Positions 1 through 64,000 of a DNA stretch of 64,000 nt are shown here, in pieces. The notes beneath the pieces were generated by a model. The model saw only the letters and a program-made list of their open reading frames with translations. It made no database searches and was not told the DNA's origin. How positions within the stretch are numbered: position 1 is the stretch's first letter; each line of letters starts with the position of its first letter. The position numbers were made by a program, and so were the translations under genes. The stretch spans positions 101 through 64,100 of the forward strand of contig WGMQ01000030.1 of the NCBI GenBank assembly GCA_016125005.1. The letters are read 5' to 3'. The stretch is from a bacterium (GTDB lineage: Bacteria > Sumerlaeota > Sumerlaeia > SLMS01).

Positions 1-271
1 ACGCGATGCGGGTGCCACCATTGAGGTACTGCTTCTCCTCGTAGGCGGCGCCATCGCCGAGATCCAGCCGGAGCGGACGATCCACCGTGATGAGCGTTGA
101 GCTTTGCGAGCGATACTTCGAGCCGCCATCGGCGCTTCGATACTCGATCGTTTCGATCATCCGATAGTGATGAACGTCCGACCCCGCAAGGCGACCGACG
201 GCCGCAGAAATGGGAGCCGTGGCAGCCGACATGAAGATCATGCACGAACAAATGAAGCGAGAGGCCAGCAT
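1..271 (-). CDS. hypothetical exported protein, 5-prime part only (gene runs off the left edge)
   Basis: Minus-strand frame is open from ATG (complement of 269-271) to base 1. GAGGA lies 7 nt upstream. The deduced N-terminus MLASRFICSCMIFMSAATAPISAAVG looks like a signal peptide. It is absent from the ORF track because no stop lies inside the window. Confidence 0.4.
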   Translation of the reverse strand, partial: MLASRFICSCMIFMSAATAPISAAVGRLAGSDVHHYRMIETIEYRSADGGSKYRSQSSTLITVDRPLRLDLGDGAAYEEKQYLNGGTRIA

Positions 272-496
272 TGTGGTTTCCTCGGTTGCGCGAAATACGG
301 GTAGGGCAAGTTGGCGCTACGTTCTTACCCCCTCCAGTCGATGGGCAAGTCGTTTCTTAACAAAAAGCAACATTTCGCACTAAATGAACCAGATCGGCGG
401 GGGCGAATATCCCGTCCGCTATCCTTGACCCCGGGGGCCGCCGTCGCCCAGACACTCCCCCGCCAAAAACTCTGCCCAAGGATCAAGGTCCCCGTC

Positions 497-2062
497 ATGT
501 CCCAGCGTTCTGCCCTGCTTTCCGTTAGCGACAAAACCGGTCTCGTGGAGATCGCCCAGGCCCTCGCCAACGCTGGGGTCCGTCTCATCTCCACTGGCGG
601 AACGGCCGCGGCGCTGCGCAAGGCAGGCCTCACCGTTCTGGACATCTCCGAGGTCACCGGCTTCCCCGAGGTCATGGACGGGCGCGTGAAGACCCTCCAC
701 CCTGCCGTCCACGGCGGCCTGCTCGCCCGCCGCGATGTCCCCGAGCACATGCAGGTCCTCACCGACCACGGCTTCTCCACCATCGACTTCGTCGTCGTGA
801 ACCTCTACCCCTTCGTGAAGACCGCCCAGGACACCTCCAAGTCCCTTGAGGAAGTCATCGAGCAGATCGACATCGGCGGTCCCTCGATGCTCCGCTCCGC
901 GTCGAAGAATTACGAGTCGGTGACCGTCGTGACCGACCCGGCCGACTATCCGCGTGTAATCGCCCAGCTCGCCGAGTCCGGCGCCACCACCAAGGCCTTC
1001 CGCGCCGAGCTGGCCGCCAAGGTCTTCCAGCAGACCTCCGCCTACGACGCCGCCATCGCCAGCTACCTGTCTGCCAAGGCCCTCGAAGGGGCCGAGGAGC
1101 GAGGCAACTGGCCCTCCGTCTTCACGGTCTCCATGCCCCTCGCCCAGACGATGCGCTATGGCGAAAACCCGCACCAGGCCGCGGCGTTCTATCGCGACCC
1201 CGCCTGCTCGGAGACGAGCGTTGCCGGAGCACGCCAGCTCCACGGCAAGGAGCTGAGCTACAACAACATCCTCGACGCGGAAGGCGCGCTGGAGATGGTG
1301 CGCGATTTCACCGACCTCGCCCCCGCTGCCGCCGTCATCGTCAAGCATAGCAACCCCTGCGGCATCGCCCTCGGCAAGTCAGTTTTCGAGGCCTACGAGC
1401 GCGCCCGCGAAACTGATCCCGACTCGGCCTTCGGCGGCATCGTGGCGCTTTCCACTGAGGTCGACGAGGAAGCAGCAAAGGCCATCGGCGCCACCTTCAA
1501 CGAGATCGTCATCGCCCCCTCTTTCAGCGAAGGCGCCCTCGCCGAGCTGACCAAGAAGAAGAACCTGCGCCTCCTTGCCACCGGTCCCTTCACGCCGAAG
1601 AAGAACACGCTGATTGTTCGCGGTGTCGTGGGCGGCGCCGTGGTGACGGAGCGTGACCTCGGGATGATCACCGCCGCGGAGCTCAAGCCCGTGACGGCGC
1701 TTGTGCCGGGTGCCGACGACTTGGCCGCGCTGCTCTTCGCCTGGCGCTGCGTCAAGTGGGTGAAGTCCAACGCCATCGTCTATACCAGCGCCACGGCGAC
1801 GCTGGGCATCGGCGCGGGCCAGATGTCCCGCATCGACTCGGCCAACATCGGCGCCATGAAGAGCCGCAAGCCGCTCGCGGGAGCCTTCATGGCCAGCGAC
1901 GCCTTCTTCCCCTTCCGCGACTGCGTGGACATCGCCGCGAAGCACGGCATCAAGGCCATCATCCAGCCCGGCGGTTCCGTCCGGGACGAGGAGTCCATTG
2001 CCGCCGCCAACGAGAAGGGAATCGCAATGGTCTTCACCGGTGTGCGCCACTTCCGCCACTGA
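497..2062 (+). CDS. purH: bifunctional AICAR transformylase / IMP cyclohydrolase
   Basis: Frame of the 583-aa ORF. From MSQRSALLSVSDKTGLVEIAQALANAGVRLISTGGTAAAL it reads as the MGS-like cyclohydrolase domain followed by the AICARFT domain (KHSNPCG, IQPGGSVRD, FTGVRHFRH C-terminus). Start moved to ATG 497; the 62 upstream codons look non-coding. Confidence 0.95.
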   Translation: MSQRSALLSVSDKTGLVEIAQALANAGVRLISTGGTAAALRKAGLTVLDISEVTGFPEVMDGRVKTLHPAVHGGLLARRDVPEHMQVLTDHGFSTIDFVVVNLYPFVKTAQDTSKSLEEVIEQIDIGGPSMLRSASKNYESVTVVTDPADYPRVIAQLAESGATTKAFRAELAAKVFQQTSAYDAAIASYLSAKALEGAEERGNWPSVFTVSMPLAQTMRYGENPHQAAAFYRDPACSETSVAGARQLHGKELSYNNILDAEGALEMVRDFTDLAPAAAVIVKHSNPCGIALGKSVFEAYERARETDPDSAFGGIVALSTEVDEEAAKAIGATFNEIVIAPSFSEGALAELTKKKNLRLLATGPFTPKKNTLIVRGVVGGAVVTERDLGMITAAELKPVTALVPGADDLAALLFAWRCVKWVKSNAIVYTSATATLGIGAGQMSRIDSANIGAMKSRKPLAGAFMASDAFFPFRDCVDIAAKHGIKAIIQPGGSVRDEESIAAANEKGIAMVFTGVRHFRH

Positions 2063-2141
2063 GCCCGCACGCGGTGCGGCTTGACGTGGGGCAAGCAGTT
2101 GCCCTGTATTCCCCGCCTTGCGCGGGAGGACGCGCGTGCCG

Positions 2142-2801
2142 ATGATTGAGACAATCCCCGTCTTTCCGCTCCCGGACACAGTGCTGTTCCCGCGGACTCA
2201 TATCCGACTTCATCTCTTCGAGCCGCGCTACGTGGCCCTGATGGATCGAGTCATGGCCGGGGATGAGCACATGGGCCTGGCTCATCTGAGACCCGGCTTC
2301 GAGTCGGACTACTTTGGCGCCCCGCCGATTTATAAGACGCTGACGTCTGCCCGGGTGCTGCTGGCAGACAAGCTGCCCGATGGGCGGTGGAATGTGCTCT
2401 TGGAAGGCATCCAGCGCGTCAAGCTGGTGGCCGAGTACAAGTCCGAGCCCTACCGCATCATGAAGGTCCGTCCGCTAAGCGACGAGATCCCGCCCGAGCA
2501 TCATGGCGAGTCCGTGCGCCTCATGGAGAGTGCCGCCCGAAAAGTCGAGTCCATTGCGGCCAACTTCGAGGATGGGGAGCGGCGCCTCACCAATCTGGTC
2601 AACCTGCACCAGCACCCGAGTATTGTGGCAGACGTGATTGCCGCTTTGACGGTGGATGATCCCTACACCCGTCAGTCGTTGCTTGAGGAGACAAATGCAC
2701 ATCGGCGCCTCAAGCTGTTGCACGTGCATCTTGATGAGATTCTTACCCAACTGCGCCAGCAAGGCGTGGAAATCAACCTACCGCATGGCGAGGCCGAATG
2801 A
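2142..2801 (+). CDS. Lon N-terminal (LON substrate-binding) domain protein, no AAA or protease part
   Basis: IPVFPLPDTVLFPRTHIRLHLFEPRYVALMDRV is the typical start of the Lon N-domain. ATG at 2142 lies inside a TTG-initiated ORF. The stop overlaps the next start (ATGA at 2798-2801). Confidence 0.75.
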   Translation: MIETIPVFPLPDTVLFPRTHIRLHLFEPRYVALMDRVMAGDEHMGLAHLRPGFESDYFGAPPIYKTLTSARVLLADKLPDGRWNVLLEGIQRVKLVAEYKSEPYRIMKVRPLSDEIPPEHHGESVRLMESAARKVESIAANFEDGERRLTNLVNLHQHPSIVADVIAALTVDDPYTRQSLLEETNAHRRLKLLHVHLDEILTQLRQQGVEINLPHGEAE

Positions 2802-4006
2802 GCAATCCACTGCAGCAAACCGCCGGAGGGGCCAAGTCGGGCTTCCTGAACATGCCCAAGCTACCGGTGGCGGGGTTCTTCGCACGCCTTCTGGCGCTGC
2901 TGCTCGATCTCATCCTCATCATCGCTGGCCTGCATCTTGTGGCAAAGACCTTCGAGCATGCGATCTACTCGATCCCGCTTTGGGCTCCTTATCTCAGCGC
3001 GACGGTCACCTTTCTCTATTTTGTCATGCTAAATGGCCCCTACGGTCGCGGACAAACAATCGGCAAGATGGCGCTGCGGATCCGGGTGCGTGACTATGAT
3101 GGCGGTGTGATCACTTGGCGACAGGCCGTTATCCGGACAGTCGTGCTTTTTCCGACCTTTGTGACCGTGCCGCTCACTGCCCTGTTCGTCCATCCGGGTG
3201 TGGATGTGTGGCACGACTTCATCGCTGGTGTCCTGACACATAATCTGTTCTTGGGGATCCTTGTTGCGACGGCGCTTGTGATTCCATTTAACCCGTTTCG
3301 CCAGGGACTCCATGACTATGCGGCCAAGACGCTTGTTCAGAACGCCGACCCCAAGGAAGCGGTCACCTTCGACCAGCTGACGGAGCAAATCGGAGCCGGC
3401 TGGGTCCCGTTTCATCGTCAGCCCCAGTACTCCGGTCTAGTGACGGTGGCCCTTGTGGTGATCCTGCAGGCAGTCATGATGAACCCGGGGAACTTCACCG
3501 AGAAGCAGTCCGTCTTCCTCAAGAACGTCTATGCCCTGGCATCAAACCCGGGATTCGAGAAGAGCGCTCCAACCTACGCGCCGATCGAGGAGTCGCTCTA
3601 TCAGGCCGCCAAGCAGGAGGCTGAGGGATCAGACCCGGGAGCCACAGCACCGACCGTTGCCGATGACGAACCATCCACGGGACCTCTTCGGCTTGTCATT
3701 CAGGTCTCTCGCCCGCTGTCCTGGAGTGTGGATTTGGCAACTTCAGAGGGATTGAGATTGGCTAATGACTATCTCAGTGAATACCATGAGAAAGTAATCC
3801 CTGTTTTTCTCAGTTACGTGGAGGATTCCACTGACGAAGCAGCCAAACAGCGCGTTTCAAGCTGGTACGGACGCGAGATCGAGTATCATTTGTTGCTCGT
3901 TCAGAGTGTCAGCTTTGTCCCTTATCCGATGCTAATGCGTGAACAATCATCAGGCGTTCTCTCATTCCCGCCAATTCGGAAGTTCGAGCCAGAACCCAAA
4001 GAGTAG
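2798..4006 (+). CDS. RDD-family membrane protein with a C-terminal region of unknown function
   Basis: The N-terminal half has the RDD-family look (FFARLLALLLDLILIIAG, GQTIGKMALRIRV, GLHDYAAKT, several TM helices). The last ~200 aa match nothing I recognise. It is translationally coupled to the upstream gene by ATGA. Confidence 0.7.
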   Translation: MSNPLQQTAGGAKSGFLNMPKLPVAGFFARLLALLLDLILIIAGLHLVAKTFEHAIYSIPLWAPYLSATVTFLYFVMLNGPYGRGQTIGKMALRIRVRDYDGGVITWRQAVIRTVVLFPTFVTVPLTALFVHPGVDVWHDFIAGVLTHNLFLGILVATALVIPFNPFRQGLHDYAAKTLVQNADPKEAVTFDQLTEQIGAGWVPFHRQPQYSGLVTVALVVILQAVMMNPGNFTEKQSVFLKNVYALASNPGFEKSAPTYAPIEESLYQAAKQEAEGSDPGATAPTVADDEPSTGPLRLVIQVSRPLSWSVDLATSEGLRLANDYLSEYHEKVIPVFLSYVEDSTDEAAKQRVSSWYGREIEYHLLLVQSVSFVPYPMLMREQSSGVLSFPPIRKFEPEPKE

Positions 4007-4317
4007 ATTGAGACATTACAGTAATAAGTCCTTACAAAACAATGGCCTACGCGAAGTTGCCACGGGGGCATGAGCGGTGAAATGAAATGGGGTCCGAGGC
4101 CCGAAGAAGTGGCAAACCATGCCCTGTACTTACCCGACTGATCGTTGTCCTCTGACCCCAGTCGGTTGATCGAGCTCCTTCAATATTTTTCTCTCCTATT
4201 ATCTGTAATGATGGAGTTTTCGAACTCAAGACGTTGGCCCTCTCATCGCAGTGATCCATTTGCACTTGACCGCACCGCACGTTTGAATTTCTCTAAGCCA
4301 CGGAAAGAGGCATAGCA

Positions 4318-4797
4318 ATGCCCTCATCTCACCTCTACAAGGAATCAGCAATGTCCGATCTTGCAAATGATCTCTCAAAAGAACTGGTGCAGTTCGATCG
4401 CGAGCGCGAAGAGAAGATCAAGACTTTGAAGGACCGTGCCCAGGCGCGCTTGATGGAGCTGGATGCCATCCGCATCAAGCTGGACCAGGAAGAGATCAAG
4501 CTTCGCGAGTTCCTTAACATGCCCGCCCGCTCCGAGAAGGGTGCCCGCAAGAAGCAGCGTGCCTCTGGTAAGCGTACTTCTTCGGCCGCCAAGGCCGAGG
4601 TCATTGCCAAGTTCGTCGCTGACGGTCACATCCGCAACGGTGGCAAGCTGACCCCGGAACTCCGCACCGCCCTCAAGGACGCCGGCTTCAAGCCTTACGA
4701 TCTGGCCAAGATCGGCAAGTACCTCCCTGCCGGCTGGTCCGCGAAGAGCAACGGTGCCCGCGGCCTCCTGGCCGAGACGATCTTCTCTCAGGGCTAA
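4318..4797 (+). CDS. hypothetical protein (coiled-coil N-terminus, basic linker, small C-terminal domain)
   Basis: 159-aa ORF with AAGAGG 7 nt upstream of ATG 4318. It has heptad-like ELVQFDREREEKIKTLKDRAQARLMELDAIRIKLDQEEIKLREF followed by a K/R/S-rich linker. No family recognised. Confidence 0.55.
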   Translation: MPSSHLYKESAMSDLANDLSKELVQFDREREEKIKTLKDRAQARLMELDAIRIKLDQEEIKLREFLNMPARSEKGARKKQRASGKRTSSAAKAEVIAKFVADGHIRNGGKLTPELRTALKDAGFKPYDLAKIGKYLPAGWSAKSNGARGLLAETIFSQG

Positions 4798-4858
4798 GTC
4801 ACACCATCCCTTGCGTTCTGCCTCGGCCCCCGGTAACCCGGGGGCCGAACTGTTACCG

Positions 4859-6718
4859 ATGATCCTCTCGCCCCGCCTCCGCGCCCGATGCGCCCGCCTG
4901 CTCGAATGGCTTCCAGCCCTCGTAGTGCTGCCATTTCTGGCGGTGCTATGGGTCAGTGTCCTCGGTCGCGTGGGTGTCCGGTGGGAGCTTGAGTGGAACG
5001 AAGGCCAGTCCGTCGAGCAGGCTTGGCGATTCGCCGCGGGCCTCCCCCTCTACCCAAAGGTCGCCGACGGCTGGGTGCCGTACATGTACGCCCCACTTTA
5101 TCATATGCTGCTGGGACTGGGGATGCGATGGACCTCAGTCGATGCGCTTCCGCTGGGGCGCTTCCTGTCGGTGCTGGGGATGGTCGCGGCCCAGTGGGCA
5201 GTCTTTCAGATCGTTTATGATAGGACCCGGCGGGCCTCGGCGGCACTTTTTGCGGTGGGATTGACCGCCATTTGGTACAAGGCATCCGGACTTTCCTGGG
5301 ATTTGGTCCGCGTCGATGGGCTGGCGATCGGCCTCGCGATGGTCGGCTTGGCGATCCTCGCCAGGCCCAGGCGCTCTGACAGTGCGGTTATCGTTGGGAT
5401 GCTGGTGCTGGCGCTGGCGGTGCTGGCCAAGCAGAACCTCGGCCTGCTGGCGGTTGCCTGCACGCTGCAACTGGTCTTCCTCCGCCCAAGGGCCACGATC
5501 CTCGGCGGGGCGCTCGTGGGTTTCCTCGTCATAAACTTCGTGTTCCTGATGATCGTGAGCGGAAACAGCGAGTTCCTCAAGTACACCGTAACCAATGCAA
5601 GCCACCACCTGAGCCGTCACGACGTCTTCTTCCCCGGGGCCTTCTACCCCGACCGCTTCCGCGCCGAGCTTCCTGATGGCGTTGGCTGGTTCGGTACCCT
5701 CGACGCATACATCGCGCTCTGGCTGGACAAGGGCCCGCCTGAGGTCTGGAAGGAGTTCGTGCGCCACTGGGCGCTGACCCTCGGCATTCCCGGGCTCGCG
5801 CTCGCCTGGTCAGTCCTCCGGCGGAGGCGGGCTCACTGGTGGTTCTTTATGCTCCCCGTGGCCGCGCTGCTGGCCGGGGCGATTACCGCGTGGGCGAAGT
5901 TTGGGGGTTTTAGCAACAACTTCCTCCCGTTCTACGTTGGCTGGGCCATCCTCCTGAGCCTCTGCGCGGAATGGCTGCGGCGCCAGACGACCGGGCTCAT
6001 GCGCATGGCGATTCCTGTCACCGTGGCGGCGCTGGTCCTGCTCCAGATCGTCCAGCCCTGGGCTCTTCCTGACGCAAAGGACGAGGTGACGCGCTACGTT
6101 CTCGCCGACAAGGAAGGGGACGTGCAGGCTCGCTCTCTGGTGCTGGAAACGGGAGTCCGTCGCATGCGCCCGCTGACCGCGGGCGATGGGGCACGACCGC
6201 TCCCCTGGTGGGCCGATGCCTATTACGACGTGTCTCGGATCGAATCAGCCGGACTGCTCTGGCTACCCTCCCGGACTTGGCCGGCGCCGGACTCCGATCT
6301 CGCCTTCGCGGCGCTCGGCAAGTGGCTGGACGAACGCCGGGCTCTCGGTGAAAACGTCTGGGTAATGCACCATCAGTGGTATGCCATGCGCCGGGGACAC
6401 CCCGCGGTGATGAACGTCGACATGGCCCGCTGTGCGGAGTGGGCTGGCGACCCCATCCCACCTCAGTTGCTCGACAAGATCAGCGACGGCGGCTTCCAGT
6501 GGATCGTTCTGGATATGGAGGACATCACCTACGAGTGGCTCCCCTTGGGTGTTCGCCAGCGGATCCAGGCCGGGTATCAACCGATCGGGCCCGTCCCGGG
6601 TCTGGCCCCTTTCGTGGGGACCAACGCGCTGCTTCCCACGACCGGGGCGCGGATGCGGCCCCTTTACGCCTGGCGCAGCAATGCGCTTGCGGCGCCCGAC
6701 ACCCAAGGGTCGGATTGA
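4859..6718 (+). CDS. polytopic membrane protein, GT-C (ArnT/PMT-like) glycosyltransferase candidate
   Basis: Start moved to ATG 4859 (MILSPRLRARCARLLEWLPALVV). It has many hydrophobic helices followed by a soluble C-terminal domain. The first loop EWNEGQSVEQAWRFAAGLPLYP resembles GT-C enzymes. The family call rests on architecture only. Confidence 0.55.
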   Translation: MILSPRLRARCARLLEWLPALVVLPFLAVLWVSVLGRVGVRWELEWNEGQSVEQAWRFAAGLPLYPKVADGWVPYMYAPLYHMLLGLGMRWTSVDALPLGRFLSVLGMVAAQWAVFQIVYDRTRRASAALFAVGLTAIWYKASGLSWDLVRVDGLAIGLAMVGLAILARPRRSDSAVIVGMLVLALAVLAKQNLGLLAVACTLQLVFLRPRATILGGALVGFLVINFVFLMIVSGNSEFLKYTVTNASHHLSRHDVFFPGAFYPDRFRAELPDGVGWFGTLDAYIALWLDKGPPEVWKEFVRHWALTLGIPGLALAWSVLRRRRAHWWFFMLPVAALLAGAITAWAKFGGFSNNFLPFYVGWAILLSLCAEWLRRQTTGLMRMAIPVTVAALVLLQIVQPWALPDAKDEVTRYVLADKEGDVQARSLVLETGVRRMRPLTAGDGARPLPWWADAYYDVSRIESAGLLWLPSRTWPAPDSDLAFAALGKWLDERRALGENVWVMHHQWYAMRRGHPAVMNVDMARCAEWAGDPIPPQLLDKISDGGFQWIVLDMEDITYEWLPLGVRQRIQAGYQPIGPVPGLAPFVGTNALLPTTGARMRPLYAWRSNALAAPDTQGSD

Positions 6719-6802
6719 CTTGGCGCGTGCGAGTTGGGCACGATCACCGTTGGCGCTCGGCCTAACCACGGACCGTCCCGCATGCGAAAGGGCACACCTG
6801 AA

Positions 6803-7003
6803 ATGTTGATTGTTGGGTTTCTGGGCACAACCGAGGTGATCCTGATCTTCGTGGCAATCCTGCTGGTATTCGGACCCGCCAAGCTGCCGGCGCTCGCAAA
6901 GGCCCTCGGGCAAAGCATCCGCGAGTTCAAGTCCAGCTCCAAGGATTCGATCGGGCAGGACAAGGATGACCGGGATGACCCCCCCACCGGGACCAAGAAG
7001 TAA
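6803..7003 (+). CDS. tatA: twin-arginine translocase subunit TatA/E
   Basis: MLIVGFLGTTEVILIFVAILLVFGPAKLPALAKALGQSIREFK shows a TM helix plus an amphipathic helix with the FGxxKLP signature. Start at ATG 6803 inside the listed ORF. Confidence 0.85.
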   Translation: MLIVGFLGTTEVILIFVAILLVFGPAKLPALAKALGQSIREFKSSSKDSIGQDKDDRDDPPTGTKK

Positions 7004-7027
7004 GAGCCCGACGACCCCCGCCCGCTG

Positions 7028-7963
7028 ATGGCCCCCTCCTCTCCCGAAAAGGAAATGAGCCTCTTCGATCACCTCGAGGAGCTACGTGGTCGCATCATCA
7101 CATCCCTGATGGCGTTCTCGGTGTGTGTGGTGATCGGCTACTTTCTGGCCCCGTGGCCGCTGGATTGGCTCAGCGAACCCATCGAGCGGGCCCACGCCGA
7201 CCTGGTGCTGCGCCAGCAGAAGCAGACGCTCATCATCGATGTCGCCACGGATGGTACCATGCGGCTGAGGGACCAGACCGCCCTTGATCGCATCGACACC
7301 CACACGGCCTTCGAGTTCCACCGTCCCGGCACCGACAAGGCGCCGGTGCGCTGGGCGCCGGGTGTCACCCCGTCCCTCTTCTACATGCACCCGATGGACC
7401 CCTTCATGATTCGCGTGAAGGCGGCCATGATCATCGGGTTGATCCTCTCATTGCCAGTAATCCTTTACCAGCTTTGGATGTTCATCAACCCGGGGCTCCA
7501 TGCCCATGAGAAACGCTTTGCGCTCCCCGTGATCGTCACGGGAACTGTCCTGTTTCCGGTGGGTGCGGCGTTCGCTTTCTTCATGATGGAGGTGACGCTC
7601 GATTTCTTTGCGAGCTTCGTGATGGGCGGGGCTGGCATGATGAATGATGCGAGCACCTATTTGGGCTTCACCCTCGCAATGATGCTTGCCTTCGGCTTGG
7701 TTTTTGAACTTCCTCTTGGCTTGGTCATTGCCACGCGCATGGGACTGGTTTCGGTGGATTGGCTTGCCGGTCGCCGCCGTATCATCTTCGTGGTGATCCT
7801 GGTGGTGGCGGCCGTGGCAACGCCCAGCGGAGATCCGTTTACCATGCTGGCGATGGGCCTTCCGCTTTACCTCTTGTTCGAGGTTGCCATGATCGTCAGC
7901 CGAGTCCTGGAGCGCGAAGACCGCGAGAGAGAAGCAAAGCTGACGGCGGGACCAGATGCGTAA
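7028..7963 (+). CDS. tatC: twin-arginine translocase subunit TatC
   Basis: MSLFDHLEELRGRIITSLMAF is a TatC-type N-terminus. It has multiple TM segments and lies directly downstream of tatA. An extra soluble loop follows TM1. The start could instead be ATG 7055. Confidence 0.85.
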   Translation: MAPSSPEKEMSLFDHLEELRGRIITSLMAFSVCVVIGYFLAPWPLDWLSEPIERAHADLVLRQQKQTLIIDVATDGTMRLRDQTALDRIDTHTAFEFHRPGTDKAPVRWAPGVTPSLFYMHPMDPFMIRVKAAMIIGLILSLPVILYQLWMFINPGLHAHEKRFALPVIVTGTVLFPVGAAFAFFMMEVTLDFFASFVMGGAGMMNDASTYLGFTLAMMLAFGLVFELPLGLVIATRMGLVSVDWLAGRRRIIFVVILVVAAVATPSGDPFTMLAMGLPLYLLFEVAMIVSRVLEREDREREAKLTAGPDA

Positions 7964-7986
7964 ACGATGAGGTGAATTCAGGACCC

Positions 7987-8955
7987 ATGGCAGGACGCGC
8001 CCCCCAAAACACCTTTCTGGTGCTCGACCCTTCGGCCGGGGAGTTTGGGGCTTTCTACGAGGCGCTCGCCAAGTCAGGGACCGTTATCCAGCTCGGCTCG
8101 ATCGAAGAAGCCATGGCCCTTCGCGAAGCCGTCGACGCACCGGTGCTGCTGCTCGACACTGGCTTCGCCAAGGAACTCCTCCCGAGCGAGGTCAGCACCT
8201 TGGTCGACCAACGTGGCCAGCTTCCCATCGGGCTGGTTACCTGCCAACAAACCGATGACTACCTCACCGAGCTCCGTCGCTGGGGGATCCTTCAGGTCGC
8301 CGTCAAGAACGAGCCCCTGATCCCCGAGGAAGCTTGCCATTTCATCGATTGCCTCCGCGACCCGTCCTCCGGTTTCGGCCTCCACGCGCATCTCTACCAC
8401 ACCATGGAGATGTACAACGTCTCTGTCTCCACAATGAAAGAGAAGAACGAGGCGATCGAGAGCGTCATCAACCATTTCGCAACCTCGGGGTTCGAGGTCC
8501 ACGAGCTCTACGACGTCCGGCTGATCCTTGAGGAAGCGCTGAACAACGCCCTCTTCCACGCCTTCCGCACACCAACCGGCGAGGAGAAATACAGCGTCTC
8601 AACCCTGGTGCAGCTCGACCCCAAGGAAAAGGTCCGCATCGAGTACGGCAACAACGCCCGCATGGCCGGATTCTCCGTCACTGACAGCGCAGGCTCGCTC
8701 AAGGTCCACACCATCCTGGACAAGCTGGAACGGCAGTTGAACAAGGAGGGCCTCTTCGATTCGAGCGGCCGCGGACTTTACCTGTCCCGCATGCTTACCA
8801 CCTCTTTCATCATTAATATCGAGGAAGGAAAGCGCACCCAGGTGCTTGCCCTCTTCGACAAACGCCGACATACCGAGCGCCCCAAACCGTTCATTCTCAA
8901 CTTTATCGGTCGCGACTCATTTTCCGAGTGGCGTCTGGACCCCGACTTCGATTGA
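7987..8955 (+). CDS. receiver-like domain fused to RsbW/SpoIIAB-type anti-sigma serine kinase (HATPase) domain
   Basis: Start moved to ATG 7987 (MAGRAPQNTFLVLDP). The N-terminal alpha/beta domain has LLLDTG. The C-terminal part LILEEALNNALFHAF ... GFSVTDSAGSL ... GRGLYLSRML matches the N, G1 and G2 boxes of GHKL anti-sigma kinases. Confidence 0.6.
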   Translation: MAGRAPQNTFLVLDPSAGEFGAFYEALAKSGTVIQLGSIEEAMALREAVDAPVLLLDTGFAKELLPSEVSTLVDQRGQLPIGLVTCQQTDDYLTELRRWGILQVAVKNEPLIPEEACHFIDCLRDPSSGFGLHAHLYHTMEMYNVSVSTMKEKNEAIESVINHFATSGFEVHELYDVRLILEEALNNALFHAFRTPTGEEKYSVSTLVQLDPKEKVRIEYGNNARMAGFSVTDSAGSLKVHTILDKLERQLNKEGLFDSSGRGLYLSRMLTTSFIINIEEGKRTQVLALFDKRRHTERPKPFILNFIGRDSFSEWRLDPDFD

Positions 8956-9000
8956 TATACTGCCCCGCTGGGGTAGATATGGCGTTCGGGAAGGCACGGC

Positions 9001-10359
9001 GTGCTCGGCAAACTTCTCTTTCCCACCATCGAGGAACTCATCAAGGAGCGCGATTTTCGCACTCTGAAGCAGACCCTTTCCACCCTGCCATCCGTCGATT
9101 TGGCCGACATCATGGCCGACGTGGACGAGGCCCAGATCTCCCTCATCTTCCGCCTCCTTCCCAAGGATAAGGCCACCGAGGTCTTCGAGTACCTCGACTT
9201 CGACGATCAGAAGATGCTCCTCCAGTCCCTATCCCGCGAGAAGGTGAAGGGCATCCTGGAAGAGATGAGCGTCGACGACCGCACGCAACTGCTCGACGAG
9301 GTTCCCCCCGAGGTGGCCTCGCAGCTCATCGAGCTTCTTCCCCCGCAGGATCGCCAGCTCGCCCAGACGATCCTCAACTACCCCGAGCACAGCGTTGGGC
9401 GCCTCATCACGCCCGACTACGTCTCCCTGCACCTCGACATGACCGTCCGCGAGGCGCTCGACCGCATCCGCACCTTCGGCAAGGACATGGAGACGGTCTA
9501 CGCCTGCTACATCATCGGCGAGCAGCGTCGCCTCCTCGGCTTCACCTCGCTCCGCAAGCTGGTGACAAGCCCGCTCGATGCCGTGGTGAAGGATTTCTAC
9601 GAGGACCACTTCGTGTTCCTCCGCACGGACACGCCCCAGGAAGAGGCCGTGGAAATGTTCCGGCGCTACGACCTGATTGCACTCCCGGTGCTCGACAGCG
9701 GCGGCAACATGGTCGGCATCGTGACCTTCGACGACATGATGGACGTCGCCATGGAAGAGTTCCGCGAGGACATGGAACTCATGGCCGCCGTTGTGCCCGG
9801 CGATTCCGATGAGAGCTTCCTCGACGAAAAACTTACTTCCCTCGTGTGGCGCCGCGTGCCGTGGCTCATCATGCTGCTCACGATCCAGGCCGTGGCCGCG
9901 CTGATCCTTGTCCGCTTCGAGTCACTGCTCGAAGCCTTCACCGCGCTGCTCTTCTTCCTCCCGGCCCTTACCGCCACGGGAGGCAACACGGGAACGCAAA
10001 GTTCCTCGATGGTGATTCGCGCCATCGCCACCGGCGAAATCAGCGATGCCGATCGCTGGATCGTGCTGCGCCGCGCCTTCATGGGGGGCATCATGCTCGC
10101 CACGATCCTTGGCACCGTCGGGTTCGTCATCTCCTTCGTCATCAAGCACGACCCAATGATCAGCCTGTGCGTTGCCTCCGGCCTGGCCGTGGTGGTCACG
10201 CTCTCGAACCTGGCGGGGAGCCTCCTGCCGATCGGTCTCAAGCGCTTTGGCTGGGACCCGGCGCTCATGAGCGGACCCTTCATCAGCACCATCACGGACA
10301 TCTTTGGCCTCTTCGTGTACTTGGAGATCAGCCGGTTCATCCTAAGGACCTTCGCGTGA
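9001..10359 (+). CDS. mgtE: magnesium transporter MgtE
   Basis: MgtE N-domain, a CBS pair (DYVSLHLDMTVREALDRIR; LIALPVLDSGGNMVGIVTFDDMMD) and the MgtE TM domain (TGGNTGTQSS). GTG start at 9001. Confidence 0.9.
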   Translation: MLGKLLFPTIEELIKERDFRTLKQTLSTLPSVDLADIMADVDEAQISLIFRLLPKDKATEVFEYLDFDDQKMLLQSLSREKVKGILEEMSVDDRTQLLDEVPPEVASQLIELLPPQDRQLAQTILNYPEHSVGRLITPDYVSLHLDMTVREALDRIRTFGKDMETVYACYIIGEQRRLLGFTSLRKLVTSPLDAVVKDFYEDHFVFLRTDTPQEEAVEMFRRYDLIALPVLDSGGNMVGIVTFDDMMDVAMEEFREDMELMAAVVPGDSDESFLDEKLTSLVWRRVPWLIMLLTIQAVAALILVRFESLLEAFTALLFFLPALTATGGNTGTQSSSMVIRAIATGEISDADRWIVLRRAFMGGIMLATILGTVGFVISFVIKHDPMISLCVASGLAVVVTLSNLAGSLLPIGLKRFGWDPALMSGPFISTITDIFGLFVYLEISRFILRTFA

Positions 10360-10361
10360 CC

Positions 10362-11687
10362 ATGACGTTGAGAAGTGCCGCCATCGGCGCCGTGGAGCGG
10401 CTCCAGCGGGCCGGACACGAGGCCTACCTCGTGGGCGGTTGCGTGCGTGACCGACTCCTTGGGCTGCCGGAAAAGGACTATGACATCGCGACGGGCGCCC
10501 GGCCCGAACAGGTCGCCGCTCTCTTCGACGGCACCAAGTTCGTCGGCGCCCGCTTCGGCGTGTCGCTCATCACGTTCGGCGATCATCAGTTCGAGGTCGC
10601 GACCTTTCGCCGCGATGGAATCTACGTCAACCACCGCCACCCCGAGTCGGTCGACTTCGGCACCGTCGAGGACGACTCGACCCGCCGCGACTTCACCATG
10701 AACGCCCTCTTCGAGGACCCGATCTCCGGCACGATTCGCGACTTCCACGGCGGACGCGAAGACCTGGCCCGCCGCGTCCTTCGCTGCGTCGGCGACCCGA
10801 CCGTGCGCTTTCGCGAGGATGCGCTGCGCCTCATGCGGGCCGTGCGCTTCGCCGCGCGTTTTGGCTTTACCATCGACGCGACCACCTGGCAGGCCATGTG
10901 CGACCTCGCCCCCACGATCCAGTACATCAGCCCCGAGCGCCACCGCGTCGAGCTGAACGCCATGCTCGTCCACCCATCCGCCTCCCGCGCCATCCGGCTC
11001 ATGGAGGACTGTGGCCTGCTGGAGTTCCTCCTGCCGGAAATCCGCGCCCTCCATGGCGTCGAGCAGGGCACCCAGTTCCACCCCGAGGGCGACGTCTTCG
11101 TCCACACCATGCTGGTGCTGGACCACGTCGAACCGCGCACGGTCGAAACCGTGTGGGGCGCGCTGCTGCACGACGTCGGCAAGCCCGCGACCTTTGCCCG
11201 CGACCCGGAAACGCGCCGCATCAGCTTCATCGACCACCAACGCATCGGCGCCGCGATGGCCGACGTGATCCTGGAACGGCTCCGCTTTTCCAACGAGGAA
11301 CGGGAGCGCATCAGCGCCATCGTGGCCCGCCACATGACCTTCATGGAATGCCGCAACATGAAGCAGTCGACGCTCCGCCGCTTCCTCTCCGGCCCCACCA
11401 TCGAGAGCGACCTGGCCGTCCACCGCGCCGACTGCCTCGGCTCGTCGGGCCAGCTCGACTACTGGGATTTCTGCCGCGAAGCGCTCGCCCGCCTCCCCGC
11501 CGAGCAACAGGTCATGCTCCCCAAACCGCTCATCGACGGCCGCGACGCCATCGCCGCCGGATTCCAACCCGGCCCCGCCCTCGGCCAACTGCTCCGCGAA
11601 GCCATGGACCTGCAACTCGACGGCCAACTCAACACCCGCGAGGAAGCGCTGAGTTGGCTGGCGGGGCGGGCGACCAGCGCGGGTTGA
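10362..11687 (+). CDS. cca: CCA-adding tRNA nucleotidyltransferase with HD domain
   Basis: Start moved to ATG 10362. MTLRSAAIGAVERLQRAGHEAYLVGGCVRDRLLG..DYDIAT is the nucleotidyltransferase head, RRDFTMNA is present, and LLHDVGKP is the HD domain. Confidence 0.85.
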   Translation: MTLRSAAIGAVERLQRAGHEAYLVGGCVRDRLLGLPEKDYDIATGARPEQVAALFDGTKFVGARFGVSLITFGDHQFEVATFRRDGIYVNHRHPESVDFGTVEDDSTRRDFTMNALFEDPISGTIRDFHGGREDLARRVLRCVGDPTVRFREDALRLMRAVRFAARFGFTIDATTWQAMCDLAPTIQYISPERHRVELNAMLVHPSASRAIRLMEDCGLLEFLLPEIRALHGVEQGTQFHPEGDVFVHTMLVLDHVEPRTVETVWGALLHDVGKPATFARDPETRRISFIDHQRIGAAMADVILERLRFSNEERERISAIVARHMTFMECRNMKQSTLRRFLSGPTIESDLAVHRADCLGSSGQLDYWDFCREALARLPAEQQVMLPKPLIDGRDAIAAGFQPGPALGQLLREAMDLQLDGQLNTREEALSWLAGRATSAG

Positions 11688-11701
11688 AGCCCATTCAATG
11701 A

Positions 11702-11953
11702 GCAGGTAAAACGCAACGCGGTCCGATTCCCCCGGACTTCATGTTCCCACCGACCCCTGCCGAGAAGGCGGAGGTGGTCACAATTTGCGACCACCTCCAG
11801 AACCTCAAGCTATCTCCCAACTTGCCCAACGCGTTTACCGAACACGGCGCCATCATGGCCGCCAATGTGCCCAACGCGGATCAGGCCGTTGAGATGAGCG
11901 TCCACACCGTCCGCACCTTCGTCCGCCTCCGCGAAGCCGTCACGCACCATTGA
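11702..11953 (+). pseudogene. 5-prime-truncated ORF6N/KilA-N-type DNA-binding protein gene
   Basis: VTICDHLQNLKLSPNLPNAFTEHGAIMAANVPNADQAVEMSVHTVRTFVRLRE matches the C-terminal two thirds of ORF6N-domain proteins. In-frame upstream codons (KTQRGPIPPDFMF) still resemble the family but run into the stop at 11699-11701 just after cca, so the N-terminal third is missing. Confidence 0.6.
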
Positions 11954-12020
11954 GGTGGCGAGTAGCGTGCTGATTTTCTGGGATTATGGCGATTATTGGT
12001 GTCCTCACCCCATGAATCGC

Positions 12021-15000
12021 TCAGTCCAAGCGTCTCCGCTCATCCTCGCGCTTCGCCGAGTAGTCATAGCTCTCGGCGACCATGTGAAGGACGCGTGCGG
12101 CCCTTGGGTACTTCGATTCAACTCTCTCGGCTTTGGCCCGATACGAGGCTGCAAGCGCTCGCTCCTGATCACCGCCCTCGTACAGTGCTTTACTGAACAC
12201 ACCGCGTTGTTTGCTGATCCCAACCGCCATTCTGTTCTCAAGCTCAGGCGAAGTCAAATACTCCATCAGTTCGCATACTGCTGCGCACGGCCAACACCCG
12301 TCCGCGTCCGCTGGTGAATGGGAAAGCACTTCCCCCAAGTACGAGTCGCAAAGGGGGAGGCGTCCCCATTCCTTTGCGGTCTCTCGCACAGTCCCGACCC
12401 ACACGAACAAGTCGCTTCGGTCTACTGCGCCATCCTTCATACCGGGGATCCGCCTCCAGCAGCGCAGAAGTCGATAGGCTCGGAGTGCAAGCCCCCTCTG
12501 CTCCTCTGAAACTGGTTCAACGTCGTCGCTTCCTTCGACCTTGGGCAGGCCGTATGCAAGTCGGAAAACGCCAAGGAAGAAAGATGTATCCTCAGCCATC
12601 ATCTCGTGCAGAGTTTCGGGTTCGGCCCCATGCCCATCGAGGAACGCGAGAAAGGCGAACTCTAGGCGAGCCAGCCTCGCTCTGTCGCAACCCTCCGAAC
12701 GCTGGAGGTGTCGAAACAGTTCCCGAATCTCGTAGCTGAGCAAGCCTACCTGCTGCTGGTCGAACTCGCCAGAAGCCAATCCGGCGTACAGGGCTTCGAG
12801 GGCCTGTGCGGCGAATCCCTCATCCAAGGACGACTGTCGTGAGTGCATGCCGAGGTTCTTGACAACAGCGTCGGCTCTGCCGTTGGTGAGGAGTAGTTGG
12901 TTTCCGAGCTGAAAGTCACCGTCTCGTTCGAAGAGGAAGCCGTTGTTTCGTCGCCAAAACGCAGTCCGGATGCTCTCGGCGAACCTCGCAACGCGGTCCC
13001 AAGTGGCCTTCTCCATTGGAAGCGCGAGCAGGAGGTTGACAATCGCGGTCTCGGTCCATTGCCCGAAGTCGATCTCGTCGATCCAAGCCGTGCCGCTGCT
13101 CACACGCAGCCCCACGACAAATGCAGAAGCGGCGGCACGGAGCTTCGAAGACTCGGTCTCTAAGGCGCTTGGCAGAAGCGCGGTGTGCGGGACCAGATTA
13201 TCCCTGCCCAGAAGAAAACCCACCGCGTTCGCATCTTCGACCTCTTCAATCAGTCGGACGATGGCGTCACTCCCGCCCGAAGTGAGCAACTCCTTCAAGA
13301 ATGCGACCTGCATCTGGTCGAGCTTCTTCCTTTGCTGATCGAATCCCCCGGCTCCGTTGTCGCGCAGATCTTCCACCAGAAACAGCGCATCGCGGTCGAA
13401 GAGATGCTTGCCGAGAAGTACTGCATCCTTCGGCGCAAAGAGGTCTGCTAGCTTTTCCAAGGCACCCACCTGTTCCATTGCCATCGCCCACTCCGCATCG
13501 CGAAACGCTCGATGCTTGCGAACGATCTCCATCGTCCCTTCCCAGATCTCGGCCCGGACGTCCTCTAGTGTCTCTGAGCTGGCGACCTCACGCATGCGCT
13601 GCTCAAATCCAAGTGCCTCGACCTCAGAAAGCTGCGGATAGATTTCTAGAAGGAGCAGGATTGCCTGGGGGTCCCACACCGTCCTCGCCAGCAGCAGGCG
13701 ATAGGCCTCCAAGTGCGTTTGGGCAACGTCACGGTTCGTCAGCGAAGTCTTTTCGAGATGCCACGTGCGCACCGAAGGACGCGGGTTGTTCATGCACGAG
13801 TCGTGGAGGCTAGGCAGAAGGGAGACCAAAAGGGCCTTTCCTGGCCCCGGAAAGCGCCCGATGACTGTTCGCAGGCTCTCGATTCGCTTGTCGATAGTCG
13901 CTGCCGTCTCCGGACACCATGCACGATAGAGACTCAGCAGGGAGTCCGCAGGGCGGTTAGCGAGGCGACCTCCGGGATCGAACTCTGCAAGCTGGGCGAG
14001 GATCAGTGCAGCTCGCGTCAGAAACTTCGGGCTCCACGCAACACACTCCAGTGCCCAAAGAAGCTGGGTGTGTGCACTGTGCGAAAAAAAGCTGTCCTTG
14101 TCGTTGGAGTCGGTGAAGAAGGCATAGCAGTGGGGAGAATCCCGTCGAAGGTCCTTCTCAAGTGCGGAGAGGAACGCGTCGGGCGCAGCCTCGGCCAGCA
14201 GCATGAAGAAGGGTTCCAGAGAGAGCCACTGCTGAAGGCTCGTCTCGTCCAGAAGATCCCGGACAATAGCGTGTGCATGACCCGCGACCGTGCTGATGGT
14301 GGCGCTTGTGGCGTTGGAATCTACAGCGCCCAGCAGCGCGAGTGTCTCCACCATTCCCTTCCGCAGCGATTTCGAGAACTTGGGCTGAATGCCCTTGATC
14401 GAAGCGAACCACCGCTCTTTTTCCTCCATGTCGAGGGTAGGATCGATCTCCCCGAGAACTTCCATGCAGACATTCTGGAATGCCTCCATGTCGTCTCGGG
14501 TGACGTGCGGGAGCACCAGCTCCCACAGCGGCTGCCGGGTCGCCTGGCTCCATGTCGTGCCAGCCGACAGAAATGGAGCTTCTTCCGCGTCGACCAGTGC
14601 CTGGAGCGGAAGTATGGCGTCAGCGTATGGCTTGCTCGTCAACTTCTCGATCATCGCGCGGTCCGCTGCGTTGCTGTCATCCCACGAACCAACCATCACC
14701 AGACGCACGAGACCGCGAAGCGTCGCAGCGGTTGCCCACTCCGGACGAGCACGATGCGCCGTACTGGCCAAGAGCCGCTTCAAGACTGAAGTCGAACCGC
14801 CGCACTCCTTGGCGGTGCGATGCGCGGCGTCATCCTCCACGCCGCCCTTCTTCAAAGCCTCTGCAAGCTCATACTGATAGGCGCGATTGAGGCTCTTCCC
14901 GAGTCGCTCGTCGGCGATCCCTCTTACCGGGAGAAGGACATGGTGACCGTTCGCAACGGCAGCAGCGATCGATCCCTGATCGAGGCTAAGGCGGCTGTGG

Positions 15001-15818
15001 GCTATGAGGACAAGCCCCGGGCTGTCCTTCAGTTGCCGCGAGGCGTAGGCGTCCCACGCTTCTGGCTTCGTCACGATGATGGTTCGTGCTTGCAACTCTT
15101 CCCGGCGCCCTTCGGGAAGGGACGCGACCCAGGCCGCATAGAAGTCCGGAACCTCGTCAGGTGAGTAGGCAGAGAAGGTGAGATCCCCGGGGCCAGCCGC
15201 AATCCACTTCTCCAGATCCTCTACAGGGCCCTTTCGGGAACACAGAAACACTTCGGGTGGAAGCGCTGGCTTTGTGCTAGCTTGCATCGCCCTCCAGTGC
15301 GTGGCGAGGTCCAAGGCGCCCTGCGGCTTGATGCCGATGTACTCCGAAAACCATAGGTCCACAGCAGGGGCAGTTTCCAACCACTGTTCCAGATCGCTGC
15401 AGTCGTAGGCACGAACCAACGAGAATTTGGAGGACGCTTCTACGGACTTTTCCCAATCGTGCTTCTTCTGCCAGTGGCGAGGGGTGATGAAGATGAAAGA
15501 GGCGTCAGACTGAGAAGTTAGCTCGGCGTTCCGCTTTGCGAATTCTCCATCGGCCTTCCCCTTCGAATTAGCGGTGACGCCCATCTCCCAGTAACTCAGA
15601 CCTTTCGGGACAAAGGCCGATGCCGCACGGCAAAAAACCCGTCCGTCGAAGCCGGGACGCTGAACTTGCTCTCCGCATGGGAAGTCGATCAGCTCACAAG
15701 TGTTGTTGGTCGCAAGGACCAGCCGCCGGACCAAGCGCGGAAGTTCGGACCGAGCGCCGCCCGATTCAGCCCAACGCTCGACGTCGGTCGCCTTGGTAAG
15801 GGAAATGTGACGCATCAT
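12021..15818 (-). CDS. orphan 1265-aa protein: ~190-aa globular N-domain, flavodoxin-like alpha/beta module, ~900 aa of helical repeats
   Basis: Uninterrupted 1327-codon frame in a stretch with lower G+C (52-57% in spot counts). Start set at tandem ATGs 15818/15815 immediately after GGGAGGG. I see no Walker A, HExxH, HxH or other catalytic signature. The C-terminus is EGGDQERALAASYRAKAERVESKYPRAARVLHMVAESYDYSAKREDERRRLD. Confidence 0.8.
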   Translation of the reverse strand: MMRHISLTKATDVERWAESGGARSELPRLVRRLVLATNNTCELIDFPCGEQVQRPGFDGRVFCRAASAFVPKGLSYWEMGVTANSKGKADGEFAKRNAELTSQSDASFIFITPRHWQKKHDWEKSVEASSKFSLVRAYDCSDLEQWLETAPAVDLWFSEYIGIKPQGALDLATHWRAMQASTKPALPPEVFLCSRKGPVEDLEKWIAAGPGDLTFSAYSPDEVPDFYAAWVASLPEGRREELQARTIIVTKPEAWDAYASRQLKDSPGLVLIAHSRLSLDQGSIAAAVANGHHVLLPVRGIADERLGKSLNRAYQYELAEALKKGGVEDDAAHRTAKECGGSTSVLKRLLASTAHRARPEWATAATLRGLVRLVMVGSWDDSNAADRAMIEKLTSKPYADAILPLQALVDAEEAPFLSAGTTWSQATRQPLWELVLPHVTRDDMEAFQNVCMEVLGEIDPTLDMEEKERWFASIKGIQPKFSKSLRKGMVETLALLGAVDSNATSATISTVAGHAHAIVRDLLDETSLQQWLSLEPFFMLLAEAAPDAFLSALEKDLRRDSPHCYAFFTDSNDKDSFFSHSAHTQLLWALECVAWSPKFLTRAALILAQLAEFDPGGRLANRPADSLLSLYRAWCPETAATIDKRIESLRTVIGRFPGPGKALLVSLLPSLHDSCMNNPRPSVRTWHLEKTSLTNRDVAQTHLEAYRLLLARTVWDPQAILLLLEIYPQLSEVEALGFEQRMREVASSETLEDVRAEIWEGTMEIVRKHRAFRDAEWAMAMEQVGALEKLADLFAPKDAVLLGKHLFDRDALFLVEDLRDNGAGGFDQQRKKLDQMQVAFLKELLTSGGSDAIVRLIEEVEDANAVGFLLGRDNLVPHTALLPSALETESSKLRAAASAFVVGLRVSSGTAWIDEIDFGQWTETAIVNLLLALPMEKATWDRVARFAESIRTAFWRRNNGFLFERDGDFQLGNQLLLTNGRADAVVKNLGMHSRQSSLDEGFAAQALEALYAGLASGEFDQQQVGLLSYEIRELFRHLQRSEGCDRARLARLEFAFLAFLDGHGAEPETLHEMMAEDTSFFLGVFRLAYGLPKVEGSDDVEPVSEEQRGLALRAYRLLRCWRRIPGMKDGAVDRSDLFVWVGTVRETAKEWGRLPLCDSYLGEVLSHSPADADGCWPCAAVCELMEYLTSPELENRMAVGISKQRGVFSKALYEGGDQERALAASYRAKAERVESKYPRAARVLHMVAESYDYSAKREDERRRLD

Positions 15819-16034
15819 AACCCTCCCGTTAACGCGCGGTGGCGCAGAGAACTCATTAGGGCCTCGTTCTGGTGAAAGGGAACCTCTGACCTGACCATGC
15901 ACGCTTCCCTGTTGCGACGCCAGCGTGTTTCTTTCGCGGCTGAGGCTTACCTGTCGGGCTCTGAGGGCGCGGTTGCCTTCGGAGATGGTGAGCAAAGACC
16001 CCAAGTGCGGTCTGTTCCCTCAACTTCACGAGTC

Positions 16035-16110
16035 CTGTATAGACAGGCGTCCGCAGCGGCGCCAAGGCTTGAGTGCGCACATCCGAGAGGCTGACCATCT
16101 GTCTATACAA
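16035..16110. repeat. inverted pair of the 12-mer CTGTCTATACA(G/A), 52 bp apart, in the vapC / giant-gene spacer
   Basis: CTGTATAGACAG at 16035-16046 and CTGTCTATACAA at 16099-16110. The reverse complement of the first matches the second at 11 of 12 positions. Confidence 0.75.
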
Positions 16111-16140
16111 GAAGGAAGCGGGCGAAAGTGCAGAGTTTCC

Positions 16141-16545
16141 CTAGTGGGTGGTCAGGACTCTCAGACCGCTGATTCCTGGGAAATCTTGGGAATTGTGGGT
16201 GATCAGTGGACATGCAAGATCGACCGCCGTCGCGGCGATCCATGCGTCCTCGGGGTGAATGGGAGTGCCTTGACGCGCTCTCTCCGAGCGGATTTCAGCC
16301 CACAGATTGCATGTATGCAGATCCGGAAACGCGACCTCATAGTCTCCGACAAAGAAGGCGAGATCTGCCCTGCGGCGACGTCCCCAGTTCGCACTGCTCG
16401 CCCAAAGGCTCAATTCGGCCATCGTCTGGAACGAGATGATCAGGTACTCAAAGGTCGTCAGGATCGGGAGATAGCCAAGACCGCGCGTGTCTTTCCTGAA
16501 CAGGTAGGAGATCACGTTGGTGTCGACTACCGCGGCACACTCCAT
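16141..16545 (-). CDS. vapC: PIN-domain ribonuclease toxin (VapC family)
   Basis: MECAAVVDTNVISYLF, then TMAELS, then EDAWIAATAV, then ITHNSQDF gives the PIN acidic quartet in order. ATG 16545 overlaps the upstream stop by 1 nt (TGATG), as is usual for TA pairs. Confidence 0.85.
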   Translation of the reverse strand: MECAAVVDTNVISYLFRKDTRGLGYLPILTTFEYLIISFQTMAELSLWASSANWGRRRRADLAFFVGDYEVAFPDLHTCNLWAEIRSERARQGTPIHPEDAWIAATAVDLACPLITHNSQDFPGISGLRVLTTH

Positions 16546-16757
16546 CAGGTGCGGCAACCCCGGCCGCGCAAGGAGTCGAGGAACTCGTCCACGTCTGCCT
16601 CTCCCGGCTGCCAGTCGTCAGGAACGCGGGAAAGCATCTCCGCCACGGAAAATGGCCGGAGGCGGGAGCTCCGGGTAAGCTCCAAGGCACGGCGATGGGT
16701 CCGATCCTCCGACGCGTCTGCCGTGGACTTCCTATCTGTAGTGGTTGACTGCTCCAT
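16545..16757 (-). CDS. putative VapB-type antitoxin (fold not recognised)
   Basis: 70-aa ORF directly upstream of and overlapping vapC. AGGAGG lies 11 nt upstream of ATG 16757. Acidic C-terminus (DDWQPGEADVDEFLDSL). Called by position only. Confidence 0.6.
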   Translation of the reverse strand: MEQSTTTDRKSTADASEDRTHRRALELTRSSRLRPFSVAEMLSRVPDDWQPGEADVDEFLDSLRGRGCRT

Positions 16758-17221
16758 TCGGATTCCCCTCCTGACTTGGCTTGAGTGTGCATCACTGGTG
16801 GTCTCTTGACAAGGGCGTTGGCATGCCGCCCCGATTCAACCTCGCGCCCAACCGCAAAATCGCTGATTGTCCTCTTCGTTCCCCCCCGCCCGCTGCGACC
16901 CTTCCTGGGTCGACTCCAATCGTGTGTGGTCCGGTGGTGTCGGCCTGTACGGCCTCAACGTACCGGCTATTCGCTGGCATCCCTTCAGGATGTTTCCTGC
17001 GCCGGGCTGCTCGGTTCGTTCAGCCCACTCACAGTCGGCGTTCCGTCCCAGGTGGGCGGGGGACGGGACACCCTCGCGAGAGGCCATGCTTGAGAAAGCG
17101 CATTGCCCCGGCAGCGCCCGAATGGAATCGTGAGAATAGTGGCGAATCAGGTAGGTACACCTGCTGTGCGTCGAAATCCGCTTCGCCAATCCGGATCCAG
17201 TCAAAGGGACTAAACCATATC

Positions 17222-18190
17222 ATGAAACCAACCTTGTGTTTTCTAAATCCCCTCCTGCTCGCACTCCCGTCGCTTGTGTTTGCCGATGCCGAGTCGATGA
17301 ACTTCTCAACACGAACAGAGATTCGGGAAGCTCTGGCGGCGAAGCGTTTTGAGAAGTACCCCGATCTGCCACCGCAGGTGGTTGACCGAGCGGTTGATTC
17401 ATCGCTTTCCCTGCTGACTCGGTTCGATGATCTGCCCCGGCACCAAGCTCTTGAGGACCGCCTGGTAGCAGGCGCCCTGCTCTGGACCGAGTCGATGCAG
17501 CCGAGTGCCTTTTCCGGCGAGCAACCAGAGGGTACGGAGATCGTTCCCTCGATCACACAGGCGGTGGACGGCACCCGCGCACTGTTGTCGGAAATGACTC
17601 CTGAGGAGTACATCGCCCGTCTGGATCGTCTGAAGACTCACGCCGATTCCAGTATGGCCACGATTGACCGGGTGCTGCGCGAAGAGCTCGCCAGTCACGA
17701 TACGCTGGAATTGTGCGTCGAATTCCTCCCTCCCGAACTCCTGACGGCCCATCAGTGGCTCGCAAAGGAAACATCGACCTGCAATCGTGCGGCCGATGCG
17801 GGTGACACGATTTTGGATGCCTACTATGCCGCGCAGGTCTGCCGAGCGTCCCAGAGGATGGAAATGGCACTGCAGGGCATCTATCTGAATGCGCTCTTCG
17901 CTGGCCAGTTCATTCAGAAGATGGATCAACACCCCATGACGATGGCAGATTACGAGGCTGGGTGCCGAGAATTCATCCATCAACGGTTCGATACTCTTCC
18001 CCACGCTGGGATTGGCACGATGGAGGTGGAGTTGATCTATTTTCCACTCACTGAGTTCTCCCTCGGCATCCTCACCCCCGAGACCTTGCCTCGAAAGATG
18101 GTCATCGTGCCTCCCGGGCAGACCGGCTGCCAGGCAGGCACCATTGTCTGGAATCATCCCATGAGTAGAATTGCTTTCCCCTCCCAATGA
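17222..18190 (+). CDS. hypothetical exported protein
   Basis: Start moved to ATG 17222. MKPTLCFLNPLLLALPSLVFADAES is a signal peptide. The rest is helical and no family is recognised. Confidence 0.6.
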   Translation: MKPTLCFLNPLLLALPSLVFADAESMNFSTRTEIREALAAKRFEKYPDLPPQVVDRAVDSSLSLLTRFDDLPRHQALEDRLVAGALLWTESMQPSAFSGEQPEGTEIVPSITQAVDGTRALLSEMTPEEYIARLDRLKTHADSSMATIDRVLREELASHDTLELCVEFLPPELLTAHQWLAKETSTCNRAADAGDTILDAYYAAQVCRASQRMEMALQGIYLNALFAGQFIQKMDQHPMTMADYEAGCREFIHQRFDTLPHAGIGTMEVELIYFPLTEFSLGILTPETLPRKMVIVPPGQTGCQAGTIVWNHPMSRIAFPSQ

Positions 18191-18478
18191 TCCAAGAGCC
18201 TGCCGGGGGGTAGTGGCTGGCTGATTGAGGCTCTCCTTGATCTGCCGATACTGCTCCCCCCGGCCTCAGAGGATGGCGACCTCAGGGGGTCTCCCCGCTT
18301 CACCCACCCCCCTCTTTTCCCCACATCTTTTTTTTCCACAAATCTCTTGATGCTGTCCGTGTCGAGTGCCCATGACTCGACAAAATCCTGCCGGACTCGC
18401 TGCATCGCGTGATGCAGTAGGGCTGTGCAGGGGGCGCCGTCGACCCGGCAGCTCACCGACTCTCCCGGAGGTTGCTCC

Positions 18479-19213
18479 ATGTTGTTGTCCTGCTCCCGTT
18501 CACTCTTGCTCATCGCCGCGGTCGTTGTTCCCGCCGCTTTCCTGACCACCTCCTGCAACAAGACCCAGGCCAAGCCCGAGGTTCGTCTTGCTCGCACCAC
18601 CGCCACGGGAACCGATGGCTCCCTGTCCACCAACCTGACCGCTGACGCCAATTCGGGCTTTGCCCCGGGCGCTGGCTGGAGCCCCACGGGCGCTCCGCCG
18701 GAAAGCTCCATCGGCAGCGACGGCACCATGAAGCTGGCGGGCAACACGCGCAGCGCCATGGACACGGCCAAGCTCGACGAGACCGGCTCGCTGGCCAACA
18801 CGGCCTCAACCGATGGGGTCGAGGGCGCCGAGTTCGCCTCCGAGCTCCAGATGGTCCACTTCGAGTACGACAGCGCCGAGATCGCCGAGGCGTGGAAGAC
18901 GACGCTGAACGAGCACGCCGCCTGGATCAACCAGCGCCCCGAAATGATGGTGCAGATCGAGGGTCACTGTGACGAGCGCGGTACCGAGGAGTACAACGTG
19001 TCGCTGGGTCAGCGCCGCGCCGACACGGTCCGCACCTATCTGGTCGAGCAGGGCGTGGATGCCAACCGTCTGTCGACGATCAGCTATGGCAAGATGCGTC
19101 CCCTGAGCTTCGACGCCACCGAGGAGGCCCACGGCCTCAATCGCCGCGCCATGTTCCTCGTGTACAAGAGCAACAACAATACGCTAGCGTCCGCCACCTC
19201 GACTGGTTTCTGA
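18479..19213 (+). CDS. OmpA/Pal-family peptidoglycan-associated lipoprotein
   Basis: MLLSCSRSLLLIAAVVVPAAFLTTSC has a lipobox. The C-terminal OmpA-like domain shows VHFEYDSAEI, EGHCDERGTEEYNVSLGQRRA and NRRAMF. Confidence 0.8.
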   Translation: MLLSCSRSLLLIAAVVVPAAFLTTSCNKTQAKPEVRLARTTATGTDGSLSTNLTADANSGFAPGAGWSPTGAPPESSIGSDGTMKLAGNTRSAMDTAKLDETGSLANTASTDGVEGAEFASELQMVHFEYDSAEIAEAWKTTLNEHAAWINQRPEMMVQIEGHCDERGTEEYNVSLGQRRADTVRTYLVEQGVDANRLSTISYGKMRPLSFDATEEAHGLNRRAMFLVYKSNNNTLASATSTGF

Positions 19214-19319
19214 TTCACCGGATTGTGCCAATAAACCCGGGCGGGTGACCAACCCGCCCGCACCTTTTACCTCCCTCCTCCCGCTCCCGCTCTCTCCAAC
19301 CGCCCAAGGGTCCCCGTCC

Positions 19320-19964
19320 ATGCTCAAGTCGCGCTATTTTGCCGTCACGTTTGGTCTTGTTGCAGTTCTCACGCTGTCCGCGGGATGCGGCAGCAAGAAG
19401 TCCCCGGAAACCCGCGGGACCTTTCCGAAGGAATCGGATATCAGCGCGGCCGACGCAGCAGCAGCCGCCGCAGCGGCCGATGCCTCCGCGAATGGTACTG
19501 TCCCCGATGCGGCCGGGCTTAACACCACGGACGCCACTACCCGCGCGCTCCCCTTCGATCCTGACACGCTTTCCATCTCCGAGCCCGCCGGCAAGTCCCT
19601 TGGCGAGTCGGGCGAAGCCATCCCCGAGCTGACGCCGGTCTATTTCGCCCTCGACAGCTACGATCTGGGCGACTCCGCCAAGACGCTGATCGGTCGTGCC
19701 GCCGGATACCTCAAGACGCACCAGGACCTCTACGTGGTGTTGCGTGGTCACTGCGACGACACGGGCACGGACGAGTACAACCTGGCGCTCGGTTCCCAGC
19801 GCGCCCAGGCGGTCCGCAAGCAGCTCATCGACGAGGGCATCGGCGCCATCCGCCTTGAGACCCTCAGCTTTGGCGAGTCCATGCCCGCCGTGGAGGGCAG
19901 CGACGAAGCAAGCCGCGCCCAGAACCGCCGCGTCGAGTTCTTCGTCTATACGATGAGCAAGTAA
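19320..19964 (+). CDS. pal: peptidoglycan-associated lipoprotein Pal-like
   Basis: MLKSRYFAVTFGLVAVLTLSAGC has a lipobox. The OmpA-like domain shows VYFALDSYDL, RGHCDDTGTDEYNLALGSQRA and NRRVEF. It is a tandem paralog of the preceding gene. Confidence 0.8.
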   Translation: MLKSRYFAVTFGLVAVLTLSAGCGSKKSPETRGTFPKESDISAADAAAAAAAADASANGTVPDAAGLNTTDATTRALPFDPDTLSISEPAGKSLGESGEAIPELTPVYFALDSYDLGDSAKTLIGRAAGYLKTHQDLYVVLRGHCDDTGTDEYNLALGSQRAQAVRKQLIDEGIGAIRLETLSFGESMPAVEGSDEASRAQNRRVEFFVYTMSK

Positions 19965-19988
19965 CGCAACCCACTCCATCAAGTCATC

Positions 19989-20021
19989 ACGGGCCGGGGC
20001 GGAGACGTCCCGGCCCGTTTG
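19989..20021 (+). terminator. GC-rich stem-loop after pal
   Basis: ACGGGCCGGG (19989-19998) pairs perfectly with CCCGGCCCGT (20009-20018) and the stem is extendable towards a GAGA loop. It is followed by TTTG, a short U tract. Confidence 0.55.
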
Positions 20022-20117
20022 CATGATCCGGGGAGGCTCAGTTTCCGGTTGGCCATGCCCCGCCGAGTGCGTTCCAATCAGCCCCGTCAACAGGACCCCA
20101 GAGAGGATTTCTCCACC

Positions 20118-21062
20118 ATGAGTGCTCGCAAAATCGCGTTCGTATTCCCCGGTCAGGGCTCGCAGGCGGTCGGCATGGGCCGCGACGCCGCCGAGCGCTC
20201 GGCGACCGCCGCCGGGCTCTTCGCCCAGGCCGACGCCACGCTGGGATACGGCCTGAAGGCCCTTTGCCTGGAGGGACCCGAGGACGAGCTCAAGAAGACG
20301 GAGAACACCCAGCCCGCGCTCTACGTCTCCAGCGCGGCGACGCTCGCGGTGCTGGCGGAAGCGGGCCTCTCCCCCGCCGCCGTGGCAGGGCACTCGCTCG
20401 GCGAATACACGGCGCTCTACGCGGCGGGATGCTTCGACTTTGCCACAGGCGCCAAGCTGGTCCGCACGCGCGGCGAGGCCTTCGCCAAGGCCGGTGCGGC
20501 GCGCCCCGGCGCCATGGCCGCCATCATGGGCCTGGACATCGCGCAGGTGCTGGCGGTGTGCGCCGCCGCCTCGACCGACGGCAAGGTGGCCGTGGCCGCC
20601 AATATCAACGACCCCGCCCAGATTGTGATCTCGGGCGATCCCGAGGCCATTGCCGCCGCCTGTGAAGGCGCGAAGGCCGCGGGCGCCAAGCGGGCGCTTC
20701 CCCTGCCTGTCAGCGGTGCGTTCCACTCGCCGCTTGTCGCTCCCGCCGCCGACACCATGCGCGTGGCGCTCGCCGCCGCCAACTTCACCGCACCGGCCTG
20801 TGCCTTCGTGAACAACGTCGATGCGGCGCTGCTGAGCGACCCCATCGCCATCAAGGACTCGCTGGTCCGTCAGGTGACCGGAAGCGTGCGCTGGGCGGAG
20901 ACCGTCGAGCGACTGGCTGCGTCCGGCATCACCGATTATGTCGAGGTAGGGAGCGGCAAGGTGCTCTCCGGCCTGATCCGTCGCATTCACAAGGAGGCGG
21001 TCTGCCACACGACGGAGAACGCCGCCGCGATCGACAAGACGCTGGAAGCCCTCAAGGCGTGA
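20118..21062 (+). CDS. fabD: malonyl-CoA:ACP transacylase
   Basis: Start moved to ATG 20118. IAFVFPGQGSQAVGMG, the GHSLGEY nucleophile elbow and GAFHSPL are present. Confidence 0.9.
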   Translation: MSARKIAFVFPGQGSQAVGMGRDAAERSATAAGLFAQADATLGYGLKALCLEGPEDELKKTENTQPALYVSSAATLAVLAEAGLSPAAVAGHSLGEYTALYAAGCFDFATGAKLVRTRGEAFAKAGAARPGAMAAIMGLDIAQVLAVCAAASTDGKVAVAANINDPAQIVISGDPEAIAAACEGAKAAGAKRALPLPVSGAFHSPLVAPAADTMRVALAAANFTAPACAFVNNVDAALLSDPIAIKDSLVRQVTGSVRWAETVERLAASGITDYVEVGSGKVLSGLIRRIHKEAVCHTTENAAAIDKTLEALKA

Positions 21063-21121
21063 GTGCTCCGACAAACCGCCCCACCCACCACACGGTCTCA
21101 TTTCCCGTGAGGATCGTTCGC

Positions 21122-22387
21122 ATGAAACAGTCGGTGGCACGCATCGCCGGGATGCTGATGACTTTGGGACTGCTGGCTGCCTCTGCCGGGGCGGCAGAGG
21201 ACGCCGGTCCGATGCTCGCGCCCGCTGCGGATGCGGCGTCACTGCCCAACAAGGGCAAGGGGACGCGCTTCGCGGAACCGGCTCTTGGCCCCGTCACCGC
21301 ACCGTGCGGCGGCATCACGCGCCAGCTCGTGATCCTGAACCCGCAACTGGTGCAGGGCGAGCCGTTGATGGCGCGCCTCGACCTGCGTTCCACCAGCGAG
21401 CCGGTCGCCGAGCGTCGCTTCAATGCACAGATGATTTTCAGCGGCGACCTGCGCGTGGCTGTCCAGCCACCGGGCCGCATCCCCCCGTATCAGTATCTGG
21501 GTGGGACGCTGGGCAGCGCCGTGCCCTCCATCTCGATGGACATGACGACGGTTCCGCGCACCCGTCTGGACATGGTGATGGCGGCGGACCGCGAGACCGT
21601 TTCGGGTGCTGCCTTCGATATGCCGGGCATCTATCGCCTCCGGATTTCGCTCCAGTGCAATTCATCGAGGGAAGAGGAGAGCGTTGCGCAGGAGCTCGGC
21701 CTCTTCGCCATCAAGGTGGCCCCGGCTCAGGGAGAGGATCTATCCGCGCTGAAATTGCTCGAAGGTGCCTACAACGCCTATCTCCCCCTTCAGGAGCGCA
21801 TTTCGCGCACCGGTAACGGACGTCCCGTTGCCACCCCTGAACAGCTCGCGGCCTACGAGAAGATTGTCCAGACCCTTCCCAAGGCGGTGCTCCGTCCCCA
21901 CTGCATGATTGTGCTCGCCGATCACTATGCCTATACGAAGGGATTGGAGAGCGGTCTGGCATTGCTGGATCAGATCGAACGCGAGTACCCAAGCACGCCG
22001 TTGGCTCAGGAAGCGATGGTGGTGCGCCACCGCCTGCTCCTGGCGCTCGACAAGGATAGTTCCGGCCGGATGAAGGCGAACTACCGTCGCCTCTGGATGG
22101 ATCCCACCATGACGACGCTGTTGCTGCCGAGTTCGGAGATCTTCAGCGAGTTCATCAAGGGCTACTACAAGCCGGTCGGCACGCAGTGGATGCTCTTTCA
22201 GGATCCGGGAGGTCCCGATCCAACTGGCACCGGCACTGATCCGGGACTGCGCATCGCGCTCTCCAAGGAAGTGCAGGAGCAGTTGGGATTGCCGGAGTTC
22301 GTCACCCCGGAGCAACTCAGCAACACGCCGATCAATCTCGGCTCGATGGTTCCCCAGCAGCCGGAGGCGTGGTCTCCCACGCCGTGA
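21122..22387 (+). CDS. hypothetical exported protein
   Basis: Start moved to ATG 21122. MKQSVARIAGMLMTLGLLAASAGAAED is a signal peptide. The C-terminal half is helical and TPR-like. No family recognised. Confidence 0.6.
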   Translation: MKQSVARIAGMLMTLGLLAASAGAAEDAGPMLAPAADAASLPNKGKGTRFAEPALGPVTAPCGGITRQLVILNPQLVQGEPLMARLDLRSTSEPVAERRFNAQMIFSGDLRVAVQPPGRIPPYQYLGGTLGSAVPSISMDMTTVPRTRLDMVMAADRETVSGAAFDMPGIYRLRISLQCNSSREEESVAQELGLFAIKVAPAQGEDLSALKLLEGAYNAYLPLQERISRTGNGRPVATPEQLAAYEKIVQTLPKAVLRPHCMIVLADHYAYTKGLESGLALLDQIEREYPSTPLAQEAMVVRHRLLLALDKDSSGRMKANYRRLWMDPTMTTLLLPSSEIFSEFIKGYYKPVGTQWMLFQDPGGPDPTGTGTDPGLRIALSKEVQEQLGLPEFVTPEQLSNTPINLGSMVPQQPEAWSPTP

Positions 22388-22871
22388 TGGCGAGGCGGAT
22401 CACGTCGCGCACCGGCAGGCCGATCGCCTGAGCGGCGCGGCGACAGTCCTCGAACTCCGGCATGGCCTTCAGGTCCGATCCATCCAACACCGCCACCTTC
22501 ACGCGGATGGAATGGCCGTTGACCTCCACCGTATCGAAGCGCCGCGGCAGGGCGTAGCGCTCAATGCGCCGCGCCTTGACGCCGAGCGTCGAGGTCTCCG
22601 TCAGCAGGAGTCTCAGGAATCGCTCGCGATGGTCGGGAAGGCACAACACCTCGATGCGGGTGCCGGGACGATTCTTCTTCATGAAGATGGGGGCCAGCGT
22701 CGCATCCAGCGCACCGGCCCCCAGCAGCGTTTCCACAAGCGCTCCGAGCACCTGCGGCGACTCGTCGTCGACGTCAGCCTGAAGCACGTCCAGTTGGGTC
22801 AGTTCCAGGTCCAGGGCACGTCTCCCTCGGTCAGGACTGGCTCTCCTGAGCCTTGCGCTGCAACTCTTCAA
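22332..22871 (-). pseudogene. stand-alone C-terminal portion of a LarC (DUF111) nickel-insertion protein
   Basis: VLQADVDDESPQVLGALVETLLGAGALDATLAPIFMKKNRPGTRIEVLC ... LGVKARRIERYALPRRF matches only the last ~150 aa of LarC. There is no ATG before FMKKNRPG. TTG 22871 would overlap pheA by 41 nt; GTG 22787 is an alternative. Confidence 0.5.
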
Positions 22872-23946
22872 GCTCCGCCGGGCTCTTGTCGCGCGGATAG
22901 CTCCCGAGGACGCGGATGGTCTCGACCACGCCCTTGAGGGTTTCCATCGCGCGCAGCAGTTGCTGGCTCGTGTGATGACCTTCCGTGTCCACGAAGAAGG
23001 CCTGCTCCCAAGCGCGCTTGCGGGTGGGGCGCGACTCGATCTTGCTCAGATTGATGCCGAGGTCGGAGAAGGGCTTGAGCACGCTGAGGAGCGCGCCGGG
23101 CCGATCCTTCACGCCAAACATCAGCGAGGTCTTGTCGTCGCCGCTGGGGCGCGAGTCGTTGAGGCTTAGCACAAGGAAGCGGGTCGTATTGTCGTCCACG
23201 TCCTCAATGCGCCGGGCCAGGATACGGAGCCCGTACTGCTCGGCAGCGAACTCGCTGCCGATGGCCGCGGCATTCGGCTCGTTCTTGGCGTCCAGCATGC
23301 CCTGCACCGTCGAGGCGACCTCGATGCACTCGGCGTTGGGCAGGTGTTCCTTCAGCCACTTGCCGCACTGGAGGAACGGCTGAGCGTGGCTGTAAATCTT
23401 CTTCACATCGCTCAGCGGACAAAGCCCGAGGAGCGAATGATGGATCGGAAGAAGGATCTCGCTGCAAATCCGGACCTTGGGATGTTCGAGGAACGAGTCA
23501 AGGGTGTCATGAACGATGCCGCCGGTGCTGTTCTCGACGGGCACCACGCCAAAATCGACCTCGCCCTCCTCGACGGCGCGGAAGACCTCGCGGTTGAGAC
23601 GATGAGCCAGGAACTCGACGGAGGAGCCGAACTCGCGGATGGCGGCCTGATGAGTGAAGGTGGCCTGCGGGCCGAGGAAGCCAACACGCAGGGACTTCTG
23701 CAGGTTGAGGCAGGCGCTGAGGACTTCGCGGAAGACGAACATCATGCCATCGCGTGGAAAGTGGCCGTTGCTGCGCTGGACCGCCCGGTGGAGCACCGCC
23801 TTCTGGCGGCCCGGATCGAACGTCGCCATTCCGATGTCGGCCTTGGAACGGCCCACCAGTTCGGCAATTTCCGCTCGGCGGTCGAGTAGGCGCACCAGTT
23901 CGAAATCGATCCCGTCGATTTCTTCGCGCAGCTTGAGAAGGTCCAT
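22831..23946 (-). CDS. pheA: bifunctional chorismate mutase / prephenate dehydratase (P-protein)
   Basis: Start moved to ATG 23946. MDLLKLREEIDGIDFELVRLLDRRAEIAELV is the CM_2 domain. It is followed by the PDT domain (VGFLGPQATFTHQAA, VPVENSTGG) and an ACT domain (TSLMFGVKDRPGALL). Confidence 0.9.
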   Translation of the reverse strand: MDLLKLREEIDGIDFELVRLLDRRAEIAELVGRSKADIGMATFDPGRQKAVLHRAVQRSNGHFPRDGMMFVFREVLSACLNLQKSLRVGFLGPQATFTHQAAIREFGSSVEFLAHRLNREVFRAVEEGEVDFGVVPVENSTGGIVHDTLDSFLEHPKVRICSEILLPIHHSLLGLCPLSDVKKIYSHAQPFLQCGKWLKEHLPNAECIEVASTVQGMLDAKNEPNAAAIGSEFAAEQYGLRILARRIEDVDDNTTRFLVLSLNDSRPSGDDKTSLMFGVKDRPGALLSVLKPFSDLGINLSKIESRPTRKRAWEQAFFVDTEGHHTSQQLLRAMETLKGVVETIRVLGSYPRDKSPAELEELQRKAQESQS

Positions 23947-24107
23947 CTGATGACAACCCTGTCTGGGGAGGATGGGGGCAGCAACCTGCCGGGGACTTGA
24001 TTGCTCCAAGCCCGCCTCCGGCGGCAAGCACTCAATTGAACCGGGGCGCCGAGAGCACCCCGCAATTACCGATTGAGAGCAGGCGCCCGGTACCGCCTGA
24101 TGGCGCC

Positions 24108-25580
24108 ATGAGTGATCCGAACCCGCCCAAATCATCCTCGCCCCCGGCTGCACCGGCGCGTCTCGCCCGCGCGGCAAAACTGGCGATCATCGCCCTCGGC
24201 GTGTACCTGCTGATCCTGAACGTCGCCGTTTTTGCGCTGATCCGCATCGCCTTCGAGGCGGTCGATAACGAGTCAGCCGAAAATCTGGAGCGCCTTGCCA
24301 AGCGCATGACCGAGCCCGCGCGCGACTACTTCTGGATCCTTCCGTACACGTGGGATCCGGTCACCAAGGGGGTCGACGAAAACAGCCTGGAGACCTATCG
24401 GCAGCTGGGCGATTGGCAGAATCTGGTGGATTCGCTCGCGAGCCTCGCCGCGGAGCCGCGCCTCGGTCACGCGGATCTGCTCACTCCCGGCGGCGAGATC
24501 CTGCTGACGTCAACGGGGGTGGTTCCGTCCGCCGAGAGCCGGCGCCGCTACCTTGCAGAGGATCATCTCGCCATCGAGACAGCGGCCCGAGGTGAGCCAT
24601 ACATATCCACCACCTCCCCCCGTCAGCCGGAGAAGCGCATCTACCAGCCCGTGCGGAGCCGGGAAGGGGATGTGGTGGCGATCCTCCGCCTGGAGGGTAC
24701 CGCGCCACGGGGGCTCATGACGGTTCGAAACCGTCTCTTCATCGGCTTCCTGGCGTCCTTCGCCATCCTCGTTTTCCTTTGGTGGTGGACGGTGCGACTT
24801 GTCCGCCGAACCATCGATGCGGAGCGCGCCGCGGCCCAGTCCGACCGGTTGAGGGCACTCGGCACCATGACCGCCGGCATCGCCCATGAGATTCGAAACC
24901 CTCTCGGAATCATCCACCTGCAGATCGAGGAGTTCCGGGCGCTTTCCAAGCACATCCCGGACGAGCGACAGCAGGCAGAGTTGCTGGCCATCGGCGACGA
25001 TCTGCTGAAGGAGACGCGCCGCCTAAAGGACCTGACCCAGAGCTTCCTCGACTTCACGCGCGCCAGTTCCGCGCTTAACAAAGATCGCAAGCTGATCGAC
25101 CTGGTGGCGGCCTCGCAGCGAACCGTCGCGCTGTGGAGCAAGGGGCTGGACCCAGCGCTGCGCACCATCCGCTTCGAGAGCCAACTCACCTCGGCTTCCA
25201 CGAGCTTCTCCGAGGATCGACTCCGCCAAATTTTCCTCAACCTGCTCCGCAACGCCGACGAGGCGATGGGGCGCGAGAAGGGAGCGATTACGGTTCAGCT
25301 GGAGCGCGCCGGCAACATGATCAGCATCACCGTTGCCGACACGGGACCAGGCATCGCCAAGGAGACATTGGAGCAGATCTTCGACCCGTTCTTCACGACG
25401 CGCGCGGAGGGAACCGGACTTGGACTGAGCGTGAGCCGCGCCCTCGCAGAGGCAGCAGGCGGGAGTCTGACGGCATCCTCGGAGCCCGGCAAAGGCGCAA
25501 CGTTCAGGCTTCTCCTTCCTGAAAAAGCCCGCGGGGAGGACGAGGATCGCTCCCCTTTCCCCCCCGCGAAGATCGTATAG
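24108..25580 (+). CDS. membrane sensor histidine kinase (no cognate regulator adjacent)
   Basis: Start moved to ATG 24108. It has two TM segments, the H-box AHEIRNPLGII, and LRNADEAM, DTGPGI and GTGLGLS ATPase boxes. Confidence 0.85.
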   Translation: MSDPNPPKSSSPPAAPARLARAAKLAIIALGVYLLILNVAVFALIRIAFEAVDNESAENLERLAKRMTEPARDYFWILPYTWDPVTKGVDENSLETYRQLGDWQNLVDSLASLAAEPRLGHADLLTPGGEILLTSTGVVPSAESRRRYLAEDHLAIETAARGEPYISTTSPRQPEKRIYQPVRSREGDVVAILRLEGTAPRGLMTVRNRLFIGFLASFAILVFLWWWTVRLVRRTIDAERAAAQSDRLRALGTMTAGIAHEIRNPLGIIHLQIEEFRALSKHIPDERQQAELLAIGDDLLKETRRLKDLTQSFLDFTRASSALNKDRKLIDLVAASQRTVALWSKGLDPALRTIRFESQLTSASTSFSEDRLRQIFLNLLRNADEAMGREKGAITVQLERAGNMISITVADTGPGIAKETLEQIFDPFFTTRAEGTGLGLSVSRALAEAAGGSLTASSEPGKGATFRLLLPEKARGEDEDRSPFPPAKIV

Positions 25581-25606
25581 ATTGCCAGCTTGCTGGCAAT
25601 CTATAC
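25575..25606. terminator. perfect 32-bp palindrome between convergent genes (bidirectional terminator candidate)
   Basis: GTATAGATTGCCAGC TT GCTGGCAATCTATAC has 15-bp arms. It overlaps the kinase stop codon (25578-25580) and ends 17 nt before the stop of the minus-strand gene. The outer 8 nt of each arm are a 1-mismatch variant of the abundant 8-mer. Confidence 0.6.
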
Positions 25607-25622
25607 ATCTATACCGGATTCG

Positions 25623-28600
25623 TCACAAGGTGCGTGACAGCTTCTTCAACTCTTCGACGATCAGTTCGGCGTGTTCCCAGCGATCTTCCTTCTTCTTCTG
25701 GAGACACTTGCTGACCGCCTCCCACAATCCGGGAGGAAGCCCTTCGATGGGGGTCGGCTCGCGGTGGATGTGCTGGTAGGCCAAGTCGCCTTCGGTGAAG
25801 GGAGGACGCCCATTGAGCAATTCGTAGAACATGATGCCGAAGGCGTAGATGTCCGCTCGATTGTCGACCGGGATACCCTGCACCTGCTCCGGTGACATGT
25901 AGAGCGGGGTGCCGATCACCGCGCCGATCATGGTGCCTTCACCCGCGCCGTCCATCAGCTTGGCGATGCCGAAGTCAGTCACCTTCACGTCGTCGCCGGA
26001 GGTGAGCATGATGTTGGCGGGCTTGATGTCGCGGTGCACGACGCCGACACGGTGGGCGTAGGCGAGCGCATCAGCGATCTGGATCGAGTACTTGAGCACG
26101 TCCTTGGTGGGCAGCTTGAAGTTCGGCGCGGACTTCATCTGGCGCTTGAGATCGCTGCCATCGACGTACTCCATGGAGATGTACTTGCGGCCCATTTCCT
26201 CGCCGATGTCGTGGATGCGGACGATATGCGGGTGGGAAAGCTTGCGGGCGTTGCGCGCCTCGATCTTGAAGCGACGAACGGCCTCGGGGTTGTTCGACAT
26301 GTTATCGGGCAGGATCTTGAGGGCGACGACTTCCTCGAGTTCCTTGTCGCGCGCACGGTACACGATACCCATCGCGCCGCGACCAAGTTCGTCCAGCAAC
26401 TCGTAGCGGCGGGCGGCCTCCTCGGACATTTGCTGCACGATGGAGGTCTTTTCGAAGGCCATCGGGTCCGACGTCGAGCCACTCAACATTTCGAAGCGGG
26501 TCTGCACGTCCTTGTAGTTGATGTCGGCCGCGAACAGCTGTCTATACACGGTCTTCGCGCCCACGAGGTCGCGCTTGGCCTCGTAGCGCTGGGCCAGGTC
26601 GTAGAGCAGTTCCTTCGTCTCGTCGTCCACGACGAGCTTCTTGAACTCCTGAAGGGCCAGGTCCAGCATCCCCTTGTTCGTGAAGCACTTGCCGAGCATC
26701 TTCGTCGACTCGGCCTCCCAGCGATAGTCCTGCGCGGTCTTCTGGAAGCAGCCAATCGCCTTGTCGAATTCCTGCTGGGCGAAGTAGAGGCGACCGAGCT
26801 TGAAGCGGGTCTCGGGGCTGTCCTTCTTGTCCAGCAACGCTGTATAGACAGTCGCCAGCTTCTCGATGACGACCGGCTCGGAGGGGCGCAGTTGATACGC
26901 CTTCTCCAGCATGCGGCAGGCATCGTCGAAGGCCGATGCGGCGAGGAGCATCTGCCCACGCATGAGCAGGGCCGTCAGGTTGTTGGCGTCCTTTGCGAGG
27001 ATCGACTCGAGCGCGCGGAGGATGTTGTTCTCCTGACCCGCGTGGCTCCGCCCGATGAAGTCGAGTTGCTCCAGCGCTTCGCGGAAGTACCCGAGCGAGA
27101 CGAGCAGTTCGACGAAGAACCAGCGCACGCGGAGCACCTCAGGGTACTCGTTGAGCAGCGTGGTGATGTGCCCCACGACGGCCTGGGGGTTCTCCGGGTT
27201 CACCTTGGCGGCCAGCTTGTAGCACTCGACAGCACGCACCAGGTCGTTGCGGCTGACGTAGACGCGCGCCATGGCCATCTGGAGCCGATCATTCTCGGGC
27301 TGGATTCCCAGCGCCTTGGCGTACAGCTTGGCGGCTTCCTCGTCTATACGCAGCTTCTGCCCATAGGCCAGCGCCAGGTTGACGAGCGCCTCGGGATCGT
27401 TGGCGTTGCGGCTGAGGATGCGCTGGTACTCCGCCACGGCCTCGTCGATCTTGTTGTCGTAGAGGGACGCAAGGGCGTTGAGACGCTGCAATTCGTCGTC
27501 GCCGGGGGCGACCTTGAGGAAGCGCTGGGTCACGCCGAGGGCGTTCTCGTAACGGTCCGCCTTGATGTAAGACTTGGCCAACTGACGCCCGGTCGCGATG
27601 TCGTCCTTGTAGTTGCGGAGGTGGTTTTCGTAGACGCTGATGCACTCGGCCTCGGTGCGATCCTGTGCGATGAGGACCCGCGCCAGCGCCGCCAGATACT
27701 CGGCGTTGTTTGGCTCGTGGCGGATGGCATCACGCAGCACGCGCTCAGCCTTGGGCTCAACGACCCGCAGCTTCACGTAGGCGTCGGCGAGCTGGGCGGT
27801 CAGCTTCTGGTTCACCTGTCCGCTATTGGCGAGCGCCTCAATGGAGCGGATCGCCAGATCGAAATTGGCCGTGAGTTGGGCGGCCTGGGCCAAGGCGCGC
27901 AACGTCGTCACGTCGCCGGGGTTGGCCTCGATGGAACGCTGGTAGATCTCGAGGGCCTCCTCGTCGTAGACACCGCGCTCGAAGAACACCGTGGCCAGCA
28001 TGCGAAGCAGGTCCTTGTCCTCGGGTCGCAGGCGCAGCGCGAGGCGGTAGGCGTGGAGACCCTCCTCGTCGCGGCGATTCTGCACCAGGCAGCACTGGGC
28101 CAGCATGAGGATCGCGGTCTGATCCTGCGGACTGACGCGGAGGGCGCTCTTCACCTCTTCGATGGCCTGACCGACCTGATTCTTCTGGAGCAGGATCGAG
28201 GCGAGGTGGAGGTACGCTGGGACGAAGTTCGAATTCAGGTCGAGCACCGCCTGGCAAAGGCTCTCCACCTGTGCATCGGACTTCTTTCCGTCTATACAGG
28301 CGAGCAGGTATGCCTCGAGGAACTCGCGGTCATCCAGGCGCGTCGGGTACTGCTGTTCGAAGACGGGGAGTGCCTTCGCCGTGAAGTTGCCGGTGCGTAT
28401 ATACGTCTCGCAGAGCGCACGATAGAGCGCCGGCGAGGTGACACCGCCGCGGAGGGCCGCACGCAGTCGCTTGCCCGCTTCCTCGTAGGCGCCAGCGGCC
28501 AAAGACACACGGCCGAGACCGTACTCGAGCAGGTGCGGCTCGGGAAAGCTGGCCATGGCCTTCTCGTAGATCGTGCCGGCTGCTGCCGTGGTGGTCGGTT

Positions 28601-30539
28601 CCAGCAGGAGCGCCCGTGCGTAAGAATGCAGGATCTCCTGATCCCCCGGCATGGCGAGGTGCGCCTTTTCATAGTACGGAATCGTCTCCGCCGAGTAGTC
28701 GCGCTGAGCGATTAGCACGCGGCTGAGAGCCACCGCCACCTTGGGGTTGCGGGGAGCCTTCTCGTGAAGGCGCAGGTAGAGTCGACGCGCCTCGTCGTAT
28801 TCACCACGATTGAAGGCAGACTCGGCCATGCCGCGCAGGCGCGCGAAGAGGACCTGCCGGGTGACGATAAACGCAGTATAGCCGAGAATCAGGATGATCG
28901 CCAGTCCACCCGCGGTGATCCAGACGATGTTCTTGCGGAAGGCGACCTTGAACTGGAGTGAGCCGAACTCCTTGTTCGTGGGATCGAACTCGGCCAGCAG
29001 GGCGGCGGGCTTGCTCGCCTCGTCCCACTTGGCCTCGTTCATGAGTTGGTCGACTTCCTCGCGCCACTTGGCAGCCTGACCTTCGGCATACTCGCGCCGG
29101 TTGCGATCAAGCTGGGCGTAGGCAAGGTCGAGAGTGCCGGTATGGCTGACAGTGCCCGCATAGGTCGACCAAGGCACGCTCGTTGGCCAGAGATCCGCCC
29201 CGACAATATAGGGAGTCTTGAATCCGTTGAGCGTTCCGCCGTCGGCGCCGCTCATGCCAACCACCTGCGCCCCGGCGGGGCCGATGATGGTCAGGACGCT
29301 GTTCTGCAGGTCGCTTTTCTCGAGGGCCCCCTCACGCTTGCCCAAGGGACGCTGACCGTTGTTGGTCACCCACTCGTCCAGGTTGGTGGTCATGGTCAGG
29401 GTACGCTTAAGACCAAAGGCCGCCTCGGGGTAGCGCCCGGGAATGGGGATCAGCGCGGCCGAGGTATTCGCTCCGGTGAACACGCTGATGTCCTCGGCCA
29501 CAACGGTGAGCGCCTGTGGATCGTAGACGGTGACACCGCTGTCGGCCACCTGCATGATGCGGGCGGGCCCAACGCCACCGGATTTCTTCAGCAGAAGCGG
29601 ACTCGAAACGGGCGTGCCACGCACCGGGGCAGGGCCAATGCGCTTCTCCGCCCAGCGCCCTCCCGACTTGCTGGCTGAGTACTGAAGCCCGACCATTTCA
29701 CCCTTTGCGAAGGAGACGAAAACCTCGTCCTGACCGTCGCTATTCACATCGTAGAGCAGGGGGGAAACGAGGATGGGGCTCAGCTGGACAACGATGATGT
29801 TTTCCGCGACGTCGATACCGTCGGGGCGGCGGCGGTTCTGCACCTGGTCAGAAAGTGCGTCGATAATGACCACACTTCCGTCCTTGGTGGCCGCAACCAC
29901 GTCGAGCCGCTGGCTGTTGCGCACATGGCCGACGACAACCGGGGACTGGACTGCCGAGCGGGTGCTCTCGGCCCAGTGCTCGGTGATCGCCTTTGCAGAG
30001 TCCACGGAGTAGCAGCGAACAGAGCCGTCGTTGTCGACCAGGACGACGCGGTCCTTCACCCCGAGTGGGCTCTCGCTATCGGGCACGGTGACCACGGTCG
30101 GCTGGAGGCTGAAGCTGGAGCTCACTTTCCGCTCGGCGAGGATCTCGAGCGTGGTACCCCGCAGGATCACCAGGCGCCCGCTGCCGGTACCGACAGCGAT
30201 GTCGCGCTGGCCCATGCCGAAGAAGTCGCCAATCACAGGCGCCGTGAGCGAGTCGTCGTCCCCGGGCAGCTTGAAGCGCCGCAATTCCGCGCCTGTCACC
30301 GCATTGTGGACACGCACATTACCGCGCACATCGGTGATCACCAGTTCCGGTTCGGCCGTGCCGTACAGGTCTGATGCGACCATGATATTTGGATTGGTTA
30401 GTCCCAGCCTTGTCTGCACATAGGCAGGCTCAAGCGCGTCCGTGCTTGATTGGGCCGACACGTTCGAGGAGATGGCGGCAACCAGCAGCAGGGCTGCATT
30501 GAGCCACACCGCACGCCGACGGGTAAATTTTGGGGGCAT
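25623..30539 (-). CDS. giant exported FG-GAP-like / TM / TPR-array protein with C-terminal Ser/Thr protein kinase domain
   Basis: Start moved to ATG 30539 (MPPKFTRRRAVWLNAALLLVAAISSNVSAQS signal peptide). Features in order: FG-GAP/VCBS-like repeats (VIGDFFGMGQRDIAVGT; LLYDVNSDGQDEVFVS), one TM helix (IVWITAGGLAIILILGYTAFIV), about 1000 aa of TPR-like repeats, and Hanks kinase motifs at the extreme C-terminus (GRGAMGIVYRA, VALKIL, HRDIKPANIM, DFGIAK, GTPLYMSPE). Confidence 0.9.
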   Translation of the reverse strand: MPPKFTRRRAVWLNAALLLVAAISSNVSAQSSTDALEPAYVQTRLGLTNPNIMVASDLYGTAEPELVITDVRGNVRVHNAVTGAELRRFKLPGDDDSLTAPVIGDFFGMGQRDIAVGTGSGRLVILRGTTLEILAERKVSSSFSLQPTVVTVPDSESPLGVKDRVVLVDNDGSVRCYSVDSAKAITEHWAESTRSAVQSPVVVGHVRNSQRLDVVAATKDGSVVIIDALSDQVQNRRRPDGIDVAENIIVVQLSPILVSPLLYDVNSDGQDEVFVSFAKGEMVGLQYSASKSGGRWAEKRIGPAPVRGTPVSSPLLLKKSGGVGPARIMQVADSGVTVYDPQALTVVAEDISVFTGANTSAALIPIPGRYPEAAFGLKRTLTMTTNLDEWVTNNGQRPLGKREGALEKSDLQNSVLTIIGPAGAQVVGMSGADGGTLNGFKTPYIVGADLWPTSVPWSTYAGTVSHTGTLDLAYAQLDRNRREYAEGQAAKWREEVDQLMNEAKWDEASKPAALLAEFDPTNKEFGSLQFKVAFRKNIVWITAGGLAIILILGYTAFIVTRQVLFARLRGMAESAFNRGEYDEARRLYLRLHEKAPRNPKVAVALSRVLIAQRDYSAETIPYYEKAHLAMPGDQEILHSYARALLLEPTTTAAAGTIYEKAMASFPEPHLLEYGLGRVSLAAGAYEEAGKRLRAALRGGVTSPALYRALCETYIRTGNFTAKALPVFEQQYPTRLDDREFLEAYLLACIDGKKSDAQVESLCQAVLDLNSNFVPAYLHLASILLQKNQVGQAIEEVKSALRVSPQDQTAILMLAQCCLVQNRRDEEGLHAYRLALRLRPEDKDLLRMLATVFFERGVYDEEALEIYQRSIEANPGDVTTLRALAQAAQLTANFDLAIRSIEALANSGQVNQKLTAQLADAYVKLRVVEPKAERVLRDAIRHEPNNAEYLAALARVLIAQDRTEAECISVYENHLRNYKDDIATGRQLAKSYIKADRYENALGVTQRFLKVAPGDDELQRLNALASLYDNKIDEAVAEYQRILSRNANDPEALVNLALAYGQKLRIDEEAAKLYAKALGIQPENDRLQMAMARVYVSRNDLVRAVECYKLAAKVNPENPQAVVGHITTLLNEYPEVLRVRWFFVELLVSLGYFREALEQLDFIGRSHAGQENNILRALESILAKDANNLTALLMRGQMLLAASAFDDACRMLEKAYQLRPSEPVVIEKLATVYTALLDKKDSPETRFKLGRLYFAQQEFDKAIGCFQKTAQDYRWEAESTKMLGKCFTNKGMLDLALQEFKKLVVDDETKELLYDLAQRYEAKRDLVGAKTVYRQLFAADINYKDVQTRFEMLSGSTSDPMAFEKTSIVQQMSEEAARRYELLDELGRGAMGIVYRARDKELEEVVALKILPDNMSNNPEAVRRFKIEARNARKLSHPHIVRIHDIGEEMGRKYISMEYVDGSDLKRQMKSAPNFKLPTKDVLKYSIQIADALAYAHRVGVVHRDIKPANIMLTSGDDVKVTDFGIAKLMDGAGEGTMIGAVIGTPLYMSPEQVQGIPVDNRADIYAFGIMFYELLNGRPPFTEGDLAYQHIHREPTPIEGLPPGLWEAVSKCLQKKKEDRWEHAELIVEELKKLSRTL

Positions 30540-30704
30540 GATGGAGTATGGCCTCTTCACCGAGCAGCAGATTACTGTCACAAGTCGGCCCTTCAGTTGA
30601 CTGTAGGAATACCCTTCAGCCTCAGAATTGACAGACTGCCGCCTGTCTGCAAGGCGGAAAGCCTCTGAAGGGGCCTCAACGAGATTAAGTGATTCCGCAG
30701 GAAA

Positions 30705-31829
30705 TTACAGCCGGGTTTGCTCCATGAACCGCCCGATGTGGTTCGTGACGTCGCCCATGAAGAGGAAGCCGACCAATTCGCGGCCATGAAAGACCGGGAG
30801 CGAGTGGCGCGCGTGCTCGCCAAGACGCTGGTAGGCGACGAAGGCCGGGACTTCCGGCGACAGCAACTCCTTGTCGGCCCATGGGCGAACAAGGCGCTCG
30901 ACAGTCACCTTGTCCCACTGATCGTGCGGTACGCCAGCCACGTCGTTTGCCGAAAGATACCCGAGCAGCGCATCGCCCCGGACCACCGCGTAACGGTCTC
31001 CGCCAAGCCGGTTGAAGGCGGAACGCACCGCCCACTGGAGCGAAGCGTCGGCAGGAATAACGACCTCAACCGGGCGCATCAAGTCGCCCACCCGCACGGC
31101 GTCGACGGCCGAACGGACCTGCGTCTGTCTGTAGGAACTAACCGCCAGCCAACGGATAAACAATCCGGTGAGGATCAGGAAGATGCCCGAAAAGCTCCCC
31201 ATGAGGATCTCGATGACACCCAGGCTGGCGATCAGGATTCCGATGAACTGCCCGCCGCGCGATGCCCACTTGGTCGCCTGCAACATGTCGCCACTGGCCC
31301 ACCAGATGGCCGCCCGCAGCATGCGACCGCCGTCCATGGGAAATCCGGGTAGCAGGTTGAAGATCGCAAAGACCAGGTTGATGAAAAGCAGCATCTCGGC
31401 CACGAGATGCACGTGGGCCGGAATGGGCAATGCAGCCATTCCCATCATCGCGCCAAAGCATAGCAAAGCCAGGATCAGCGACACCAGCGGGCCGGCGCCA
31501 GCGATCAGGAACTCCTGCATGGGCGTCTTGGGCTCAGAGCGGATTTCTGCCATGCCTCCGAACAGGAACAGGGTGATGCGCTCGGTCCGGATGCCGAATC
31601 GCCGCGCCGTCAGCGCGTGACCATATTCGTGGAATAACAGCGAGAGGAACGCCAGAAGGACCCCGCCCAGTGCCCAAGGGAGCGCTACGGCCGTGGAGAT
31701 GCTGCCTTCTTCTTCGAGCATTTGCGTCCATCCCATGGTCATCACGGCCAGCACGATGAACCAGCTCGGATGAATCCGAACTGGGATGCCGAAGTAGCGA
31801 CCGAGGGAAATGCCGGAGTTGCCGAACAT
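30705..31829 (-). CDS. site-2 (M50) family zinc metalloprotease with C-terminal CBS pair
   Basis: Start moved to ATG 31829 (MFGNSGISLGRYFGIPVRIHPSW). It has the HEYGHAL zinc site and a polytopic core, then CBS-like VGDLMRPVEVV and VVRGDALLGYLSANDV. The rest of the 639-aa ORF is antisense to the next gene. Confidence 0.85.
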   Translation of the reverse strand: MFGNSGISLGRYFGIPVRIHPSWFIVLAVMTMGWTQMLEEEGSISTAVALPWALGGVLLAFLSLLFHEYGHALTARRFGIRTERITLFLFGGMAEIRSEPKTPMQEFLIAGAGPLVSLILALLCFGAMMGMAALPIPAHVHLVAEMLLFINLVFAIFNLLPGFPMDGGRMLRAAIWWASGDMLQATKWASRGGQFIGILIASLGVIEILMGSFSGIFLILTGLFIRWLAVSSYRQTQVRSAVDAVRVGDLMRPVEVVIPADASLQWAVRSAFNRLGGDRYAVVRGDALLGYLSANDVAGVPHDQWDKVTVERLVRPWADKELLSPEVPAFVAYQRLGEHARHSLPVFHGRELVGFLFMGDVTNHIGRFMEQTRL

Positions 31830-31937
31830 GGGGGGCCCTTGTGGTAAGTGCCCCCGTGCTGATCTGCCGTTGCGCCGCTCGGGGGCGTCTGACATGAAGG
31901 GTGACGCAACTTCCCTGCCCAAGGAAAGCACAAAACC

Positions 31938-32483
31938 ATGCCGGTCTTCCCCTTCGAAGGAAAAGTTCCCAAAATCCATCCCACCGCCTTCATCGCCCCG
32001 AATGCCATCGTCATGGGCGATGTGGAGATCGGCGAGTATGCCTCCATCTGGTATGGGGTCGTGCTGCGCGGTGATTTGGATCCGATCCGCATCGGGGCGC
32101 GCACGAACGTGCAGGACAATTCGGTGCTGCACACCGGTCTGAACGAGCCCTGCATCGTGGGTGACGAAGTGACCATCGGTCACGCCGCCATCGTTCACGG
32201 CTGCGAAGTGCGCCGCGGCTCCCTCATCGGCATGGGCGCCTGCGTGCTCAATCGTTCGATCATTGGCGAGGATTGCATCGTCGGCGCGAAGGCGCTGGTG
32301 ACCGAAGGAAAGATCTTCGAGCCGCGCACGATGATCCTTGGTGCCCCCGCCAAGGCGATCCGAGCCTTGAAAGAAGACGACCTGCAGCCGGTCCGTATCT
32401 TTATGCACCGTTATGTGGAGAACGGCACCCGCCATCGTCGCGCCATCGAGGAATGGCAGCAGTCCAACGGCATGCGCATGTAA
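31938..32483 (+). CDS. gamma-carbonic-anhydrase-like hexapeptide-repeat protein (YrdA/PaaY family)
   Basis: HPTAFIAPNAIVMGDVEIGEYASIWYGVVLRGDLDPIRIGARTNVQDNSVLH shows left-handed beta-helix repeats with the family histidines. Confidence 0.85.
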   Translation: MPVFPFEGKVPKIHPTAFIAPNAIVMGDVEIGEYASIWYGVVLRGDLDPIRIGARTNVQDNSVLHTGLNEPCIVGDEVTIGHAAIVHGCEVRRGSLIGMGACVLNRSIIGEDCIVGAKALVTEGKIFEPRTMILGAPAKAIRALKEDDLQPVRIFMHRYVENGTRHRRAIEEWQQSNGMRM

Positions 32484-32510
32484 CCGACCCCGGCATACGA
32501 GAGCCATTCC

Positions 32511-34250
32511 GTGGAGACACGCCGTCTTTTCCTTCCCGCCTGCGTCCTGCTCTTCGGCGGGTGGCTCCTGCTTGCACTCACCGAGGCATGGCAAAAAAGC
32601 TTCACCAATGATGAACTCCCGCACCTGGCTTCAGGCCTCGCAGTGCTTGAGTATGGCGATTTCCGCATCAACCCGGAGCACCCTCCCCTCGTCAAGGTTC
32701 TCGCGGCCCTCCCGCTGTGGCTTCTCGCCAAGCCGGATCTGACCGGGGACCTTTTCCGCGAGGTCGTGGACGCGCGAGTACCATTCTACTACTCGCTCTC
32801 CGATCAGGTACCCTGGGGGTACTACATCTTCTTCATGGCACGGGGGGAATCCCCTCAGATTCCGCTCTTTCTCGGGAGGCTGGTTCCCGTTGCCATCGGG
32901 CTGCTCGGTGGATGGTTGGCGCTCTGGTGGGGACGGCACCTAAGTCGATCCCCTTGGGGTGGACTGCTTTCGGCGCTCTTCGTCTTGTATTACCCGGAGT
33001 ACATGGGGCACGCGGCCTACGTGACGCTCGACGTACCAACGCTGGTCGCAACGGGTGCGCTCTCAACGGCGGCGGTTTTTTGGTGGCGGCGACCCGGATG
33101 GGTCGCTGGCGCCGTCTGGGTGGTGACAGCATGCCTCGCGACATTGGTCAAGCTGCCGGTCTCAATCGCCTGCGCGGTCACGGGCTTTGCGCTGCTGACG
33201 CTGGCCTTGGCGCATCGCCGCATCCGTGTCGCCACGTTGATCCTCGGCGTCGTCACACTCCTGGCCATCTACACAACGCAGTGGGCTGCGGCTGGATTCC
33301 GGTTCAAGCATGCGCGCCCAACGCCCGAGTTGATCCAGGCTAGTCCCTATATCCCCACGGGCGTCCTGCCGCCGGACGCGGAGCCGACACAGCGGCTGGT
33401 GAATTTCTGCTGGCGTCATCGCCTCCTCCCCGAGTCGACGCTGGCAACCCTGAACCACGCGGGAGGATTCGGGAAGTCTTACTTCCTCTTCGGGGAGTCC
33501 CGCGGCCGCGGCTGGCTCTCATACTTCGGGTGGACGACAATCTACAAGAGCCCGTTGGCATGGCTCGCCGGTGCCGTGGTGCTGGGCGGCGTGTCGCTGT
33601 GGCGCAGGGTGCGCCGCGGTGGGCGGATTGGCGGAGCCCGGCGAGACCATCTCGTGCTACTCCTTGCCGCTCCCGTTGTGCTCCTGGCGGCGGTGGTGAT
33701 GTCGCGTCACAATCTGGGCCATCGCTACATCCTCTTCATGGTTTTTCCGGTGGGAATACTCGTCGGAACGGAATGCTGGCGATGGATCCGGCGCCCCGAT
33801 TGGCGCCGGTGGTTTGCTGGCGCCGTGCTGGCTGGCTCGCTCGTTCCGGCCCTGACTTCCTGGCCCAACGGCGCCACCTACTTCAACGTGTTGGCTGGCC
33901 CGCCCGAGGAGGCCCAGCGCATCCTGAGGGACAGCAACCTTGATTGGGGACAGGACGTGGCGGCTCTGGCGCTCTGGTACTCACGGGAGGAACTCACGGA
34001 CATCAACCTGGCGCTGGACGGACACAACCGACCGGGGCCCTACGGCATCTCGCCCTATCGCTGGGTCGATCCCGCCGGCGGACCACTCTTTTACGCGCCA
34101 CTCCAGCCGCTCGACTCATCGCTTTACACGGCAGTGAGCGCCAATCGACTGGAGGGGATGCGAAAGCTCTATCCCGAAGCCCTCAGCGGCGCTCCGGTTC
34201 ATCGGATCAACAGCATCCTGATCTATCCGCCGCTCACGCCCGCCAGATGA
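32511..34250 (+). CDS. GT-C membrane glycosyltransferase (family 39 / ArnT-PMT-like)
   Basis: FTNDELPHLASGLAVLEYGDFRINPEHPPLVKVLAALPLW is the characteristic first-loop DE..hPPL motif. It has many TM helices and a soluble C-terminal domain. GTG start. Confidence 0.6.
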   Translation: METRRLFLPACVLLFGGWLLLALTEAWQKSFTNDELPHLASGLAVLEYGDFRINPEHPPLVKVLAALPLWLLAKPDLTGDLFREVVDARVPFYYSLSDQVPWGYYIFFMARGESPQIPLFLGRLVPVAIGLLGGWLALWWGRHLSRSPWGGLLSALFVLYYPEYMGHAAYVTLDVPTLVATGALSTAAVFWWRRPGWVAGAVWVVTACLATLVKLPVSIACAVTGFALLTLALAHRRIRVATLILGVVTLLAIYTTQWAAAGFRFKHARPTPELIQASPYIPTGVLPPDAEPTQRLVNFCWRHRLLPESTLATLNHAGGFGKSYFLFGESRGRGWLSYFGWTTIYKSPLAWLAGAVVLGGVSLWRRVRRGGRIGGARRDHLVLLLAAPVVLLAAVVMSRHNLGHRYILFMVFPVGILVGTECWRWIRRPDWRRWFAGAVLAGSLVPALTSWPNGATYFNVLAGPPEEAQRILRDSNLDWGQDVAALALWYSREELTDINLALDGHNRPGPYGISPYRWVDPAGGPLFYAPLQPLDSSLYTAVSANRLEGMRKLYPEALSGAPVHRINSILIYPPLTPAR

Positions 34251-35781
34251 TCTTTGCTCGGGTGAAGAGCGCCACGACCCAGGAGAGTGCGAGGGTCTTG
34301 GTCATCGACCAGATAAACATCCGCCAGTAGCGCCACACATCGCCGACCGGCACATTGCCCGCCAGTTTGGTGAAGGCCCAGTTTTCGAGAGTGAAGGTGC
34401 CGAACGGAAAGCCCACAATCGGCGCCAGTAGGTTGCGGATGGCCACATAGGCCAGCATGGGATTCTGACCGTTGGCGATCAGCAACCAGAACCAGCGCTG
34501 CTTCTTGTAAAGGTCGATCCAGATGGTGAAGGAAATCAGCATCAGGATCGAGAGCCCCGTGCTGACAAAGTAGTAGCTTGCATTCGAGGGGTCCTTCTTG
34601 ATCCCGCCTTCCAGCGGCTCACAGAGCAGCCCCAGCACCAGCCAGAACGATCCCCAGCCAAGCAGCCCCTTAAGCAAAACGTCCGTCTTCGTCTGGCTTG
34701 GGAAGCTGCGGATCACGTACCAGACCAGCCCCAGCAACGGGATCACAGTCAGCGCGGTGGCGAACACCCAGCGGCCGTGCAATCCCACGTGAATTCCCAC
34801 GATGACCAGCAGGCAGAAAACCGACAAAAACCCGATTGGAAGCGTCCCGCGACCATGATCCTCCGCGCGGTCAGACCGCTTCATCCAGTCCAACAGGATG
34901 TCGCCGACAATAGTGCCGGGGATCACGATCAGCAGGTACTTCACAAACATGAACTGGTAGGCCCAAGTGAAATCCTTGAAGCCGAGGTGTTCGCTGCACC
35001 AAGCCGCCACCCCGGCGGGTAGACGAGGAGTGGCGACAATGTTCACCCAGGAGCCGGAGACCTTGTCCGCCTGGATCGCAGCGGCCACCACGGCCATGAC
35101 GGCAAGGCGCGCGACGAGATTGCCTCGCGTCCACAACCAGACGATCGATCCCCACACCGCCATGTTGGAGAGGACGAGCAGGATGATGTTGGATCGGTAA
35201 AGGTTGAAGCGGGTTCCGAGCGATCCCTCGGGGAATCGTAGCCAGTACATGAGCAGAACGGCACCGACCAGCCCACCGCCTCGGATCCACGCGACGGTCG
35301 ATTTCGAGAAACTGTCAGGCATTCGGACCAGCATGGGGAACAGAAGCGCGAATCCCAGCAACGCCTGAAGCTGCACCCACGCATCCGGATTATTGCTGAT
35401 CGTGCTGGGGGTGATGTGCTGGACATAGATGGCAAAGGCGACCAAACAGGCACCGCGGCCAAAAACCCCGGCGAGGATTCGCCACTGGGCCACCCCCTTG
35501 GCGATGCGGCTGCTCAGGGCAAACGGGAAGGCCGCCCCCATGGAGAATAGGAACGCGGGGAAAACCAGGTCCACCCAGGTGTAGCCCGGTAGCGTGGCGG
35601 TGTACTTCAGGCCGGGAAACCCCATGGTTCCAGCGTACTGCGCGTGATACATCCAGCTGGGGAGACCTCCCCACGGGACCACCCCGCTGATGCACATGGC
35701 GATGATGGCCCATCCCCTGAGGGCATCCAGCGCCAGCGCCCGCGGGGCGCTCGGTTTGGCAACGGCAGCGGCCTCGGACAT
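34234..35781 (-). CDS. DUF5009 / heparan-alpha-glucosaminide N-acetyltransferase-like membrane protein
   Basis: Start moved to ATG 35781. RALALDALRGWAIIAMCISG is the family N-terminal motif. About 11 TM helices. Confidence 0.6.
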   Translation of the reverse strand: MSEAAAVAKPSAPRALALDALRGWAIIAMCISGVVPWGGLPSWMYHAQYAGTMGFPGLKYTATLPGYTWVDLVFPAFLFSMGAAFPFALSSRIAKGVAQWRILAGVFGRGACLVAFAIYVQHITPSTISNNPDAWVQLQALLGFALLFPMLVRMPDSFSKSTVAWIRGGGLVGAVLLMYWLRFPEGSLGTRFNLYRSNIILLVLSNMAVWGSIVWLWTRGNLVARLAVMAVVAAAIQADKVSGSWVNIVATPRLPAGVAAWCSEHLGFKDFTWAYQFMFVKYLLIVIPGTIVGDILLDWMKRSDRAEDHGRGTLPIGFLSVFCLLVIVGIHVGLHGRWVFATALTVIPLLGLVWYVIRSFPSQTKTDVLLKGLLGWGSFWLVLGLLCEPLEGGIKKDPSNASYYFVSTGLSILMLISFTIWIDLYKKQRWFWLLIANGQNPMLAYVAIRNLLAPIVGFPFGTFTLENWAFTKLAGNVPVGDVWRYWRMFIWSMTKTLALSWVVALFTRAKIIWRA

Positions 35782-35970
35782 TTCCGACTCCCTGTTTTGG
35801 CAAGCAATTCCGCTCCAAAGGATACCCACCGCCCCGGGGGAGCAAACCGATTGTTGCCTGTTATTCTATTGCCTGCTGGCCGTGCGGCGGGAATTTCCAC
35901 AACTTCCTGCTTGAGTCTAGCGACGGCAAGGGGGAAACAAGGACAAGACTCTGTTGGGGATAGGAGCGTC

Positions 35971-36843
35971 ATGGTGCTTCGTCAATTTACCGCAGCCGCT
36001 GTTGTGGCCATCGCAATGATCGGCAGTCCGTCATTGGCCATTGACTGGTCCGTCATGCTGACCGACGGCCAGGCCGCCGCCCTGCCGGAAGCAGCGCGCG
36101 CCCCCTACCAGGAGGCCGTCCGTCTCAATGACCGCGTGGCCCTCGATTCGGTGGTGACGGAGTTGGCAAAGGCAGCCTCCCTCGCGGAGGACCACATCGA
36201 CCTCCAGTTCCTGCTGCTCGGCCGCGCCCGTGACCGTGCGATGAACTACTACGGGACGGCCAGCTACACCGTCGATAACAACGCGCTCCCCATGGCCTTC
36301 AACTCACCGCCCAACATGGTGGCCGAGCCCTACCTCGACATCGCCGACACCGCCATCCGTCGCCTCAGCGGCAACTCCTCGCTGAACGCGGAGCAGCGTC
36401 GCCGCCTTGAGGCACAGGGAAAGGCCATTGCTGAGCTTCGCTCGGGGCTTGAGGCTCGGGATCAGGCCCGCGCAAAAGTCGGCTTCCCCCTGATCGAGAT
36501 GATCCGCGCAGATCGCCTCGAATACCTCGACTCGAAGACTGAGAAGGACGACCCGCTCGATCCGTTCGCAGCGTATGCGAAGGGCGTGAATAAGTCTCCC
36601 GACTCGCCGGACGCGACGACCGAGACAGGTACCATTGATCCGTTCGCCCTTCTCCCCGGCGAAGTTGTCTCCAACTTCCTTCCCCCGTCGCCGGCCCCGG
36701 TCAACAACTTTGGTCCCGAGTTCGGCAACCAGCCGCAGCAGTTGGATGAGTTCGGCAACCCCATCACCGCGCCGCAGAATGTCGGTGGCGCGCTGGCGGA
36801 CCCGGGCGTTCCCGCCTTTGGACCAGAGGACGGCGGAAAGTAA
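35971..36843 (+). CDS. hypothetical exported protein with Pro-rich C-terminus
   Basis: Start moved to ATG 35971. MVLRQFTAAAVVAIAMIGSPSLA is a signal peptide. No family recognised. Confidence 0.55.
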   Translation: MVLRQFTAAAVVAIAMIGSPSLAIDWSVMLTDGQAAALPEAARAPYQEAVRLNDRVALDSVVTELAKAASLAEDHIDLQFLLLGRARDRAMNYYGTASYTVDNNALPMAFNSPPNMVAEPYLDIADTAIRRLSGNSSLNAEQRRRLEAQGKAIAELRSGLEARDQARAKVGFPLIEMIRADRLEYLDSKTEKDDPLDPFAAYAKGVNKSPDSPDATTETGTIDPFALLPGEVVSNFLPPSPAPVNNFGPEFGNQPQQLDEFGNPITAPQNVGGALADPGVPAFGPEDGGK

Positions 36844-36886
36844 CCGCTCAACACCCCTTGCACTCCACCCACCGGACTTCCCCCTG

Positions 36887-37714
36887 ATGACTTCCATTGC
36901 GGTTAACAACCGTCTGGACACGCTCTTTGCCAAGTGCCGCGCCGAGAATCGCGCCGCGCTGATTCTCTATTTGACGGCCGGCTTCCCGACCGCCGCCCAC
37001 ACCCGCCGGTTGCTTCCCGTACTGGCCGAGGCAGGGTGCGATCTGGTCGAACTCGGCATTCCCTTCAGCGATCCCATCGCAGACGGGCCAGTCATCCAGA
37101 GGGCTTCCGCCGTCGCGCTGGATGCAGGGATGACCTACCCGCAGGCGCTCGACATGATGTCGGAGTTCCGCCGCTCCCACCAGACGCCGGTCATCTTCTT
37201 CGGGGCCTACAATCCGTTCCTGTATCGCGGCATGGATCAGGTCGCCGATGACCTGGCCAAGGCAGGCGCCGAAGGGATTCTGGCGGCTGACCTCCCCCTC
37301 GATGAGTCGGGTGAGGTGCGCGACGTGCTCGCCTCCCGGAACCTTCATCTCGTGACGCTCGTGGCGCCGACCACGCCGGAGCGCCGTCTCGCCTCGTTTG
37401 CCGATCAGTGCACAGGCTTCATTTACTGCATTTCCTACAAGGGGACCACCGGCACCCAGGAGGTCACCACCGACCTGATCTCTGACTATCTAGGTCGCCT
37501 CCGTCGCCACCTCTCGATCCCTCTGGCTTTGGGCTTCGGCATCAAGCGCCCGGCCGATGTCCGCACCGCTGTCGATACGGGGGCGGATGCAGTCGTGGTG
37601 GGGACCGCCCTGATCGAGTGCATCGAAAAGGCGATCGCGGAAGGGGCGGATTTGGAAAAGACAGTGTTCGATTACGTTTCGTCATTGACGAAGGAGTTGC
37701 CGCGCCGGCGATAA
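36887..37714 (+). CDS. trpA: tryptophan synthase alpha chain (no trpB adjacent)
   Basis: Start moved to ATG 36887. ALILYLTAGFP, ELGIPFSDPIADGPVIQ and GFGI are TrpA signatures. Confidence 0.9.
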   Translation: MTSIAVNNRLDTLFAKCRAENRAALILYLTAGFPTAAHTRRLLPVLAEAGCDLVELGIPFSDPIADGPVIQRASAVALDAGMTYPQALDMMSEFRRSHQTPVIFFGAYNPFLYRGMDQVADDLAKAGAEGILAADLPLDESGEVRDVLASRNLHLVTLVAPTTPERRLASFADQCTGFIYCISYKGTTGTQEVTTDLISDYLGRLRRHLSIPLALGFGIKRPADVRTAVDTGADAVVVGTALIECIEKAIAEGADLEKTVFDYVSSLTKELPRRR

Positions 37715-37798
37715 GGGCGCGCACAAAGTCGGCGTCGGCTGACTGGGGATTGAACTCCTCCCGGAACGCATCGGGAGGCAGGGGGAAGGGCTGGCCTG

Positions 37799-38464
37799 AT
37801 GGCGCCGGATCAAATCGGCTCGTGTTATTCGTGGGCCACCATGATGGTCGCCCGAGCCATCGCGGTATTGTGGCTGCCTGTCTTTCACCGTTACCGATCA
37901 CGTGACATCAAGCATGTTCCCACCGCTGGGGCGGTCATTCTGGCGCCAAACCACACCAGTTATCTGGACCCAGTGGTCATCACCTACCCGCTTCGGCACC
38001 GGCGACTCTACTATCTTGCATGGCACCAGTTGTTCGCGAATCGCTATTTCGCGGCCCTGATTCGGCGGCTGGGGGCCATTCCCTTGGATACCGACCGGCG
38101 CGCAGATCGGGCCGCGTTTGAGGCAGCCCTGGCGCTACTCCGCGATGGAGAGGCGGTTTGCCTGTTTCCAGAGGGCATTCGAGGTTGGGACGGCCAACTG
38201 TATTCCCTTCAATCGGGAGTCGCCCGCCTGGCGGTGGCCAGCGGCGCGCCCATTATCCCGGTGGCGGTAAGCGGAACGCTGGAGGCCTGGCCCCGATGGC
38301 GGCGCCTGCCACGCGCCTTCGTGCCCATTACCGTGCGCTTTCTGCCGCCGATCCTCCCCCGCCCCGCGGCGACCTCCGCAGAGCGTAAAGCAGAAACACT
38401 GCGTCTCATGGGGGAATTGCGGGATTCGCTGACACAGGCGCTGGAACGCCCCGCCAGGCACTGA
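37799..38464 (+). CDS. plsC: 1-acyl-sn-glycerol-3-phosphate acyltransferase family protein
   Basis: NHTSYLDP (HxxxxD) and FPEGIRG motifs, plus PIIPVAV. Confidence 0.8.
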   Translation: MAPDQIGSCYSWATMMVARAIAVLWLPVFHRYRSRDIKHVPTAGAVILAPNHTSYLDPVVITYPLRHRRLYYLAWHQLFANRYFAALIRRLGAIPLDTDRRADRAAFEAALALLRDGEAVCLFPEGIRGWDGQLYSLQSGVARLAVASGAPIIPVAVSGTLEAWPRWRRLPRAFVPITVRFLPPILPRPAATSAERKAETLRLMGELRDSLTQALERPARH

Positions 38465-38885
38465 TGGCCTCCGGCCGAATGTACCCCTCCATGACCTCCA
38501 CCGACGAGCTCCCCGACTCGTGCACCACGAAGGCGTCCACCCGGATAGTCACGGCACGCTGGCGGGTATTCATCAGGTAGTCGCCAATGACGCTCCTCAG
38601 GTTCCCCTGACGCCGGACGTCGAGCACTTCCTGCCACGGGCTGGGGTCGTCGGCAGGGCGAAATTTGACCTCGGCAAAAAGCAACAGGGCGTGGTTGGCG
38701 GCGATCAGATCGATGTCGCTGCCGTCGGCACCGAGCCACCGATGATGGCGGATTTGCCAGCCACGCCGCCAAAGGTACCGCGCAACAACGCGCTCCGCCC
38801 AAAGCCCGCGCTGTCCCGCGTCCCAGTCGCTACGGAAAGGGCGATCGGGCCAGATGGGAAGGGTTAGCGAGTTGCGCAGCCACAT
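38406..38885 (-). CDS. yraN: YraN-family (UPF0102) endonuclease-like protein
   Basis: Start moved to ATG 38885. AERVVARYLWRRGWQI, DIDLIA and LLLFAEVKFR are present. The 3-prime end overlaps plsC convergently. Confidence 0.75.
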   Translation of the reverse strand: MWLRNSLTLPIWPDRPFRSDWDAGQRGLWAERVVARYLWRRGWQIRHHRWLGADGSDIDLIAANHALLLFAEVKFRPADDPSPWQEVLDVRRQGNLRSVIGDYLMNTRQRAVTIRVDAFVVHESGSSSVEVMEGYIRPEAISAWRGVPAPVSANPAIPP

Positions 38886-38893
38886 GGCCCTCC

Positions 38894-39550
38894 TCAGCCA
38901 ATCAGGGTCTGAAACGCCGCCACTCCCTGGGCGATGCCCGCGGCCACGTCGGTAATCTCTGCATCGTACATGTAGGCGGGGACGGTCACCAAACGGTGCG
39001 CCTGGTCGACGAGGCATTCCCTGACCGGAGTGGCCACGTGACGCGCTCCCCAGGAAGCCACCGCACCGACCAGCGGACTGTCGGCACCGAGCGTCACCGC
39101 CACCCCATCGCCGATCACCTTCGCGGCAATCACCGGAGAGATGCAGAGGAAGAGCATCGGCTTGCGGGACTCGACTCCCTCACGGACGAATCGCTCGACC
39201 TCTGAGTTGACGGTCATCCGGGCGCCATCGACGGCGAAGGTACAAAGGTTCTTGGCGGCGCCAAACCCGCCGGGAAAGGCGATGCCGTCGAACTCGATCG
39301 CTCGCGCCGTGGCCAGGTCGCGTACCTTGCCACGGGCGATTCGCGCTGCCTCAACCAGCACGCGGCGCTTCTGTCCCTCGGCGGGCTCTCCTGCAAGATG
39401 GTCCACGACATGGGCCTGTTCGATATCCGGTGCCAGGAATTCGACGGCGAATCCGGCGCGCTTCAGGTTGAGCAGCAGAAGCACACTTTCGTGAATTTCC
39501 GAGCCATCGAACACCCCACACCCCGAGAGTACGACCGCGATTTTTTTCAT
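38894..39550 (-). CDS. elbB: DJ-1/PfpI-superfamily protein, ElbB subfamily
   Basis: Start moved to ATG 39550. MKKIAVVLSGCGVFDGSEIHESVLLLL, FPGGFGAAKNL and FLCISPV are present. Confidence 0.85.
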   Translation of the reverse strand: MKKIAVVLSGCGVFDGSEIHESVLLLLNLKRAGFAVEFLAPDIEQAHVVDHLAGEPAEGQKRRVLVEAARIARGKVRDLATARAIEFDGIAFPGGFGAAKNLCTFAVDGARMTVNSEVERFVREGVESRKPMLFLCISPVIAAKVIGDGVAVTLGADSPLVGAVASWGARHVATPVRECLVDQAHRLVTVPAYMYDAEITDVAAGIAQGVAAFQTLIG

Positions 39551-39730
39551 CAGAAACGCTCCATTCCGGATGAGTTTAGGTTGGATGGCAGAAACGGTGT
39601 GGACAAGCGCAAAGGGACCGGAGACCATCCGGCGGACGACTAGCAGAAGGCGTTTGCGTCCGCCCAAGGCCTTCGGTCAACTAGGTACCCAGCAGGCCAG
39701 ACGACAACGCGGGCGATGTGAAGGTGACAC

Positions 39731-40039
39731 ATGGATTTCAAGGTAGAAGCAAACGACGCTCAGGTCACTGTTCGGATTGTTGGCGAAGTCACCGCCGAGA
39801 GTTGCGGCGAGCTCCGCGATCAGGTCATTGATCTGATCAAGAAGTCTCCAGCGAAGCTCATCCTCGATCTGGCCGAGGTACCGTTCATCGACACCAGTGG
39901 TCTTGGCGTGCTTGTGGGCTTGCGCGCACAGGCCAAGAAGGCTGGTACCGCACTCATGGTACAGAATCCGCAGCCCCGGATTCTGCAGGTCTTCCGGATC
40001 ACCCAATTGGCAAAGGTGTTCGGACTCAGCTCCGACTAA
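39731..40039 (+). CDS. STAS-domain anti-sigma-factor antagonist (SpoIIAA/RsbV-like)
   Basis: 102 aa. LILDLAEVPFIDTSGLGVLVGL carries the phosphorylatable Ser context (DTSG). Confidence 0.85.
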   Translation: MDFKVEANDAQVTVRIVGEVTAESCGELRDQVIDLIKKSPAKLILDLAEVPFIDTSGLGVLVGLRAQAKKAGTALMVQNPQPRILQVFRITQLAKVFGLSSD

Positions 40040-40050
40040 TCGGTCCCACG

Positions 40051-41235
40051 ATGCCGACCAGCAGCCTAAAAGACCTAGTGGATAGTACCCAGGCACGGGT
40101 GCTCGTTGTCGACGACAACCCAGTGAACAGTGCCTTGCTCAAGACGCTTCTCGAGCGGGATCGGATCAAGTGCACCTTGGTGTCCTCAGGCGCTGATGCG
40201 CTCGACGAGTTCAGGCGCACCAACTTCGATCTGGTGCTGCTGGACATTGAGATGCCCGGGATTTCAGGTCTTGATGTGCTTCGGCAGTTGCGCAAGCGCC
40301 AGACTGCGCTGGCGTTCCTCCCCGTGATGCTGGTTACAGGCCGAACCGACATGGAGTCCCGCATCGAGGGACTTGAGGCCGGCGCCACCGATTTCATCAG
40401 CAAGCCCTTCGATCCGGCTGAGCTCGGTGCCCGCGTTCGGAACCACATCCAGGCCAAGCGACTTTACGATCGCCTGATGGTCACCAACACGCTCCTCAAG
40501 GAGGAGCGAGCCAAGATCTTCGAGGCGCAGGTCGCCCTGCTGCCCAGTTCCATGCCCGTGCGTCAGGGCCTGCGCTTCGGCGCGGGATATCAGGCCAGCA
40601 GCGTGGCCAGTGGCGACTACTACGACGTGATCGAGCGATCCAACGGCAACATCCTCCTCGCCGTCGCAGACGTCAGCGGCCACGGCATCGCCAGCGCCAT
40701 GCAGATGTCCATCCTGCGCGCGACCTTACGCGCACGAGCCGCCCACGGCGAATCGATCGAGGCCATCCTGGCAGAACTCAATGCCATCCTCCGCCACTCG
40801 CTTGATGACTACAGCTTCGTCACCTTCTATCTGGCCGAGTTCAACCAGACCTCCGGTATGCTAAACAGCGTCTCGGCCGGTCATCATTCGCCCCTTTGCC
40901 AGGACCTGCAAACAGGCGAGATCAGCGAACTCGTCGGCGAGACCTGCTGTCCGCTTGGTCTTGAACAGGACCTGGACATCGTCGTGGTGCGCCATCAGCT
41001 TCAGCCGGGACAGCGCCTGATCGTCTATACGGATGGGCTCATCGAGCAGACCAATCGGGCCGGTAAATACTTCGAACTCGACGGCGTTCGTTCCTGTCTA
41101 TACGAGACCGATCCCCAGGATCCGCAGCGGGCCGTCGACAAGCTTCTCTCCGACTTGCACCGCTTCCACGGCGACGAGCGCCCCAAGGACGACGTCACCG
41201 TCCTCGTGATGGACGTCATCAAGACTGCCCAGTGA
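40051..41235 (+). CDS. response-regulator receiver fused to PP2C (SpoIIE/RsbU-type) serine phosphatase
   Basis: The REC domain shows VLVVDDNPVN, DLVLLDIEMPGISG and KPF. The PP2C part shows GDYYDV, VADVSGHG and YTDGLIE. Confidence 0.85.
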   Translation: MPTSSLKDLVDSTQARVLVVDDNPVNSALLKTLLERDRIKCTLVSSGADALDEFRRTNFDLVLLDIEMPGISGLDVLRQLRKRQTALAFLPVMLVTGRTDMESRIEGLEAGATDFISKPFDPAELGARVRNHIQAKRLYDRLMVTNTLLKEERAKIFEAQVALLPSSMPVRQGLRFGAGYQASSVASGDYYDVIERSNGNILLAVADVSGHGIASAMQMSILRATLRARAAHGESIEAILAELNAILRHSLDDYSFVTFYLAEFNQTSGMLNSVSAGHHSPLCQDLQTGEISELVGETCCPLGLEQDLDIVVVRHQLQPGQRLIVYTDGLIEQTNRAGKYFELDGVRSCLYETDPQDPQRAVDKLLSDLHRFHGDERPKDDVTVLVMDVIKTAQ

Positions 41236-41237
41236 CG

Positions 41238-42452
41238 ATGAAGCGAGTCCTGGTCCTCAACGCCAACATCCGTGAGCGTGGCACCTGGTTCCGGGCGCGC
41301 AAGGTGGCCCGTGGCCTCTTCCATCGCGGGCATGACGTCACCTTTGTCTGCCAGGGTGAGGGGTGGTACCGACCGCGCATTCGTCAGAATCATCCCCGCT
41401 GGTTCGAATGGGAGACGGCCAGTTGGTCGCCGCTCCGCGTCGAGGAAGGACACGCGCCGCTCGCCGTCATGCAGCGCATCCTCAAGCTGCGCGGCCACTG
41501 GGATCTTGTCTATACGTTCAGTCACCTACCGGTCGACTCCGCCGTGGCCCACATGGTCCGTGACCGTTCCACCTTCTGGATCACCGATTGGTGCGACCTG
41601 TGGAATTCCACGCAGGGAGGCATCCATGATGTCCGCTGCTGGCCCAAGCCGCTGCCACCGTTCCTGACCGGATGGAAAGGGGTCTATACACGCTTCAGCC
41701 ATCGCCTCGAGGACGCCACCGAACGCCAAGTCGCGATCGACGCTGACGCGGTATCCATCATCGCGTCCCCCATGCTCGAGGAAACTCGCAAGCTCGGTAT
41801 AGACGACCGCCGCATCCTCCACATGATCTCGGGCGCCGACACCCGCAACATCAAGCCGCAGGATCGATCCGCCGCCCGGCGCCAACTATCCATCGACGAA
41901 GACGCCCTCCTCGCCGTTTACGTCGCCAACTTCACCCCGGACAATATCCAGTTGGAGCGGGCCCTCGAACTTTCGCTGAGGAACAACCCGCGCCTTCAGG
42001 TGCTCAGCGTCGGGCCACGCTGGTATCCCGAGAAGGGCTACATCGCCGAGCAGGTGCGCCGCGGTCGCGTCCTCGACATGGGACGCCGTCCCTTCGCCGA
42101 GATCCCCCTCTTCCTCGGCGCCGCCGACTTCCTCCTAATGCCCATCCGCGACACGCCGCTGAATCGCTGTCGCTGGCCCAACAAGTTCGGAGACTACATG
42201 GCCTCCGGACGCCCCACCGCGACCACCGACGTTGGCGACATGGGACGCGTTTGCCGCGAGTACAACGTCGGCATCGCCAGCGAGTCCACGCACGAGGGAC
42301 TCGCCCGCTCCATCGACCGACTTGCGGGCGATCCCGACCTGCGCGCATCCCTCGGGGCCAACGCCCTTCACGCAGCCCGGAACCATTTTTCCTGGGCCTC
42401 GCGTGTCCATCGCCTCGCCGCCTTCCTGAACTCCCACGGCGTCGACATCTAG
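41238..42452 (+). CDS. GT-B fold glycosyltransferase (family 4-like)
   Basis: ATG 41238 lies 3 nt after the upstream stop. KRVLVLNANIRERGTWFRARKVARGLFHRGHDVTF is a Rossmann-like N-domain. The C-domain has FLLMPIRD ... NKFGDYMASGRPTATTDVG. Confidence 0.75.
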   Translation: MKRVLVLNANIRERGTWFRARKVARGLFHRGHDVTFVCQGEGWYRPRIRQNHPRWFEWETASWSPLRVEEGHAPLAVMQRILKLRGHWDLVYTFSHLPVDSAVAHMVRDRSTFWITDWCDLWNSTQGGIHDVRCWPKPLPPFLTGWKGVYTRFSHRLEDATERQVAIDADAVSIIASPMLEETRKLGIDDRRILHMISGADTRNIKPQDRSAARRQLSIDEDALLAVYVANFTPDNIQLERALELSLRNNPRLQVLSVGPRWYPEKGYIAEQVRRGRVLDMGRRPFAEIPLFLGAADFLLMPIRDTPLNRCRWPNKFGDYMASGRPTATTDVGDMGRVCREYNVGIASESTHEGLARSIDRLAGDPDLRASLGANALHAARNHFSWASRVHRLAAFLNSHGVDI

Positions 42453-42607
42453 GCCCACCACTCCCCAACCGCAACCTTTCCTGATCCCGGATTATTAAAT
42501 GCCCGGGATCGGCAGAAGGGGATTTTTGGTTGACTTTTCCGTTACATACTTTAGTCTTTAATTAATTATTGTAGAAAACTAAATCCAAGCACGGAAAGGA
42601 ATCACCG

Positions 42608-44011
42608 ATGCACCAGCACACCGCCGTAGCCACCGCCCGTCCCGCTTCCACGCGGCGCACGCCCCTCCTTGGCGCCTGCCTCGCGGCAGCGGGAATCCTC
42701 GCCGCCGCGTCCGCCTCCGCCGCCACCATCAACTACACGCCCCACTACGACTTCATGCTGAACCCGGAGGCGGGCTTCATGAAGCTCCTTCCTATGGACG
42801 GCACCGCGGCCACCTTCACGGAGATCGACAATCTCCGCGCCACGGACCATTCCATTTATTGGGGCATTATTGACCTCGCGGCCTTCTACAACACCAACAC
42901 GATCAGTACCGCGAAGAAGAACCAGATCACCGCCAGCTTCAACCGCGCGCGTCAGGCTGGCGTGAAGGTCATCCCCCGCATCCGCTACCATGTGACCGAG
43001 TCCTTCACCCCGCCCGAGCCGAACTACACGCGCCAGGCCAAGCACCTTGACCAGCTCGCTCCGATCTTCACCGCCAACAACGACATCGTGGTCTGCTATC
43101 AGGCGGGAGGCTACGGTGCCTACGGCGAGTGGTATTACAGCCCCTCCGCAAACACCACCGGCTCGGCCCGCAAGCAGCTCCTCGACAAGATGTTCTCGGT
43201 CCTCCCAGCGGACGCCATCATCCAGGTCCGCACCCCTTACTACAAGGACCAGTACGCGTCGCTCGGCGCCTCCGCGAGCCGCGTCGCCCGCGTCGGTCAC
43301 TTCAACGATTGCTTCGACTCCGACTCCACGGACTTCGGTACCTATACCTGCTACCCGTGGGTGAGCGGGTGCCTTTCCGTCACCGACTGGCGCACCTACG
43401 TCCACACCGATTCGTTCGTGGTTCCCGTCGGCGGAGAGTCCTGCGTCAACGTCCCGTACAACGACTGTCCCGGTCCCTACAACGAGGCCAACTACATGGG
43501 ATGGAGCTTCATGAACACGAGCTGGAACCCCGATGCGATCTCCAAGTGGCAAAGCCAGGGTTGCTGGCCGGACATGCGGCGCCGCATGGGCTATCGCTAC
43601 GAGCTGGTTTCCGCCACGGTCCCCGACAGCATCTCGCCCGGCCAGAACTTCACCGTCTCGTTCACCATCAAGAACGAGGGCTTCGCGCCCCTGTACGACG
43701 TGCGGAACGTCTACGTGCGCCTGCATGACGCGGCGGGCAACGAGCTCGTCTACTACTGGTTCCCGGGAATCGACGTCCGCAACTGGGCGCCGCTGGCGGG
43801 GAACTACACCCACACGGCCACCTTCACTGCCCCAACGTGGCTGACGAGCGGCCCCGTCACGATGGGCCTTTGGATGCCCGACAAGGAACCGGCCCTGTAC
43901 TCGCGCAGCGAATACTCGGTCCGCATGGCCAGCAAGAACGGGTCGACCGACATCTGGAATCCGACGTGGGGTGAGAACGTCATGAAGACCGGCATCCCCG
44001 TCGTGCCGTGA
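42608..44011 (+). CDS. exported DUF4874/DUF4832-like glycoside-hydrolase-like protein (tentative)
   Basis: It has a signal peptide (LGACLAAAGILAAASASA). QAGGYGAYGEWYYS resembles the GxWGEWH motif of that family. It is preceded by the most AT-rich promoter region in the window. Confidence 0.5.
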   Translation: MHQHTAVATARPASTRRTPLLGACLAAAGILAAASASAATINYTPHYDFMLNPEAGFMKLLPMDGTAATFTEIDNLRATDHSIYWGIIDLAAFYNTNTISTAKKNQITASFNRARQAGVKVIPRIRYHVTESFTPPEPNYTRQAKHLDQLAPIFTANNDIVVCYQAGGYGAYGEWYYSPSANTTGSARKQLLDKMFSVLPADAIIQVRTPYYKDQYASLGASASRVARVGHFNDCFDSDSTDFGTYTCYPWVSGCLSVTDWRTYVHTDSFVVPVGGESCVNVPYNDCPGPYNEANYMGWSFMNTSWNPDAISKWQSQGCWPDMRRRMGYRYELVSATVPDSISPGQNFTVSFTIKNEGFAPLYDVRNVYVRLHDAAGNELVYYWFPGIDVRNWAPLAGNYTHTATFTAPTWLTSGPVTMGLWMPDKEPALYSRSEYSVRMASKNGSTDIWNPTWGENVMKTGIPVVP

Positions 44012-44027
44012 CACGTCTGCAAGCCAG

Positions 44028-44051
44028 CCCGCCCGGTGGACGCCGGGCGGG
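44028..44051. terminator. stem-loop between convergent genes
   Basis: CCCGCCCGG (44028-44036) and CCGGGCGGG (44043-44051) form a perfect 9-bp stem with a 6-nt loop. It lies between the stop at 44009-44011 (+) and the stop at 44053-44055 (-). Confidence 0.5.
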
Positions 44052-44052
44052 T

Positions 44053-44877
44053 TCAGGAAAACAGGTCATCGGACTCGGGAAGGGAAAGTGGCTGCCCGGC
44101 CATCTCCGCAAAGACCATCGCATCGAGGATCGCGTTTCCATCGGGGTGATTGTTGAAGAAGGCGAGAGCCGTGGTCGCATTCTCGGCCGCATCCCGAATC
44201 ACTGGTACCCACGGCCTCAGTTCCCCCTGTGCGTAGCGATAGCGATAGCGGTCGCTTCCCGACGGGCTATCCCTGCCGTACCAAGTCTCGCCGTTGCGGC
44301 CGTGGAAACGGAAGTAGGCCAGCGGGCCGGTCTGTCTATACCGCGAGGACTGGGAAAGACCGCGCAGTGCTGGCTGGTCGATGGCCACGCGGGAGACGGC
44401 AAGGTCGCGCAGGAAGCCATCGGCCTCGTCCGTATCCCACGATGAATGGCGCAGCTCCACGGCGAGTGGAATGCCCGCGAGGCATCCGAAGATCTGCTGC
44501 ATCTTCTGCCGATCGGAGAGCGTGTTTCGCAGCGCATTCGGGAACTGGAGGAGAACCGCCATCAGGACTCCGGCCTCGCGGAACGGCGCCAGATACTCGA
44601 GAAACGGGTGCACCGTAGCGGAATCGGTCAGGCCGCGATGGGTCATGTCGCCCGGCGCCTTGATGGAGAACGCAAGCCGCCCTCCCGCATCGCGCACCTT
44701 GCGCCGCGCGGACTCCCGCTTCGGCGTGCCGTAGTAGGTGGCGTTGATCTCCAGCGCTCGGAAGACACCGGCGTAGTAGTCGAGCCGATGCGCCGTCGTG
44801 ACGTGTGGCGGATAGAACACGCCGCGCCAGTCGTCATATGCGTAGCCTGACGTACCGATGAGGAGCGGACCTGGCAT
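44053..44877 (-). CDS. DUF72 (UPF0759, YecE-like) protein
   Basis: Start moved to ATG 44877. MPGPLLIGTSGYAYDDWRGVFYP and LDYYAGVFRALEINATYY are present. The ATG shares its A with the polB stop (TGATG). Confidence 0.8.
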   Translation of the reverse strand: MPGPLLIGTSGYAYDDWRGVFYPPHVTTAHRLDYYAGVFRALEINATYYGTPKRESARRKVRDAGGRLAFSIKAPGDMTHRGLTDSATVHPFLEYLAPFREAGVLMAVLLQFPNALRNTLSDRQKMQQIFGCLAGIPLAVELRHSSWDTDEADGFLRDLAVSRVAIDQPALRGLSQSSRYRQTGPLAYFRFHGRNGETWYGRDSPSGSDRYRYRYAQGELRPWVPVIRDAAENATTALAFFNNHPDGNAILDAMVFAEMAGQPLSLPESDDLFS

Positions 44878-47216
44878 CAGGCAAGGCTCCCGAACAGGTC
44901 GGGCTGTATAGACGTGGTGCACACGGACCTGGCGCTCTTCTTCCGTTCCGGTGGTGCCCACGGCGGACGGACCTTCTTCTCGTCCAACTCAATGCCGCCG
45001 GGCCACAGCAGCGTATTCATGGCGCGGCGCAGCAACCGAATGTTCGCCACGGGATCGGCGGTGGTTTCGTGATCGATGAGTGCCTTGAGTCGCACGCGGC
45101 GGGAACGATCCTGATCGTCGGATGACGTGAGCACATAGGAGAGCGACTCGCCCGCATGGAGGTTCATTCCCGCAGCCACCGACTGGCGCGCGGCAAGCGA
45201 CTGGGCTCCGTTGCCGGTGTAGTCCTCGGGATCCTGCGAGAGGGACTGCCTGATGACGAGGTCGTCGAGCGGTACCTCATGGCGCCAGAGCGCGCCTTCC
45301 ATCTCGGCGATACGATCAAGCAACGTGGGCACCATCGCCCGGTAACCCGCTGCATCAGGGGGCTTGGCCAACTCGCGCAGCAACTCAAGCTGGGCGTTCT
45401 TCACATAGAGCGGCAGGTCGTGGCGACGGCACTCGATGCCGCGATACTTCACCGAGCCATCGCGAAATGCCCCGAAATAGCGCGTCGGAACGGGCATCTC
45501 GGGGTTCTGGCGCGAAGGGAGAAACGCTAGCCACTTGTATATACCCTCCAGCGCGATGGGCAGGCCGGTCACCTTCTGGATCTCCTCGCATAGCACCGGG
45601 ACTTCCGCGTCCTGAAACCCCGGCTTCACAATCCACACACAGTCGACATTCGCGTGGATCATGCGCCAACCACGTTCCTCGCAGACCTCGCGGGCCTGCA
45701 TCAGGATCTCGCGCGAATAGGCCGACACCGCCTCGTGGGCCTCGATACGACCGAAGCGGGCGTTGCGATAGCCGAGGTAACCGAAGCAACAAACCAGCAT
45801 CCACTTGAGCGCATCCTGTCGCGCATCCCAGCGCGCGTAGGCCACCGCGTCGCCAGCCTCCTTCGCCAGCTTGCGCAGGCGCTTGAACTCGACCCGCTTG
45901 GCGATGATCGGCGTGAGGGAACGGGACACAAGACCCGCGCGTTTCTCGCAGATTGTATAGTCGATCTGCGGCACCGTTCGGTTGCTGCAACAGGGGCAAT
46001 TCACCGTCTCCGGCGAGACGTTGAAGCGGGACATGATGCTCGGGTACATGGCGACGAAATCCAGCTCGACGACGTTCTCATGGAAGCCTGTTTCCGGCGC
46101 ATAGACAATACCGCCCCGGTCCGCCTTCAGCAGTTGACGCGCGCTCTTCCACGCCTCGGGCTGCGTCTTCTTCCACGGAACCAGAAAGCCCTCGCGCCAG
46201 GCGTGATCGAGCTGGATCGAGGAAATGCCCGTGCCGATGCTGCGCCGCGCGATACGCTGGATGGGGATGCGCGAGAGACGGGCAACCTCGAAGAGGCCAT
46301 CCATGCCATCGTGCGAGAGCGCGAAGGAGTTCTTGCGATCCAGATGCCAGCGCCCGCGCAGCGCATGTTCCGGCGCCTGGTACAGGATCTTGCCGTAGGA
46401 AAAGTACGAACGCCCCTCCGTCCTGGCCTCGCGCGGCGGCGGCTCGTCGCGATCCAGCCGGATCGGAAAACGCATCCGCTGTGCGAGTGTATAGACAAGC
46501 GGGAACAGGAACGAATCGCCACTGTCCGTCAGCAACACATCCGGGTCCAGATCGTCGAGCGCCCGCTGAAACCCCGCCAGCAGCTCATACGGATCCTCCC
46601 AGGTCAGCACGCGCCCCTCGCACTCCATCGTCAGCGAACGAAGCTCTGTGCGCTTCTCATGTAATGTCCCCTCGCCACGCAACTCCGCCACACGCAACGG
46701 CGGCGTGGCGTACTGCGTCAGCCAACGATCGTCACCTTCCTCCCGCGCCAGCGACAGCAACCGCCCGCCCTCATGCTCCACGCGACAACGCATCAGCGGA
46801 TAGACATCGCGCTCGAAACCGTACACCTGCTCCGCCAGCAAGTCCGCGTTGTACCATGAGAGTAGCGGAAACTTGTCCGCATGACGATCCAGCGCACGGC
46901 GCCACGTTTCGATGCGCAGGAGCCGGAACGCGAACACACGACGGGGCTCGCCCGTCCAGAAGTCGCGGCGCTCCATCCACCCCACCGGCGCCGCATCGCG
47001 CGCCTTCTCCATCACGCGAGCACAGCCCGCCACGTCCTCCTCCGGACCATCGACAAACACCAGCGGCTCGAACGGCTCCACCAACCGCAGGCGCTCGCCA
47101 TCGTCGGTAATGAACCAGAGCACCACCGCATTGCCGACGGCGTGGTAATCGAAGAGCCAACCGGTCGCGTTCACGGCGCGCAAAATCCAGTGGAAATACG
47201 ACGCGAAGCATGGCAT
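44877..47216 (-). CDS. polB: family-B DNA polymerase, Pol II-like, with degenerate exonuclease and altered polymerase motifs
   Basis: Start moved to ATG 47216, giving 779 aa. Motif A is VVELDFVAMYPSIM, motif B is ALKWMLVCCFGYLGY and motif C is MIHANVDCVWI. The Exo I/II regions read PPLRVAELRGEGT and DPDVLLTDSGDSFLFPLVYTLAQR. Confidence 0.85.
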   Translation of the reverse strand: MPCFASYFHWILRAVNATGWLFDYHAVGNAVVLWFITDDGERLRLVEPFEPLVFVDGPEEDVAGCARVMEKARDAAPVGWMERRDFWTGEPRRVFAFRLLRIETWRRALDRHADKFPLLSWYNADLLAEQVYGFERDVYPLMRCRVEHEGGRLLSLAREEGDDRWLTQYATPPLRVAELRGEGTLHEKRTELRSLTMECEGRVLTWEDPYELLAGFQRALDDLDPDVLLTDSGDSFLFPLVYTLAQRMRFPIRLDRDEPPPREARTEGRSYFSYGKILYQAPEHALRGRWHLDRKNSFALSHDGMDGLFEVARLSRIPIQRIARRSIGTGISSIQLDHAWREGFLVPWKKTQPEAWKSARQLLKADRGGIVYAPETGFHENVVELDFVAMYPSIMSRFNVSPETVNCPCCSNRTVPQIDYTICEKRAGLVSRSLTPIIAKRVEFKRLRKLAKEAGDAVAYARWDARQDALKWMLVCCFGYLGYRNARFGRIEAHEAVSAYSREILMQAREVCEERGWRMIHANVDCVWIVKPGFQDAEVPVLCEEIQKVTGLPIALEGIYKWLAFLPSRQNPEMPVPTRYFGAFRDGSVKYRGIECRRHDLPLYVKNAQLELLRELAKPPDAAGYRAMVPTLLDRIAEMEGALWRHEVPLDDLVIRQSLSQDPEDYTGNGAQSLAARQSVAAGMNLHAGESLSYVLTSSDDQDRSRRVRLKALIDHETTADPVANIRLLRRAMNTLLWPGGIELDEKKVRPPWAPPERKKSARSVCTTSIQPDLFGSLA

Positions 47217-47249
47217 GATCGTTCCACTTTCAGGCAAGGAGCCTCGGCC

Positions 47250-47477
47250 ATGACCACTCCGCTTCTGGACAAAGCCTTCGCCAAGGCCAGCGCCCTCCCC
47301 GCCGACCAACAAGACGCGATTGCCGAACTCGTCCTGGGCGAACTGGCTTCGGAGGAGCGTTGGGAGCGCCAGTTCGAGAAATCACAGGATACCCTTGAGG
47401 CACTGGCAGACGCAGCCCTCGCGGAAGATGCACACGGCAGGACACGCCCGTGTGGTTCCGGATCCGCTAGGAACTGA
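47250..47477 (+). CDS. small antitoxin-like protein (orphan, no toxin partner)
   Basis: ATG 47250 has AAGGAG 8 nt upstream. MTTPLLDKAFAKASALPADQQDAIAELVLGELASEERWERQFEKSQDTLEALADAALAE closely follows a small-protein family I remember from cyanobacterial addiction-module loci. The last ~12 aa diverge. Confidence 0.5.
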   Translation: MTTPLLDKAFAKASALPADQQDAIAELVLGELASEERWERQFEKSQDTLEALADAALAEDAHGRTRPCGSGSARN

Positions 47478-47493
47478 AGAGAGTCACTCGCGT

Positions 47494-47760
47494 TCACGGC
47501 GCCCGTTCCTCCCGCAACGATTCGACCTCTGCCGAAAGCCGCTCCAGTTCCATCTCCTGCTCCAGCAGGATCGCCATGACCAAGGCATCAAACGGGATCG
47601 GACGTGCCGCGCAGGTCGCCTCTGCCGTGTGCCTGCGGGCTCGCACGAACAGACGGTCAAACGCCGGACGCTGCTCCGCCCTCAGGCCCCGCCGGAACTC
47701 CTTCCACGAATCGATCTCCTCCTGAAGCCAGGTATTGAAGGTAGGAAGCGTCCGCCCCAT
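47494..47760 (-). CDS. hypothetical 88-aa helical protein
   Basis: ATG 47760 has GAGAGG 7 nt upstream. The sequence is MGRTLPTFNTWLQEEIDSWKEFRRGLRAEQRPAFDRLFVRARRH ... EQEMELERLSAEVESLREE. Third-codon-position G+C is 28/35 in the part that overlaps the upstream gene. Confidence 0.5.
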   Translation of the reverse strand: MGRTLPTFNTWLQEEIDSWKEFRRGLRAEQRPAFDRLFVRARRHTAEATCAARPIPFDALVMAILLEQEMELERLSAEVESLREERAP

Positions 47761-48352
47761 CGTTGCACCTCTCGATCTGAAAATCCCAGTCATCGCCCTG
47801 GGCACGCGTCCGCACCCGCACATCTCCGAACTCCAGCATCGGTCGCCACCACGCCTGGTCCCGCGGCACCGATTCATGCGTCACCAACAACGACGCCCCG
47901 TGGCGACGCGGCGCTTCCAGGTCCGCCAACACACCCCCCAGCACCCGCGCCCGCTCCGCCGCGCGCAGCGACTCCTCCAGGAACAGGTGATCCAGCCCGA
48001 GCACCCCGATGGCCGGCGGGGCGCCCCCCTTCAGGTTCAGGAGCGGCGGCACCATCTCCCGCGTCACCGCCGCCAACTGATGGATCGTGAAGCACCGCGT
48101 GACAAAGACCCGATCCAGCACATCCTCCCGCAAGCCTCGCCGCCGAGCCTCCCGCGCGAAAACATACGGATCGAACCCGTTGGCCCCATCCACGATGTAA
48201 AGCCTCCGATCCTCCGGCAGGAACACCGGCGCCAACCGACCCAACACCATCGCCGTGGCCCGACGCGGCGCCTCCAGCACCAGCGCCTGCCCCCTCCGCC
48301 GAACGGCGGAGACAGGACGCATGACAGATGGAACAAATGGCTCGGTCGACAT
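47657..48352 (-). CDS. RecA-fold protein without P-loop (ImuA/SulA-like pseudo-ATPase candidate)
   Basis: Start set at ATG 48352. The strand-helix pattern runs LYIVDGANGFDPY, VFVTRCFTIHQL, PAIGVLGLDHLF (Walker-B-like) and ASLLVTHESV. There is no GxxxxGK[ST]. The last 34 codons overlap the next gene and have G+C at the third position in only 17/34. Confidence 0.45.
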   Translation of the reverse strand: MSTEPFVPSVMRPVSAVRRRGQALVLEAPRRATAMVLGRLAPVFLPEDRRLYIVDGANGFDPYVFAREARRRGLREDVLDRVFVTRCFTIHQLAAVTREMVPPLLNLKGGAPPAIGVLGLDHLFLEESLRAAERARVLGGVLADLEAPRRHGASLLVTHESVPRDQAWWRPMLEFGDVRVRTRAQGDDWDFQIERCNDGADASYLQYLASGGDRFVEGVPAGPEGGAASGV

Positions 48353-48358
48353 GGCGAA

Positions 48359-48388
48359 ATAAAAGCGAAACACGTAAGACTCTGTCAA
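48359..48388 (-). promoter_or_regulatory. sigma70-like promoter placed for a leaderless transcript
   Basis: The minus strand reads TTGACA (48388-48383), an 18-nt spacer, TTTTAT (48364-48359), 6 nt, then ATG 48352. There is no Shine-Dalgarno sequence before that ATG. Confidence 0.35.
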
Positions 48389-48896
48389 GGGCATCCTCAG
48401 GGGCGGCGATGCCGGGGGGCCGGGGGCGCATTTTTGACGGTGTTACCGTCTGAGCCTCTCCTCGGTGCCGGGCACAGTCCCTGTGATGGTGCATGGATGC
48501 TTCGATTCTCCTTCCGCGGTCCCGGTCCGGAAGGCGGGAGTAGTCCCGGGAAGGGTCGGACAGGCGGGGGACCGAGGGCCTCCGACGCGGCATCCTGTGG
48601 GACCCACTACCGGGGTCCGAGCCCCACCCGACTGATGTCCCCACCATGAATGGATGGGGCTACAATTGTTAGGGTCCCTGCCGGGACCGCGGCCGGCGAG
48701 GACCAAGCCGACTTCGATGGCGGGAACAAGGCTGAGATGCTCCCCTTTCGCAGCCTCCCCCCATCGCCCTTGACGGCCCCGGATCGCTCCGGCATTCATT
48801 GTGCGTCGCTTGGATGCCTTTGCAGCCCCGGGTGCAAATCAGCCAGGCGCGGGCCTCGCCCCCGCCCAACCAACACCAAGCAGAGCACCAGCCACG

Positions 48897-50345
48897 ATGC
48901 ATGTCGCCTTCATCACAGCCTACGATCCGAAGAGCCCGTATCAGGTCAGCCTGCCGCCGCTCGGGATCGGGTATCTGTCTGCCTATGTGAAGCAGCAGTG
49001 TTGGTACGTCACCACCAGCTTCCACCACACGGTGGAGGAGTTGATCGACGCCAAGCCCGACATCATTGCCGTTTCCTCCACCACCGAAAACTTCGAGCAC
49101 GCAACCTGGCTCGCCCGGGCAGCCAAGGAGGCGCTGGGGAAGCCGGTCATTGGCGGCGGCATGCACATCACCAGCCTCCCGCACACGCTCCCGGATGTGT
49201 ACGACCTCGGCGTTGTCGGCGAGGGCGAGAAGACCTTCGTCGAGATCATCCAGCTTTACAACGAGGTCAAGAACCCCGGCACCAGCGACTTCGCCAAGCT
49301 GAAGGGCGTGGCCTATCACGAGAACGGCCAGGTCGCCATGACCCCGGCGCAGGAGCTGATCAAGGAACTGGACACGATGCCCTATCCGGATCGTGACCTG
49401 ATCGACCACGGCTGGAAGGTACCCTCCTGGGAAACCGTCCATCTGGTGTCGAGCCGCGGCTGTCCCTACAAGTGCTCCTTCTGCTCCAGCTCGCTCCACT
49501 GGAAGCGCTTCCGCTTCTTCAGCCCCGAGTATGTGGCCAAGGAGATCGAGTACCTCCGCGAGCGCTACAACCCCGAGATCCTCTATTTCTTCGACGACCT
49601 TTTCGTAGGGCACATCGGCCGCTGGCGCGAGGTGGTGAAGCTCTTCCGCGAGCGCCGCATCCACGAGGGCGTCCGCTTCCGCGCCTATGCCCGCGTGGAC
49701 CTGATCACCGAGCAGATGGCCGAGGAATTCGCCGAGCTCAATTTCCAGTACATCGACTTCGGTCTCGAGTCCAACTCCGAGCCGATCCTCAAGTTCCTCA
49801 CCAAGACCCGCGTCACGCCGGACGTGAACCAGCGCGCGCTCGACATCATGGCGAAGAACAACCTCTCCGTCGGCGCCAACTTCATCATCGGCTCTCCGCC
49901 CGAGACGCTGGAGATGATGATGGAGTCCTATGACTTTGCCGACCGGAACCGCAACGTGATCGACCGATGCTCGGTCGGGCCGTTGCAGCCGCTCCCCGGC
50001 ACCGGCGTGTGGAACATCGCCAAGATGCGCGGCCTGGTGAACGACAATTACGAGTGGGCCCGCCTAGGCGTCACCTACGACACCTTCGACTGGGATCGCT
50101 TCCCCTTCATGGGCGAGAATATCTCCCGCGAGGACTTCATGAGCGGCTGGGCGAAGTTCAACACCCTGGCCCGCGAGATCAACTATGTGGGGCAGATGAA
50201 GAACATGTCCCACCGCAACCACAAGAAGGAGCAGCGCATCCAGGAACTGGAGCGCGAGCTGCAGTCGCTCAAGGGCTCTCGTCTCGTGCAACTCGCCAAC
50301 AAGTTCCGTACTTGGAAGCAGTCGCTGACCGGTTCCGCGCACTAA
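48897..50345 (+). CDS. B12-binding-domain radical SAM protein
   Basis: Start moved to ATG 48897. The N-terminal cobalamin-binding-like Rossmann part is MHVAFITAYD..LPPLGIGYLSAY..DIIAVSS. SSRGCPYKCSFCSS is the CxxxCxxC cluster. The C-terminus has a coiled coil. Confidence 0.85.
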   Translation: MHVAFITAYDPKSPYQVSLPPLGIGYLSAYVKQQCWYVTTSFHHTVEELIDAKPDIIAVSSTTENFEHATWLARAAKEALGKPVIGGGMHITSLPHTLPDVYDLGVVGEGEKTFVEIIQLYNEVKNPGTSDFAKLKGVAYHENGQVAMTPAQELIKELDTMPYPDRDLIDHGWKVPSWETVHLVSSRGCPYKCSFCSSSLHWKRFRFFSPEYVAKEIEYLRERYNPEILYFFDDLFVGHIGRWREVVKLFRERRIHEGVRFRAYARVDLITEQMAEEFAELNFQYIDFGLESNSEPILKFLTKTRVTPDVNQRALDIMAKNNLSVGANFIIGSPPETLEMMMESYDFADRNRNVIDRCSVGPLQPLPGTGVWNIAKMRGLVNDNYEWARLGVTYDTFDWDRFPFMGENISREDFMSGWAKFNTLAREINYVGQMKNMSHRNHKKEQRIQELERELQSLKGSRLVQLANKFRTWKQSLTGSAH

Positions 50346-50353
50346 ACGCCGAC

Positions 50354-52105
50354 ATGTTTCGTCACCTCATTGCCCTGTTCGCGCTGGCCGCCCTGATCAC
50401 CTCGGGGCGGCTTGCCGCATCCGGCCCCTTCCACGAGACCGATCGCGAGATCACCTTCGAGCCGGGCGTCCGCGTGCTCCTCAACACGTCCGACGCGCCG
50501 CTTGCGGGGAAGCCGACCACGCTGATCCTGTACGCGCTCCCCAACGGCAACACGATCGAGCAAACCGTCGGGAAGATGCGTGGCGAAGGTGTGCACTGGC
50601 GCTTCGACATCCAGCACATCGGCGCCCAGACGCGGAAGCTCCGCTCCGCCGACAGCACGCGCAACTACGCGGTGGCCTATCTGGAAGCGGACGGCAAGAG
50701 CTGGCCGACTTGGCGCAAGAAGCAGGCGCAGGCGGGCGACGCGCGCATCCGCGAAATCGTCGAGTCCCTGAGGGGGGACGTCGAGGCGACCTTCGGCACC
50801 ACCGATGTGGCGCTGGTCGGCCACAGCGGCGGCGGCAGCCTTGAATCGGGGTTCCTCAACGCCTACACGGAACTCCCCGCGTTCCTCTCCCGCGTTGTCT
50901 ATCTCGACAGCAACTACAGCTTCGACGCCGAGGCAGGTCACGGGACGAAGCTGGCGAATTGGCTGGAGGCGGACCCGCGTCACACGCTGGTTGTGCTGGC
51001 CTATGACGACCGCAACGTGGAGTTGGACGGGAAGAAGATCATCACGTCCGACACGGGTGGCACCTGGCGCGCAACCGAGCGTATGGCGGCGGCCCTGCAG
51101 GCCGAGGGCGTCATCCTTGAGGAAGGGGAACGCGGCGCCTATCGTCGCCTTTTCGCGCCCCAGGTCGAGATGCTGATGCACCGCAACCCCGAGCTGAAGA
51201 TCCTGCACACGGCGCTCGTCGGCGACCGCAGCGGCTACCTGCACGCGCTGACCGTCCGCACCGCGCTGGAGGACAAGGTCGTCACCTTCGATGGGCCTCG
51301 CGAATGGGAGGAGTATATCGCCAAGGACGAGCCCAACGTCTATCCATCTATACAGCAAATTCCGCCCCGCGCCGCCGACGCTCCGACCGGCAGTGCCTTC
51401 ATCGAGTCGATCGCCGACCTCCCCCGCCAGGAGCGCGAGGCGGCCGTCAAGACACAGCTATTGGCTGGCAACATCCCGAACTTCCTCCGCCGGACCGTCC
51501 CCCTCACCGTCGAGGCCCTCGGCCTGGAGGGCACCAGTCACACCGCCACGCTGGAAGTCATGCCCGACTACCTCGCCATCGGCAGCGACGAGGACTTCGT
51601 GCGGATGCCCATGAATCCCCACACGGCGCAGGCTTTCTGCGATGCATTCGGCTTCGTGATGCCCACCCGCAAGATGGTGAATGACATCTGGGCCGCGTCG
51701 GATATCAAGATCGAGCCGCATCCCCTCACCGAGGCCCGCGACGCGACACGCACCTTCCTCCAGCACGACCGCATCATCATGGAGCAGTTGGCCGGGCGTA
51801 CCGGCTTCGTGGCCGGACACAAGAAGGACGTCGTCATCTCGAACCGTATATACGAGAAGCCGAATCGCGTGGCGATCTACGGCTGGCACTATATCACGGG
51901 AAAGCCCATCCAGCCGCTGACCATCGTCCATGTGGATTGGTACGTGGACTACAGCCACGGCATCCGCCCGGTGCGCCGCATGATCCGTATAGACGGCAAG
52001 CGCGACCTCCCGTTCGAGGAAGTGCTCGCCGATCCGCACCTCAACAACCTGCTGAGCGACGAAGGCACCATCGCCAAGCCGCGATACGAAATCCCCGCTG
52101 AATAA
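50354..52105 (+). CDS. exported two-domain protein: alpha/beta-hydrolase-like N-domain plus unknown C-domain
   Basis: Start moved to ATG 50354, 8 nt after the radical SAM stop. It has a signal peptide (MFRHLIALFALAALITSGRLAASG) and a GxSxG-like LVGHSGGGS. The C-terminal domain shows YLAIGSDEDFVRMPMNPHTAQ, IYGWHYITGKPIQPL and VDYSHGIRPV. Confidence 0.6.
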   Translation: MFRHLIALFALAALITSGRLAASGPFHETDREITFEPGVRVLLNTSDAPLAGKPTTLILYALPNGNTIEQTVGKMRGEGVHWRFDIQHIGAQTRKLRSADSTRNYAVAYLEADGKSWPTWRKKQAQAGDARIREIVESLRGDVEATFGTTDVALVGHSGGGSLESGFLNAYTELPAFLSRVVYLDSNYSFDAEAGHGTKLANWLEADPRHTLVVLAYDDRNVELDGKKIITSDTGGTWRATERMAAALQAEGVILEEGERGAYRRLFAPQVEMLMHRNPELKILHTALVGDRSGYLHALTVRTALEDKVVTFDGPREWEEYIAKDEPNVYPSIQQIPPRAADAPTGSAFIESIADLPRQEREAAVKTQLLAGNIPNFLRRTVPLTVEALGLEGTSHTATLEVMPDYLAIGSDEDFVRMPMNPHTAQAFCDAFGFVMPTRKMVNDIWAASDIKIEPHPLTEARDATRTFLQHDRIIMEQLAGRTGFVAGHKKDVVISNRIYEKPNRVAIYGWHYITGKPIQPLTIVHVDWYVDYSHGIRPVRRMIRIDGKRDLPFEEVLADPHLNNLLSDEGTIAKPRYEIPAE

Positions 52106-52159
52106 CGGCCGCCGTCGCGCGTAGAGTCGTCGTGACCAACTCTACGACGGAGGCCCAAC

Positions 52160-52990
52160 ATGGGTTCCCTTCTGACCGCAATTCTCTCGATCGTCTTCTT
52201 CCCGATCACTCTGCTGGGAAGCTGGATCACCGTCCACCCGCAGGAAGAGAAGGTCGTCCTCTTCTGGGGCAAGCTCGACCGGGTGCTGAAGAGCCCGGGG
52301 CTCTATTTCTACCTGCTCTTCGGGCGCCGCGTCATACCGGTCACCACCAAGCAGCAGGCCATCGAGCTGCACAAGACCACGGTGGCGGACGCGAATGCCA
52401 ACCCGATCATCGTGGCGGGGATCTGTACCTTCCGCGTGGTTGACTCGGAGAAGGCCGCGCTCCAGGTGGAGGACTACCAGTCCTTCGTGAAGTCCCAGGC
52501 CGTGGCGGTGCTCAAGCAGGTGGCTTCAAAGTACCCCTACGAGTCCCCCGACGGTCATGGCCTGAAGGACGAGGCCCAGGCGGTGAGCCGAGAGATGGTG
52601 CAGGTCATGTCGGCCAAGGTCGCCTCGGCCGGTGTCGAGGTGATTTCCTTCGAGCTTTCCGACCTGTCCTACGCGCCCGAGATCGCCCAGGCCATGCTGG
52701 TGCGCCAGCAGGCGCAGGCCCTCGTCGGCGCCCGTCGCATCATCGTGGAAGGCGCCGTGGAGATCGTGAAGGGCGCCATCGAACATCTGGAGCAGGCCGG
52801 CATTCCCATCGACAAGGGACATCAGTCGCGCGTGGTCGGCAACCTGCTGGCAATCATCTGCGGCGAGGCCAAGGTCCAGCCCACCTACGACATCCAGAAC
52901 AACGAATCGGATCGCAGCAACGAGCAACTCGCCGCCGTCATCCAGCGCCTTGAGGGAATCCAGAAGGCCCTCACCGCGAAGAACGGGTAG
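52160..52990 (+). CDS. SPFH/band-7 (stomatin-prohibitin) domain protein
   Basis: An N-terminal TM helix is followed by the SPFH core (VVLFWGKLDRVLKSPGLYF ... ELSDLSYAPEIAQAMLVRQQAQA). Confidence 0.85.
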   Translation: MGSLLTAILSIVFFPITLLGSWITVHPQEEKVVLFWGKLDRVLKSPGLYFYLLFGRRVIPVTTKQQAIELHKTTVADANANPIIVAGICTFRVVDSEKAALQVEDYQSFVKSQAVAVLKQVASKYPYESPDGHGLKDEAQAVSREMVQVMSAKVASAGVEVISFELSDLSYAPEIAQAMLVRQQAQALVGARRIIVEGAVEIVKGAIEHLEQAGIPIDKGHQSRVVGNLLAIICGEAKVQPTYDIQNNESDRSNEQLAAVIQRLEGIQKALTAKNG

Positions 52991-53078
52991 GCGCCGACTC
53001 TCCCGTTGCGCACGGTTCATGCTCCGCTTACCGTTCCCGCCTTCGTTCGGACAGAACGTGGACTACTGGAGAACTAAC

Positions 53079-54101
53079 ATGGTGAACATAGCGATCCTTG
53101 GCGCTTCCGGTGCGGTCGGCCAGGAACTTCTCAAGACGCTCGAGCAGCGTCAGCTCCCCATCGGCACCTTGAAGCTGCTCGCCTCTCCCCGGTCCGCTGG
53201 CAAGAAATTCCCCTTCCGCGGACGCCTCGTCGAGGTCGAGCCGGTGACTGCGGAGGCATTCAACGGCGTCCAGATCGGCCTTTTCAGCGCCGGCGGCTCC
53301 GTCTCTGCTGAATGGGCTCCAATCGCCGCCAAGGCCGGTGCCATCGTCGTCGACAACACCAGCCACTTCCGCATGGACGAGGACGTCCCCCTCGTGGTGC
53401 CGGAGGTCAACGGCGACCTGCTGACAGCCCGTCCGCCCCGCGGCATCATTGCCAATCCGAATTGCTCCACCATCCAGATGGTGCAGGTCCTGGACCCGCT
53501 CCACCGCGAGTACGGCATCCGCCGCGTCATCGTGTCCACCTACCAGTCGACCAGCGGCAAGGGGGCCTCGGCGATGGAGGAAATGACCGCGCAGACCCGC
53601 GAAGTGCTCGACGGCAAGCCCGCGGTCCCCAAGGTCTTCCCGCACCCGATCGCCTTCAACCTGATCCCCCATATCGACTCCTTCACGGCCAATGGCTACA
53701 CGAAGGAAGAACTCAAGATGGTGAACGAGACCCGCAAGATCATGCGTGCGCCGAAGGTCATGGTGTCCGCCACCTGCGTCCGCGTCCCAGTCTACCGCAG
53801 CCACAGCGAGTCGGTGAACGTCGAGTTCGACAAGCCGGTCGATCTCGCCCGCGTCCGCGAGTTGCTCTCCGGGGCGCACAACGTCGTCGTGGTCGATGAT
53901 CCATCGCGCAACGACTACCCGATGCCCGCCTACGCCGAAGGCCGCGACGAGACCTTCGTCGGGCGCATCCGCAAGGACATCAGCAACCCCAACGGCACGG
54001 GTCTGGACATGTGGATCGTGAGCGACAACCTGCGCAAGGGCGCGGCCCTCAATGCGGTGCAGATCGCCGAGATCCTCATCAAGAACGGCGTCGTGAGGTA
54101 A
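53079..54101 (+). CDS. asd: aspartate-semialdehyde dehydrogenase
   Basis: Start moved to ATG 53079. MVNIAILGASGAVGQELL is the NAD-binding motif, IANPNCSTIQMV holds the catalytic Cys, and SGKGA and the C-terminal LRKGAALNAVQIAE are present. Confidence 0.92.
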   Translation: MVNIAILGASGAVGQELLKTLEQRQLPIGTLKLLASPRSAGKKFPFRGRLVEVEPVTAEAFNGVQIGLFSAGGSVSAEWAPIAAKAGAIVVDNTSHFRMDEDVPLVVPEVNGDLLTARPPRGIIANPNCSTIQMVQVLDPLHREYGIRRVIVSTYQSTSGKGASAMEEMTAQTREVLDGKPAVPKVFPHPIAFNLIPHIDSFTANGYTKEELKMVNETRKIMRAPKVMVSATCVRVPVYRSHSESVNVEFDKPVDLARVRELLSGAHNVVVVDDPSRNDYPMPAYAEGRDETFVGRIRKDISNPNGTGLDMWIVSDNLRKGAALNAVQIAEILIKNGVVR

Positions 54102-54103
54102 TC

Positions 54104-54142
54104 CTCCGGCGCAGCTCACGAAAGTTCAGAGCTGCACCGGAG
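54104..54142 (+). terminator. stem-loop directly after asd
   Basis: CTCCGGCGCAGCTC (54104-54117) and GAGCTGCACCGGAG (54129-54142) form a 14-bp stem with one mismatch and an 11-nt loop. The downstream U tract is weak (CGATTTC). Confidence 0.5.
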
Positions 54143-54150
54143 CCTCGATT

Positions 54151-54341
54151 TCACCACGGAGACACGGAGGCACGGAGGAGACTGAAAAATCGATGGTTAA
54201 GCTGGGCGATGCGTGGGCGAAACGAAGTCCCCTGAAACGTCTGAGACACCATGGCAAGCGGACTGCTCCCAGAGTAGCAGGCAAGTCTCCCCGAACCAGC
54301 CCCCACATGCTTTTCTCCGTGTCTCCGTGCCTCCGTGGTGA
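54151..54341. repeat. 28-bp imperfect inverted repeats made of (N)CACGGAG octamers flanking a ~135-bp spacer
   Basis: The left arm TCACCACGGAGACACGGAGGCACGGAGG is at 54151-54178. The right arm TCTCCGTGTCTCCGTGCCTCCGTGGTGA is at 54314-54341. The reverse complement of the right arm matches the left at 26 of 28 positions. Confidence 0.6.
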
Positions 54342-54368
54342 GGCTTTCATTCCGTCGAGTTGCGCCGC

Positions 54369-55298
54369 ATGCCACCTCCCTACCTGAATGCTCATTGTCA
54401 CCTGGAGCTGTCCCACCTGAAGGGACGGCTCCGGGGTGATCGTCCCTTTCCCGAGTGGCTTCAGGACATCGTGCGCCTCAAGATGGCGTCCACCCCGGAG
54501 GAATCCGCCGCCGGGGCCCGGAGCGGGCTCGCTCGCCTGAGGGAAACGGGCACCACGGTGCTCTTCGATATCCTCTCAATGGACACGGCCCACGAGGCGA
54601 TCACCGAGGCGGAAGGGCTGCGCTCGATTCTCTTTCGCGAGGTCGCAGGATTCGCCCCCAACGAGGCTGAGATGCGGCTTGATGCGGCGCTGCTGCGCCA
54701 GGAAGCGCGAGGCGCGCTGCCCCCCGGCGCCTTTCACGGCCTGTCGCCCCATGCACCCTACACGGTGACGCCCGAGCTGTTCCGCCTTGTCGCCGACACG
54801 GCACGCCGACGCGGCCAGTGGCTCTGCATCCACGCCGCCGAGGTGGCGGAGGAGACGGAGATGCTCCGCCACGGCACGGGCCCGATGCACGACTTCCTGC
54901 ACCGCTGGCTGCCGTCGGGTTGGAAGCCGCCGGGACTCCGCCCCATCGAGCTGCTCTACGAGCAATCCTGCCTTGGCCCGGGGACATTGCTGGCCCACTG
55001 CAACGACGTGACTGACAGCGACATCGAGCTGATCCGCCGCACGGAAACCCGCGTGGTGGTGTGCCCGGGCACCCACGTTTACTTCGGGCGTGGGGCGTTT
55101 CCACTCGCGCGGCTGCTTGCGGCGGGAGTGCGATGCTATCTGGGCACTGATTCGCTCGCCTCGAACGAGGACCTGGACATGGCGCGGGAGGTCCGCCTCG
55201 CCTTCGAGCTTTGCGAGAAGCGCATTCCGCTCGAACAACTGGAGGAACTCGCCTCAGCGGGGCGGGCTGTCGACTTTCTGCCGGGCGCCACCACGTAG
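54369..55298 (+). CDS. amidohydrolase-superfamily deaminase-like protein (aminofutalosine / MTA deaminase-like)
   Basis: YLNAHCHLELSHL (HxH), SPHAPYT, IHAAE, LAHC and GTDSLAS give the metal ligands of the amidohydrolase fold in order. Confidence 0.7.
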   Translation: MPPPYLNAHCHLELSHLKGRLRGDRPFPEWLQDIVRLKMASTPEESAAGARSGLARLRETGTTVLFDILSMDTAHEAITEAEGLRSILFREVAGFAPNEAEMRLDAALLRQEARGALPPGAFHGLSPHAPYTVTPELFRLVADTARRRGQWLCIHAAEVAEETEMLRHGTGPMHDFLHRWLPSGWKPPGLRPIELLYEQSCLGPGTLLAHCNDVTDSDIELIRRTETRVVVCPGTHVYFGRGAFPLARLLAAGVRCYLGTDSLASNEDLDMAREVRLAFELCEKRIPLEQLEELASAGRAVDFLPGATT

Positions 55299-56645
55299 CT
55301 GCGTTGCCTTCACGAATCCCGCGATGCGGTCGATGACCGCCTTGCTCACGTGCCCCGGGTCCTTCAGGTCTGCCCGCGGCGTGCCTTCGCCGGGAATCAG
55401 CCAGCGGGAAGCCCCCGGTTCGGTCCTGACCCACAGATTGCGATACGCCTCGGCCAGCCGCTGCCATTCCTCGCGCTGCTGCTCCCCAGCCATGTAGTCG
55501 CGCTGGCCAAAGATCACCAGCACATCGCCGGAGCGCGCGTTGAGCGTGCGCAGTGGACTGATCTCCGCCAGTTCCTGCCACAAGCCAAAGGTGGCATCGT
55601 GGAAGATGTCGCTCGGCCACGTCTGGTGCATCTCGTCCTTGTTGCGAAGCGATTCCAGGTAATCCGGATACTCGGCATCGGCAAGCCCTGCCTCCGCCAG
55701 GAATCGCTGGTGAGCGATCTCGTAGGCGAGATTCGCCTGTGACGGGGGCGACAGCATCACCGAACCACCCATCCAGGTTTCCTCGCGCGCGAGAAGGAAC
55801 GCCGCATGTGCCGCCTCGTCGAAGCCCGCTGTATAGACGCTGGCGGGGTCCGACCAGGGGGCATCTCGCGCCAGGACGGCCAGGGCGCGCGCCTCCCCCA
55901 GCACATGCTTCTCCAGATCGCGGGCTGGCTGGCCGGAGTACGGCCCCATGCGGACCACCGCCACCCCGCGGGTCGCCAACCCCTGGGCCAAATCCCGCAG
56001 CGGCTTGTTACGGCCAAAGGTGCCGTCCACATCCACGGCGCCCTTCCCCGGCAGCAGGATCACGACGGGAACCCGTGCGCCCGCCGGAACGATGGGGCGA
56101 CTCAGGATGATTTCACGGGGCTCGAACTGGAGACGATCCAGTTCCACCGCCTGCTCCTCGAAGAGTGCCCGGTCGATGTAGTCGGCGTCCTTGAAGGGAA
56201 TGGCCGCGGCCAGATCCGTGTCTCGCTGCGGTTCAGGGCGGGTCGTTCGGTTGGCAGTCCACAGGCCTCGAAGCATCCGGGGCTTGGCGGTCGTGTCCCA
56301 CTCCAGCACCAGATCCATGCCGCCCTTCTCCAGGTCCACGGGCACCACAAGCCGCTGGATGCCTGCCGACTCGGATTGAATCCACGGCGCCTGAATGTAG
56401 CGAAGTTTCCCCCCCCGGTCGCTCACGTGGGCCTGCATGTGCTCCAGATCGGCCTTGCCGAGACGGGCCGCGAGGGACGGCGTGAAGTGACGCAGCAGTT
56501 CGTCGTTCCTCCCACCAAGGAACAGGCGCGTGATCGCATCGGCCTCGCGGACGTCCTCCGGCGGCGGGACGCGCCCGGCGGGGTTTGCGGCCAGCAGCGG
56601 GAGACAAAGAACCCACAGCCAGATGGTCCCCAGAAGCGCGCGCAT
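55254..56645 (-). CDS. exported alpha/beta-hydrolase-fold-like protein (nucleophile motif atypical)
   Basis: Start moved to ATG 56645 (MRALLGTIWLWVLCLPLLAANPAG signal peptide). PVVILLPGKGAVDVDG and VYTAGFDEAAH sit where GxSxG would be. The rest of the 685-aa ORF is spurious. Confidence 0.5.
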   Translation of the reverse strand: MRALLGTIWLWVLCLPLLAANPAGRVPPPEDVREADAITRLFLGGRNDELLRHFTPSLAARLGKADLEHMQAHVSDRGGKLRYIQAPWIQSESAGIQRLVVPVDLEKGGMDLVLEWDTTAKPRMLRGLWTANRTTRPEPQRDTDLAAAIPFKDADYIDRALFEEQAVELDRLQFEPREIILSRPIVPAGARVPVVILLPGKGAVDVDGTFGRNKPLRDLAQGLATRGVAVVRMGPYSGQPARDLEKHVLGEARALAVLARDAPWSDPASVYTAGFDEAAHAAFLLAREETWMGGSVMLSPPSQANLAYEIAHQRFLAEAGLADAEYPDYLESLRNKDEMHQTWPSDIFHDATFGLWQELAEISPLRTLNARSGDVLVIFGQRDYMAGEQQREEWQRLAEAYRNLWVRTEPGASRWLIPGEGTPRADLKDPGHVSKAVIDRIAGFVKATQLRGGARQKVDSPPR

Positions 56646-56659
56646 TGGCACGGCGAGCC

Positions 56660-58009
56660 TCAGATCGACTGGGATGGGTCGGAGGGCGCGGGAGTCGGCT
56701 CCGGCTCCGTCTCGGTGATCGCGGGCGGGGCAACGGTGCTGACGCCCGCCGCGCGCGATTCCTCGTCCACGGTGACCGGCGCCGGGAGCGGATCGCTTCC
56801 CGCCTCGATGCGTCCAAGCTGGCGAAGGGCCACAATGGCCGCGTTGCGCGGATCGCGGGATGCGAAGCCCAGGGGGAGGAACTCGGTCGCGTTGAGAGGC
56901 GTGGCCACGGCGGAGGTGAGCAGCTCGCGCGCCTCGCTGTACAGCTCCTTGCGAAGCAGGGACTTCGCCAACAGGGTCCGCGCCATGACCCCCTGCGCCG
57001 TCGTGGCATCGTGCGTCTTCAGGAAGTCGTCGGCCAGTATCTCGACCCGGTCCCACGCCCCTTCCCAAGCAAACGTGTTGATGTAGAAGATCTGGGCGCG
57101 CTCGAGTAGCACGTCCTGGTCCGCCTCCGGCGCCAGCTCGTAAGCTTGGCGAATCTGGCGACGCACCTCGACGAAGGAGGGAGTTTGGTCGCCGCCCTCC
57201 CGAACCAGTTCCACCTGCAGGGCGGCAAGGCGGAGCCGTGCCTCCGTGCGGTAGACGGCGCTGGAAGAGTTGAGCGCGATCGCCCGCGAGGCGGACCATG
57301 CCGCGCGCCAATCGCGCAGGTGGCCGTAGAGGAGGCTCGCGGCCAGTTGCTGGGCGCGCTCCCGGTGTTGCACCGTGGCGGGCCAGACGCCGGATGCCAC
57401 CGTGCAGGAAAGGTACAGCGCGAGATCGGCTTCCGACGCGAGGGCCATGCAGCGCTCCGCCACCAGGACAGCGGTCAGGCCGATGTCGCCGGGCAGATCG
57501 CCTTCCTTCGACAAGGCGGCGACGAGCGCCTCGCCCTGTCCCTGCTCAAGCTGGTTGCTGAGTTCGAGGGCCTTCACGCGCTCGATCATGACATCCGCCG
57601 TGAAGCGGGGATCGGCGGGAAGCTCGAAGGGAGGGAGCAGCGGTCCGTGGAGCACACGGGGAGCCTCGGAACTGGCCGGCACCACGACCACGCGGCCTTC
57701 CGCCACCGATTGCTGCTTCAGCTCGCGGCGCAAGTAATCGGCTTCGGCCACGGTGGACAGCTCCCCCACCAACACGCGGGCAACGCCATCGCTCTGCTCG
57801 ACCCGCACCGGGCCCCATTCCTGGGCCCGGAGCGCCGCCTCGACGCCCTGCGCGAGCGTCGCGCTGGGGAACTCGGCCACGGCAACCGCATACCACCGCG
57901 CCGGACCGCCGGACAGATCGCTGTCTTTCCACTCGGGAGGAAGCGGCGCCGACACGAGCGTCCTTGACAGAAGCAGGTAGCAGGCAACAAAAGTAGAGGC
58001 ACGGAGCAT
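56660..58009 (-). CDS. exported protein with SPOR-like N-domain and helical-repeat C-region
   Basis: ATG 58009 gives the MLRASTFVACYLLLSRTLVSA signal peptide. YAVAVAEFPSATLAQGVEAALRAQEWGPVRVEQSDGVARVLVGELSTVAEADYLRRELK resembles a SPOR fold. TPR-like helices follow. Confidence 0.5.
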   Translation of the reverse strand: MLRASTFVACYLLLSRTLVSAPLPPEWKDSDLSGGPARWYAVAVAEFPSATLAQGVEAALRAQEWGPVRVEQSDGVARVLVGELSTVAEADYLRRELKQQSVAEGRVVVVPASSEAPRVLHGPLLPPFELPADPRFTADVMIERVKALELSNQLEQGQGEALVAALSKEGDLPGDIGLTAVLVAERCMALASEADLALYLSCTVASGVWPATVQHRERAQQLAASLLYGHLRDWRAAWSASRAIALNSSSAVYRTEARLRLAALQVELVREGGDQTPSFVEVRRQIRQAYELAPEADQDVLLERAQIFYINTFAWEGAWDRVEILADDFLKTHDATTAQGVMARTLLAKSLLRKELYSEARELLTSAVATPLNATEFLPLGFASRDPRNAAIVALRQLGRIEAGSDPLPAPVTVDEESRAAGVSTVAPPAITETEPEPTPAPSDPSQSI

Positions 58010-58174
58010 GGGGCAGGACACCTTTCAAGACTCTCCATGAGGGGCGGCGCCAGGGGTTGCCGTCGAGCCGAAAAGGAAAAAAGCGCCGAGGGTCACCTTC
58101 ACCCCTTGACAGGCCCCCGGCTCCTCCGGCTTATACCCCCTCCCTACGACTGTTGTCAGAAAGAGTAGCCTCCG

Positions 58175-58318
58175 ATGAAAAGAACATTCCAACCCAACAC
58201 ACGCCGCCGGGTTAAGAAGCACGGTTTCCGTTCCCGCATGGCCACCAAGAACGGCCGCAAGGTTCTCGCCCGCCGCCGTGCCAAGGGTCGTCATCGCCTC
58301 ACTGTCTCCGACGAGTGA
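58175..58318 (+). CDS. rpmH: 50S ribosomal protein L34
   Basis: It is not in the ORF track (47 aa). ATG 58175 translates to [47 protein letters not shown], which is unmistakably L34. Confidence 0.95.
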
Positions 58319-58326
58319 GGTTGGAC

Positions 58327-58701
58327 ATGGCCGACTCCGGTCGATGCCATGACCTGGGATTTAAGCCGGAAAACAAGCTCCGTACGCCAAAAGCGTTCGA
58401 CGGTGTTTTCAAGGAGGGGCGCAAGAAAGTTCGCCCCTCCTTAATTCTGTTTTACAGGCCCGGCATCACGGAAAAGAGCCGCCTCGGCATGGCCGTCTCG
58501 CGCAAGGTCGGCAAGGCCGTGCAACGCAACGTCGTGCGGCGACGGCTGCGCGAACTCGTTCGTACCCACAAGGGCCAATTCACGGGGGTGTGGGACTTGG
58601 TGATTGTCGGAAGGCCGGGAGCGGCGGAGCTCCCCTTTTCGGCCCTGTCATCGGACCTGCTGGGGGCGCTCCGCTCCGCGGGAATTCTACCTGCTGCTTA
58701 A
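58327..58701 (+). CDS. rnpA: ribonuclease P protein component
   Basis: It lies immediately downstream of rpmH. LRTPKAFDGVFKEGRKK and SRLGMAVSRKVGKAVQRNVVRRRLRE carry the RNR-motif region. GTG 58315, overlapping the rpmH stop, is an alternative start. Confidence 0.8.
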   Translation: MADSGRCHDLGFKPENKLRTPKAFDGVFKEGRKKVRPSLILFYRPGITEKSRLGMAVSRKVGKAVQRNVVRRRLRELVRTHKGQFTGVWDLVIVGRPGAAELPFSALSSDLLGALRSAGILPAA

Positions 58702-60014
58702 TACGCCGGGACGATTTCCGTCTCCCGGTAATACTGACTCAGGATCTGGCGGAAGTCCTGACCTGCCTGCGCGCGGGCGATGGCACCCGTCTGGTCCATG
58801 CCGACACCGTGGCCGTAGCCTGCGCCAACGATGCGGAACTCCTCTGGCGCGTTCTGGGGCCCAACGACCTCAAGGTAGAAGCAGGAACTGCGTAGCGGTG
58901 GCTTGAAGAGTCGCCGCAGGGTCAACTCGCGATCCACAGTGAAGCTCCCCTCCGTGCCCACAATCCGGGCCTCGACGATGCGTCCCGAGACACCGCGGCG
59001 GAGCGGCTCGATGGTCAGCACGCGGCCGATGGCATGATCCTTACCCCATTCCTCTGTCAGCTCCGAAACCTTGAAAACCCGCTCCCAACGGAAGTTCTTC
59101 TTCGTCCACTCCGGGAGGTTCGGGTGGAACTGGGGATTGCTGAAAACGTTCGGGCTGCCGTCGATCCAGGCCTTGACTGCTTCTTCGCTGTCAAGCACCG
59201 GCGCCTCAGCCGGATCGCCGTCGAATTGCCCCGACCAATAGGGCGCCGGGCCGGAGCGATCAGGCCAGACGTTCTCCACGTTCTCACTGAAACCGCCCGA
59301 GTTGGACGCGTAGTAGGCACCGATCACCTCGCCCTTGTGAGTCAGCACGAGCTTCGCCGTCTCCCTGACCGCCTGGTCAGACAGGGCACTGCGCTTGGTG
59401 TTTCCGGAATATGCCTGGCACTGCACGTCGGCACAGATGTCGTAGTCCGGCCCGGCGTAGACCCGGGTCTTGAGGGCCTTCACGGTCTCTGAACGGGCCG
59501 CGACAGCCTGGGCCTTCTGGGCTTCAAGAGGAGAGTCCGAGCCGATTTCAGACGGCACCACGCCAAGCAGGTAGGTCTCCAGCGGCAGCACGGCCACGCC
59601 CTGAACCTTGTTTCCCTCCAATGGTCGCAGGTCGATTGGGGCGGCGTACTCGCGTTCCTGCTTGGACTCCCACCACCAACCGACTCCATAGGGAACCTCC
59701 GCGATGTGCAGGGTCGAGGAGGTCTCGGTTGGATTCATTCGCACCGGCGGCACGAGTTCGACGGGAGTCTTCTCGTGCTCGAGGAAGACGAACTTGCCGC
59801 TCTCGGCGCTCACGGCGACTGTACCAGTCACGGGAACGGTTTTCGAGGAAGCATCCGTCAGGTTCCAGCCGCCGGACACCTTCATCTTCACGGTGGGGAT
59901 ATCATCGAAGAGAAGGACGCGGACAAGGGGTTCCTCCGCTGGGGCGGAAGCGGCCATAAGTGAAGAAAAAACAACGATGGATGTAAGTGTGCGCATGTTC
60001 ATGGGGTGGAGCAT
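58698..60014 (-). CDS. SpoIID/LytB-domain protein
   Basis: It has a signal peptide (MRTLTSIVVFSSLMAASAPA). LETYLLGVVPSEIGSDSPLEAQKAQAVAARS, YYASNSGG and GHGVGMDQTGA are present. The true start may be ATG 59996. Confidence 0.8.
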   Translation of the reverse strand: MLHPMNMRTLTSIVVFSSLMAASAPAEEPLVRVLLFDDIPTVKMKVSGGWNLTDASSKTVPVTGTVAVSAESGKFVFLEHEKTPVELVPPVRMNPTETSSTLHIAEVPYGVGWWWESKQEREYAAPIDLRPLEGNKVQGVAVLPLETYLLGVVPSEIGSDSPLEAQKAQAVAARSETVKALKTRVYAGPDYDICADVQCQAYSGNTKRSALSDQAVRETAKLVLTHKGEVIGAYYASNSGGFSENVENVWPDRSGPAPYWSGQFDGDPAEAPVLDSEEAVKAWIDGSPNVFSNPQFHPNLPEWTKKNFRWERVFKVSELTEEWGKDHAIGRVLTIEPLRRGVSGRIVEARIVGTEGSFTVDRELTLRRLFKPPLRSSCFYLEVVGPQNAPEEFRIVGAGYGHGVGMDQTGAIARAQAGQDFRQILSQYYRETEIVPAY

Positions 60015-60109
60015 GACGCGAGGTGGGGCAAAGCCGCAAAGGTAAAAGCAAACCGGGGCGACCTTGCGGTCGCCCCGGCAGAAACTCTTCGCACGTGAGC
60101 GCTAGGAGA

Positions 60110-60478
60110 TTAGGAGGCCTGCGGGAAGGTGTGCCAGAAGGTGCTGTTGGCGGTGCTGCTGGAGAGCGAGCAGGACGGGTCGCCGTTCACGCCACCGATG
60201 GTGTAGCTGCCGGAGGAGGGGCACTTGGGGGACTTGCGGATGTAGGACTCAGCGCCGACGAGGTCGGTCCATGCGGGGGTGGAGTCAACGCCAGCGTTGG
60301 TCTCCAGGGCCCACTGCTGCTTGGCACCGTCGATCTTGCTCTGGTTTTCCTGGCAAGCATTGCGGCGGGAGATTTCACGAGCGCGGAGGAAGCTCGGGAC
60401 GGCGATGGCGATCAGGATGCCGATGATGGCAACCACGATCATGATTTCAACGAGGGTAAAGCCCTTGGCCTGACGCAT
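60110..60478 (-). CDS. prepilin-type N-terminal cleavage/methylation domain protein (type IV pilin / pseudopilin-like)
   Basis: MRQAKGFTLVEIMIVVAIIGILIAIAVPSF is the class III signal peptide with G-1 / F+1 / E+5. AAGGAG lies 8 nt upstream of ATG 60478. Confidence 0.85.
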   Translation of the reverse strand: MRQAKGFTLVEIMIVVAIIGILIAIAVPSFLRAREISRRNACQENQSKIDGAKQQWALETNAGVDSTPAWTDLVGAESYIRKSPKCPSSGSYTIGGVNGDPSCSLSSSTANSTFWHTFPQAS

Positions 60479-60534
60479 TGGTCAAACTCCTTGGTTGAGT
60501 TGCGGGGTGTTCCGCTAAGGTCGGATCTTGTAAA

Positions 60535-60550
60535 TGCACGGGGAATGCCA
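60535..60550 (-). promoter_or_regulatory. sigma54-type -24/-12 promoter candidate for the pilin-like gene
   Basis: The minus strand reads TGGCAT-TCCCC-GTGCA, compared with the consensus TGGCAC-N5-TTGCA. The GG and GC dinucleotides are correctly spaced. It lies about 57 nt upstream of the ATG. Confidence 0.4.
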
Positions 60551-60971
60551 ACTCTTGCAGCTTCGGCACCGTGACAGGGGCCCTGTTAATACATTATTGA
60601 TTCATATAGCCTTAGGGGTCAGCCGGTGAACCAGGAGCGGCGAGATGAGCCTGATGTGTCAACTTCCGTTGCTACTCTCTCAAGTGCCAAGGGTAACGCC
60701 CTTCCCATTCCTTGTCCCTTCATTTTCACAGAATCGATTGGCGACCGCAAATCGCGGCGTATTGGCGGGGCGGACCCTGAGAAGCCGAATGAGGATGGAA
60801 CCGTGCCCGAGCGTGTGACGGGCTGTTCAGGGTGACACCGGCTAGAGAGAAAGGGCGTGTGATGCCCGGTTCTGTGGGACTAACAAGGTGCGCGCTGCGC
60901 ATAATTTCCTTGTCCCGGGGAGTGACGGTCTGAGTTCTAGCCATGTACTACTGAGGGAGAGTCGCGAGACA

Positions 60972-61280
60972 ATGAAACGCCATCGGTCACTAATTCTCGG
61001 AATAGCATCCTTGATCCCGCTGCTGCTGACCACAGGAATGGGGCATGCAGAGATCGCCGAGGCCAATGCAGTTGAGAATGGCTCCGTGGCGCTTTCGGCG
61101 AGTCATACGACACCAAAGGACTCGCCAGAAGCACCTGTCGCGATGGGGGTTGACTCATCGGTCTACCCCCTGAGCGGTTGCGCGCAGGCGGTCCTTTTCC
61201 AAGTGGAGTTCCAAGGCTGCAATCAGGTCACACTATTTTCCGCGGGGACGGGCAATGCGAGCAATTGGATCATTGAGTAA
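60972..61280 (+). CDS. hypothetical small exported protein
   Basis: ATG 60972 gives the MKRHRSLILGIASLIPLLLTTGMGHAE signal peptide. Its end overlaps the next gene by 26 nt. The call is weak. Confidence 0.4.
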   Translation: MKRHRSLILGIASLIPLLLTTGMGHAEIAEANAVENGSVALSASHTTPKDSPEAPVAMGVDSSVYPLSGCAQAVLFQVEFQGCNQVTLFSAGTGNASNWIIE

Positions 61281-62355
61281 TAGACTACTTCTTGCAATCA
61301 GTATGCTGGTCGGCGTTCCGTTCCTGTCCAGCGCACAGGATGGTCGAGGGACGGGCTACCTGAGCCTTGACGGAAGCGGGTACCTCAGTCTTCCAAACTC
61401 CTCGGCTTTGGCTTTTGGCGGCACCGCACCCTTTACCGTGGAATGCTGGGTCCGATCCAGTCAGCGCTCGGAAGTGGACGTGATCGTTTCGCGACTGACA
61501 ACGAATCCGAATCTGGGTAGTTGGGAATTTGCCTACGGTGCGGGTTCCTTGCACTTCAAACGCGAGGTTTCCCCCTTTTGGCTTTATGGGACGAGACTCG
61601 TCCCACTGAACACATTCACCCATGTGGCAGCGGTGTATGACGGATCCAAGATGAAGACGTTCATCAACGGGGTGCAAGATAACGAAACCACCAGCGGGGC
61701 CTCCTCCTCTGCTTCGTCGGTCCCCTTGTTTATCGGAGCCCGGATGGCATCTACGGGCCCCGACCGGCTCTTTACCGGCGGGCTTGACGAGGTTCGTATC
61801 TGGAGCAAGGCATTGTCTGTCGCCGAATTGGGTGCCCTGGTCAACGGCGAGGTTCCCCCCGCGGGGACGGCGAATCTAGAAGCTTATTGGCGGATGGAGA
61901 GCTTTGAAGACCTGTCGGTCGGGACCGCCGGGGTGAACGACATCCGTGATGAGTCGGGGAAAGGGCGACACATCTCTCTGGAAGGCGAAGGGGAGTTGGG
62001 CTCCAACCTCACTCCAGGCGTCTCCATCACCGAGATAACCCAGGGTGGAGCGGGAATCGTAAATGTGGAGTACAAGCTGATTCCATCGGACCCACGCCCG
62101 TCAACAAATCACGCGATTTCCCTCTACGCGATTGCCACAGATCAGGACTGTGAAACCGCACCTACCGACCTTCAACTCTATGACGACATTACCGGCCATC
62201 TTACCGGAGACCTGACGCTGCCGCCTGAGGGTGGGGTTGGGATTCTGACTTGGAGCGTCGGCACGATGCCTGTTGGCGATCTTCGCACCAAGTACTACGC
62301 CGCCAACCGCCCCGTCTTGTTCAGGATCGTAGCAACACCTGTTTCTGCTCCCTGA
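61255..62355 (+). CDS. exported LamG-like (concanavalin A-like lectin/glucanase) domain protein
   Basis: LSLDGSGYLSLPNSSALAFGGTAPFTVECWVRSS, HVAAVYDGSKMKTFINGV and FTGGLDEVRIWSKALS form the typical LamG jelly-roll pattern. Confidence 0.7.
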   Translation: MRAIGSLSNRLLLAISMLVGVPFLSSAQDGRGTGYLSLDGSGYLSLPNSSALAFGGTAPFTVECWVRSSQRSEVDVIVSRLTTNPNLGSWEFAYGAGSLHFKREVSPFWLYGTRLVPLNTFTHVAAVYDGSKMKTFINGVQDNETTSGASSSASSVPLFIGARMASTGPDRLFTGGLDEVRIWSKALSVAELGALVNGEVPPAGTANLEAYWRMESFEDLSVGTAGVNDIRDESGKGRHISLEGEGELGSNLTPGVSITEITQGGAGIVNVEYKLIPSDPRPSTNHAISLYAIATDQDCETAPTDLQLYDDITGHLTGDLTLPPEGGVGILTWSVGTMPVGDLRTKYYAANRPVLFRIVATPVSAP

Positions 62356-63722
62356 CGCTTGCGCTCGGCAATGAGCGACAAGACAAGTAGAAGGTTCACC
62401 GCAACAAGGGGAAGGCACAGCCGACCCGCCGGCGGGATTGTCAGTGCTGTACTGGACACGACTCCAAGCCACAGGAGAACGGCGAGGATCACTCCCGTAG
62501 TGAACCTGTTCGTGTGCTGGCGTATCAGGACAGCGGGGAGCAGAACGAACATCCCAATGCCTGCCACCCTTGCCACCAAGTGAACCAGCATGATTAAAAG
62601 CGACCGCTCCTTGATCGCACGCCCGAGGCCGATCTGCCGCCGAGGATCGTCCTCCGAGGGAAACAGGAACTCGAACCAGTCGGACGGCGAAGTGATGAGT
62701 GTGATGGCATTGCCCGCGCTCGAACGGAAGTAACCGAGTGGGTTTGAAGCGATCGCTTCCTTGGCGAGGGTGGCGGCCTCAGCATCAACGACAAGCCGGT
62801 TCTCATCAAACTCAGCATCCACCTTTTCGAGCGCCTCGGTAACCGACTCCCCCGCCTGGAGATGGGCGAGAATTGCTGTCGCGACCGGGCTCTTCCCTTC
62901 GCCGGTGATCGTGGCGAGGCTCCCGGCACGGTGGAGCAGCAGGTTGTAGCCGACGAGCGGAGAAAGCGTGGGGCTTCCTCCAACGGCGTAGTTTCTTGCC
63001 ATCCAGCCGAGAGGGAAAACGCTGGCAATGGCCACGACAACAAACAGGTCGCGCGCAACCCTCCGCATGGCAGGTCGCCATGTCAGGAGGATGGCGCAAA
63101 GCGCCATCGCAACCAGCAGCACCGTCCAAGTGGGACGGACGAGACATGCCGCGCCGACCAACACGCCAGCGGCGACGATCTCAGCCGAACGATTCCGGGA
63201 AAATTGGGCGATCAGGAGCGCTAGGCCCCCCACTACGAGACTCACGGCTAACCAGTCGCTCAGGACTCGGCTAGCAGCAATCAATGACGACGGGCACAGC
63301 GCGGTCGTGACCACGGCCCCCACCGCTGCCAGCCGCGCGGCGCCACTCAAGCATCTAGCGGAAGCAATCAGGATAAGTGCGAGAAAGAAACCGTGAAGGA
63401 GTCGTTGAACAGCTACCGCGCAAGCAACACCGCTTGAATCGCCCATTGCCAGAAACGGCATGAGAAAAACTGAGTAACCTGGGGTGCGATGGAAATAGGG
63501 AACGACATCTCCCTGACCATCGATAACCGAGTAACCATTGCCTTGCAGTAGGGCCTTGGCGGGGACCACATAGGTGATGGTGTCGCCGACGACACTCTCG
63601 AGTCCATTCAGGTCAAGCCAAGCAAAGGCGCCCAACATAGCACACAGAACGAGTACAGTGAGCCAGGCGGGCTGCGACAACCCGCCCTTGAACTTTTCAG
63701 GCTCGACAGGTACGTTCACCAC
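62295..63722 (-). CDS. GT-C membrane glycosyltransferase candidate (ArnT/PMT_2-like)
   Basis: GTG start. VVGDTITYVVPAKALLQGNGYSV and FHRTPGYSVFLMPFL resemble the first-loop motif of GT-C enzymes. It is polytopic. The 3-prime end overlaps the LamG gene convergently by 61 nt. Confidence 0.5.
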   Translation of the reverse strand: MVNVPVEPEKFKGGLSQPAWLTVLVLCAMLGAFAWLDLNGLESVVGDTITYVVPAKALLQGNGYSVIDGQGDVVPYFHRTPGYSVFLMPFLAMGDSSGVACAVAVQRLLHGFFLALILIASARCLSGAARLAAVGAVVTTALCPSSLIAASRVLSDWLAVSLVVGGLALLIAQFSRNRSAEIVAAGVLVGAACLVRPTWTVLLVAMALCAILLTWRPAMRRVARDLFVVVAIASVFPLGWMARNYAVGGSPTLSPLVGYNLLLHRAGSLATITGEGKSPVATAILAHLQAGESVTEALEKVDAEFDENRLVVDAEAATLAKEAIASNPLGYFRSSAGNAITLITSPSDWFEFLFPSEDDPRRQIGLGRAIKERSLLIMLVHLVARVAGIGMFVLLPAVLIRQHTNRFTTGVILAVLLWLGVVSSTALTIPPAGRLCLPLVAVNLLLVLSLIAERKRQGAETGVATILNKTGRLAA

Positions 63723-63811
63723 TATTCGCCTCGATCAGACCTTCTGGACTCCCCATCGCCGAGCACTGAATGATAGCGCCCAGATACCCTCGGCAGACTC
63801 GGACTCTTGCC

Positions 63812-64000
63812 TTACAGCATCCCCGCCTTGGCGCGTTCCACCACCACGTCGATGATGTCGCGGGAGCTGTTTTCCTTGGGATCGCCGGCGATCTTGGTTT
63901 CGATGCCGAGTCGTTTCGAGGTGATGCGCTCCGGGACGTTCTCCGACTTATAGTCGGTTCCCTTGGCGTGGATATTCGGGCGCAGGGCCTCCAGCACGTG
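63812..64000 (-). CDS. cytidylyl/adenylyltransferase-family protein, C-terminal part only (RfaE domain II / HldE-like)
   Basis: The frame is open to the right edge. LRPNIHAKGTDYKSENVPE and GDPKENSSRDIIDVV resemble the C-terminus of heptose-1-phosphate adenylyltransferases. Stop TAA at 63812-63814. Confidence 0.55.
   Translation of the reverse strand, partial: HVLEALRPNIHAKGTDYKSENVPERITSKRLGIETKIAGDPKENSSRDIIDVVVERAKAGML

Follow-up and report, generated by a model that had tools for sequence, protein, structure and literature searches.

Introduction

Short sequence words that occur in bacterial genomes far more often than expected by chance are known from several unrelated systems. The DNA uptake sequences of the Neisseriaceae (DUS) and Pasteurellaceae (USS) are asymmetric words enriched about 100-fold or more, present on both strands and embedded in coding regions in tolerated frames with effects on peptide composition; they are restricted to a clade, with small lineage-specific differences, and neisserial DUS are rare in the accessory genome (PMC2397512). 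Chi, the hotspot of RecBCD/AddAB-type recombination, is a host-specific octamer that is G-rich, occurs in Escherichia coli once per 4.6 kb and is read as an asymmetric single strand; phages can accumulate it above the density of their host until it becomes their most frequent octamer (PMC12315714). HIP1 (GCGATCGC) and other highly iterated palindromes of cyanobacteria are found in coding and non-coding DNA and have a patchy distribution; HIP1 is a perfect palindrome containing methyltransferase sites, is enriched 15-300x, spreads by substitution and, after its function had long been unknown, is now linked to methylation-dependent transformation (bioRxiv 10.64898/2026.06.24.733823). The polar octamers of FtsK (KOPS) and SpoIIIE (SRS) are more than 85% co-oriented with replication. 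A different type of recurring site is the operator of the GntR/HutC family of regulators, such as the dre sites of DasR/NagR, with the consensus NyGTMTAKACNy (PMC4494728; PMC4333415). Natural sites of this type are near-palindromic rather than perfectly palindromic, and known HutC regulators have tens to a few hundred of them, mostly in promoters.

Here we describe an AT-rich word of 8-10 bases that is written about 100 times more often than expected by chance into the genes of some uncultured Sumerlaeota bacteria and even more densely into one of their likely phages. The analysis started from a 64,000-nucleotide stretch (hereafter the window) of a Candidatus Sumerlaeota metagenome contig (GCA_016125005.1, WGMQ01000030.1, positions 101 to 64,100), for which an original prediction made from the sequence alone had reported at least 18 copies of an 8-mer and had favoured a function as DNA-uptake sequence. 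The observation proved to be correct, whereas the interpretation was only partly supported. No published description of this word was found in our literature searches.

Occurrence and genomic context of the word

All 18 exact copies were confirmed, 11 as GTCTATAC and seven as GTATAGAC on the plus strand. Dinucleotide-preserving shuffles of the window gave 0.16 copies on average, with none of 100 shuffles above one copy, a zero-order estimate gave 0.88 copies, and Markov models of orders 1-4 trained on the window gave 0.18-1.35 copies; orders of 5 and above are uninformative, because the sub-words come from the word itself. The word is the single most exceptional 8-mer of the window. As predicted, a pyrimidine is found at position -1 in 17/18 copies and a purine at +1 in 15/18 copies, but beyond these positions the flanks are unrelated and the copies thus do not represent one duplicated family. 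The claim that the flanks often extend the word to CTGTCTATACAG is overstated, since this exact 12-mer occurs twice. An origin of the signal by chance, compositional bias, a dispersed repeat family or remnants of sequencing adapters can be excluded. The 12-mer bears a superficial resemblance (CTGTCT...ATACAG) to the tips of the Tn5/Nextera mosaic end CTGTCTCTTATACACATCT, but no match to the mosaic end was found within three mismatches, and the copies are in frame in conserved genes and recur in independent assemblies from NCBI, JGI and Logan.

Sixteen copies lie inside nine genes, and the assignment of genes and frames in the original prediction was correct. Eight copies encode V-Y-T: those in purH (1778-1785, + strand, sense, frame 0), at the 3' end of the OmpA-family (Pal-like) gene (19944-19951, +), in the TPR Ser/Thr kinase gene (26842-26849, -), in the response-regulator/PP2C (SpoIIE) phosphatase gene (41023-41030, +), twice in the GT4 glycosyltransferase gene (41508-41515 and 41682-41689, both +), in polB (46489-46496, -) and in the esterase-like gene 55254-57311 (55831-55838, -). 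Four copies are antisense and read x-I-D, namely two in the TPR kinase gene (27342-27349, +, R-I-D; 28290-28297, +, C-I-D), one in the GT4 glycosyltransferase gene (41797-41804, -, G-I-D) and one in the unnamed gene 50354-52105 (51987-51994, -, R-I-D). Two further antisense copies read Y-R-Q, one in the TPR kinase gene (26540-26547, +, V-Y-R-Q) and one in the DUF72 gene (44334-44341, +). The remaining intragenic copies are a C-L-Y copy in sense frame 1 of the PP2C phosphatase gene (41096-41103, +) and an S-I-Q copy (44906-44913, -, T-S-I-Q) near the DUF72 start, which lies in the polB C-terminus if DUF72 starts where its relatives do. The two intergenic copies are located at 16037-16044 (-, CCTGTCTATACAGG), 33 nt upstream of the start of the 1327-aa gene on the minus strand, and at 16101-16108 (+), in inverted orientation to the former with a gap of 56 nt. 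The sites in the window are clustered (CV 1.5, p = 0.007).

The pair at 16037/16101 is the only exact inverted pair and it is situated upstream of a gene, so that the presence of inverted pairs at gene ends, which had been put forward as a hallmark of uptake sequences, is poorly supported, and terminator-type inverted pairs are not a feature of the window. The one real hairpin (25575-25614) is built from one-mismatch variants: a perfect 15-bp inverted repeat (GTATAGATTGCCAGC-TT-GCTGGCAATCTATAC, 25575-25606), whose stem ends are one-mismatch variants of the word, is followed by a second ATCTATAC and sits between the convergent histidine-kinase and TPR-kinase genes (RNA fold -28.6 kcal/mol, z = -5.5).

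Imposition at the DNA level

The proposal that the word is imposed at the DNA level and merely tolerated by the proteins is supported. Synonymous codon shuffling gave 1.3 copies in coding sequence compared to 17 observed (site 44906 is counted twice here because the DUF72 and polB gene calls overlap). Every V-Y-T tripeptide in the window genes is spelled with the word, and V-Y-T itself is about 5-fold over-represented. Of the codons that the word brings in and that had been described as scarce, ATA accounts for 20 of 812 Ile codons, AGA for 29 of 1311 Arg codons, CTA for 59 of 1899 Leu codons and TAT for 139 of 435 Tyr codons. Sites arise by point substitution, including amino acid changes. 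The polB site at 46489 was created by an L->V replacement plus two further changes (one synonymous, one at the +1 flank) relative to polB of word-poor relatives. The purH position carries the word also in a relative (locus L003), but reads GTC TAT GCx or GTG TAC xxx in other relatives, and the L003 purH site contains the rare codons CGT ATA.

Motif symmetry and similarity to GntR/HutC operators

The full motif is YGTMTATACR, a 12-bp palindrome broken at one base pair, often in the form (C)TGTCTATACA(G); the 12-mer CTGTCTATACAG is likewise palindromic except for one base pair. In word-rich hosts, Y is found at -1 in 37/39 copies and R at +1 in 35/39 copies. All one-mismatch relatives listed in the original prediction were confirmed at their positions. 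Of the 24 possible one-mismatch variants, only ATCTATAC (7 vs 0.98 expected in word-rich hosts; in the window, for example, at 51346-51353, +) and the perfect palindrome GTATATAC (6 vs 0.49, i.e. 12x, in word-rich hosts; in the window at 28397-28404, 45537-45544 and 51846-51853) are enriched.

The core of the motif equals the published operator consensus of the HutC subfamily, GTMTAKAC (PMC4494728), and the tolerated variation at position 3 (C/A) falls exactly on the degenerate M position. As in natural operators of this family, the sites are near-palindromic and occasional tandem or paired copies lie in intergenic regions between neighbouring gene calls, upstream of genes. However, the copy number is orders of magnitude higher, about 90% of the sites (16 of 18 in the window) are intragenic, and the third member of the consensus, GTCTAGAC, which is the DasR core, is not enriched. 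Moreover, no GntR/HutC gene, methyltransferase or other candidate reader was found by Pfam, NCBIfam and PADLOC scans of the larger ORFs of the window, in the gene tables of related loci, or by a crude GntR-signature scan of about 350 kb.

Distribution among Sumerlaeota lineages and absence of strand polarity

The word is the top 8-mer in about five related lineages, with 39 copies in 123 kb, and it ranks first in each of four word-rich host sets. In contrast, about seven equally related lineages contain two copies in 155 kb, and 962 kb of unrelated bacteria contain two copies. The word is thus lineage-specific but patchily distributed, and flank preferences differ between lineages. Only about 123 kb of word-rich host DNA was available for these statistics.

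There is no strand polarity in this DNA. The orientation is 11:7 in the window and close to even overall; for the pooled sites the likelihood peaks at 50:50, with a skew of 75% losing 1.5 lnL units and a skew of 85% losing 5.1. The sense bias of 20:9 fits the three allowed sense frames against two antisense frames. An FtsK-type polar word, one of the alternatives considered in the original prediction, is therefore rejected.

Some features of the host sequences are compatible with a DNA uptake sequence, which would be bound by a type IV pilus receptor of competent cells and driven to high copy number by biased uptake plus recombination. The enrichment of about 100-fold and the density are in the DUS/USS range, although the density is 3-4x lower than that of DUS or USS; copies lie on both strands, without polarity, and are written into coding frames at the expense of proteins; the word is lineage-restricted; and one hairpin between convergent genes is built from near-word inverted repeats. 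A type IV pilin-like gene is present in the window and a pilM/O/Q cluster is located next to purH in the word-rich L003, but pilus genes also occur in word-poor relatives (loci L215 and L217) and hence do not discriminate. The near-palindromic structure, which matches the operator consensus of a cytoplasmic transcription factor, is unlike the asymmetric DUS and USS, the sites are clustered rather than evenly spaced, terminator-type exact pairs are lacking, and the distribution among close lineages is patchy.

Enrichment in a phage

The contig IMGVR_UViG_3300045922_000220 (18,483 bp) represents a genuine phage, which encodes a primase, a Sak4-like annealase, SbcC-like and RusA functions, a large terminase, a portal protein and a major head protein. 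It carries 25 copies of the word plus nine copies of the palindromic variant (9 vs 0.06 expected, about 150x), which are found in both orientations, are mostly intragenic and show the same flanks (Y at -1 in 23/25 and R at +1 in 22/25 copies). The word is 5-7 times denser here than in the host window. Tandem copies one helical turn apart lie in an intergenic region between neighbouring gene calls (12,646-13,024). A sister phage, 76% identical at the nucleotide level over 8.5 kb, has one of each and shows 1-5 mismatches or indels at the nine orthologous positions. It carries a weaker, related word set (ATCTATAT, ATCTAGAT), i.e. AT..AT in place of GT..AC around the same TCTA[T/G]A core. The link between the phage and the word-rich hosts rests only on the shared word and weak tetranucleotide similarity, and no CRISPR spacer match was found.

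The high density in a phage contrasts with the rarity of neisserial DUS in accessory DNA, and an uptake sequence, although possible, is considered unlikely and is not supported as the leading explanation. A Chi-like signal, at which a helicase-nuclease would stop degrading and start recombinational repair and which phages would accumulate to escape or exploit the host enzyme, is supported by the density in the window (1 per 3.6 kb), which matches that of E. coli Chi, by the documented enrichment of phages in the Chi of their host (2.5x the host density in phage LLS), and by the difference between closely related phages, which fits host-specific adaptation. It is nevertheless, although possible, disfavoured, because polarity is absent not only in the host but also in the phage (15:10, compared to 20:3 and 32:0 in Chi-rich phages), because Chi-rich phages lack recombination modules whereas this phage encodes its own, and because the AT-rich motif is a duplex-type near-palindrome whose palindromic variant is co-enriched.

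A HIP1-like system, in which the word would be a methylation target accumulating through a methylation/mismatch-repair ratchet or through methylation-dependent enhancement of recombination or transformation, is also unlikely. The word shares with HIP1 the octamer length, a comparable enrichment, the spread by substitution without indels and the patchy phylogenetic distribution, and one enriched one-off variant deviates at the first position, as reported for HIP1 (PMC4390886). However, the dominant form is not a palindrome and no methyltransferase was found in the DNA examined. In addition, two lytic cyanophages of HIP1-rich hosts that we inspected contain zero HIP1, zero CGATCG and zero GATC, where about 157 GATC are expected; this avoidance is the opposite of the enrichment in the phage described here.

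The 34 sites across the phage contig, their tandem arrangement in the intergenic region, the related dialect of the sister phage and the presence of an XRE-type HTH gene at the contig end could also suggest operators of a phage-encoded repressor, resembling the stoperators of cluster A mycobacteriophages, with the chromosomal copies being secondary. This is very unlikely, as most phage sites are intragenic and lie in both orientations and as the chromosomal copies sit in housekeeping genes (purH, pal, polB) of several distantly related lineages at different positions, which needs long-term genome-wide pressure rather than a prophage.

A putative mark of resident DNA

Among the alternatives of the original prediction, an architectural or protein-binding site gains support. 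Our preferred, though tentative, reading (probability roughly 0.4) is that the word is the core of a 10-12 bp near-palindrome that acts as a lineage-specific mark of resident DNA and is read inside the cell, as double-stranded DNA, by a two-fold symmetric sequence-specific protein, the best candidate being a winged-helix dimer of the GntR/HutC type because of the operator consensus of that family. The analysis itself established the enrichment, the sharp motif with its symmetry, the de novo creation of sites by substitution at the cost of rare codons and amino acid changes, the absence of strand polarity, the patchy distribution among Sumerlaeota lineages, and the extreme, lineage-matched enrichment in one phage but not in its sister. 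That the reader is a GntR/HutC-like protein, that its binding marks DNA as "own", and that the phage copies are mimicry of the host mark is inferred. The clustering of sites in the window is not predicted by a pure "coverage" function.

In this view, DNA that lives in these cells would be pushed by selection or drive to acquire the site through point substitutions, which would give about one site per 3-4 kb in the chromosome, in any frame that avoids a stop codon, and about one site per 0.5 kb in a phage of these hosts. Binding of the reader may mark the DNA as own, for example by shielding it from, or by recruiting, a DNA-processing machine, and the phage would imitate the mark of its host.

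Abundance of the word and independence of its copies

The observation made in the original prediction, an AT-rich octamer iterated 18 times within the window, held: GTCTATAC/GTATAGAC occurs 18 times, 11 times on the plus strand and seven times on the minus strand, and every predicted position was confirmed. By contrast, 0.16 copies are expected from dinucleotide-preserving shuffles, none of which contained more than one copy, 0.88 copies from a zero-order model, and 0.18-1.35 copies from Markov models of orders 1-4. The word is the most exceptional 8-mer of the window, whereas the second most enriched one, GAAGAAGA/TCTTCTTC (16 copies vs 0.88 expected), is a triplet-periodic coding word and looks ordinary. 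When 20 bases on either side of each copy were compared, nothing was found to be shared except Y at -1 (17/18) and R at +1 (15/18), and the copies are therefore independent sites and neither a repeat family nor a dispersed element of the MITE/REP type. The assignment of the copies to genes and to five frame classes in the original prediction was correct, as were the one-mismatch relatives it listed. A Nextera/Tn5 adapter artefact (mosaic end) was excluded. Scans of the window for tRNAs and Rfam families were empty. A literature search for the word itself returned only primer sequences, and searches combining Sumerlaeota with uptake sequences, competence or pili found nothing relevant.

Imposition of the word on coding sequences

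Several lines of evidence show that the word is imposed on the DNA. Shuffling of synonymous codons among the window's genes gives 1.3 +/- 1.1 copies in coding sequence (maximum 5), against 17 observed, with one site counted twice because the DUF72 and polB gene calls overlap. Every V-Y-T tripeptide (8, or 9 with the long DUF72 ORF) is spelled GTC TAT ACN, although GTC x TAT is expected in only about 13% of cases, and V-Y-T itself is about 5-fold commoner than predicted from amino-acid frequencies. In other frames, the codons ATA, AGA, and CTA, each of which accounts for 2-3% of its codon family, are used to fit the word. In polB, the window reads L-V-Y-T (CTT GTC TAT ACA), whereas its relatives read L-L-Y-T, L-L-L-T, and L-L-F-T, so that the site required a replacement plus two further changes and no indel. 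In purH, the window and its relative L003 carry the word at the same V-Y-T, but L003 alone has a second site made with the rare codons CGT ATA, where the window has CGC ATC. Sites therefore turn over and are created independently. The codon alignments of polB and purH show substitutions only, and spread by nucleotide substitution without insertions is a property shared with HIP1, the highly iterated palindrome of cyanobacteria.

The full motif

Pooling of the 39 sites found in 123 kb of word-rich host DNA gives YGTCTATACR, with Y in 37/39 and R in 35/39 sites; beyond these two positions the flanks are unrelated. The flank preference varies by lineage, being C...G in L002 (a locus of GCA_964269675.1) and T...A in the window and in L068 (a Sumerlaeia MAG). 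The 12-mer CTGTCTATACAG is a palindrome broken at a single base pair. Of the 24 one-mismatch variants of the word, only two are enriched, namely the perfect palindrome GTATATAC (6 vs 0.49 expected) and ATCTATAC (7 vs 0.98 expected), whereas GTCTAGAC is not. The recognized set is therefore GTMTATAC within symmetric flanks, which is the signature of duplex recognition by a two-fold symmetric protein. The dominant form GTCTATAC is not its own reverse complement, in contrast to HIP1, which is a true palindrome, and the palindromic variant is in the minority (6 vs 39 copies in the hosts).

Inverted pairs forming terminator hairpins, which are frequent for uptake sequences of the DUS type, are not a feature of the window. 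There is one exact inverted pair, 56 nt apart, which lies upstream of the gene for a 1327-aa protein (12021-16004, minus strand). This protein has no match in Pfam, NCBIfam, or PADLOC, and since its gene has a lower GC3 (0.68) than its neighbors and no copy of the word in 4 kb, it may be a recent acquisition. Two small overlapping ORFs next to the pair (16141-16757, minus strand) look by eye like a VapC (PIN-domain) toxin and its antitoxin. The only strong hairpin is a perfect 15-bp inverted repeat at 25575-25614 (RNA fold -28.6 kcal/mol, z = -5.5), located between the convergent histidine-kinase and TPR-kinase genes and probably serving as a bidirectional terminator; its stem ends are the one-mismatch variants GTATAGAT/ATCTATAC, and a further ATCTATAC follows.

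Distribution among Sumerlaeota

The window is part of a 79.7-kb metagenome contig, and its polB and purH relatives are labeled Candidatus Sumerlaeota or Sumerlaeia. In addition to the 18 copies in the 64-kb window, the word was found 7 times in 21.6 kb of L002, 6 times in 21.6 kb of the related loci L003-5, 3 times in 8 kb of L064 (a Sumerlaeota MAG), and 5 times in 8 kb of L068, and it is the top 8-mer in each word-rich set. L064 and L068 were retrieved by an unbiased pair-pattern scan of GTDB genomes, which gave at least 120 hits, mostly chance matches and tandem repeats, with only these 2 being informative. By contrast, eight loci from about seven equally related Sumerlaeota genomes contain 2 copies in 155 kb. 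A purH scan of metagenome contigs, for which universal motifs had been chosen, returned only distant bacteria (about 50% identity), and these unrelated purH loci, used as a negative control, contain 2 copies in 962 kb. A search of genome contigs with the DUF4832 protein found no relatives.

Word-rich DNA comes from GCA_964269675.1, the CAYQTO01 and JAFIGB01 assemblies, and the window's own bin, whereas GCA_030156535.1, GCA_020848155.1, GCA_038208905.1, and GCA_964618855.1 are word-poor. The word-poor genomes include the closest polB relative of the window (83% identity) and L206, whose purH is closer to that of word-rich L002 (77%) than L002 is to the window. The trait is therefore patchy, having been gained or lost among lineages at roughly genus-to-family distance. 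The divergence is uneven for one genome pair, as the polB of GCA_030156535.1 (loci L208 and L211) is 83% identical to that of the window, but its purH only 66-67%; possible causes are gene transfer or a mixed bin. No alternative word stands out in the word-poor loci, examined in pieces of 15-35 kb, the strongest signal being a CRISPR array. A cluster composed of DUF8156, the family-B DNA polymerase, and DUF72, with overlapping stop and start codons, is conserved in the window (44053-48394, minus strand) and in the loci L211, L215, and L217. In the window, an uncharacterized 245-aa ORF (47657-48394) lies upstream, and in L211 a type III-B (Cmr) CRISPR-Cas locus with 23 repeats follows DUF72.

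Two further features of the window concern signaling and pili. Parts of a partner-switching module are present at 39731-41235 and 7972-8955: a STAS-like 102-aa ORF (identified by eye) lies directly upstream of a receiver-PP2C/SpoIIE phosphatase, and an RsbW-like HATPase_c_2 protein is encoded elsewhere in the window. At 60110-60478 (minus strand), a 122-aa type IV pilin-like protein with a prepilin N-terminal methylation motif (KGFTLVEIMIVVAI...) is encoded, the best solved relatives of which are geopilin and PilA (E = 1e-8). A pilM/O/Q cluster lies next to purH in word-rich L003, but T2SSE ATPases and an N_methyl pilin also occur in word-poor L215 and L217.

Absence of strand polarity

The orientation of the copies is 11:7 in the window and close to even overall, the pooled likelihood being best at 50:50. 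A skew of 75% is 1.5 lnL units worse and a skew of 85% is 5.1 units worse, although contigs of no more than 64 kb entered this test. A replication switch near 44.5 kb was considered as an explanation for a run of minus-strand copies and was rejected, since GC skew shows no switch in the window, does not flip there, and follows gene orientation in this window. The sense:antisense ratio of 20:9 fits three permissible sense frames against two antisense ones, because GTA TAG contains a stop codon. A polar word of the FtsK/KOPS type, for which more than 85% co-orientation along a replichore is characteristic, is therefore rejected, and a skew of the Chi type, which amounts to about 60-80% in hosts and is tied to replication direction, is disfavored.

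Enrichment of the word in a phage

The decisive new evidence came from a pattern scan of IMG/VR, which picked up IMGVR_UViG_3300045922_000220 (L452). This contig represents a bona fide phage encoding a primase-helicase, an SNF2 helicase, a Sak4-like annealase, an SbcC-like ATPase, RusA, a large terminase, a portal protein, and a major head protein. Its 18,483 bp (GC 0.647) hold 25 copies of the word plus 9 of the palindromic variant GTATATAC, i.e. one site per 540 bp, where 0.21 and 0.06 are expected; this is 5-7 times the density of the host window. The orientation is 15:10, the spacing looks random, and the Y/R flanks are the same as in the hosts. At 2382-2434, three copies 21-24 nt apart encode a tandem P-S-I-Q-P repeat in the Pro-rich C-terminal region of the Sak4-like annealase, the word being written into a protein linker, and at 3089-3135 an intergenic hairpin, GGCGCCGG...CCGGCGCC, carries the word in its loop and is immediately followed by a second copy just upstream of the SNF2-helicase gene.

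The sister phage IMGVR_UViG_3300045912_000670 (L449), whose major head protein is 89% identical and which is 76% identical in nucleotides over 8.5 kb, has one copy of each form. At the nine orthologous positions it shows 1-5 mismatches or indels, and the sites were thus made de novo in one lineage; seven of the nine positions differ by substitutions, whereas one site and the tandem pair lie at indels. In 1.2 Mb of other primase-related phages, 20 copies were found. The sister phage has its own, weaker set of related words, ATCTATAT (4 vs 0.12 expected), ATCTAGAT (3 vs 0.09), and ATCTATAC (3 vs 0.18), with TCTAGA at 8 vs 2.5. These have AT..AT flanks around the same TCTA[T/G]A core, which reads like a dialect and may be a second one (G-ATMTAKAT-Y), but no host with this dialect was found among the Sumerlaeota loci sampled. 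Three unrelated GC-rich IMG/VR contigs (L251, L254, and L315) each have a tandem pair of the word 10-11 nt apart (for example GTCTATACATGTCTATAC) and no other copies; these look like local operator-type sites, but as they were selected by the search pattern, they do not indicate a frequency.

The link between the phage and word-rich hosts is inferred from the word, plus a tetranucleotide similarity that is weak and only suggestive. The CRISPR spacers of L211 gave no hits against the phages and the word-rich loci, and neither the names of homologues nor cluster members yielded a host.

Comparison with known iterated words

The copy number of the word lies in the range of DNA uptake sequences (about one per 1-4 kb, far above expectation). 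Neisserial DUS, however, are concentrated in the core genome and rare in accessory DNA (PMC2397512), and a phage that is 5-7 times denser than its presumed host does not fit a pure uptake drive. Within the window, high-GC3 genes carry 14 sites in 33.6 kb against 3 in 18.9 kb. The interpretation in the original prediction was only partly supported: selection at the DNA level was borne out, whereas the DNA uptake sequence that it favored appears unlikely.

Chi-rich phages have been documented at 2.5 times the density of the host, with Chi as the top octamer (PMC12315714). Those phages are almost uniformly oriented (20:3 and 32:0) and lack recombination genes, whereas the phage described here is unoriented and encodes Sak4-like, SbcC-like, and RusA proteins. 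No recBCD or addAB gene lies in the DNA examined, and a Chi-like signal is considered slightly less likely still than an uptake sequence. HIP1 shares substitutional spread, patchiness, and unknown function with the word and is now tied to methylation-dependent transformation. Two lytic cyanophages, Anabaena phage A-4L and Phormidium phage Pf-WMP4, contain no HIP1, no CGATCG, and no GATC at all, where about 157 GATC are expected, i.e. they show extreme avoidance of the core of the host's iterated palindrome. No methyltransferase was seen among the annotated ORFs, and a HIP1-like word coupled to a methyltransferase is about as unlikely as the uptake and Chi readings, ranking between them.

A candidate reader

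The motif GTMTATAC equals the published operator consensus of the HutC subfamily of GntR regulators, NyGTMTAKACNy (PMC4494728). Both GTCTATAC and GTATATAC fit, and the degeneracy sits at the same position, variation being tolerated at M. Natural operators of the HutC type are likewise imperfect palindromes (PMC4333415). Tandem or paired copies lie in an intergenic region of the phage, between neighboring gene calls (12,646-13,024), and in the window upstream of the 1327-aa gene. This is a match at the sequence level only. No GntR/HutC gene was found in the window, the related loci, or the phage (about 350 kb, a small fraction of any genome) by Pfam tables, a GntR signature scan, or Pfam, NCBIfam, and PADLOC searches of unknown ORFs. 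Moreover, known HutC regulons are far smaller and their sites lie in promoters, often next to the regulator gene, whereas 16 of the 18 sites in the window are intragenic and spread over unrelated housekeeping genes.

Interpretation and significance

We tentatively favor (probability about 0.4) the reading that the word is a lineage-specific mark of resident DNA, which is read inside the cell as duplex DNA by a dimeric, possibly GntR/HutC-like protein, and which is installed by directional substitution and mimicked by a phage. In this view, the sequence bound by the putative reader would be one such as TGTCTATACA. What the analysis establishes is the enrichment, the near-palindromic motif, the creation of sites by substitution, the patchy occurrence, and the contrast between the two phages, whereas the reader and its binding to the word, the marking function, and the phage-host link are inferred from sequence, as would be, in the competing readings, biased uptake by competent cells through a dedicated receptor (a ComP-type minor pilin), attenuation of RecBCD/AddAB nuclease activity, and methylation of the word. 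An operator system centered on the phage is very unlikely. A more far-reaching reading, which we regard as unlikely but which remains compatible with the data, is that some Sumerlaeota lineages run a previously undescribed genome-wide self-marking system, in which an operator-type near-palindrome (GTMTATAC, with dialects such as ATMTAKAT) is written roughly every few kb into the chromosome and read by a GntR/HutC-like or similar dimeric protein to tell resident from foreign DNA or to globally gate DNA transactions, and in which phages counter-adapt by saturating their genomes with the host's dialect.

Only a handful of hyper-abundant short words are known in bacteria, namely USS, DUS, HIP1, and Chi, and each of them opened a field, covering transformation specificity, recombination hotspots, and self/non-self discrimination. 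The word described here, for which we found no previous description, adds an example from an uncultured phylum that is compositionally opposite to its genome (AT-rich in 63% GC DNA), is a near-palindrome identical to a transcription-factor operator consensus, and comes with a natural experiment in the form of two sister phages that are 76% identical but differ by 34 sites against 2. If the inferred phage-host link holds, the phage pair shows that the pressure acts on any DNA resident in these hosts, and it offers a clear handle for finding the reader by phylogenetic profiling of word-rich against word-poor genomes. If the reader is a protein of the GntR/HutC type, this would be the first case of such an operator used at genome scale. 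Whatever its function, the word is a practical marker, which could link phages and mobile elements to Sumerlaeota hosts and flag chimeric bins.

Follow-up and report, generated by a model that had tools for sequence, protein, structure and literature searches.

A bacterial PolB2 mutasome operon extended by an overlapping DUF72 gene in a Candidatus Sumerlaeota genome

Bacterial family-B DNA polymerases of group G2 (PolB2) have been reported as the product of a mutasome operon (Kazlauskas 2020, PMC7544198; Timinskas 2025, PMC11791011; survey PMC12926913). The description of this bacterial mutasome, dating from 2014 to 2025, is computational, and the biochemistry comes from archaea only; in the literature searched, neither bacterial PolB2 enzymes nor DUF72 proteins have any published biochemistry. 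The bacterial PolB2/G2 signature has been published (PMC7544198, PMC8764526, PMC11791011), and so has the D(K/R) motif (PMC7544198), which was modelled in contact with the N-terminal arm of the partner protein PPB2 (PMC11791011). The defining motif of PPB2 is an N-terminal MGRT, and a clamp motif is carried by either PolB2 or iRadA and seldom by the two together (PMC11791011). Among the archaeal relatives, Dpo2 has IID as its motif C; it is active, has no exonuclease, and serves as an extender in translesion synthesis (PMC8764526).

The present study concerns a 64-kb window, namely the whole stretch of DNA analysed, from a Candidatus Sumerlaeota genome, in which the genes iRadA, PPB2, PolB2, and DUF72 follow one another in this order on the minus strand. 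The operon opens with the gene for iRadA, an inactivated RadA/Rad51 paralogue of 245 aa (47657..48394), which is followed by PPB2 (partner of PolB2; Pfam DUF8156, PF26485; 47494..47760, 88 aa), by the 779-aa PolB2, a group G2 family-B DNA polymerase (44877..47216 including the stop codon, 44880-47216 without it), and by a YecE-like TIM-barrel protein, DUF72 (PF01904; 44053..44877, 274 aa and a stop codon). The locus is thus a bacterial PolB2 mutasome operon, iRadA-PPB2-PolB2, extended by an overlapping fourth gene. The initial annotation overlooked the upstream partner genes iRadA and PPB2, which define the bacterial PolB2 operon. Across 80 related loci, iRadA lies directly upstream of PPB2-PolB2 in 63 and PPB2 is present in 68, and the order iRadA-PPB2-PolB2 recurs in most of them, wherever upstream DNA exists; the chromosomal operon was found in at least eight phyla. 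The polymerase length of 779 aa is counted from an ATG; the longest open reading frame opens at a TTG at 47312, and the start may instead be a GTG at 47174, 14 codons downstream, as close homologues start with MNVTGW.

The iRadA family profile matches the RadA of P. furiosus (E 3.5e-11). No GK[ST] Walker A motif occurs anywhere in the 245 residues, the P-loop position reads LEAPRRATA (48251-48277), and the protein is too short for the RadA N-terminal domain. In this region, the public gene calls picked an ORF in the wrong frame. For PPB2, the N-terminal MGRT was invariant in alignments of 39 and 40 homologues, a precomputed Pfam match to PF26485 was available, and the AF2 model consists of three helices (8-25, 31-48, and 57-86); a match to a sigma-factor-like fold was not reproduced by Foldseek. 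Between PPB2 and PolB2, an ORF of 75 aa (47250..47477) is located on the plus strand, opposite to the operon. It has no match in Pfam or NCBIfam and is missing from the 80 genome loci, and locus L088 has a homologue of 73 aa at the corresponding position.

The lexA gene adjoins the operon in 36 of the 80 loci; none was found within the window or near any Sumerlaeota locus, and neither an SOS box nor a promoter was found at the locus. A small antitoxin-like ORF adjoining the polymerase gene could suggest that the polymerase is part of, and replicates, some mobile element such as a pipolin, casposon, or phage. We consider this highly improbable, as integrase, terminal-protein, and capsid genes are absent, the flanking genes are housekeeping genes, the GC content is even across the locus, and the same chromosomal operon is found in at least eight phyla.

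The polymerase itself, matched by PF00136 at E 3e-28, is by its sequence an ordinary member of the described bacterial PolB2 (group G2) family, which was putatively acquired from archaea. It aligned with the Thermococcus KOD polymerase with a probability of 100 across 654 columns (hhalign), and its homologues comprise more than 4,000 protein clusters and at least 583 matching stretches in a collection of species-representative genomes. The initial annotation had called the protein Pol II-like, and its length and domain order do resemble those of Pol II overall. It is nevertheless barely conceivable that the protein is a degenerate Pol II of the E. coli type whose active site is idiosyncratic and whose DUF72 partner had not been known before. 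The best PDB relatives by phmmer are archaeal PolB (E 2e-42), E. coli Pol II (1Q8I) reaching only 1.7e-4, and in NCBIfam the archaeal-type model PRK05761 scores 4e-112 against 8e-16 for the Pol II models. Moreover, the motif substitutions described below are family-wide, iRadA and PPB2 lie upstream of the polymerase, and the link with DUF72 is already in print. The PDB scores, the NCBIfam scores, and an alignment of 201 sequences refute this reading. E. coli-type Pol II (G1) was accordingly rejected as an identity, since Pol II orthologues are not the closest relatives and both the DEDDy site and the canonical KxxxNSxYG and DTD motifs are absent.

The motifs were compared with those of the KOD polymerase as the reference, using phmmer, hhalign, and a MAFFT alignment of the 201 sequences. 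The remnant of Exo I, PPLRVAELRGEG (residues 172-183; 46668..46703, minus strand), faces KOD FDIET and, as had been claimed, contains no Asp, so that none lies opposite KOD D141 in hhalign; this column is variable across the family. At the remnant of Exo II, TDSGDSFLF (residues 230-238; 46503..46529, minus strand), KOD NGDNFD is replaced by SGDSFL, with S232 in place of N210 and L237 in place of the catalytic D215 in both phmmer and hhalign, and the D215 column contains L, I, or V in 195 of the 201 homologues. The statement that this site had neither Asn nor Asp was correct for the catalytic positions but not for the quoted string, which does hold D231 and D234. At Exo III, KOD Y311 is not conserved, and D315 falls opposite a gap in the hhalign alignment and opposite His in that of MAFFT. 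The tool alignments therefore agreed with the earlier hand alignment, with no intact DxE, NxxxFD, or DTD residues surfacing, and the loss of the exonuclease catalytic positions of Exo I, II, and III was confirmed by phmmer, hhalign, and MAFFT. As these residues are gone, the polymerase should be without proofreading, a deficiency that had been predicted and that the sequence comparison supports. In the loop after Exo II, the PolB2/G2-specific D(K/R) motif is present as D255-R256 (46449..46454, minus strand); R256 is invariant (201/201), and position 255 is D in 152 sequences and N in 46.

The polymerase active site was examined in the same alignment, all of its motifs being on the minus strand. 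Motif A, LDFVAMYPS (46038..46064), keeps its Asp (D386) in 201/201 sequences and the steric-gate Tyr in 194/201. It is followed by a Cys cluster, CPCCSNRTVPQIDYTIC (C407, C409, C410, and C423; 45948..45998), in which each Cys is conserved in 187-197 of the 201 sequences and of which KOD carries the last two only; a metal-binding role may be suggested from this pattern. In the motif B variant KWMLVCCFG (45780..45806), Lys is kept (198/201), Asn is replaced by Val (197/201), and Tyr is replaced by Phe (201/201); the pattern K-W-x-L-V-x-C-F-G is also found in the archaeal PolB2 sequences of the supplement of PMC11791011. The motif C variant HANVDC (45639..45656) has Asn at the position of the first Asp, where the 201 sequences show I (117), N (46), L (25), Y (11), or V (2) and never Asp; all of them retain the second Asp. 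The initial reading of motifs A, B, and C, that is, the retention of the motif A Asp, the motif B Lys being retained with Asn and Tyr replaced, and the change of the first motif C Asp to Asn with retention of the second, was reproduced by the tool alignments. Its further suggestion of an unusual active site is right in that motifs B and C are non-canonical, but they are not peculiar to this gene, being a fixed PolB2/G2 signature in the 201 homologues. Since identical substitutions are fixed across the family, the motif pattern is not due to chance.

The replacement of the first motif C Asp by Asn and of the motif B Asn and Tyr raises the question of whether PolB2 is a catalytically dead pseudo-polymerase acting only as a scaffold or DNA binder, and the first annotation of the family did describe it as inactivated (Rogozin 2008, cited in PMC7544198). 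However, the motif A Asp, the motif B Lys, and the second motif C Asp, of which both Asp residues are metal ligands, are each retained by 198-201 of the 201 sequences, which argues for selection on catalysis, and the archaeal Dpo2 is robustly active with its IID motif C (PMC8764526). We therefore regard a dead polymerase as improbable. As Dpo2 is active and exonuclease-free, an active polymerase is to be expected here, and by this analogy PolB2 is predicted to be an active, proofreading-free family-B polymerase.

The fourth gene product is covered in its full length by PF01904 (E 1.2e-48; 166.5 bits against a gathering cutoff of 25.3) and matches TM1631 (PDB 1VPQ) at E 6e-39. Its AF2 model has a pLDDT of 95 and a TM-score of 0.85 to 1VPQ. 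The invariant residues E43, K73, H80, Q111, E141, R143, D167, R190, H192, N242, and N243 were identified, and in the model the invariant Glu, His, Asp, Lys, and Arg are situated at the C-termini of strands. DUF72 has been described as closely related to UVDE (PMC11791011), and a role in DNA repair has been put forward by computational prediction only (PMC3828134, PMC4939058). UVDE and endonuclease IV were absent from the top 50 Foldseek matches to the model, which were generic TIM barrels, including xylose-isomerase-like sugar epimerases, with TM-scores of ~0.5.

Both PolB2 and DUF72 end in short motifs of a similar kind. The PolB2 of the window ends in QPDLFGSLA, containing the beta-clamp-binding-type motif QPDLF (residues 771-775; 44892..44906, minus strand), and no motif of this type is present in its iRadA. 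The related PolB2 proteins of Sumerlaeota have QPDLF, QLDLF, QTDLF, or QGDLF as their ending, and a clamp-type motif was found on PolB2 in eight loci, on iRadA in nine, and on both in none. DUF72 ends in SDDLF (44059..44073, minus strand), a C-terminal DLF motif that is a candidate for beta-clamp binding. D[LM]F was present within the last 12 residues of all 37 closest DUF72 homologues (44-100% identity) compared with 2 of 83 more distant ones. The SDDLF of the window departs from the canonical QL[SD]LF in having neither its Gln nor its Leu, some close homologues have QGDLF or QTDLF, and the tail is modelled with low confidence (a mean pLDDT of 63 for the last block). The conserved C-terminal DLF motif of this DUF72 clade may be new, and DUF72 in this clade may be tethered to the clamp through it.

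The junction of the two genes, cTGATGcc, confirms the TGATG overlap noted at first (44875..44879, minus strand): the PolB2 stop TGA (44879-44877) and the DUF72 start ATG (44877-44875) have one base in common. The overlap indicates co-transcription and possibly translational coupling, so that the co-expression proposed in the initial annotation is upheld; the fixed stoichiometry proposed with it is not shown by a one-base overlap. The same TGATG-type overlap occurs in locus L002, an ATGA in L004, and 4-nt PolB2/DUF72 overlaps in L088, L089, and L090; six genomes show such a stop-start overlap, with a PolB2 identity of 59-83% where measured. The DUF72 gene does not adjoin PolB2 in three close relatives, and in one genome a DLF-tailed DUF72 lies on a different contig from PolB2. 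In our neighbourhood census, DUF72 was located within 8 kb of polB2 in 13 of the 80 related loci and in at least three arrangements, its position varying across phyla from downstream to upstream to inside a lexA-headed operon, as in the tight lexA-DUF72-iRadA-PPB2-polB2 operon of L075. The adjacency is thus not unique to this genome. Nor is the pairing undescribed, as had been supposed, since DUF72 is listed as enriched around polB2, in 119 of ~1,820 operons, in Table S1 of PMC11791011 (Timinskas et al. 2025). The linkage of DUF72 to PolB2 is facultative, and its status as a fixed fourth gene with overlapping codons in a Sumerlaeota subclade may be new.

Such a facultative linkage might also be incidental, DUF72 being a housekeeping enzyme, for example a metabolic one, that shares the PolB2 transcript in some lineages. 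The low frequency in both surveys, the close relatives with no DUF72 adjacency, the DLF-tailed DUF72 genes in unrelated contexts, and the Foldseek search with no nuclease-specific similarity are consistent with this. On the other hand, the linkage recurs in different phyla and positions, and chance would give fewer than one of the 80 loci by a rough estimate (8 kb, one or two copies per ~4 Mb genome). The codon overlap is also maintained in the six genomes despite the above divergence of PolB2, and the C-terminal motif of DUF72 resembles that of PolB2. We therefore judge an incidental adjacency to be rather unlikely, though it deserves weight. The repeated independent linkage to polB2, the lexA-headed operon, and the clade-wide DLF would place DUF72 in clamp-level DNA-damage processing, and DUF72 is most likely a DNA-damage-processing TIM-barrel enzyme in the PolB2 pathway, for which a nuclease activity would be presumed.

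Taken together, the locus is best explained, with good confidence, as a PolB2 mutasome operon with DUF72, in which PolB2 would be active in damage tolerance and DUF72 would act alongside it in this pathway. The analysis shows the family to which the polymerase belongs, the anatomy of the operon, the conservation of the motifs, including those at the C-termini, and the recurring linkage with DUF72. As to function, we infer polymerase activity, a translesion role, complex formation, clamp binding, and a nuclease activity of DUF72. By homology with archaeal Dpo2, PolB2 would serve damage tolerance, its main task being the extension of primer ends that are mismatched or lie opposite a lesion. It would act in a complex with one iRadA, the ATPase-dead RadA paralogue, and a PPB2 trimer, as homology-based modelling in the literature suggests, and would be tethered to the beta clamp via its own C-terminal QPDLF. 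DUF72 would process DNA damage in this pathway, perhaps clamp-tethered via DLF. More specifically, and only tentatively, DUF72 in the Sumerlaeota-centred clade could be a fourth, beta-clamp-tethered PolB2 component, namely a TIM-barrel nuclease cutting at lesions or trimming 3' ends that are blocked or mismatched. If true, this would be the first function for the large orphan family DUF72/YecE, and such a nuclease would serve a polymerase whose own proofreading activity has been lost. The polymerase finding is in itself ordinary; the locus is a compact four-gene example from an uncultured phylum and draws attention to DUF72, a family with no established function in the searched literature.

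Concerning known systems, the DUF72 crystal structures of TM1631 and EF0366 (1VPQ, 1VPY, and 1ZTV) represent the same family and fold as the DUF72 of the window, although the aligned chain of TM1631 ends before the C-terminal tail starts; UVDE and endonuclease IV are also TIM barrels but, as stated above, lie outside the top 50 Foldseek matches. E. coli DNA polymerase II (PolB, G1) has in common the family-B fold, the role of a bacterial accessory polymerase, and a C-terminal beta-clamp motif, and differs in its intact DEDDy exonuclease, canonical motifs B and C, and single subunit, being a remote match. E. coli Pol V (UmuD'2C-RecA) and ImuA-ImuB-DnaE2 similarly combine a polymerase tolerant of errors with small accessory subunits and a protein of the RecA family, are clamp-tethered, and usually belong to the SOS regulon; as their polymerases are of families Y and C, this is a functional analogy and not homology. 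Sulfolobus islandicus Dpo2 (PMC7390963, PMC8764526) is likewise exonuclease-free, with the first motif C Asp substituted and the same partner genes. It is the sole experimentally characterised relative and differs in being archaeal, PCNA-based, and regulated by Orc1/Cdc6 rather than LexA, with IID as motif C. The bacterial PolB2 mutasome operon matches in gene order, the MGRT arm, the Walker-A-less iRadA, the dead exonuclease, the D(K/R) motif, the single motif C Asp, the clamp motif on either PolB2 or iRadA alone, and the occasional DUF72 neighbours. Compared with it, the window has no adjacent lexA, an opposite-strand ORF between PPB2 and PolB2, the minority NVD motif C (46/201), and DUF72 as the fixed fourth gene of a Sumerlaeota subclade.

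The 779-aa ORF in the window (44880–47216, minus strand, from an ATG; the longest ORF starts at TTG 47312) belongs to a locus that is a further example of the already described bacterial PolB2 operon, PolB2 being the group G2 family-B polymerase. Pfam assigned DNA_pol_B to this ORF (E 3e-28) and DUF72, full length (E 1.2e-48), to the 274-aa ORF downstream of it (44053–44877, minus strand). At the junction, which reads cTGATGcc, the PolB2 stop codon (44879–44877) and the DUF72 start codon (44877–44875) have one base in common; the ORF calls and the junction sequence thus agree with the coordinates and the coupling in the initial annotation. Close homologues begin MNVTGW, so PolB2 may in fact start 14 codons after the ATG, at a GTG.

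The initial annotation was confirmed in its observation and supported only in part in its interpretation. The polymerase had been described as Pol II-like; in a phmmer search of PDB chains, E. coli Pol II (1Q8I) matched at E 1.7e-4 versus 2e-42 for archaeal PolB structures, and among NCBIfam models the Pol II entries reached 8e-16 versus 4e-112 for the archaeal-type subfamily PRK05761. A Pol II orthologue was therefore rejected, as Pol II is distant and archaeal PolB far closer in both comparisons. A mobile-element polymerase was also considered and rejected. The homologue search gave over 4,000 protein clusters, and Candidatus Sumerlaeota metagenome-assembled genomes supplied the closest ones. 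Timinskas, Timinskas and Venclovas (2025) described the "mutasome" of bacterial PolB2, an iRadA-PPB2-PolB2 operon that came from archaea by transfer (PMC11791011), iRadA being an inactivated RadA/Rad51 paralogue and PPB2 the partner of PolB2. In earlier work, the G2 group had an unconserved Exo I, a missing Exo III, one Asp left in motif C and a group-specific D(K/R) motif (PMC7544198), and a 2026 survey counts PolB2/G2 among the known bacterial polymerase groups (PMC12926913).

Three alignments of PolB2 with the Thermococcus KOD polymerase were made, by phmmer on PDB chains, by hhalign with a 21-sequence family alignment and by MAFFT with 201 sequences, and all three support the motif alignment that had been made by hand. 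Motif positions refer to the KOD sequence, which agrees with the parts shown in the phmmer PDB alignment. The stretch opposite KOD FDIET in Exo I, PPLRVAELRGEG, contains no Asp. In Exo II, KOD NGDNFD is replaced by SGDSFL (N210 to S232 and catalytic D215 to L237); the catalytic residues are lost, as had been proposed, but the accompanying statement that no Asp is present does not hold, as the string quoted for it has Asp residues outside the catalytic positions. Exo III is unconserved, and KOD D315 falls in a gap in the hhalign alignment.

Motifs A, B and C of the window PolB2 read LDFVAMYPS, KWMLVCCFG and HANVDC. Their substitutions had been regarded as unusual; instead, they are fixed family characters across the 201 sequences. 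The motif A Asp is present in 201/201, the steric-gate Tyr in 194/201 and the motif B Lys in 198/201, while the motif B Asn position is Val in 197/201 and the Tyr position Phe in 201/201. The first Asp position of motif C never holds Asp (0/201; I 117, N 46, L 25, Y 11, V 2), and the second holds it in 201/201. D255-R256 is present in the window PolB2, the Arg being invariant (201/201). Judged from the sequences, this conservation is the pattern expected of a working, not a decaying, active site; a dead pseudo-polymerase was considered and rejected. The archaeal PolB2 in the supplement of the mutasome paper likewise has K-W-x-L-V-x-C-F-G at motif B (PMC11791011).

A four-Cys cluster, CxCC...C (window 45948–45998, PolB2 residues 407–423), was also observed, kept in 187–197 of the 201 sequences. 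KOD polymerase differs in having only the last two of these Cys, which form a disulfide. The cluster is a possible metal-binding site. The halobacterial PolB2 sequences in the supplement of the mutasome paper have CDCH...C at this position (PMC11791011).

Two genes upstream of PolB2, both minus strand, had been overlooked: PPB2 (88 aa, 47494–47760) and, upstream of it, iRadA (245 aa, 47657–48394). PPB2 starts with MGRT, its defining motif (PMC11791011), which all of the 39 locus-derived and all of the 40 database homologues share. A precomputed Pfam match assigns the window PPB2 to DUF8156, and its AF2 model, built from database homologues, consists of three helices. The monomer model gave no significant Foldseek match, the sigma-factor similarity was not reproduced, and the PPB2 profile found nothing in the PDB. 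In 63 of 80 related loci, PPB2 is immediately preceded by an iRadA homologue; the iRadA family profile matches P. furiosus RadA (E 3.5e-11), and no Walker A GK[ST] occurs anywhere in the 245 aa. Scans of local Pfam and NCBIfam libraries returned no curated family for iRadA, PPB2 or a 75-aa ORF between PPB2 and PolB2. The public gene call selected, over the iRadA ORF, a 257-aa wrong-frame ORF without homologues (47874–48647, minus strand). As the exact iRadA sequence was also not found in a 15-billion-protein collection, iRadA is probably unannotated in this genome.

The iRadA frame continues past the PPB2 ATG by 92–116 nt, always with a one-base offset, in 11 loci from several phyla, namely the window (104 nt, 47657–47760) and L002, L004, L023, L040, L042, L053, L064, L067, L074 and L081 (L numbers denote related PolB2-encoding loci in other genomes). 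This conserved overlap might yield a frameshifted fusion product or might simply result from constraint on the PPB2 N-terminal codons; in-frame iRadA-PPB2 fusions occur in other genomes (PMC11791011). In L007 (6765–10328), the PolB2 ORF is lengthened by about 400 aa at its N-terminal end, and iRadA and PPB2 were not detected as separate genes; in L071 (7494–10340), a PPB2-like segment lies inside the PolB2 ORF span but in another frame. Both cases are possibly mutasome-component fusions or assembly frameshifts. In L003, L009, L055 and L062, where PolB2 is at about 7920–8001 and some 8 kb of sequence precedes it, the profiles detected no iRadA or PPB2 upstream, the partners being either encoded at another site in the genome or diverged beyond what these profiles recognise.

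Concerning regulation, no common palindrome that could represent an SOS box or promoter was found when the 300 nt preceding iRadA were compared between the window and four Sumerlaeota loci and the PPB2-PolB2 gap was inspected, and a scan for sigma-70 promoters and terminators performed no better than on shuffled sequence. A profile search found no lexA in the 64-kb window; lexA adjoins the locus in 36/80 cases. An AT-rich element (ATTTTCG...TTT...GC.TTTT) lies about 30–100 nt upstream of iRadA in otherwise GC-rich DNA in L004, L006 and L008, a clade without adjacent lexA, and is a candidate regulator site there; neither the window nor L002 has this element. The 75-aa ORF (MTTPLLDKAFAKASALPADQQDAIAELVLGEL..., 47250–47477, plus strand) runs antisense in the gap between PPB2 and PolB2; a homologue of 73 aa is found at that position in L088 (1960–2181, minus strand). 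The 75-aa product resembles a small antitoxin-type protein, but no partner gene is present. The ORF may affect operon transcription. A B12-binding radical SAM gene (48801–50345, plus strand) is divergent from iRadA, and another lies about 3 kb upstream of iRadA in L084; Radical_SAM is among the listed polB2 neighbours (65 operons; PMC11791011).

The scan of a species-representative genome collection yielded at least 583 PolB2-encoding stretches, of which 80 loci were kept. The neighbourhood census showed that the polB-DUF72 adjacency is real and recurrent rather than unique to this genome, with DUF72 within 8 kb of PolB2 in 13/80 loci. As in the window, DUF72 immediately follows PolB2 in the same orientation in L002, L004 and L018 (which has two copies); it lies upstream, again in that orientation, in six loci of Bacteroidota or Kryptoniota and on the opposite strand in three, and L075 is a tightly packed operon lexA-DUF72-iRadA-PPB2-polB2. 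PolB2 and DUF72 overlap by 4 nt in L088, L089 and L090 and also overlap in L002 and L004; these codon overlaps indicate that the four-gene operon is stable across genomes with measured PolB2 identities of 59–83%. The linkage is facultative, being absent in three close relatives, one of which (GCA_020444065.1) has its DUF72 gene on another contig. The pairing, for which the initial annotation knew of no description, is already published: DUF72 ranks eighth in the polB2 neighbourhood table with 119 operons and is enriched "to some degree" (PMC11791011).

The window PolB2 ends in QPDLF, a beta-clamp-type motif. Among 81 loci (the 80 genome loci and the window), such a motif occurs in PolB2 in 8, in iRadA in 9 and in both in none, reproducing the published either-or pattern (PMC11791011). 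In DUF72, D[LM]F lies inside the last 12 residues (e.g., SGDLFS, YRDLFS, QGDLFG and QTDLFG) in 37/37 of the closest homologues (44–100% identity) versus 2/83 more distant ones. The tail is a low-confidence extension in the AF2 model and presumably flexible. The canonical clamp-binding consensus is QL[SD]LF. Since the DLF tail is similar both to this consensus and to QxDLF on PolB2 of the same clade, it suggests a candidate clamp-binding motif recruiting this DUF72 clade to the beta clamp; the tail in the window, SDDLF, matches the consensus weakly. The tail is a clade trait, carried also by polB2-unlinked copies, and this clade-wide motif may be new. Clamp recruitment, if true, would be compatible with a role in DNA repair, and the interest of the locus lies in this DUF72 lead more than in the polymerase.

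The window DUF72 matches TM1631 (1VPQ; E 6e-39), and its AF2 model (pLDDT 95) superposes on that structure with a TM-score of 0.85. DUF72 has been stated to be closely related to UV-damage endonuclease (PMC11791011); this was not reproduced with Foldseek, in which the strong matches of the model were DUF72 structures only, followed by generic TIM barrels at a TM-score of about 0.5. The literature searched contains no experimentally assigned DUF72/YecE function. The invariant polar residues E43, K73, H80, Q111, E141, R143, D167, R190, H192 and N242/N243 are found at the C-terminal ends of strands, as are the active-site residues of TIM barrels.

From published models, we infer that PolB2, one iRadA and a PPB2 trimer would form a clamp-tethered, proofreading-free polymerase, whose role would be primer-end extension across damage. 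The motif B changes from Asn and Tyr to Val and Phe would remove polar contacts that check the nascent base pair in other family-B enzymes, and would be compatible with tolerance of distorted termini. DUF72, which would be translated from the message it shares with PolB2, has as its most likely role the processing of damaged DNA or of blocked ends in that pathway. Dpo2, the archaeal prototype, carries IID in motif C; it is active, lacks exonuclease and extends termini that are mismatched or lie opposite lesions (PMC8764526).

Follow-up and report, generated by a model that had tools for sequence, protein, structure and literature searches.

Operons for error-prone polymerases in which the genes of an inactive RadA-family protein (iRadA), a small partner protein (PPB2) and a family-B polymerase (PolB2) follow one another are known, in the same order and with the same partners as at the locus studied here, from Makarova et al. 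2014 (PMC4104785) and Timinskas et al. 2025 (PMC11791011), PolB2 belonging to group G2 of PolB (Kazlauskas et al. 2020, PMC7544198). The operon family is of archaeal origin and was later transferred to bacteria. In the literature, its complex is known from AlphaFold models only, a heteropentameric mutasome having been modelled in 2025, and PMC11791011 names lexA and DUF72 among enriched operon neighbours, the latter in 119/1823 neighbourhoods. Translesion activity within the PolB2 family has been measured only for Dpo2 from Sulfolobus, a damage-inducible, error-prone extender of lesions and mismatches with a role in translesion synthesis, TLS (PMC7544198; likewise PMC7390963 and PMC8764526).

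Here we report gene identities, fold, motifs and conserved synteny, together with the presence and regulon context of an operator, for a minus-strand gene cluster (Table 1) in a 64-kb stretch of DNA (the window). Its host is Sumerlaeota-like (from a hot-spring metagenome) and not one of the Verrucomicrobia; the nearest homologues of the locus are likewise from Candidatus Sumerlaeota, not Verrucomicrobia. The initial annotation had seen in the cluster a candidate undescribed four-gene module. Genuine as it is, the cluster is not undescribed, since its core was described in 2014: it is the iRadA-PPB2-PolB2 error-prone polymerase operon in a bacterial version, with a known DUF72 companion, and we put the probability that it represents a bacterial PolB2 'mutasome' operon with an accessory DUF72 gene at about 0.85.

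Table 1. Features of the locus, with positions in the window.
Feature	Position	Strand	Remark
DUF72 TIM-barrel protein, TM1631-like, predicted DNA-repair endonuclease	44053..44877	-	274 aa; PF01904 E=1.6e-48
PolB2, bacterial group G2 family-B DNA polymerase, exonuclease-inactive, altered motif C	44877..47216	-	779 aa as called
75-aa antisense ORF, uncharacterised small-protein family	47250..47477	+	in ~315-nt insertion between PPB2 and PolB2
PPB2 (arCOG07300 / Pfam DUF8156), 88-aa three-helix PolB2 partner, N-terminal MGRT arm	47494..47760	-	Pfam, motif and AlphaFold2 (AF2)
iRadA, catalytically inactive RadA/Rad51-family protein	47657..48352	-	231 aa from conserved ATG (most likely start)
Direct-repeat operator TTTCGCTTTTATTTCGCC, putative SOS (LexA-type) box	48353..48370	-	abuts iRadA ATG
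-35-like hexamer TTGACA of operon promoter	48383..48388	-	read from sequence

Gene identities and motifs

Gene content, order and strands given in the initial annotation were all borne out on the sequence (5/5 genes), and its descriptions of the core proteins also held. What it had called a RecA-fold pseudo-ATPase is iRadA: a profile of 30 homologues matched P. furiosus RadA (E=3.6e-8); RadA/Rad51/DMC1 proteins accounted for 48 of the 51 matches listed (the top 48), and no RecA was listed. Consistent with this, the best 50 Foldseek matches in the PDB for an AF2 model of iRadA (mean pLDDT 82, core mostly >90, tail disordered) were all RadA/Rad51/DMC1-type chains or Rad51 paralogues (TM ~0.55-0.62), and Walker A was found in 0/30 and 0/67 family members. 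Although the ORF as called covers 47657-48394 (-), translation most likely begins at the conserved ATG at 48350-48352. The conserved frame is the one used by the initial annotation; automatic gene prediction on this DNA had set the first gene in a wrong frame (L001 1072-1845; L numbers denote individual loci). The last ~34 codons (~104 nt) of iRadA overlap the start of PPB2.

PPB2, previously noted as an 88-aa helical protein, has a precomputed Pfam assignment (PF26485 DUF8156) and three helices (8-24, 31-51, 57-86) plus a free N-terminal arm in a single-sequence AF2 model. Its N-terminus (MGRTLPTF) contains the MGRT motif that was defined as diagnostic of PPB2 in PMC11791011 and that occurs in 69/70 PPB2 genes of related loci; position 9 is Asn, whereas the literature notes a conserved Arg.

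PolB2 matches PF00136 (E=3e-28), its best NCBIfam matches being archaeal-type PolB models, under their cut-offs. The description as an exonuclease-dead, motif-altered PolB agrees with our alignment to KOD PolB, in which NFD of Exo II has become SFL (catalytic Asp to Leu) and motifs A and C read DFVAMYPS and HANVD, and with motif B, which is KWMLVCCFGYLGY. The D(K/R) motif is retained, and D293-R294, H521 and D525 are invariant across 23 homologues. In the motif B-C segment, 35/61 residues (57%) are identical to archaeal PolB2 as opposed to 16/61 (26%) to KOD, and a beta-clamp-like motif (QPDLF) lies at C-terminal residues 771-775. The start homologous to that of relatives is probably the GTG at 47172-47174, which gives 765 aa.

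The DUF72 protein matches TM1631 (PDB 1VPQ) over nearly its full length (E=5.9e-39). The likeness is one of sequence to a family whose activity is a computational prediction only, TM1631 having been predicted to be an endonuclease IV-like repair enzyme (Konc et al. 2013, PMC3828134). From the one-base overlap between its ATG and the PolB stop codon (TGATG), DUF72 appears translationally coupled to PolB2, and likewise in L008 and L011.

Comparison with known mutasomes

The window locus matches the described PolB2 operon in its three families, whose order is the sole one on record in bacteria, in the MGRT arm of PPB2, in a PolB2 that has D(K/R) and a motif C containing His but just one Asp and that has lost the exonuclease site, in an iRadA devoid of both Walker A and N-terminal domain, in having only one subunit with a beta-clamp-like motif, and in DUF72, a known enriched neighbour. 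Unlike that operon, the window locus adjoins no lexA gene; its promoter instead contains a direct-repeat operator, PPB2 and PolB2 are separated by an antisense 75-aa ORF, a DUF72 gene is translationally coupled downstream, and the iRadA/PPB2 overlap amounts to ~104 nt. Sumerlaeota were not found in the available part of the PMC11791011 tables. Dpo2 of Sulfolobus islandicus and S. solfataricus, the archaeal PolB2, is of an orthologous family by signature motifs, but it depends on PCNA and is under the control of Orc1-2, not of an SOS-type repressor, and its motif C reads IID as against NVD.

Damage tolerance or mutagenesis along the lines of imuA-imuB-dnaE2, with an inactive RecA-family adaptor next to an error-prone polymerase, had been suggested for the locus; this line of thought is upheld, and the same proposal is found in PMC4104785, PMC11791011 and PMC12926913. 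Putative SOS control is a further likeness, and ImuA-like genes in metagenomes have the same operator. However, the C-family DnaE2 and the inactive Y-family bridge ImuB are both missing from this locus, and iRadA is of archaeal RadA rather than bacterial RecA/ImuA descent; the resemblance is one of analogy, not membership. Like the modelled PolB2 complex, the E. coli Pol V mutasome (UmuD'2C-RecA-ATP) is a TLS polymerase of several subunits, one of them from the RecA family and another a small accessory protein that contacts the polymerase through its N-terminal arm; PMC11791011 draws this architectural parallel. Pol V differs in its Y-family catalytic subunit, in taking active RecA from a filament and in UmuD, which is an S24 peptidase-fold protein and not a helical trimer.

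The promoter operator and a possible mechanism

The operator TTTCGCTTTTATTTCGCC corresponds to [T/A]TTCGC with a repeat period of 11 and overlaps the -10/start-site region. A strict sigma-70 scan returned no complete promoter at the operon because the -10 position (TTTTAT) sits within the operator; TTGACA or TTGACT stands 11-12 nt ahead of the operator in relatives L011, L002, L009 and L211. There is one perfect match only to TTTCGCTTTTATTTCGCC within the 64-kb window, and with up to one mismatch 9/9 matches in 1.23 Mb of loci plus the window lie directly upstream of iRadA. Among loci with iRadA and PPB2, the operator precedes iRadA (≤1 mismatch) in 4/27 without lexA as opposed to 0/31 linked to lexA; L002, L009, L211 and the window have it too (the L211 copy was found separately).

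Of 80 operator copies analysed in metagenomes, 21 are flanked precisely by TTGAY and TAnnnT, and another 14 are reversed and adjoin TTGAC; the flanking genes code for LexA, RecA-family/ImuA-like proteins, Y-family polymerase, DnaE2, DinB, UDG and radical-SAM repair proteins. Since promoters of SOS-type genes, lexA among them, thus contain the motif, SOS-type control is supported, and by analogy LexA is most likely the protein that would bind the operator; no lexA gene is present in the 64-kb window. This departs from the initial annotation, which had found no Verrucomicrobia-type LexA box (TGTTC-N4-GAACA) near either promoter and had concluded that SOS control was not supported. The former observation is correct, and the window-wide count of that box is at chance level, but the latter misses a different operator, one that in metagenomes is the mark of an SOS-type regulon with lexA among its genes and that went unnoticed because the box sought belonged to the wrong phylum. 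To our minds, the operator is the only element of the locus that is possibly new.

We envisage, by analogy with Dpo2 and in line with published models, a function in damage-inducible TLS. DNA damage would release the repressor (most likely LexA) from the direct-repeat operator overlapping the core promoter, and the operon would then be expressed from an mRNA that seems to have little or no leader. PolB2, devoid of proofreading and with its active site remodelled, may assemble with one iRadA and a PPB2 trimer, the MGRT arm of PPB2 inserting between PolB2 and iRadA, and the complex could be recruited to the beta-clamp via the C-terminal QPDLF, where it would copy across lesions, or extend DNA beyond them, in an error-prone manner. 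DUF72, whose translation is coupled to that of PolB2, is predicted to be a TIM-barrel enzyme resembling endonuclease IV and UVDE and might act on the lesion itself or on what surrounds it.

Synteny and alternative readings

Our synteny sample, drawn from about ten phyla, comprised 80 GTDB loci at species level, 66 of them with enough upstream DNA. Same-strand iRadA and PPB2 genes precede PolB in 58/66, lexA being the commonest neighbour (directly upstream in 31 of these 58), and PolB2 stands alone in 7/66. The partners are not strictly obligatory neighbours, because iRadA of the close relative L009 is internally deleted. DUF72 is a facultative partner, since it occurs in only 10/80 loci, directly downstream of PolB in no more than three, its position and orientation being variable; besides L008 and L011, it is found downstream in L013, L027 and L211. 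A four-gene module is thus not supported.

The PPB2-PolB2 spacing (~280-320 nt) is due to insertion of the antisense ORF, which lies outside the canonical operon. Though called an orphan, this ORF has 16 homologues besides itself (none with a Pfam domain), and it found no match in Pfam, NCBIfam, PADLOC, PHROGs or plasmids. As PPB2 and PolB2 are split by it, co-transcription of PolB2-DUF72 with iRadA-PPB2 is an assumption; no second operator was found in the gap. An SOS-controlled iRadA-PPB2 pair and a separately transcribed PolB2-DUF72 pair, split off by the insertion and with DUF72 an unlinked general repair neighbour, would fit this ~315-nt interruption, the lack of DUF72 from 70/80 related loci and its variable placement in the others, as well as the stand-alone iRadA-PPB2 pairs of some archaea (PMC4104785). 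Such a division seems unlikely, however. L009, L002 and L011 (83% PolB identity) lack the insertion, and in them PPB2 directly borders the beginning of PolB2 or runs into it; no terminator is predicted in the gap; and L211 (74% PolB identity) keeps the interrupted layout at the same place. In L008, as in the window, DUF72 and the PolB2 stop share one base, in L211 four, and the presence of DUF72 near PolB2 in 10/80 loci is, by a rough estimate for 16 kb, tens of times above chance, with enrichment also reported in PMC11791011.

A conflict or anti-phage system acting by synthesis or editing of nucleic acid had been considered as well; in such a system the polymerase would make a defensive DNA product, with the RecA-like protein and DUF72 as sensor and effector. 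A PolB without proofreading would suit it, the operon adjoins type III CRISPR Cmr genes in L008, and toxin-antitoxin genes surround homologues of the small ORF elsewhere, yet we hold it to be very improbable. PADLOC gave no match to known or candidate defence-system proteins, its sole match being PolB to a homing-endonuclease model ('HEase') over the polymerase region; flanking genes are housekeeping and differ between genomes, the neighbour most often met is lexA, and the promoter motif is part of a regulon with lexA, imuA-like, dnaE2 and dinB-type genes. The damage-tolerance role of the archaeal orthologue, moreover, was shown by experiment (PMC7544198). Hardly any credence is due to the idea of a polymerase module that serves replication or a mobile element (casposon-, pipolin- or plasmid-like) in place of a chromosomal repair operon, even if mobile elements often carry bacterial family-B polymerases and PHROGs DNA-polymerase families do match this PolB: integrase, terminal repeats and replication partners were not found nearby, composition does not break across the region, and a dead exonuclease with an altered motif C is atypical for replicases. 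The operon is also present in more than 580 species genomes and in varied chromosomal contexts.

Components of the PolB2 operon

The gene content and strands proposed in the initial annotation, four genes on the minus strand plus an ORF on the opposite one, were borne out at 44053-48394, and the locus is one more bacterial case, from a Sumerlaeota-like hot-spring host, of an operon that is already known. In 2014, Makarova, Krupovic and Koonin predicted this operon as a unit of an "inactivated" PolB2/Dpo2, a ~90-aa alpha-helical protein (arCOG07300) and an inactivated RadA, present in archaea and several bacteria and sometimes accompanied by lexA (PMC4104785). Kazlauskas et al. (2020) defined bacterial group G2 as nested in archaeal B2 and made the case that it acts in translesion synthesis (PMC7544198). 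The names iRadA and PPB2 come from Timinskas, Timinskas and Venclovas (2025), who gave iRadA-PPB2-PolB2 as the sole order in bacteria (with genes sometimes interspersed), modelled a PolB2:iRadA:PPB2(3) heteropentamer and located beta-clamp motifs on PolB2 or else on iRadA (PMC11791011), an account given again in a 2026 survey (PMC12926913). About 1800 genomes are on record as carrying the operon, and detailed models of it exist. Since each element of the module has been published, the DUF72 link too, the view of an undescribed four-gene module has to be given up. So does Verrucomicrobia as the host group, since for every one of the proteins the nearest homologues are encoded by Candidatus Sumerlaeota genomes. 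The DNA stems from a hot-spring metagenome, and the sequencing runs that contain the operon sequence, searched for RNA evidence, were DNA metagenomes only.

Features of the PolB2 locus in window coordinates
Feature	Position	Strand	Remarks
Region	44053-48394		four minus-strand genes and one plus-strand ORF
DUF72	44053-44877	-	ATG shares one base with the PolB2 stop (TGATG)
PolB2	44877-47216	-	called 779 aa; homologous start GTG 47172-47174 gives 765 aa (alignment with relatives)
75-aa ORF	47250-47477	+	within ~315-nt insertion
PPB2	47494-47760	-	88 aa
iRadA ORF	47657-48394	-	likely true start ATG 48350-48352 (231 aa), on account of homologues and of a conserved DNA motif ending one base before this ATG
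Operator	48353-48370	-	direct repeat TTTCGCTTTTNNTTCGCC inside core promoter
-35-like TTGACA	48383-48388	-	operon promoter

The polymerase matches PF00136 (Pfam, E=3e-28) and its best NCBIfam models, at scores under the curated cut-off, are those of archaeal-type PolB (NF004418, 375 bits); PHROGs returned generic polymerase matches and families of unknown function only. Relative to Thermococcus KOD PolB, our alignment reference, Exo II is changed from NGDNFD to SGDSFL, with a Leu (L237, near-invariant among 23 homologues) at the position of the Asp. No DxE is conserved in the N-terminal 200 residues of PolB2 across these homologues, the Exo I-equivalent stretch reads LRVAEL (aligned by eye) and the Exo III region is filled by WHLDRK. 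Judged by these residues, the proofreading exonuclease site of PolB2 is lost. In the same KOD alignment, motif A retains its Asp (DFVAMYPS), motif B is altered (KWMLVCCFGYLGY) and motif C reads HANVDC rather than YSDTDG, the first catalytic Asp being replaced by Asn and a His preceding it. H521, V524 and D525 of motif C are invariant among the 23 homologues, as are D386 and K471 together with H521 and D525 down to 44% identity; the motif C signatures printed in PMC11791011 are HGIVD and HAIVD. The D(K/R) motif has an invariant D293 followed by Arg both in the window (R294) and in the majority consensus (HLDR), and the loop before it, proposed to bind iRadA, is conserved at G268, S273-Y274-G275, P282 and G288-R289-W290-H291 (23 homologues); iRadA, for its part, would attach to PolB2 by a Rad51-oligomerisation-like motif. 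An unconserved Exo I, a missing Exo III, a motif C with one Asp and a conserved His, and D(K/R) characterise PolB2 of archaea and group G2 of bacteria (PMC7544198), and on alignment the window polymerase carries them. Over the 61-residue segment between motifs B and C, it is identical at 35/61 positions to two archaeal PolB2 proteins (PMC11791011 supplement) and at 42/61 to a bacterial one, compared with 16/61 for KOD. Its C-terminal QPDLF is a beta-clamp-like motif, common within the Sumerlaeota clade and rare elsewhere (13/84), and the window iRadA lacks one, in keeping with the published one-or-other pattern. PolB2 also has a near-invariant Cys cluster, NCPCCSNRTVPQIDYTIC (C407, C409, C410, C423; residues 406-423, about 45948-46001), with which just two disulfide cysteines of KOD align; it may bind metal, as a site peculiar to PolB2 of this clade.

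Neither iRadA nor PPB2 nor the plus-strand ORF had a match in local Pfam or NCBIfam. A profile of 30 iRadA homologues, run against PDB sequences, nevertheless identified archaeal RadA (E=3.6e-8), and 48 of the 51 listed matches (the top 48 included) were RadA/Rad51/DMC1, with bacterial RecA absent among the 51. In the AlphaFold2 model of iRadA (mean pLDDT 82, core mostly >90), whose 50 best Foldseek matches were all RadA/Rad51/DMC1-type chains or Rad51 paralogues, the N-terminal helical domain is missing and ~25 disordered residues lie ahead of the first core strand. As modelled, iRadA is a RadA/Rad51 ATPase-core fold devoid of the N-terminal helical domain. Walker A ([GA]x4GK[ST]) occurs in none of the 30 + 67 family members, the P-loop position in the window reads EAPRRAT, and by these motifs the ATPase site is inactivated. 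On the identical contig, the public annotation (L001 1072-1845; window 47874-48647, minus strand) places the first gene in a non-conserved, low-complexity frame. It is the RadA-like frame (window 47657-48352, minus strand) that is conserved: the nearest relative has it at 74% identity, and 29 further homologues retain it. This frame extends ~104 nt into PPB2 (47657-47760), an overlap also seen in two relative loci (L008, L009), and the apparent conservation of the iRadA tail probably stems from the PPB2 coding sequence that it overlaps. A programmed frameshift or an iRadA-PPB2 fusion was ruled out, as the frames differ and the overlapping tail is predicted to be disordered in the AlphaFold2 model. 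In the relative with 76% PolB identity (L009/L010 5488-5838), iRadA lacks about residues 76-201, the fold core, and PPB2 and PolB2 are intact.

The 88-aa protein, with the precomputed label DUF8156 (arCOG07300), opens with MGRT, a motif found in 69/70 PPB2 genes of related loci and defined as the conserved N-terminal arm motif of PPB2 (PMC11791011). Its single-sequence model (pTM 0.40, so that only secondary structure is relied on) places helices at 8-24, 31-51 and 57-86 behind a free N-terminal arm. Hence, the protein is PPB2, three-helical and with an MGRT arm.

Synteny, DUF72 and the antisense ORF

When genomes were scanned at one per species, more than 580 proved to encode a relative, and the best 80 loci, from about ten phyla, were scored for synteny with profiles built for this analysis; the 66 loci whose upstream DNA spans 1.4 kb or more were taken as informative. 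The order iRadA-PPB2-PolB2 on one strand, as in the window, is the prevailing one, with iRadA and PPB2 upstream of PolB2 and on its strand in 58/66 informative loci (among the best 80 of >580) and with neither upstream in 7/66. Among the 58 loci with both partners, 31 have lexA directly upstream. DUF72 occurs in 10/80 loci, three times (L011, L013, L027) immediately downstream of PolB2 on the same strand, and is therefore a facultative, enriched neighbour and not a core component; of the suggested four-family association, iRadA-PPB2-PolB2 stands and DUF72 as a core member does not. PMC11791011 likewise has lexA (108/1823), DUF72 (119/1823) and SRAP as enriched PolB2 neighbours. The assignment of DUF72 itself is firm (PF01904, E=1.6e-48, 166 bits, cut-off 25.3; solved structures 1VPQ (TM1631), E=5.9e-39, and 1VPY, 8e-18), and its coupling to PolB2 is tight within this clade (window, L008/L011, L211). 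A Nitrospirota locus (L027 10285-11846) has two tandem DUF72 genes after PolB2 and lexA upstream. In the closest relative (L008/L011 4691-7848; 83% PolB identity), PolB2-DUF72 is followed directly by type III CRISPR genes (Cmr2/Cas10, Cmr3), probably incidentally.

The stop of PPB2 and the start of PolB2 overlap in two relatives (L011, L009), and a third (L002) has a gap of about 35 nt. The window has ~315 extra bases at this junction, essentially the antisense ORF. The same insertion, with an ORF 74% identical to ours, is found in L211 (5001-5222; 74% PolB identity) and not in closer relatives; it must therefore be either old and repeatedly lost, or transferred. Besides itself, the 75-aa ORF has 16 homologues, none with a Pfam domain, and those elsewhere (L212-L215) reside among toxin-antitoxin genes (BrnA, HepT/MNT, PemK); tblastn against plasmids gave no match. 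Interspersed genes are a documented variant of the bacterial PolB2 operon (PMC11791011). No terminator-like site was predicted in the insertion, so read-through across it into PolB2-DUF72 is possible. A candidate second operator inside the insertion, upstream of PolB2, resembled the iRadA operator weakly (CTTCGCGTCGTATTTCC) and was rejected for having too many mismatches.

A direct-repeat operator upstream of iRadA

Upstream of iRadA, the DNA reads TTGACA-N12-TTTCGCTTTTATTTCGCC-ATG. The operator, a direct repeat, ends one base before the ATG, in a promoter spaced TTGACA-N18-TTTTAT-N6-ATG, in the window and its equivalents in L002, L009, L011 and L211. In the window it overlaps the expected -10 region and the start site, and this position up against the ATG suggests that the transcript of the first operon gene may be leaderless. 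A strict sigma-70 scan did not pick up this promoter, the -10 region being contained in the operator. Among Sumerlaeota loci, the 17-18-bp direct repeat precedes iRadA genes that have no adjacent lexA (L002, L009, L011, L015, L211), and degenerate copies are found in two more (L013, L017). It recurs before iRadA, again with no adjacent lexA, in a Xenobia locus (L024) and two Acidobacteriota loci (L032, L060), where it occupies the spacer between the -35 and -10 hexamers. At no more than one mismatch, 4/27 lexA-less iRadA+PPB2 loci carry it as opposed to 0/31 lexA-linked ones, and each of the 9 such matches in 1.23 Mb (loci and window together) precedes iRadA.

We also scanned JGI metagenome contigs for TTTCGCTTTTNNTTCGCC and retrieved at least 120 DNA stretches, 80 of which were analysed. 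Among these 80, 21 operators have an exact TTGAY upstream and TAnnnT downstream, and 14 further ones have a reversed TTGAC 1-4 nt away. When the 79 nearest flanking ORFs on both sides of the 80 operators were scanned against Pfam, the families were RecA-family/ImuA-like (15), radical SAM (11), Y-family polymerase (6), LexA (3), DinB-superfamily (3), UDG (2), PHP of DnaE2 type (2) and DEAD-box helicase (2), the make-up of an SOS regulon. The three lexA genes have the operator between their -35 and -10 elements, so that LexA, by analogy with its autoregulation, is most likely the protein that binds it, with no lexA present in the 64-kb window. A plain -10 element or a chance T-rich stretch was rejected, as the operator fills the -35/-10 spacer in other phyla and is found in either orientation. 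Its half-sites, [T/A]TTC-N7-[T/A]TTC, are like the alphaproteobacterial LexA box, a GTTC-N7-GTTC direct repeat as cited in PMC8565304. In the literature searched we found no description of this operator or of an Acidobacteria LexA box, which does not prove the motif unpublished. To our minds, the repeat probably serves as an SOS operator in bacteria of the Acidobacteriota, Sumerlaeota and Xenobia types. The initial annotation had noted the lack of a Verrucomicrobia-type LexA box, and TGTTC-N4-GAACA is indeed absent near the promoters, its count being at chance level. Its corollary, that SOS control is not supported, does not follow, for that box belongs to the wrong phylum and another operator with an SOS-type regulon context is present.

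A probable translesion operon and rival readings

Taken together, we read the locus as a damage-inducible PolB2 translesion operon, with a probability of roughly 85%. Its family membership, synteny and operator context are direct observations of this study; translesion/extender activity has been measured for Sulfolobus Dpo2 only, and the complex architecture is that of AlphaFold models from the literature. The functional analogy to imuA-imuB-dnaE2 drawn earlier is one that the field uses as well, but the inactive Y-family ImuB and the C-family DnaE2 of that cassette are both absent here, and the resemblance is an analogy only. A defence system, the other reading previously offered, fits less well. 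PADLOC gave no match to a defence-system protein, its sole hit being that of PolB (in the polymerase region) to the 'HEase' homing-endonuclease model, which we discounted, and the other four proteins had none; the regulon context of the operator speaks against defence, too. A mobile-element replicase is contradicted by a locus with neither integrase nor repeats and with a decayed exonuclease. A division of the locus into two independent units is again the poorer fit; it may hold for transcription and would leave the identity of the proteins unchanged.

For the translesion operon, we would envisage LexA as repressor, co-transcription across the antisense insertion and a clamp-tethered iRadA-PPB2(3)-PolB2 translesion complex coupled to a DUF72 nuclease that may take part in lesion processing; the repressor, the co-transcription and the DUF72 role are our own additions. 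A specific hypothesis, a clamp-tethered translesion complex plus DUF72, hence replaces the speculative "undescribed cassette". To our knowledge, biochemical characterisation has so far been reported neither for a PolB2 complex from bacteria nor for any DUF72 protein.

The module itself adds little to what is known, and possible novelty resides in the operator and the retained antisense ORF instead. Tentatively, and with the odds in our estimate somewhat against it, TTTCGC-TTTTNN-TTCGCC (18 bp; two [T/A]TTCGC half-sites spaced by one turn of the helix) may represent a LexA-type operator not described before, shared by Sumerlaeota, Acidobacteriota and Eremiobacterota-like bacteria (Xenobia), by which a horizontally acquired archaeal PolB2 operon would be wired into the host SOS regulon instead of bringing its own lexA copy, with the 75-aa ORF, kept in two diverged genomes, as an added regulatory or partner gene. 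The operator would tie lexA-less PolB2 operons to a regulon of SOS type in little-studied phyla of soils and hot springs and, if unpublished, would let SOS regulons be reconstructed in Acidobacteriota, Sumerlaeota and relatives.

A further two-mismatch copy of the operator lies in a Sumerlaeia locus with a stand-alone PolB2 (L016 7956, minus strand), ~40 nt upstream of PolB2 and in the opposite orientation.
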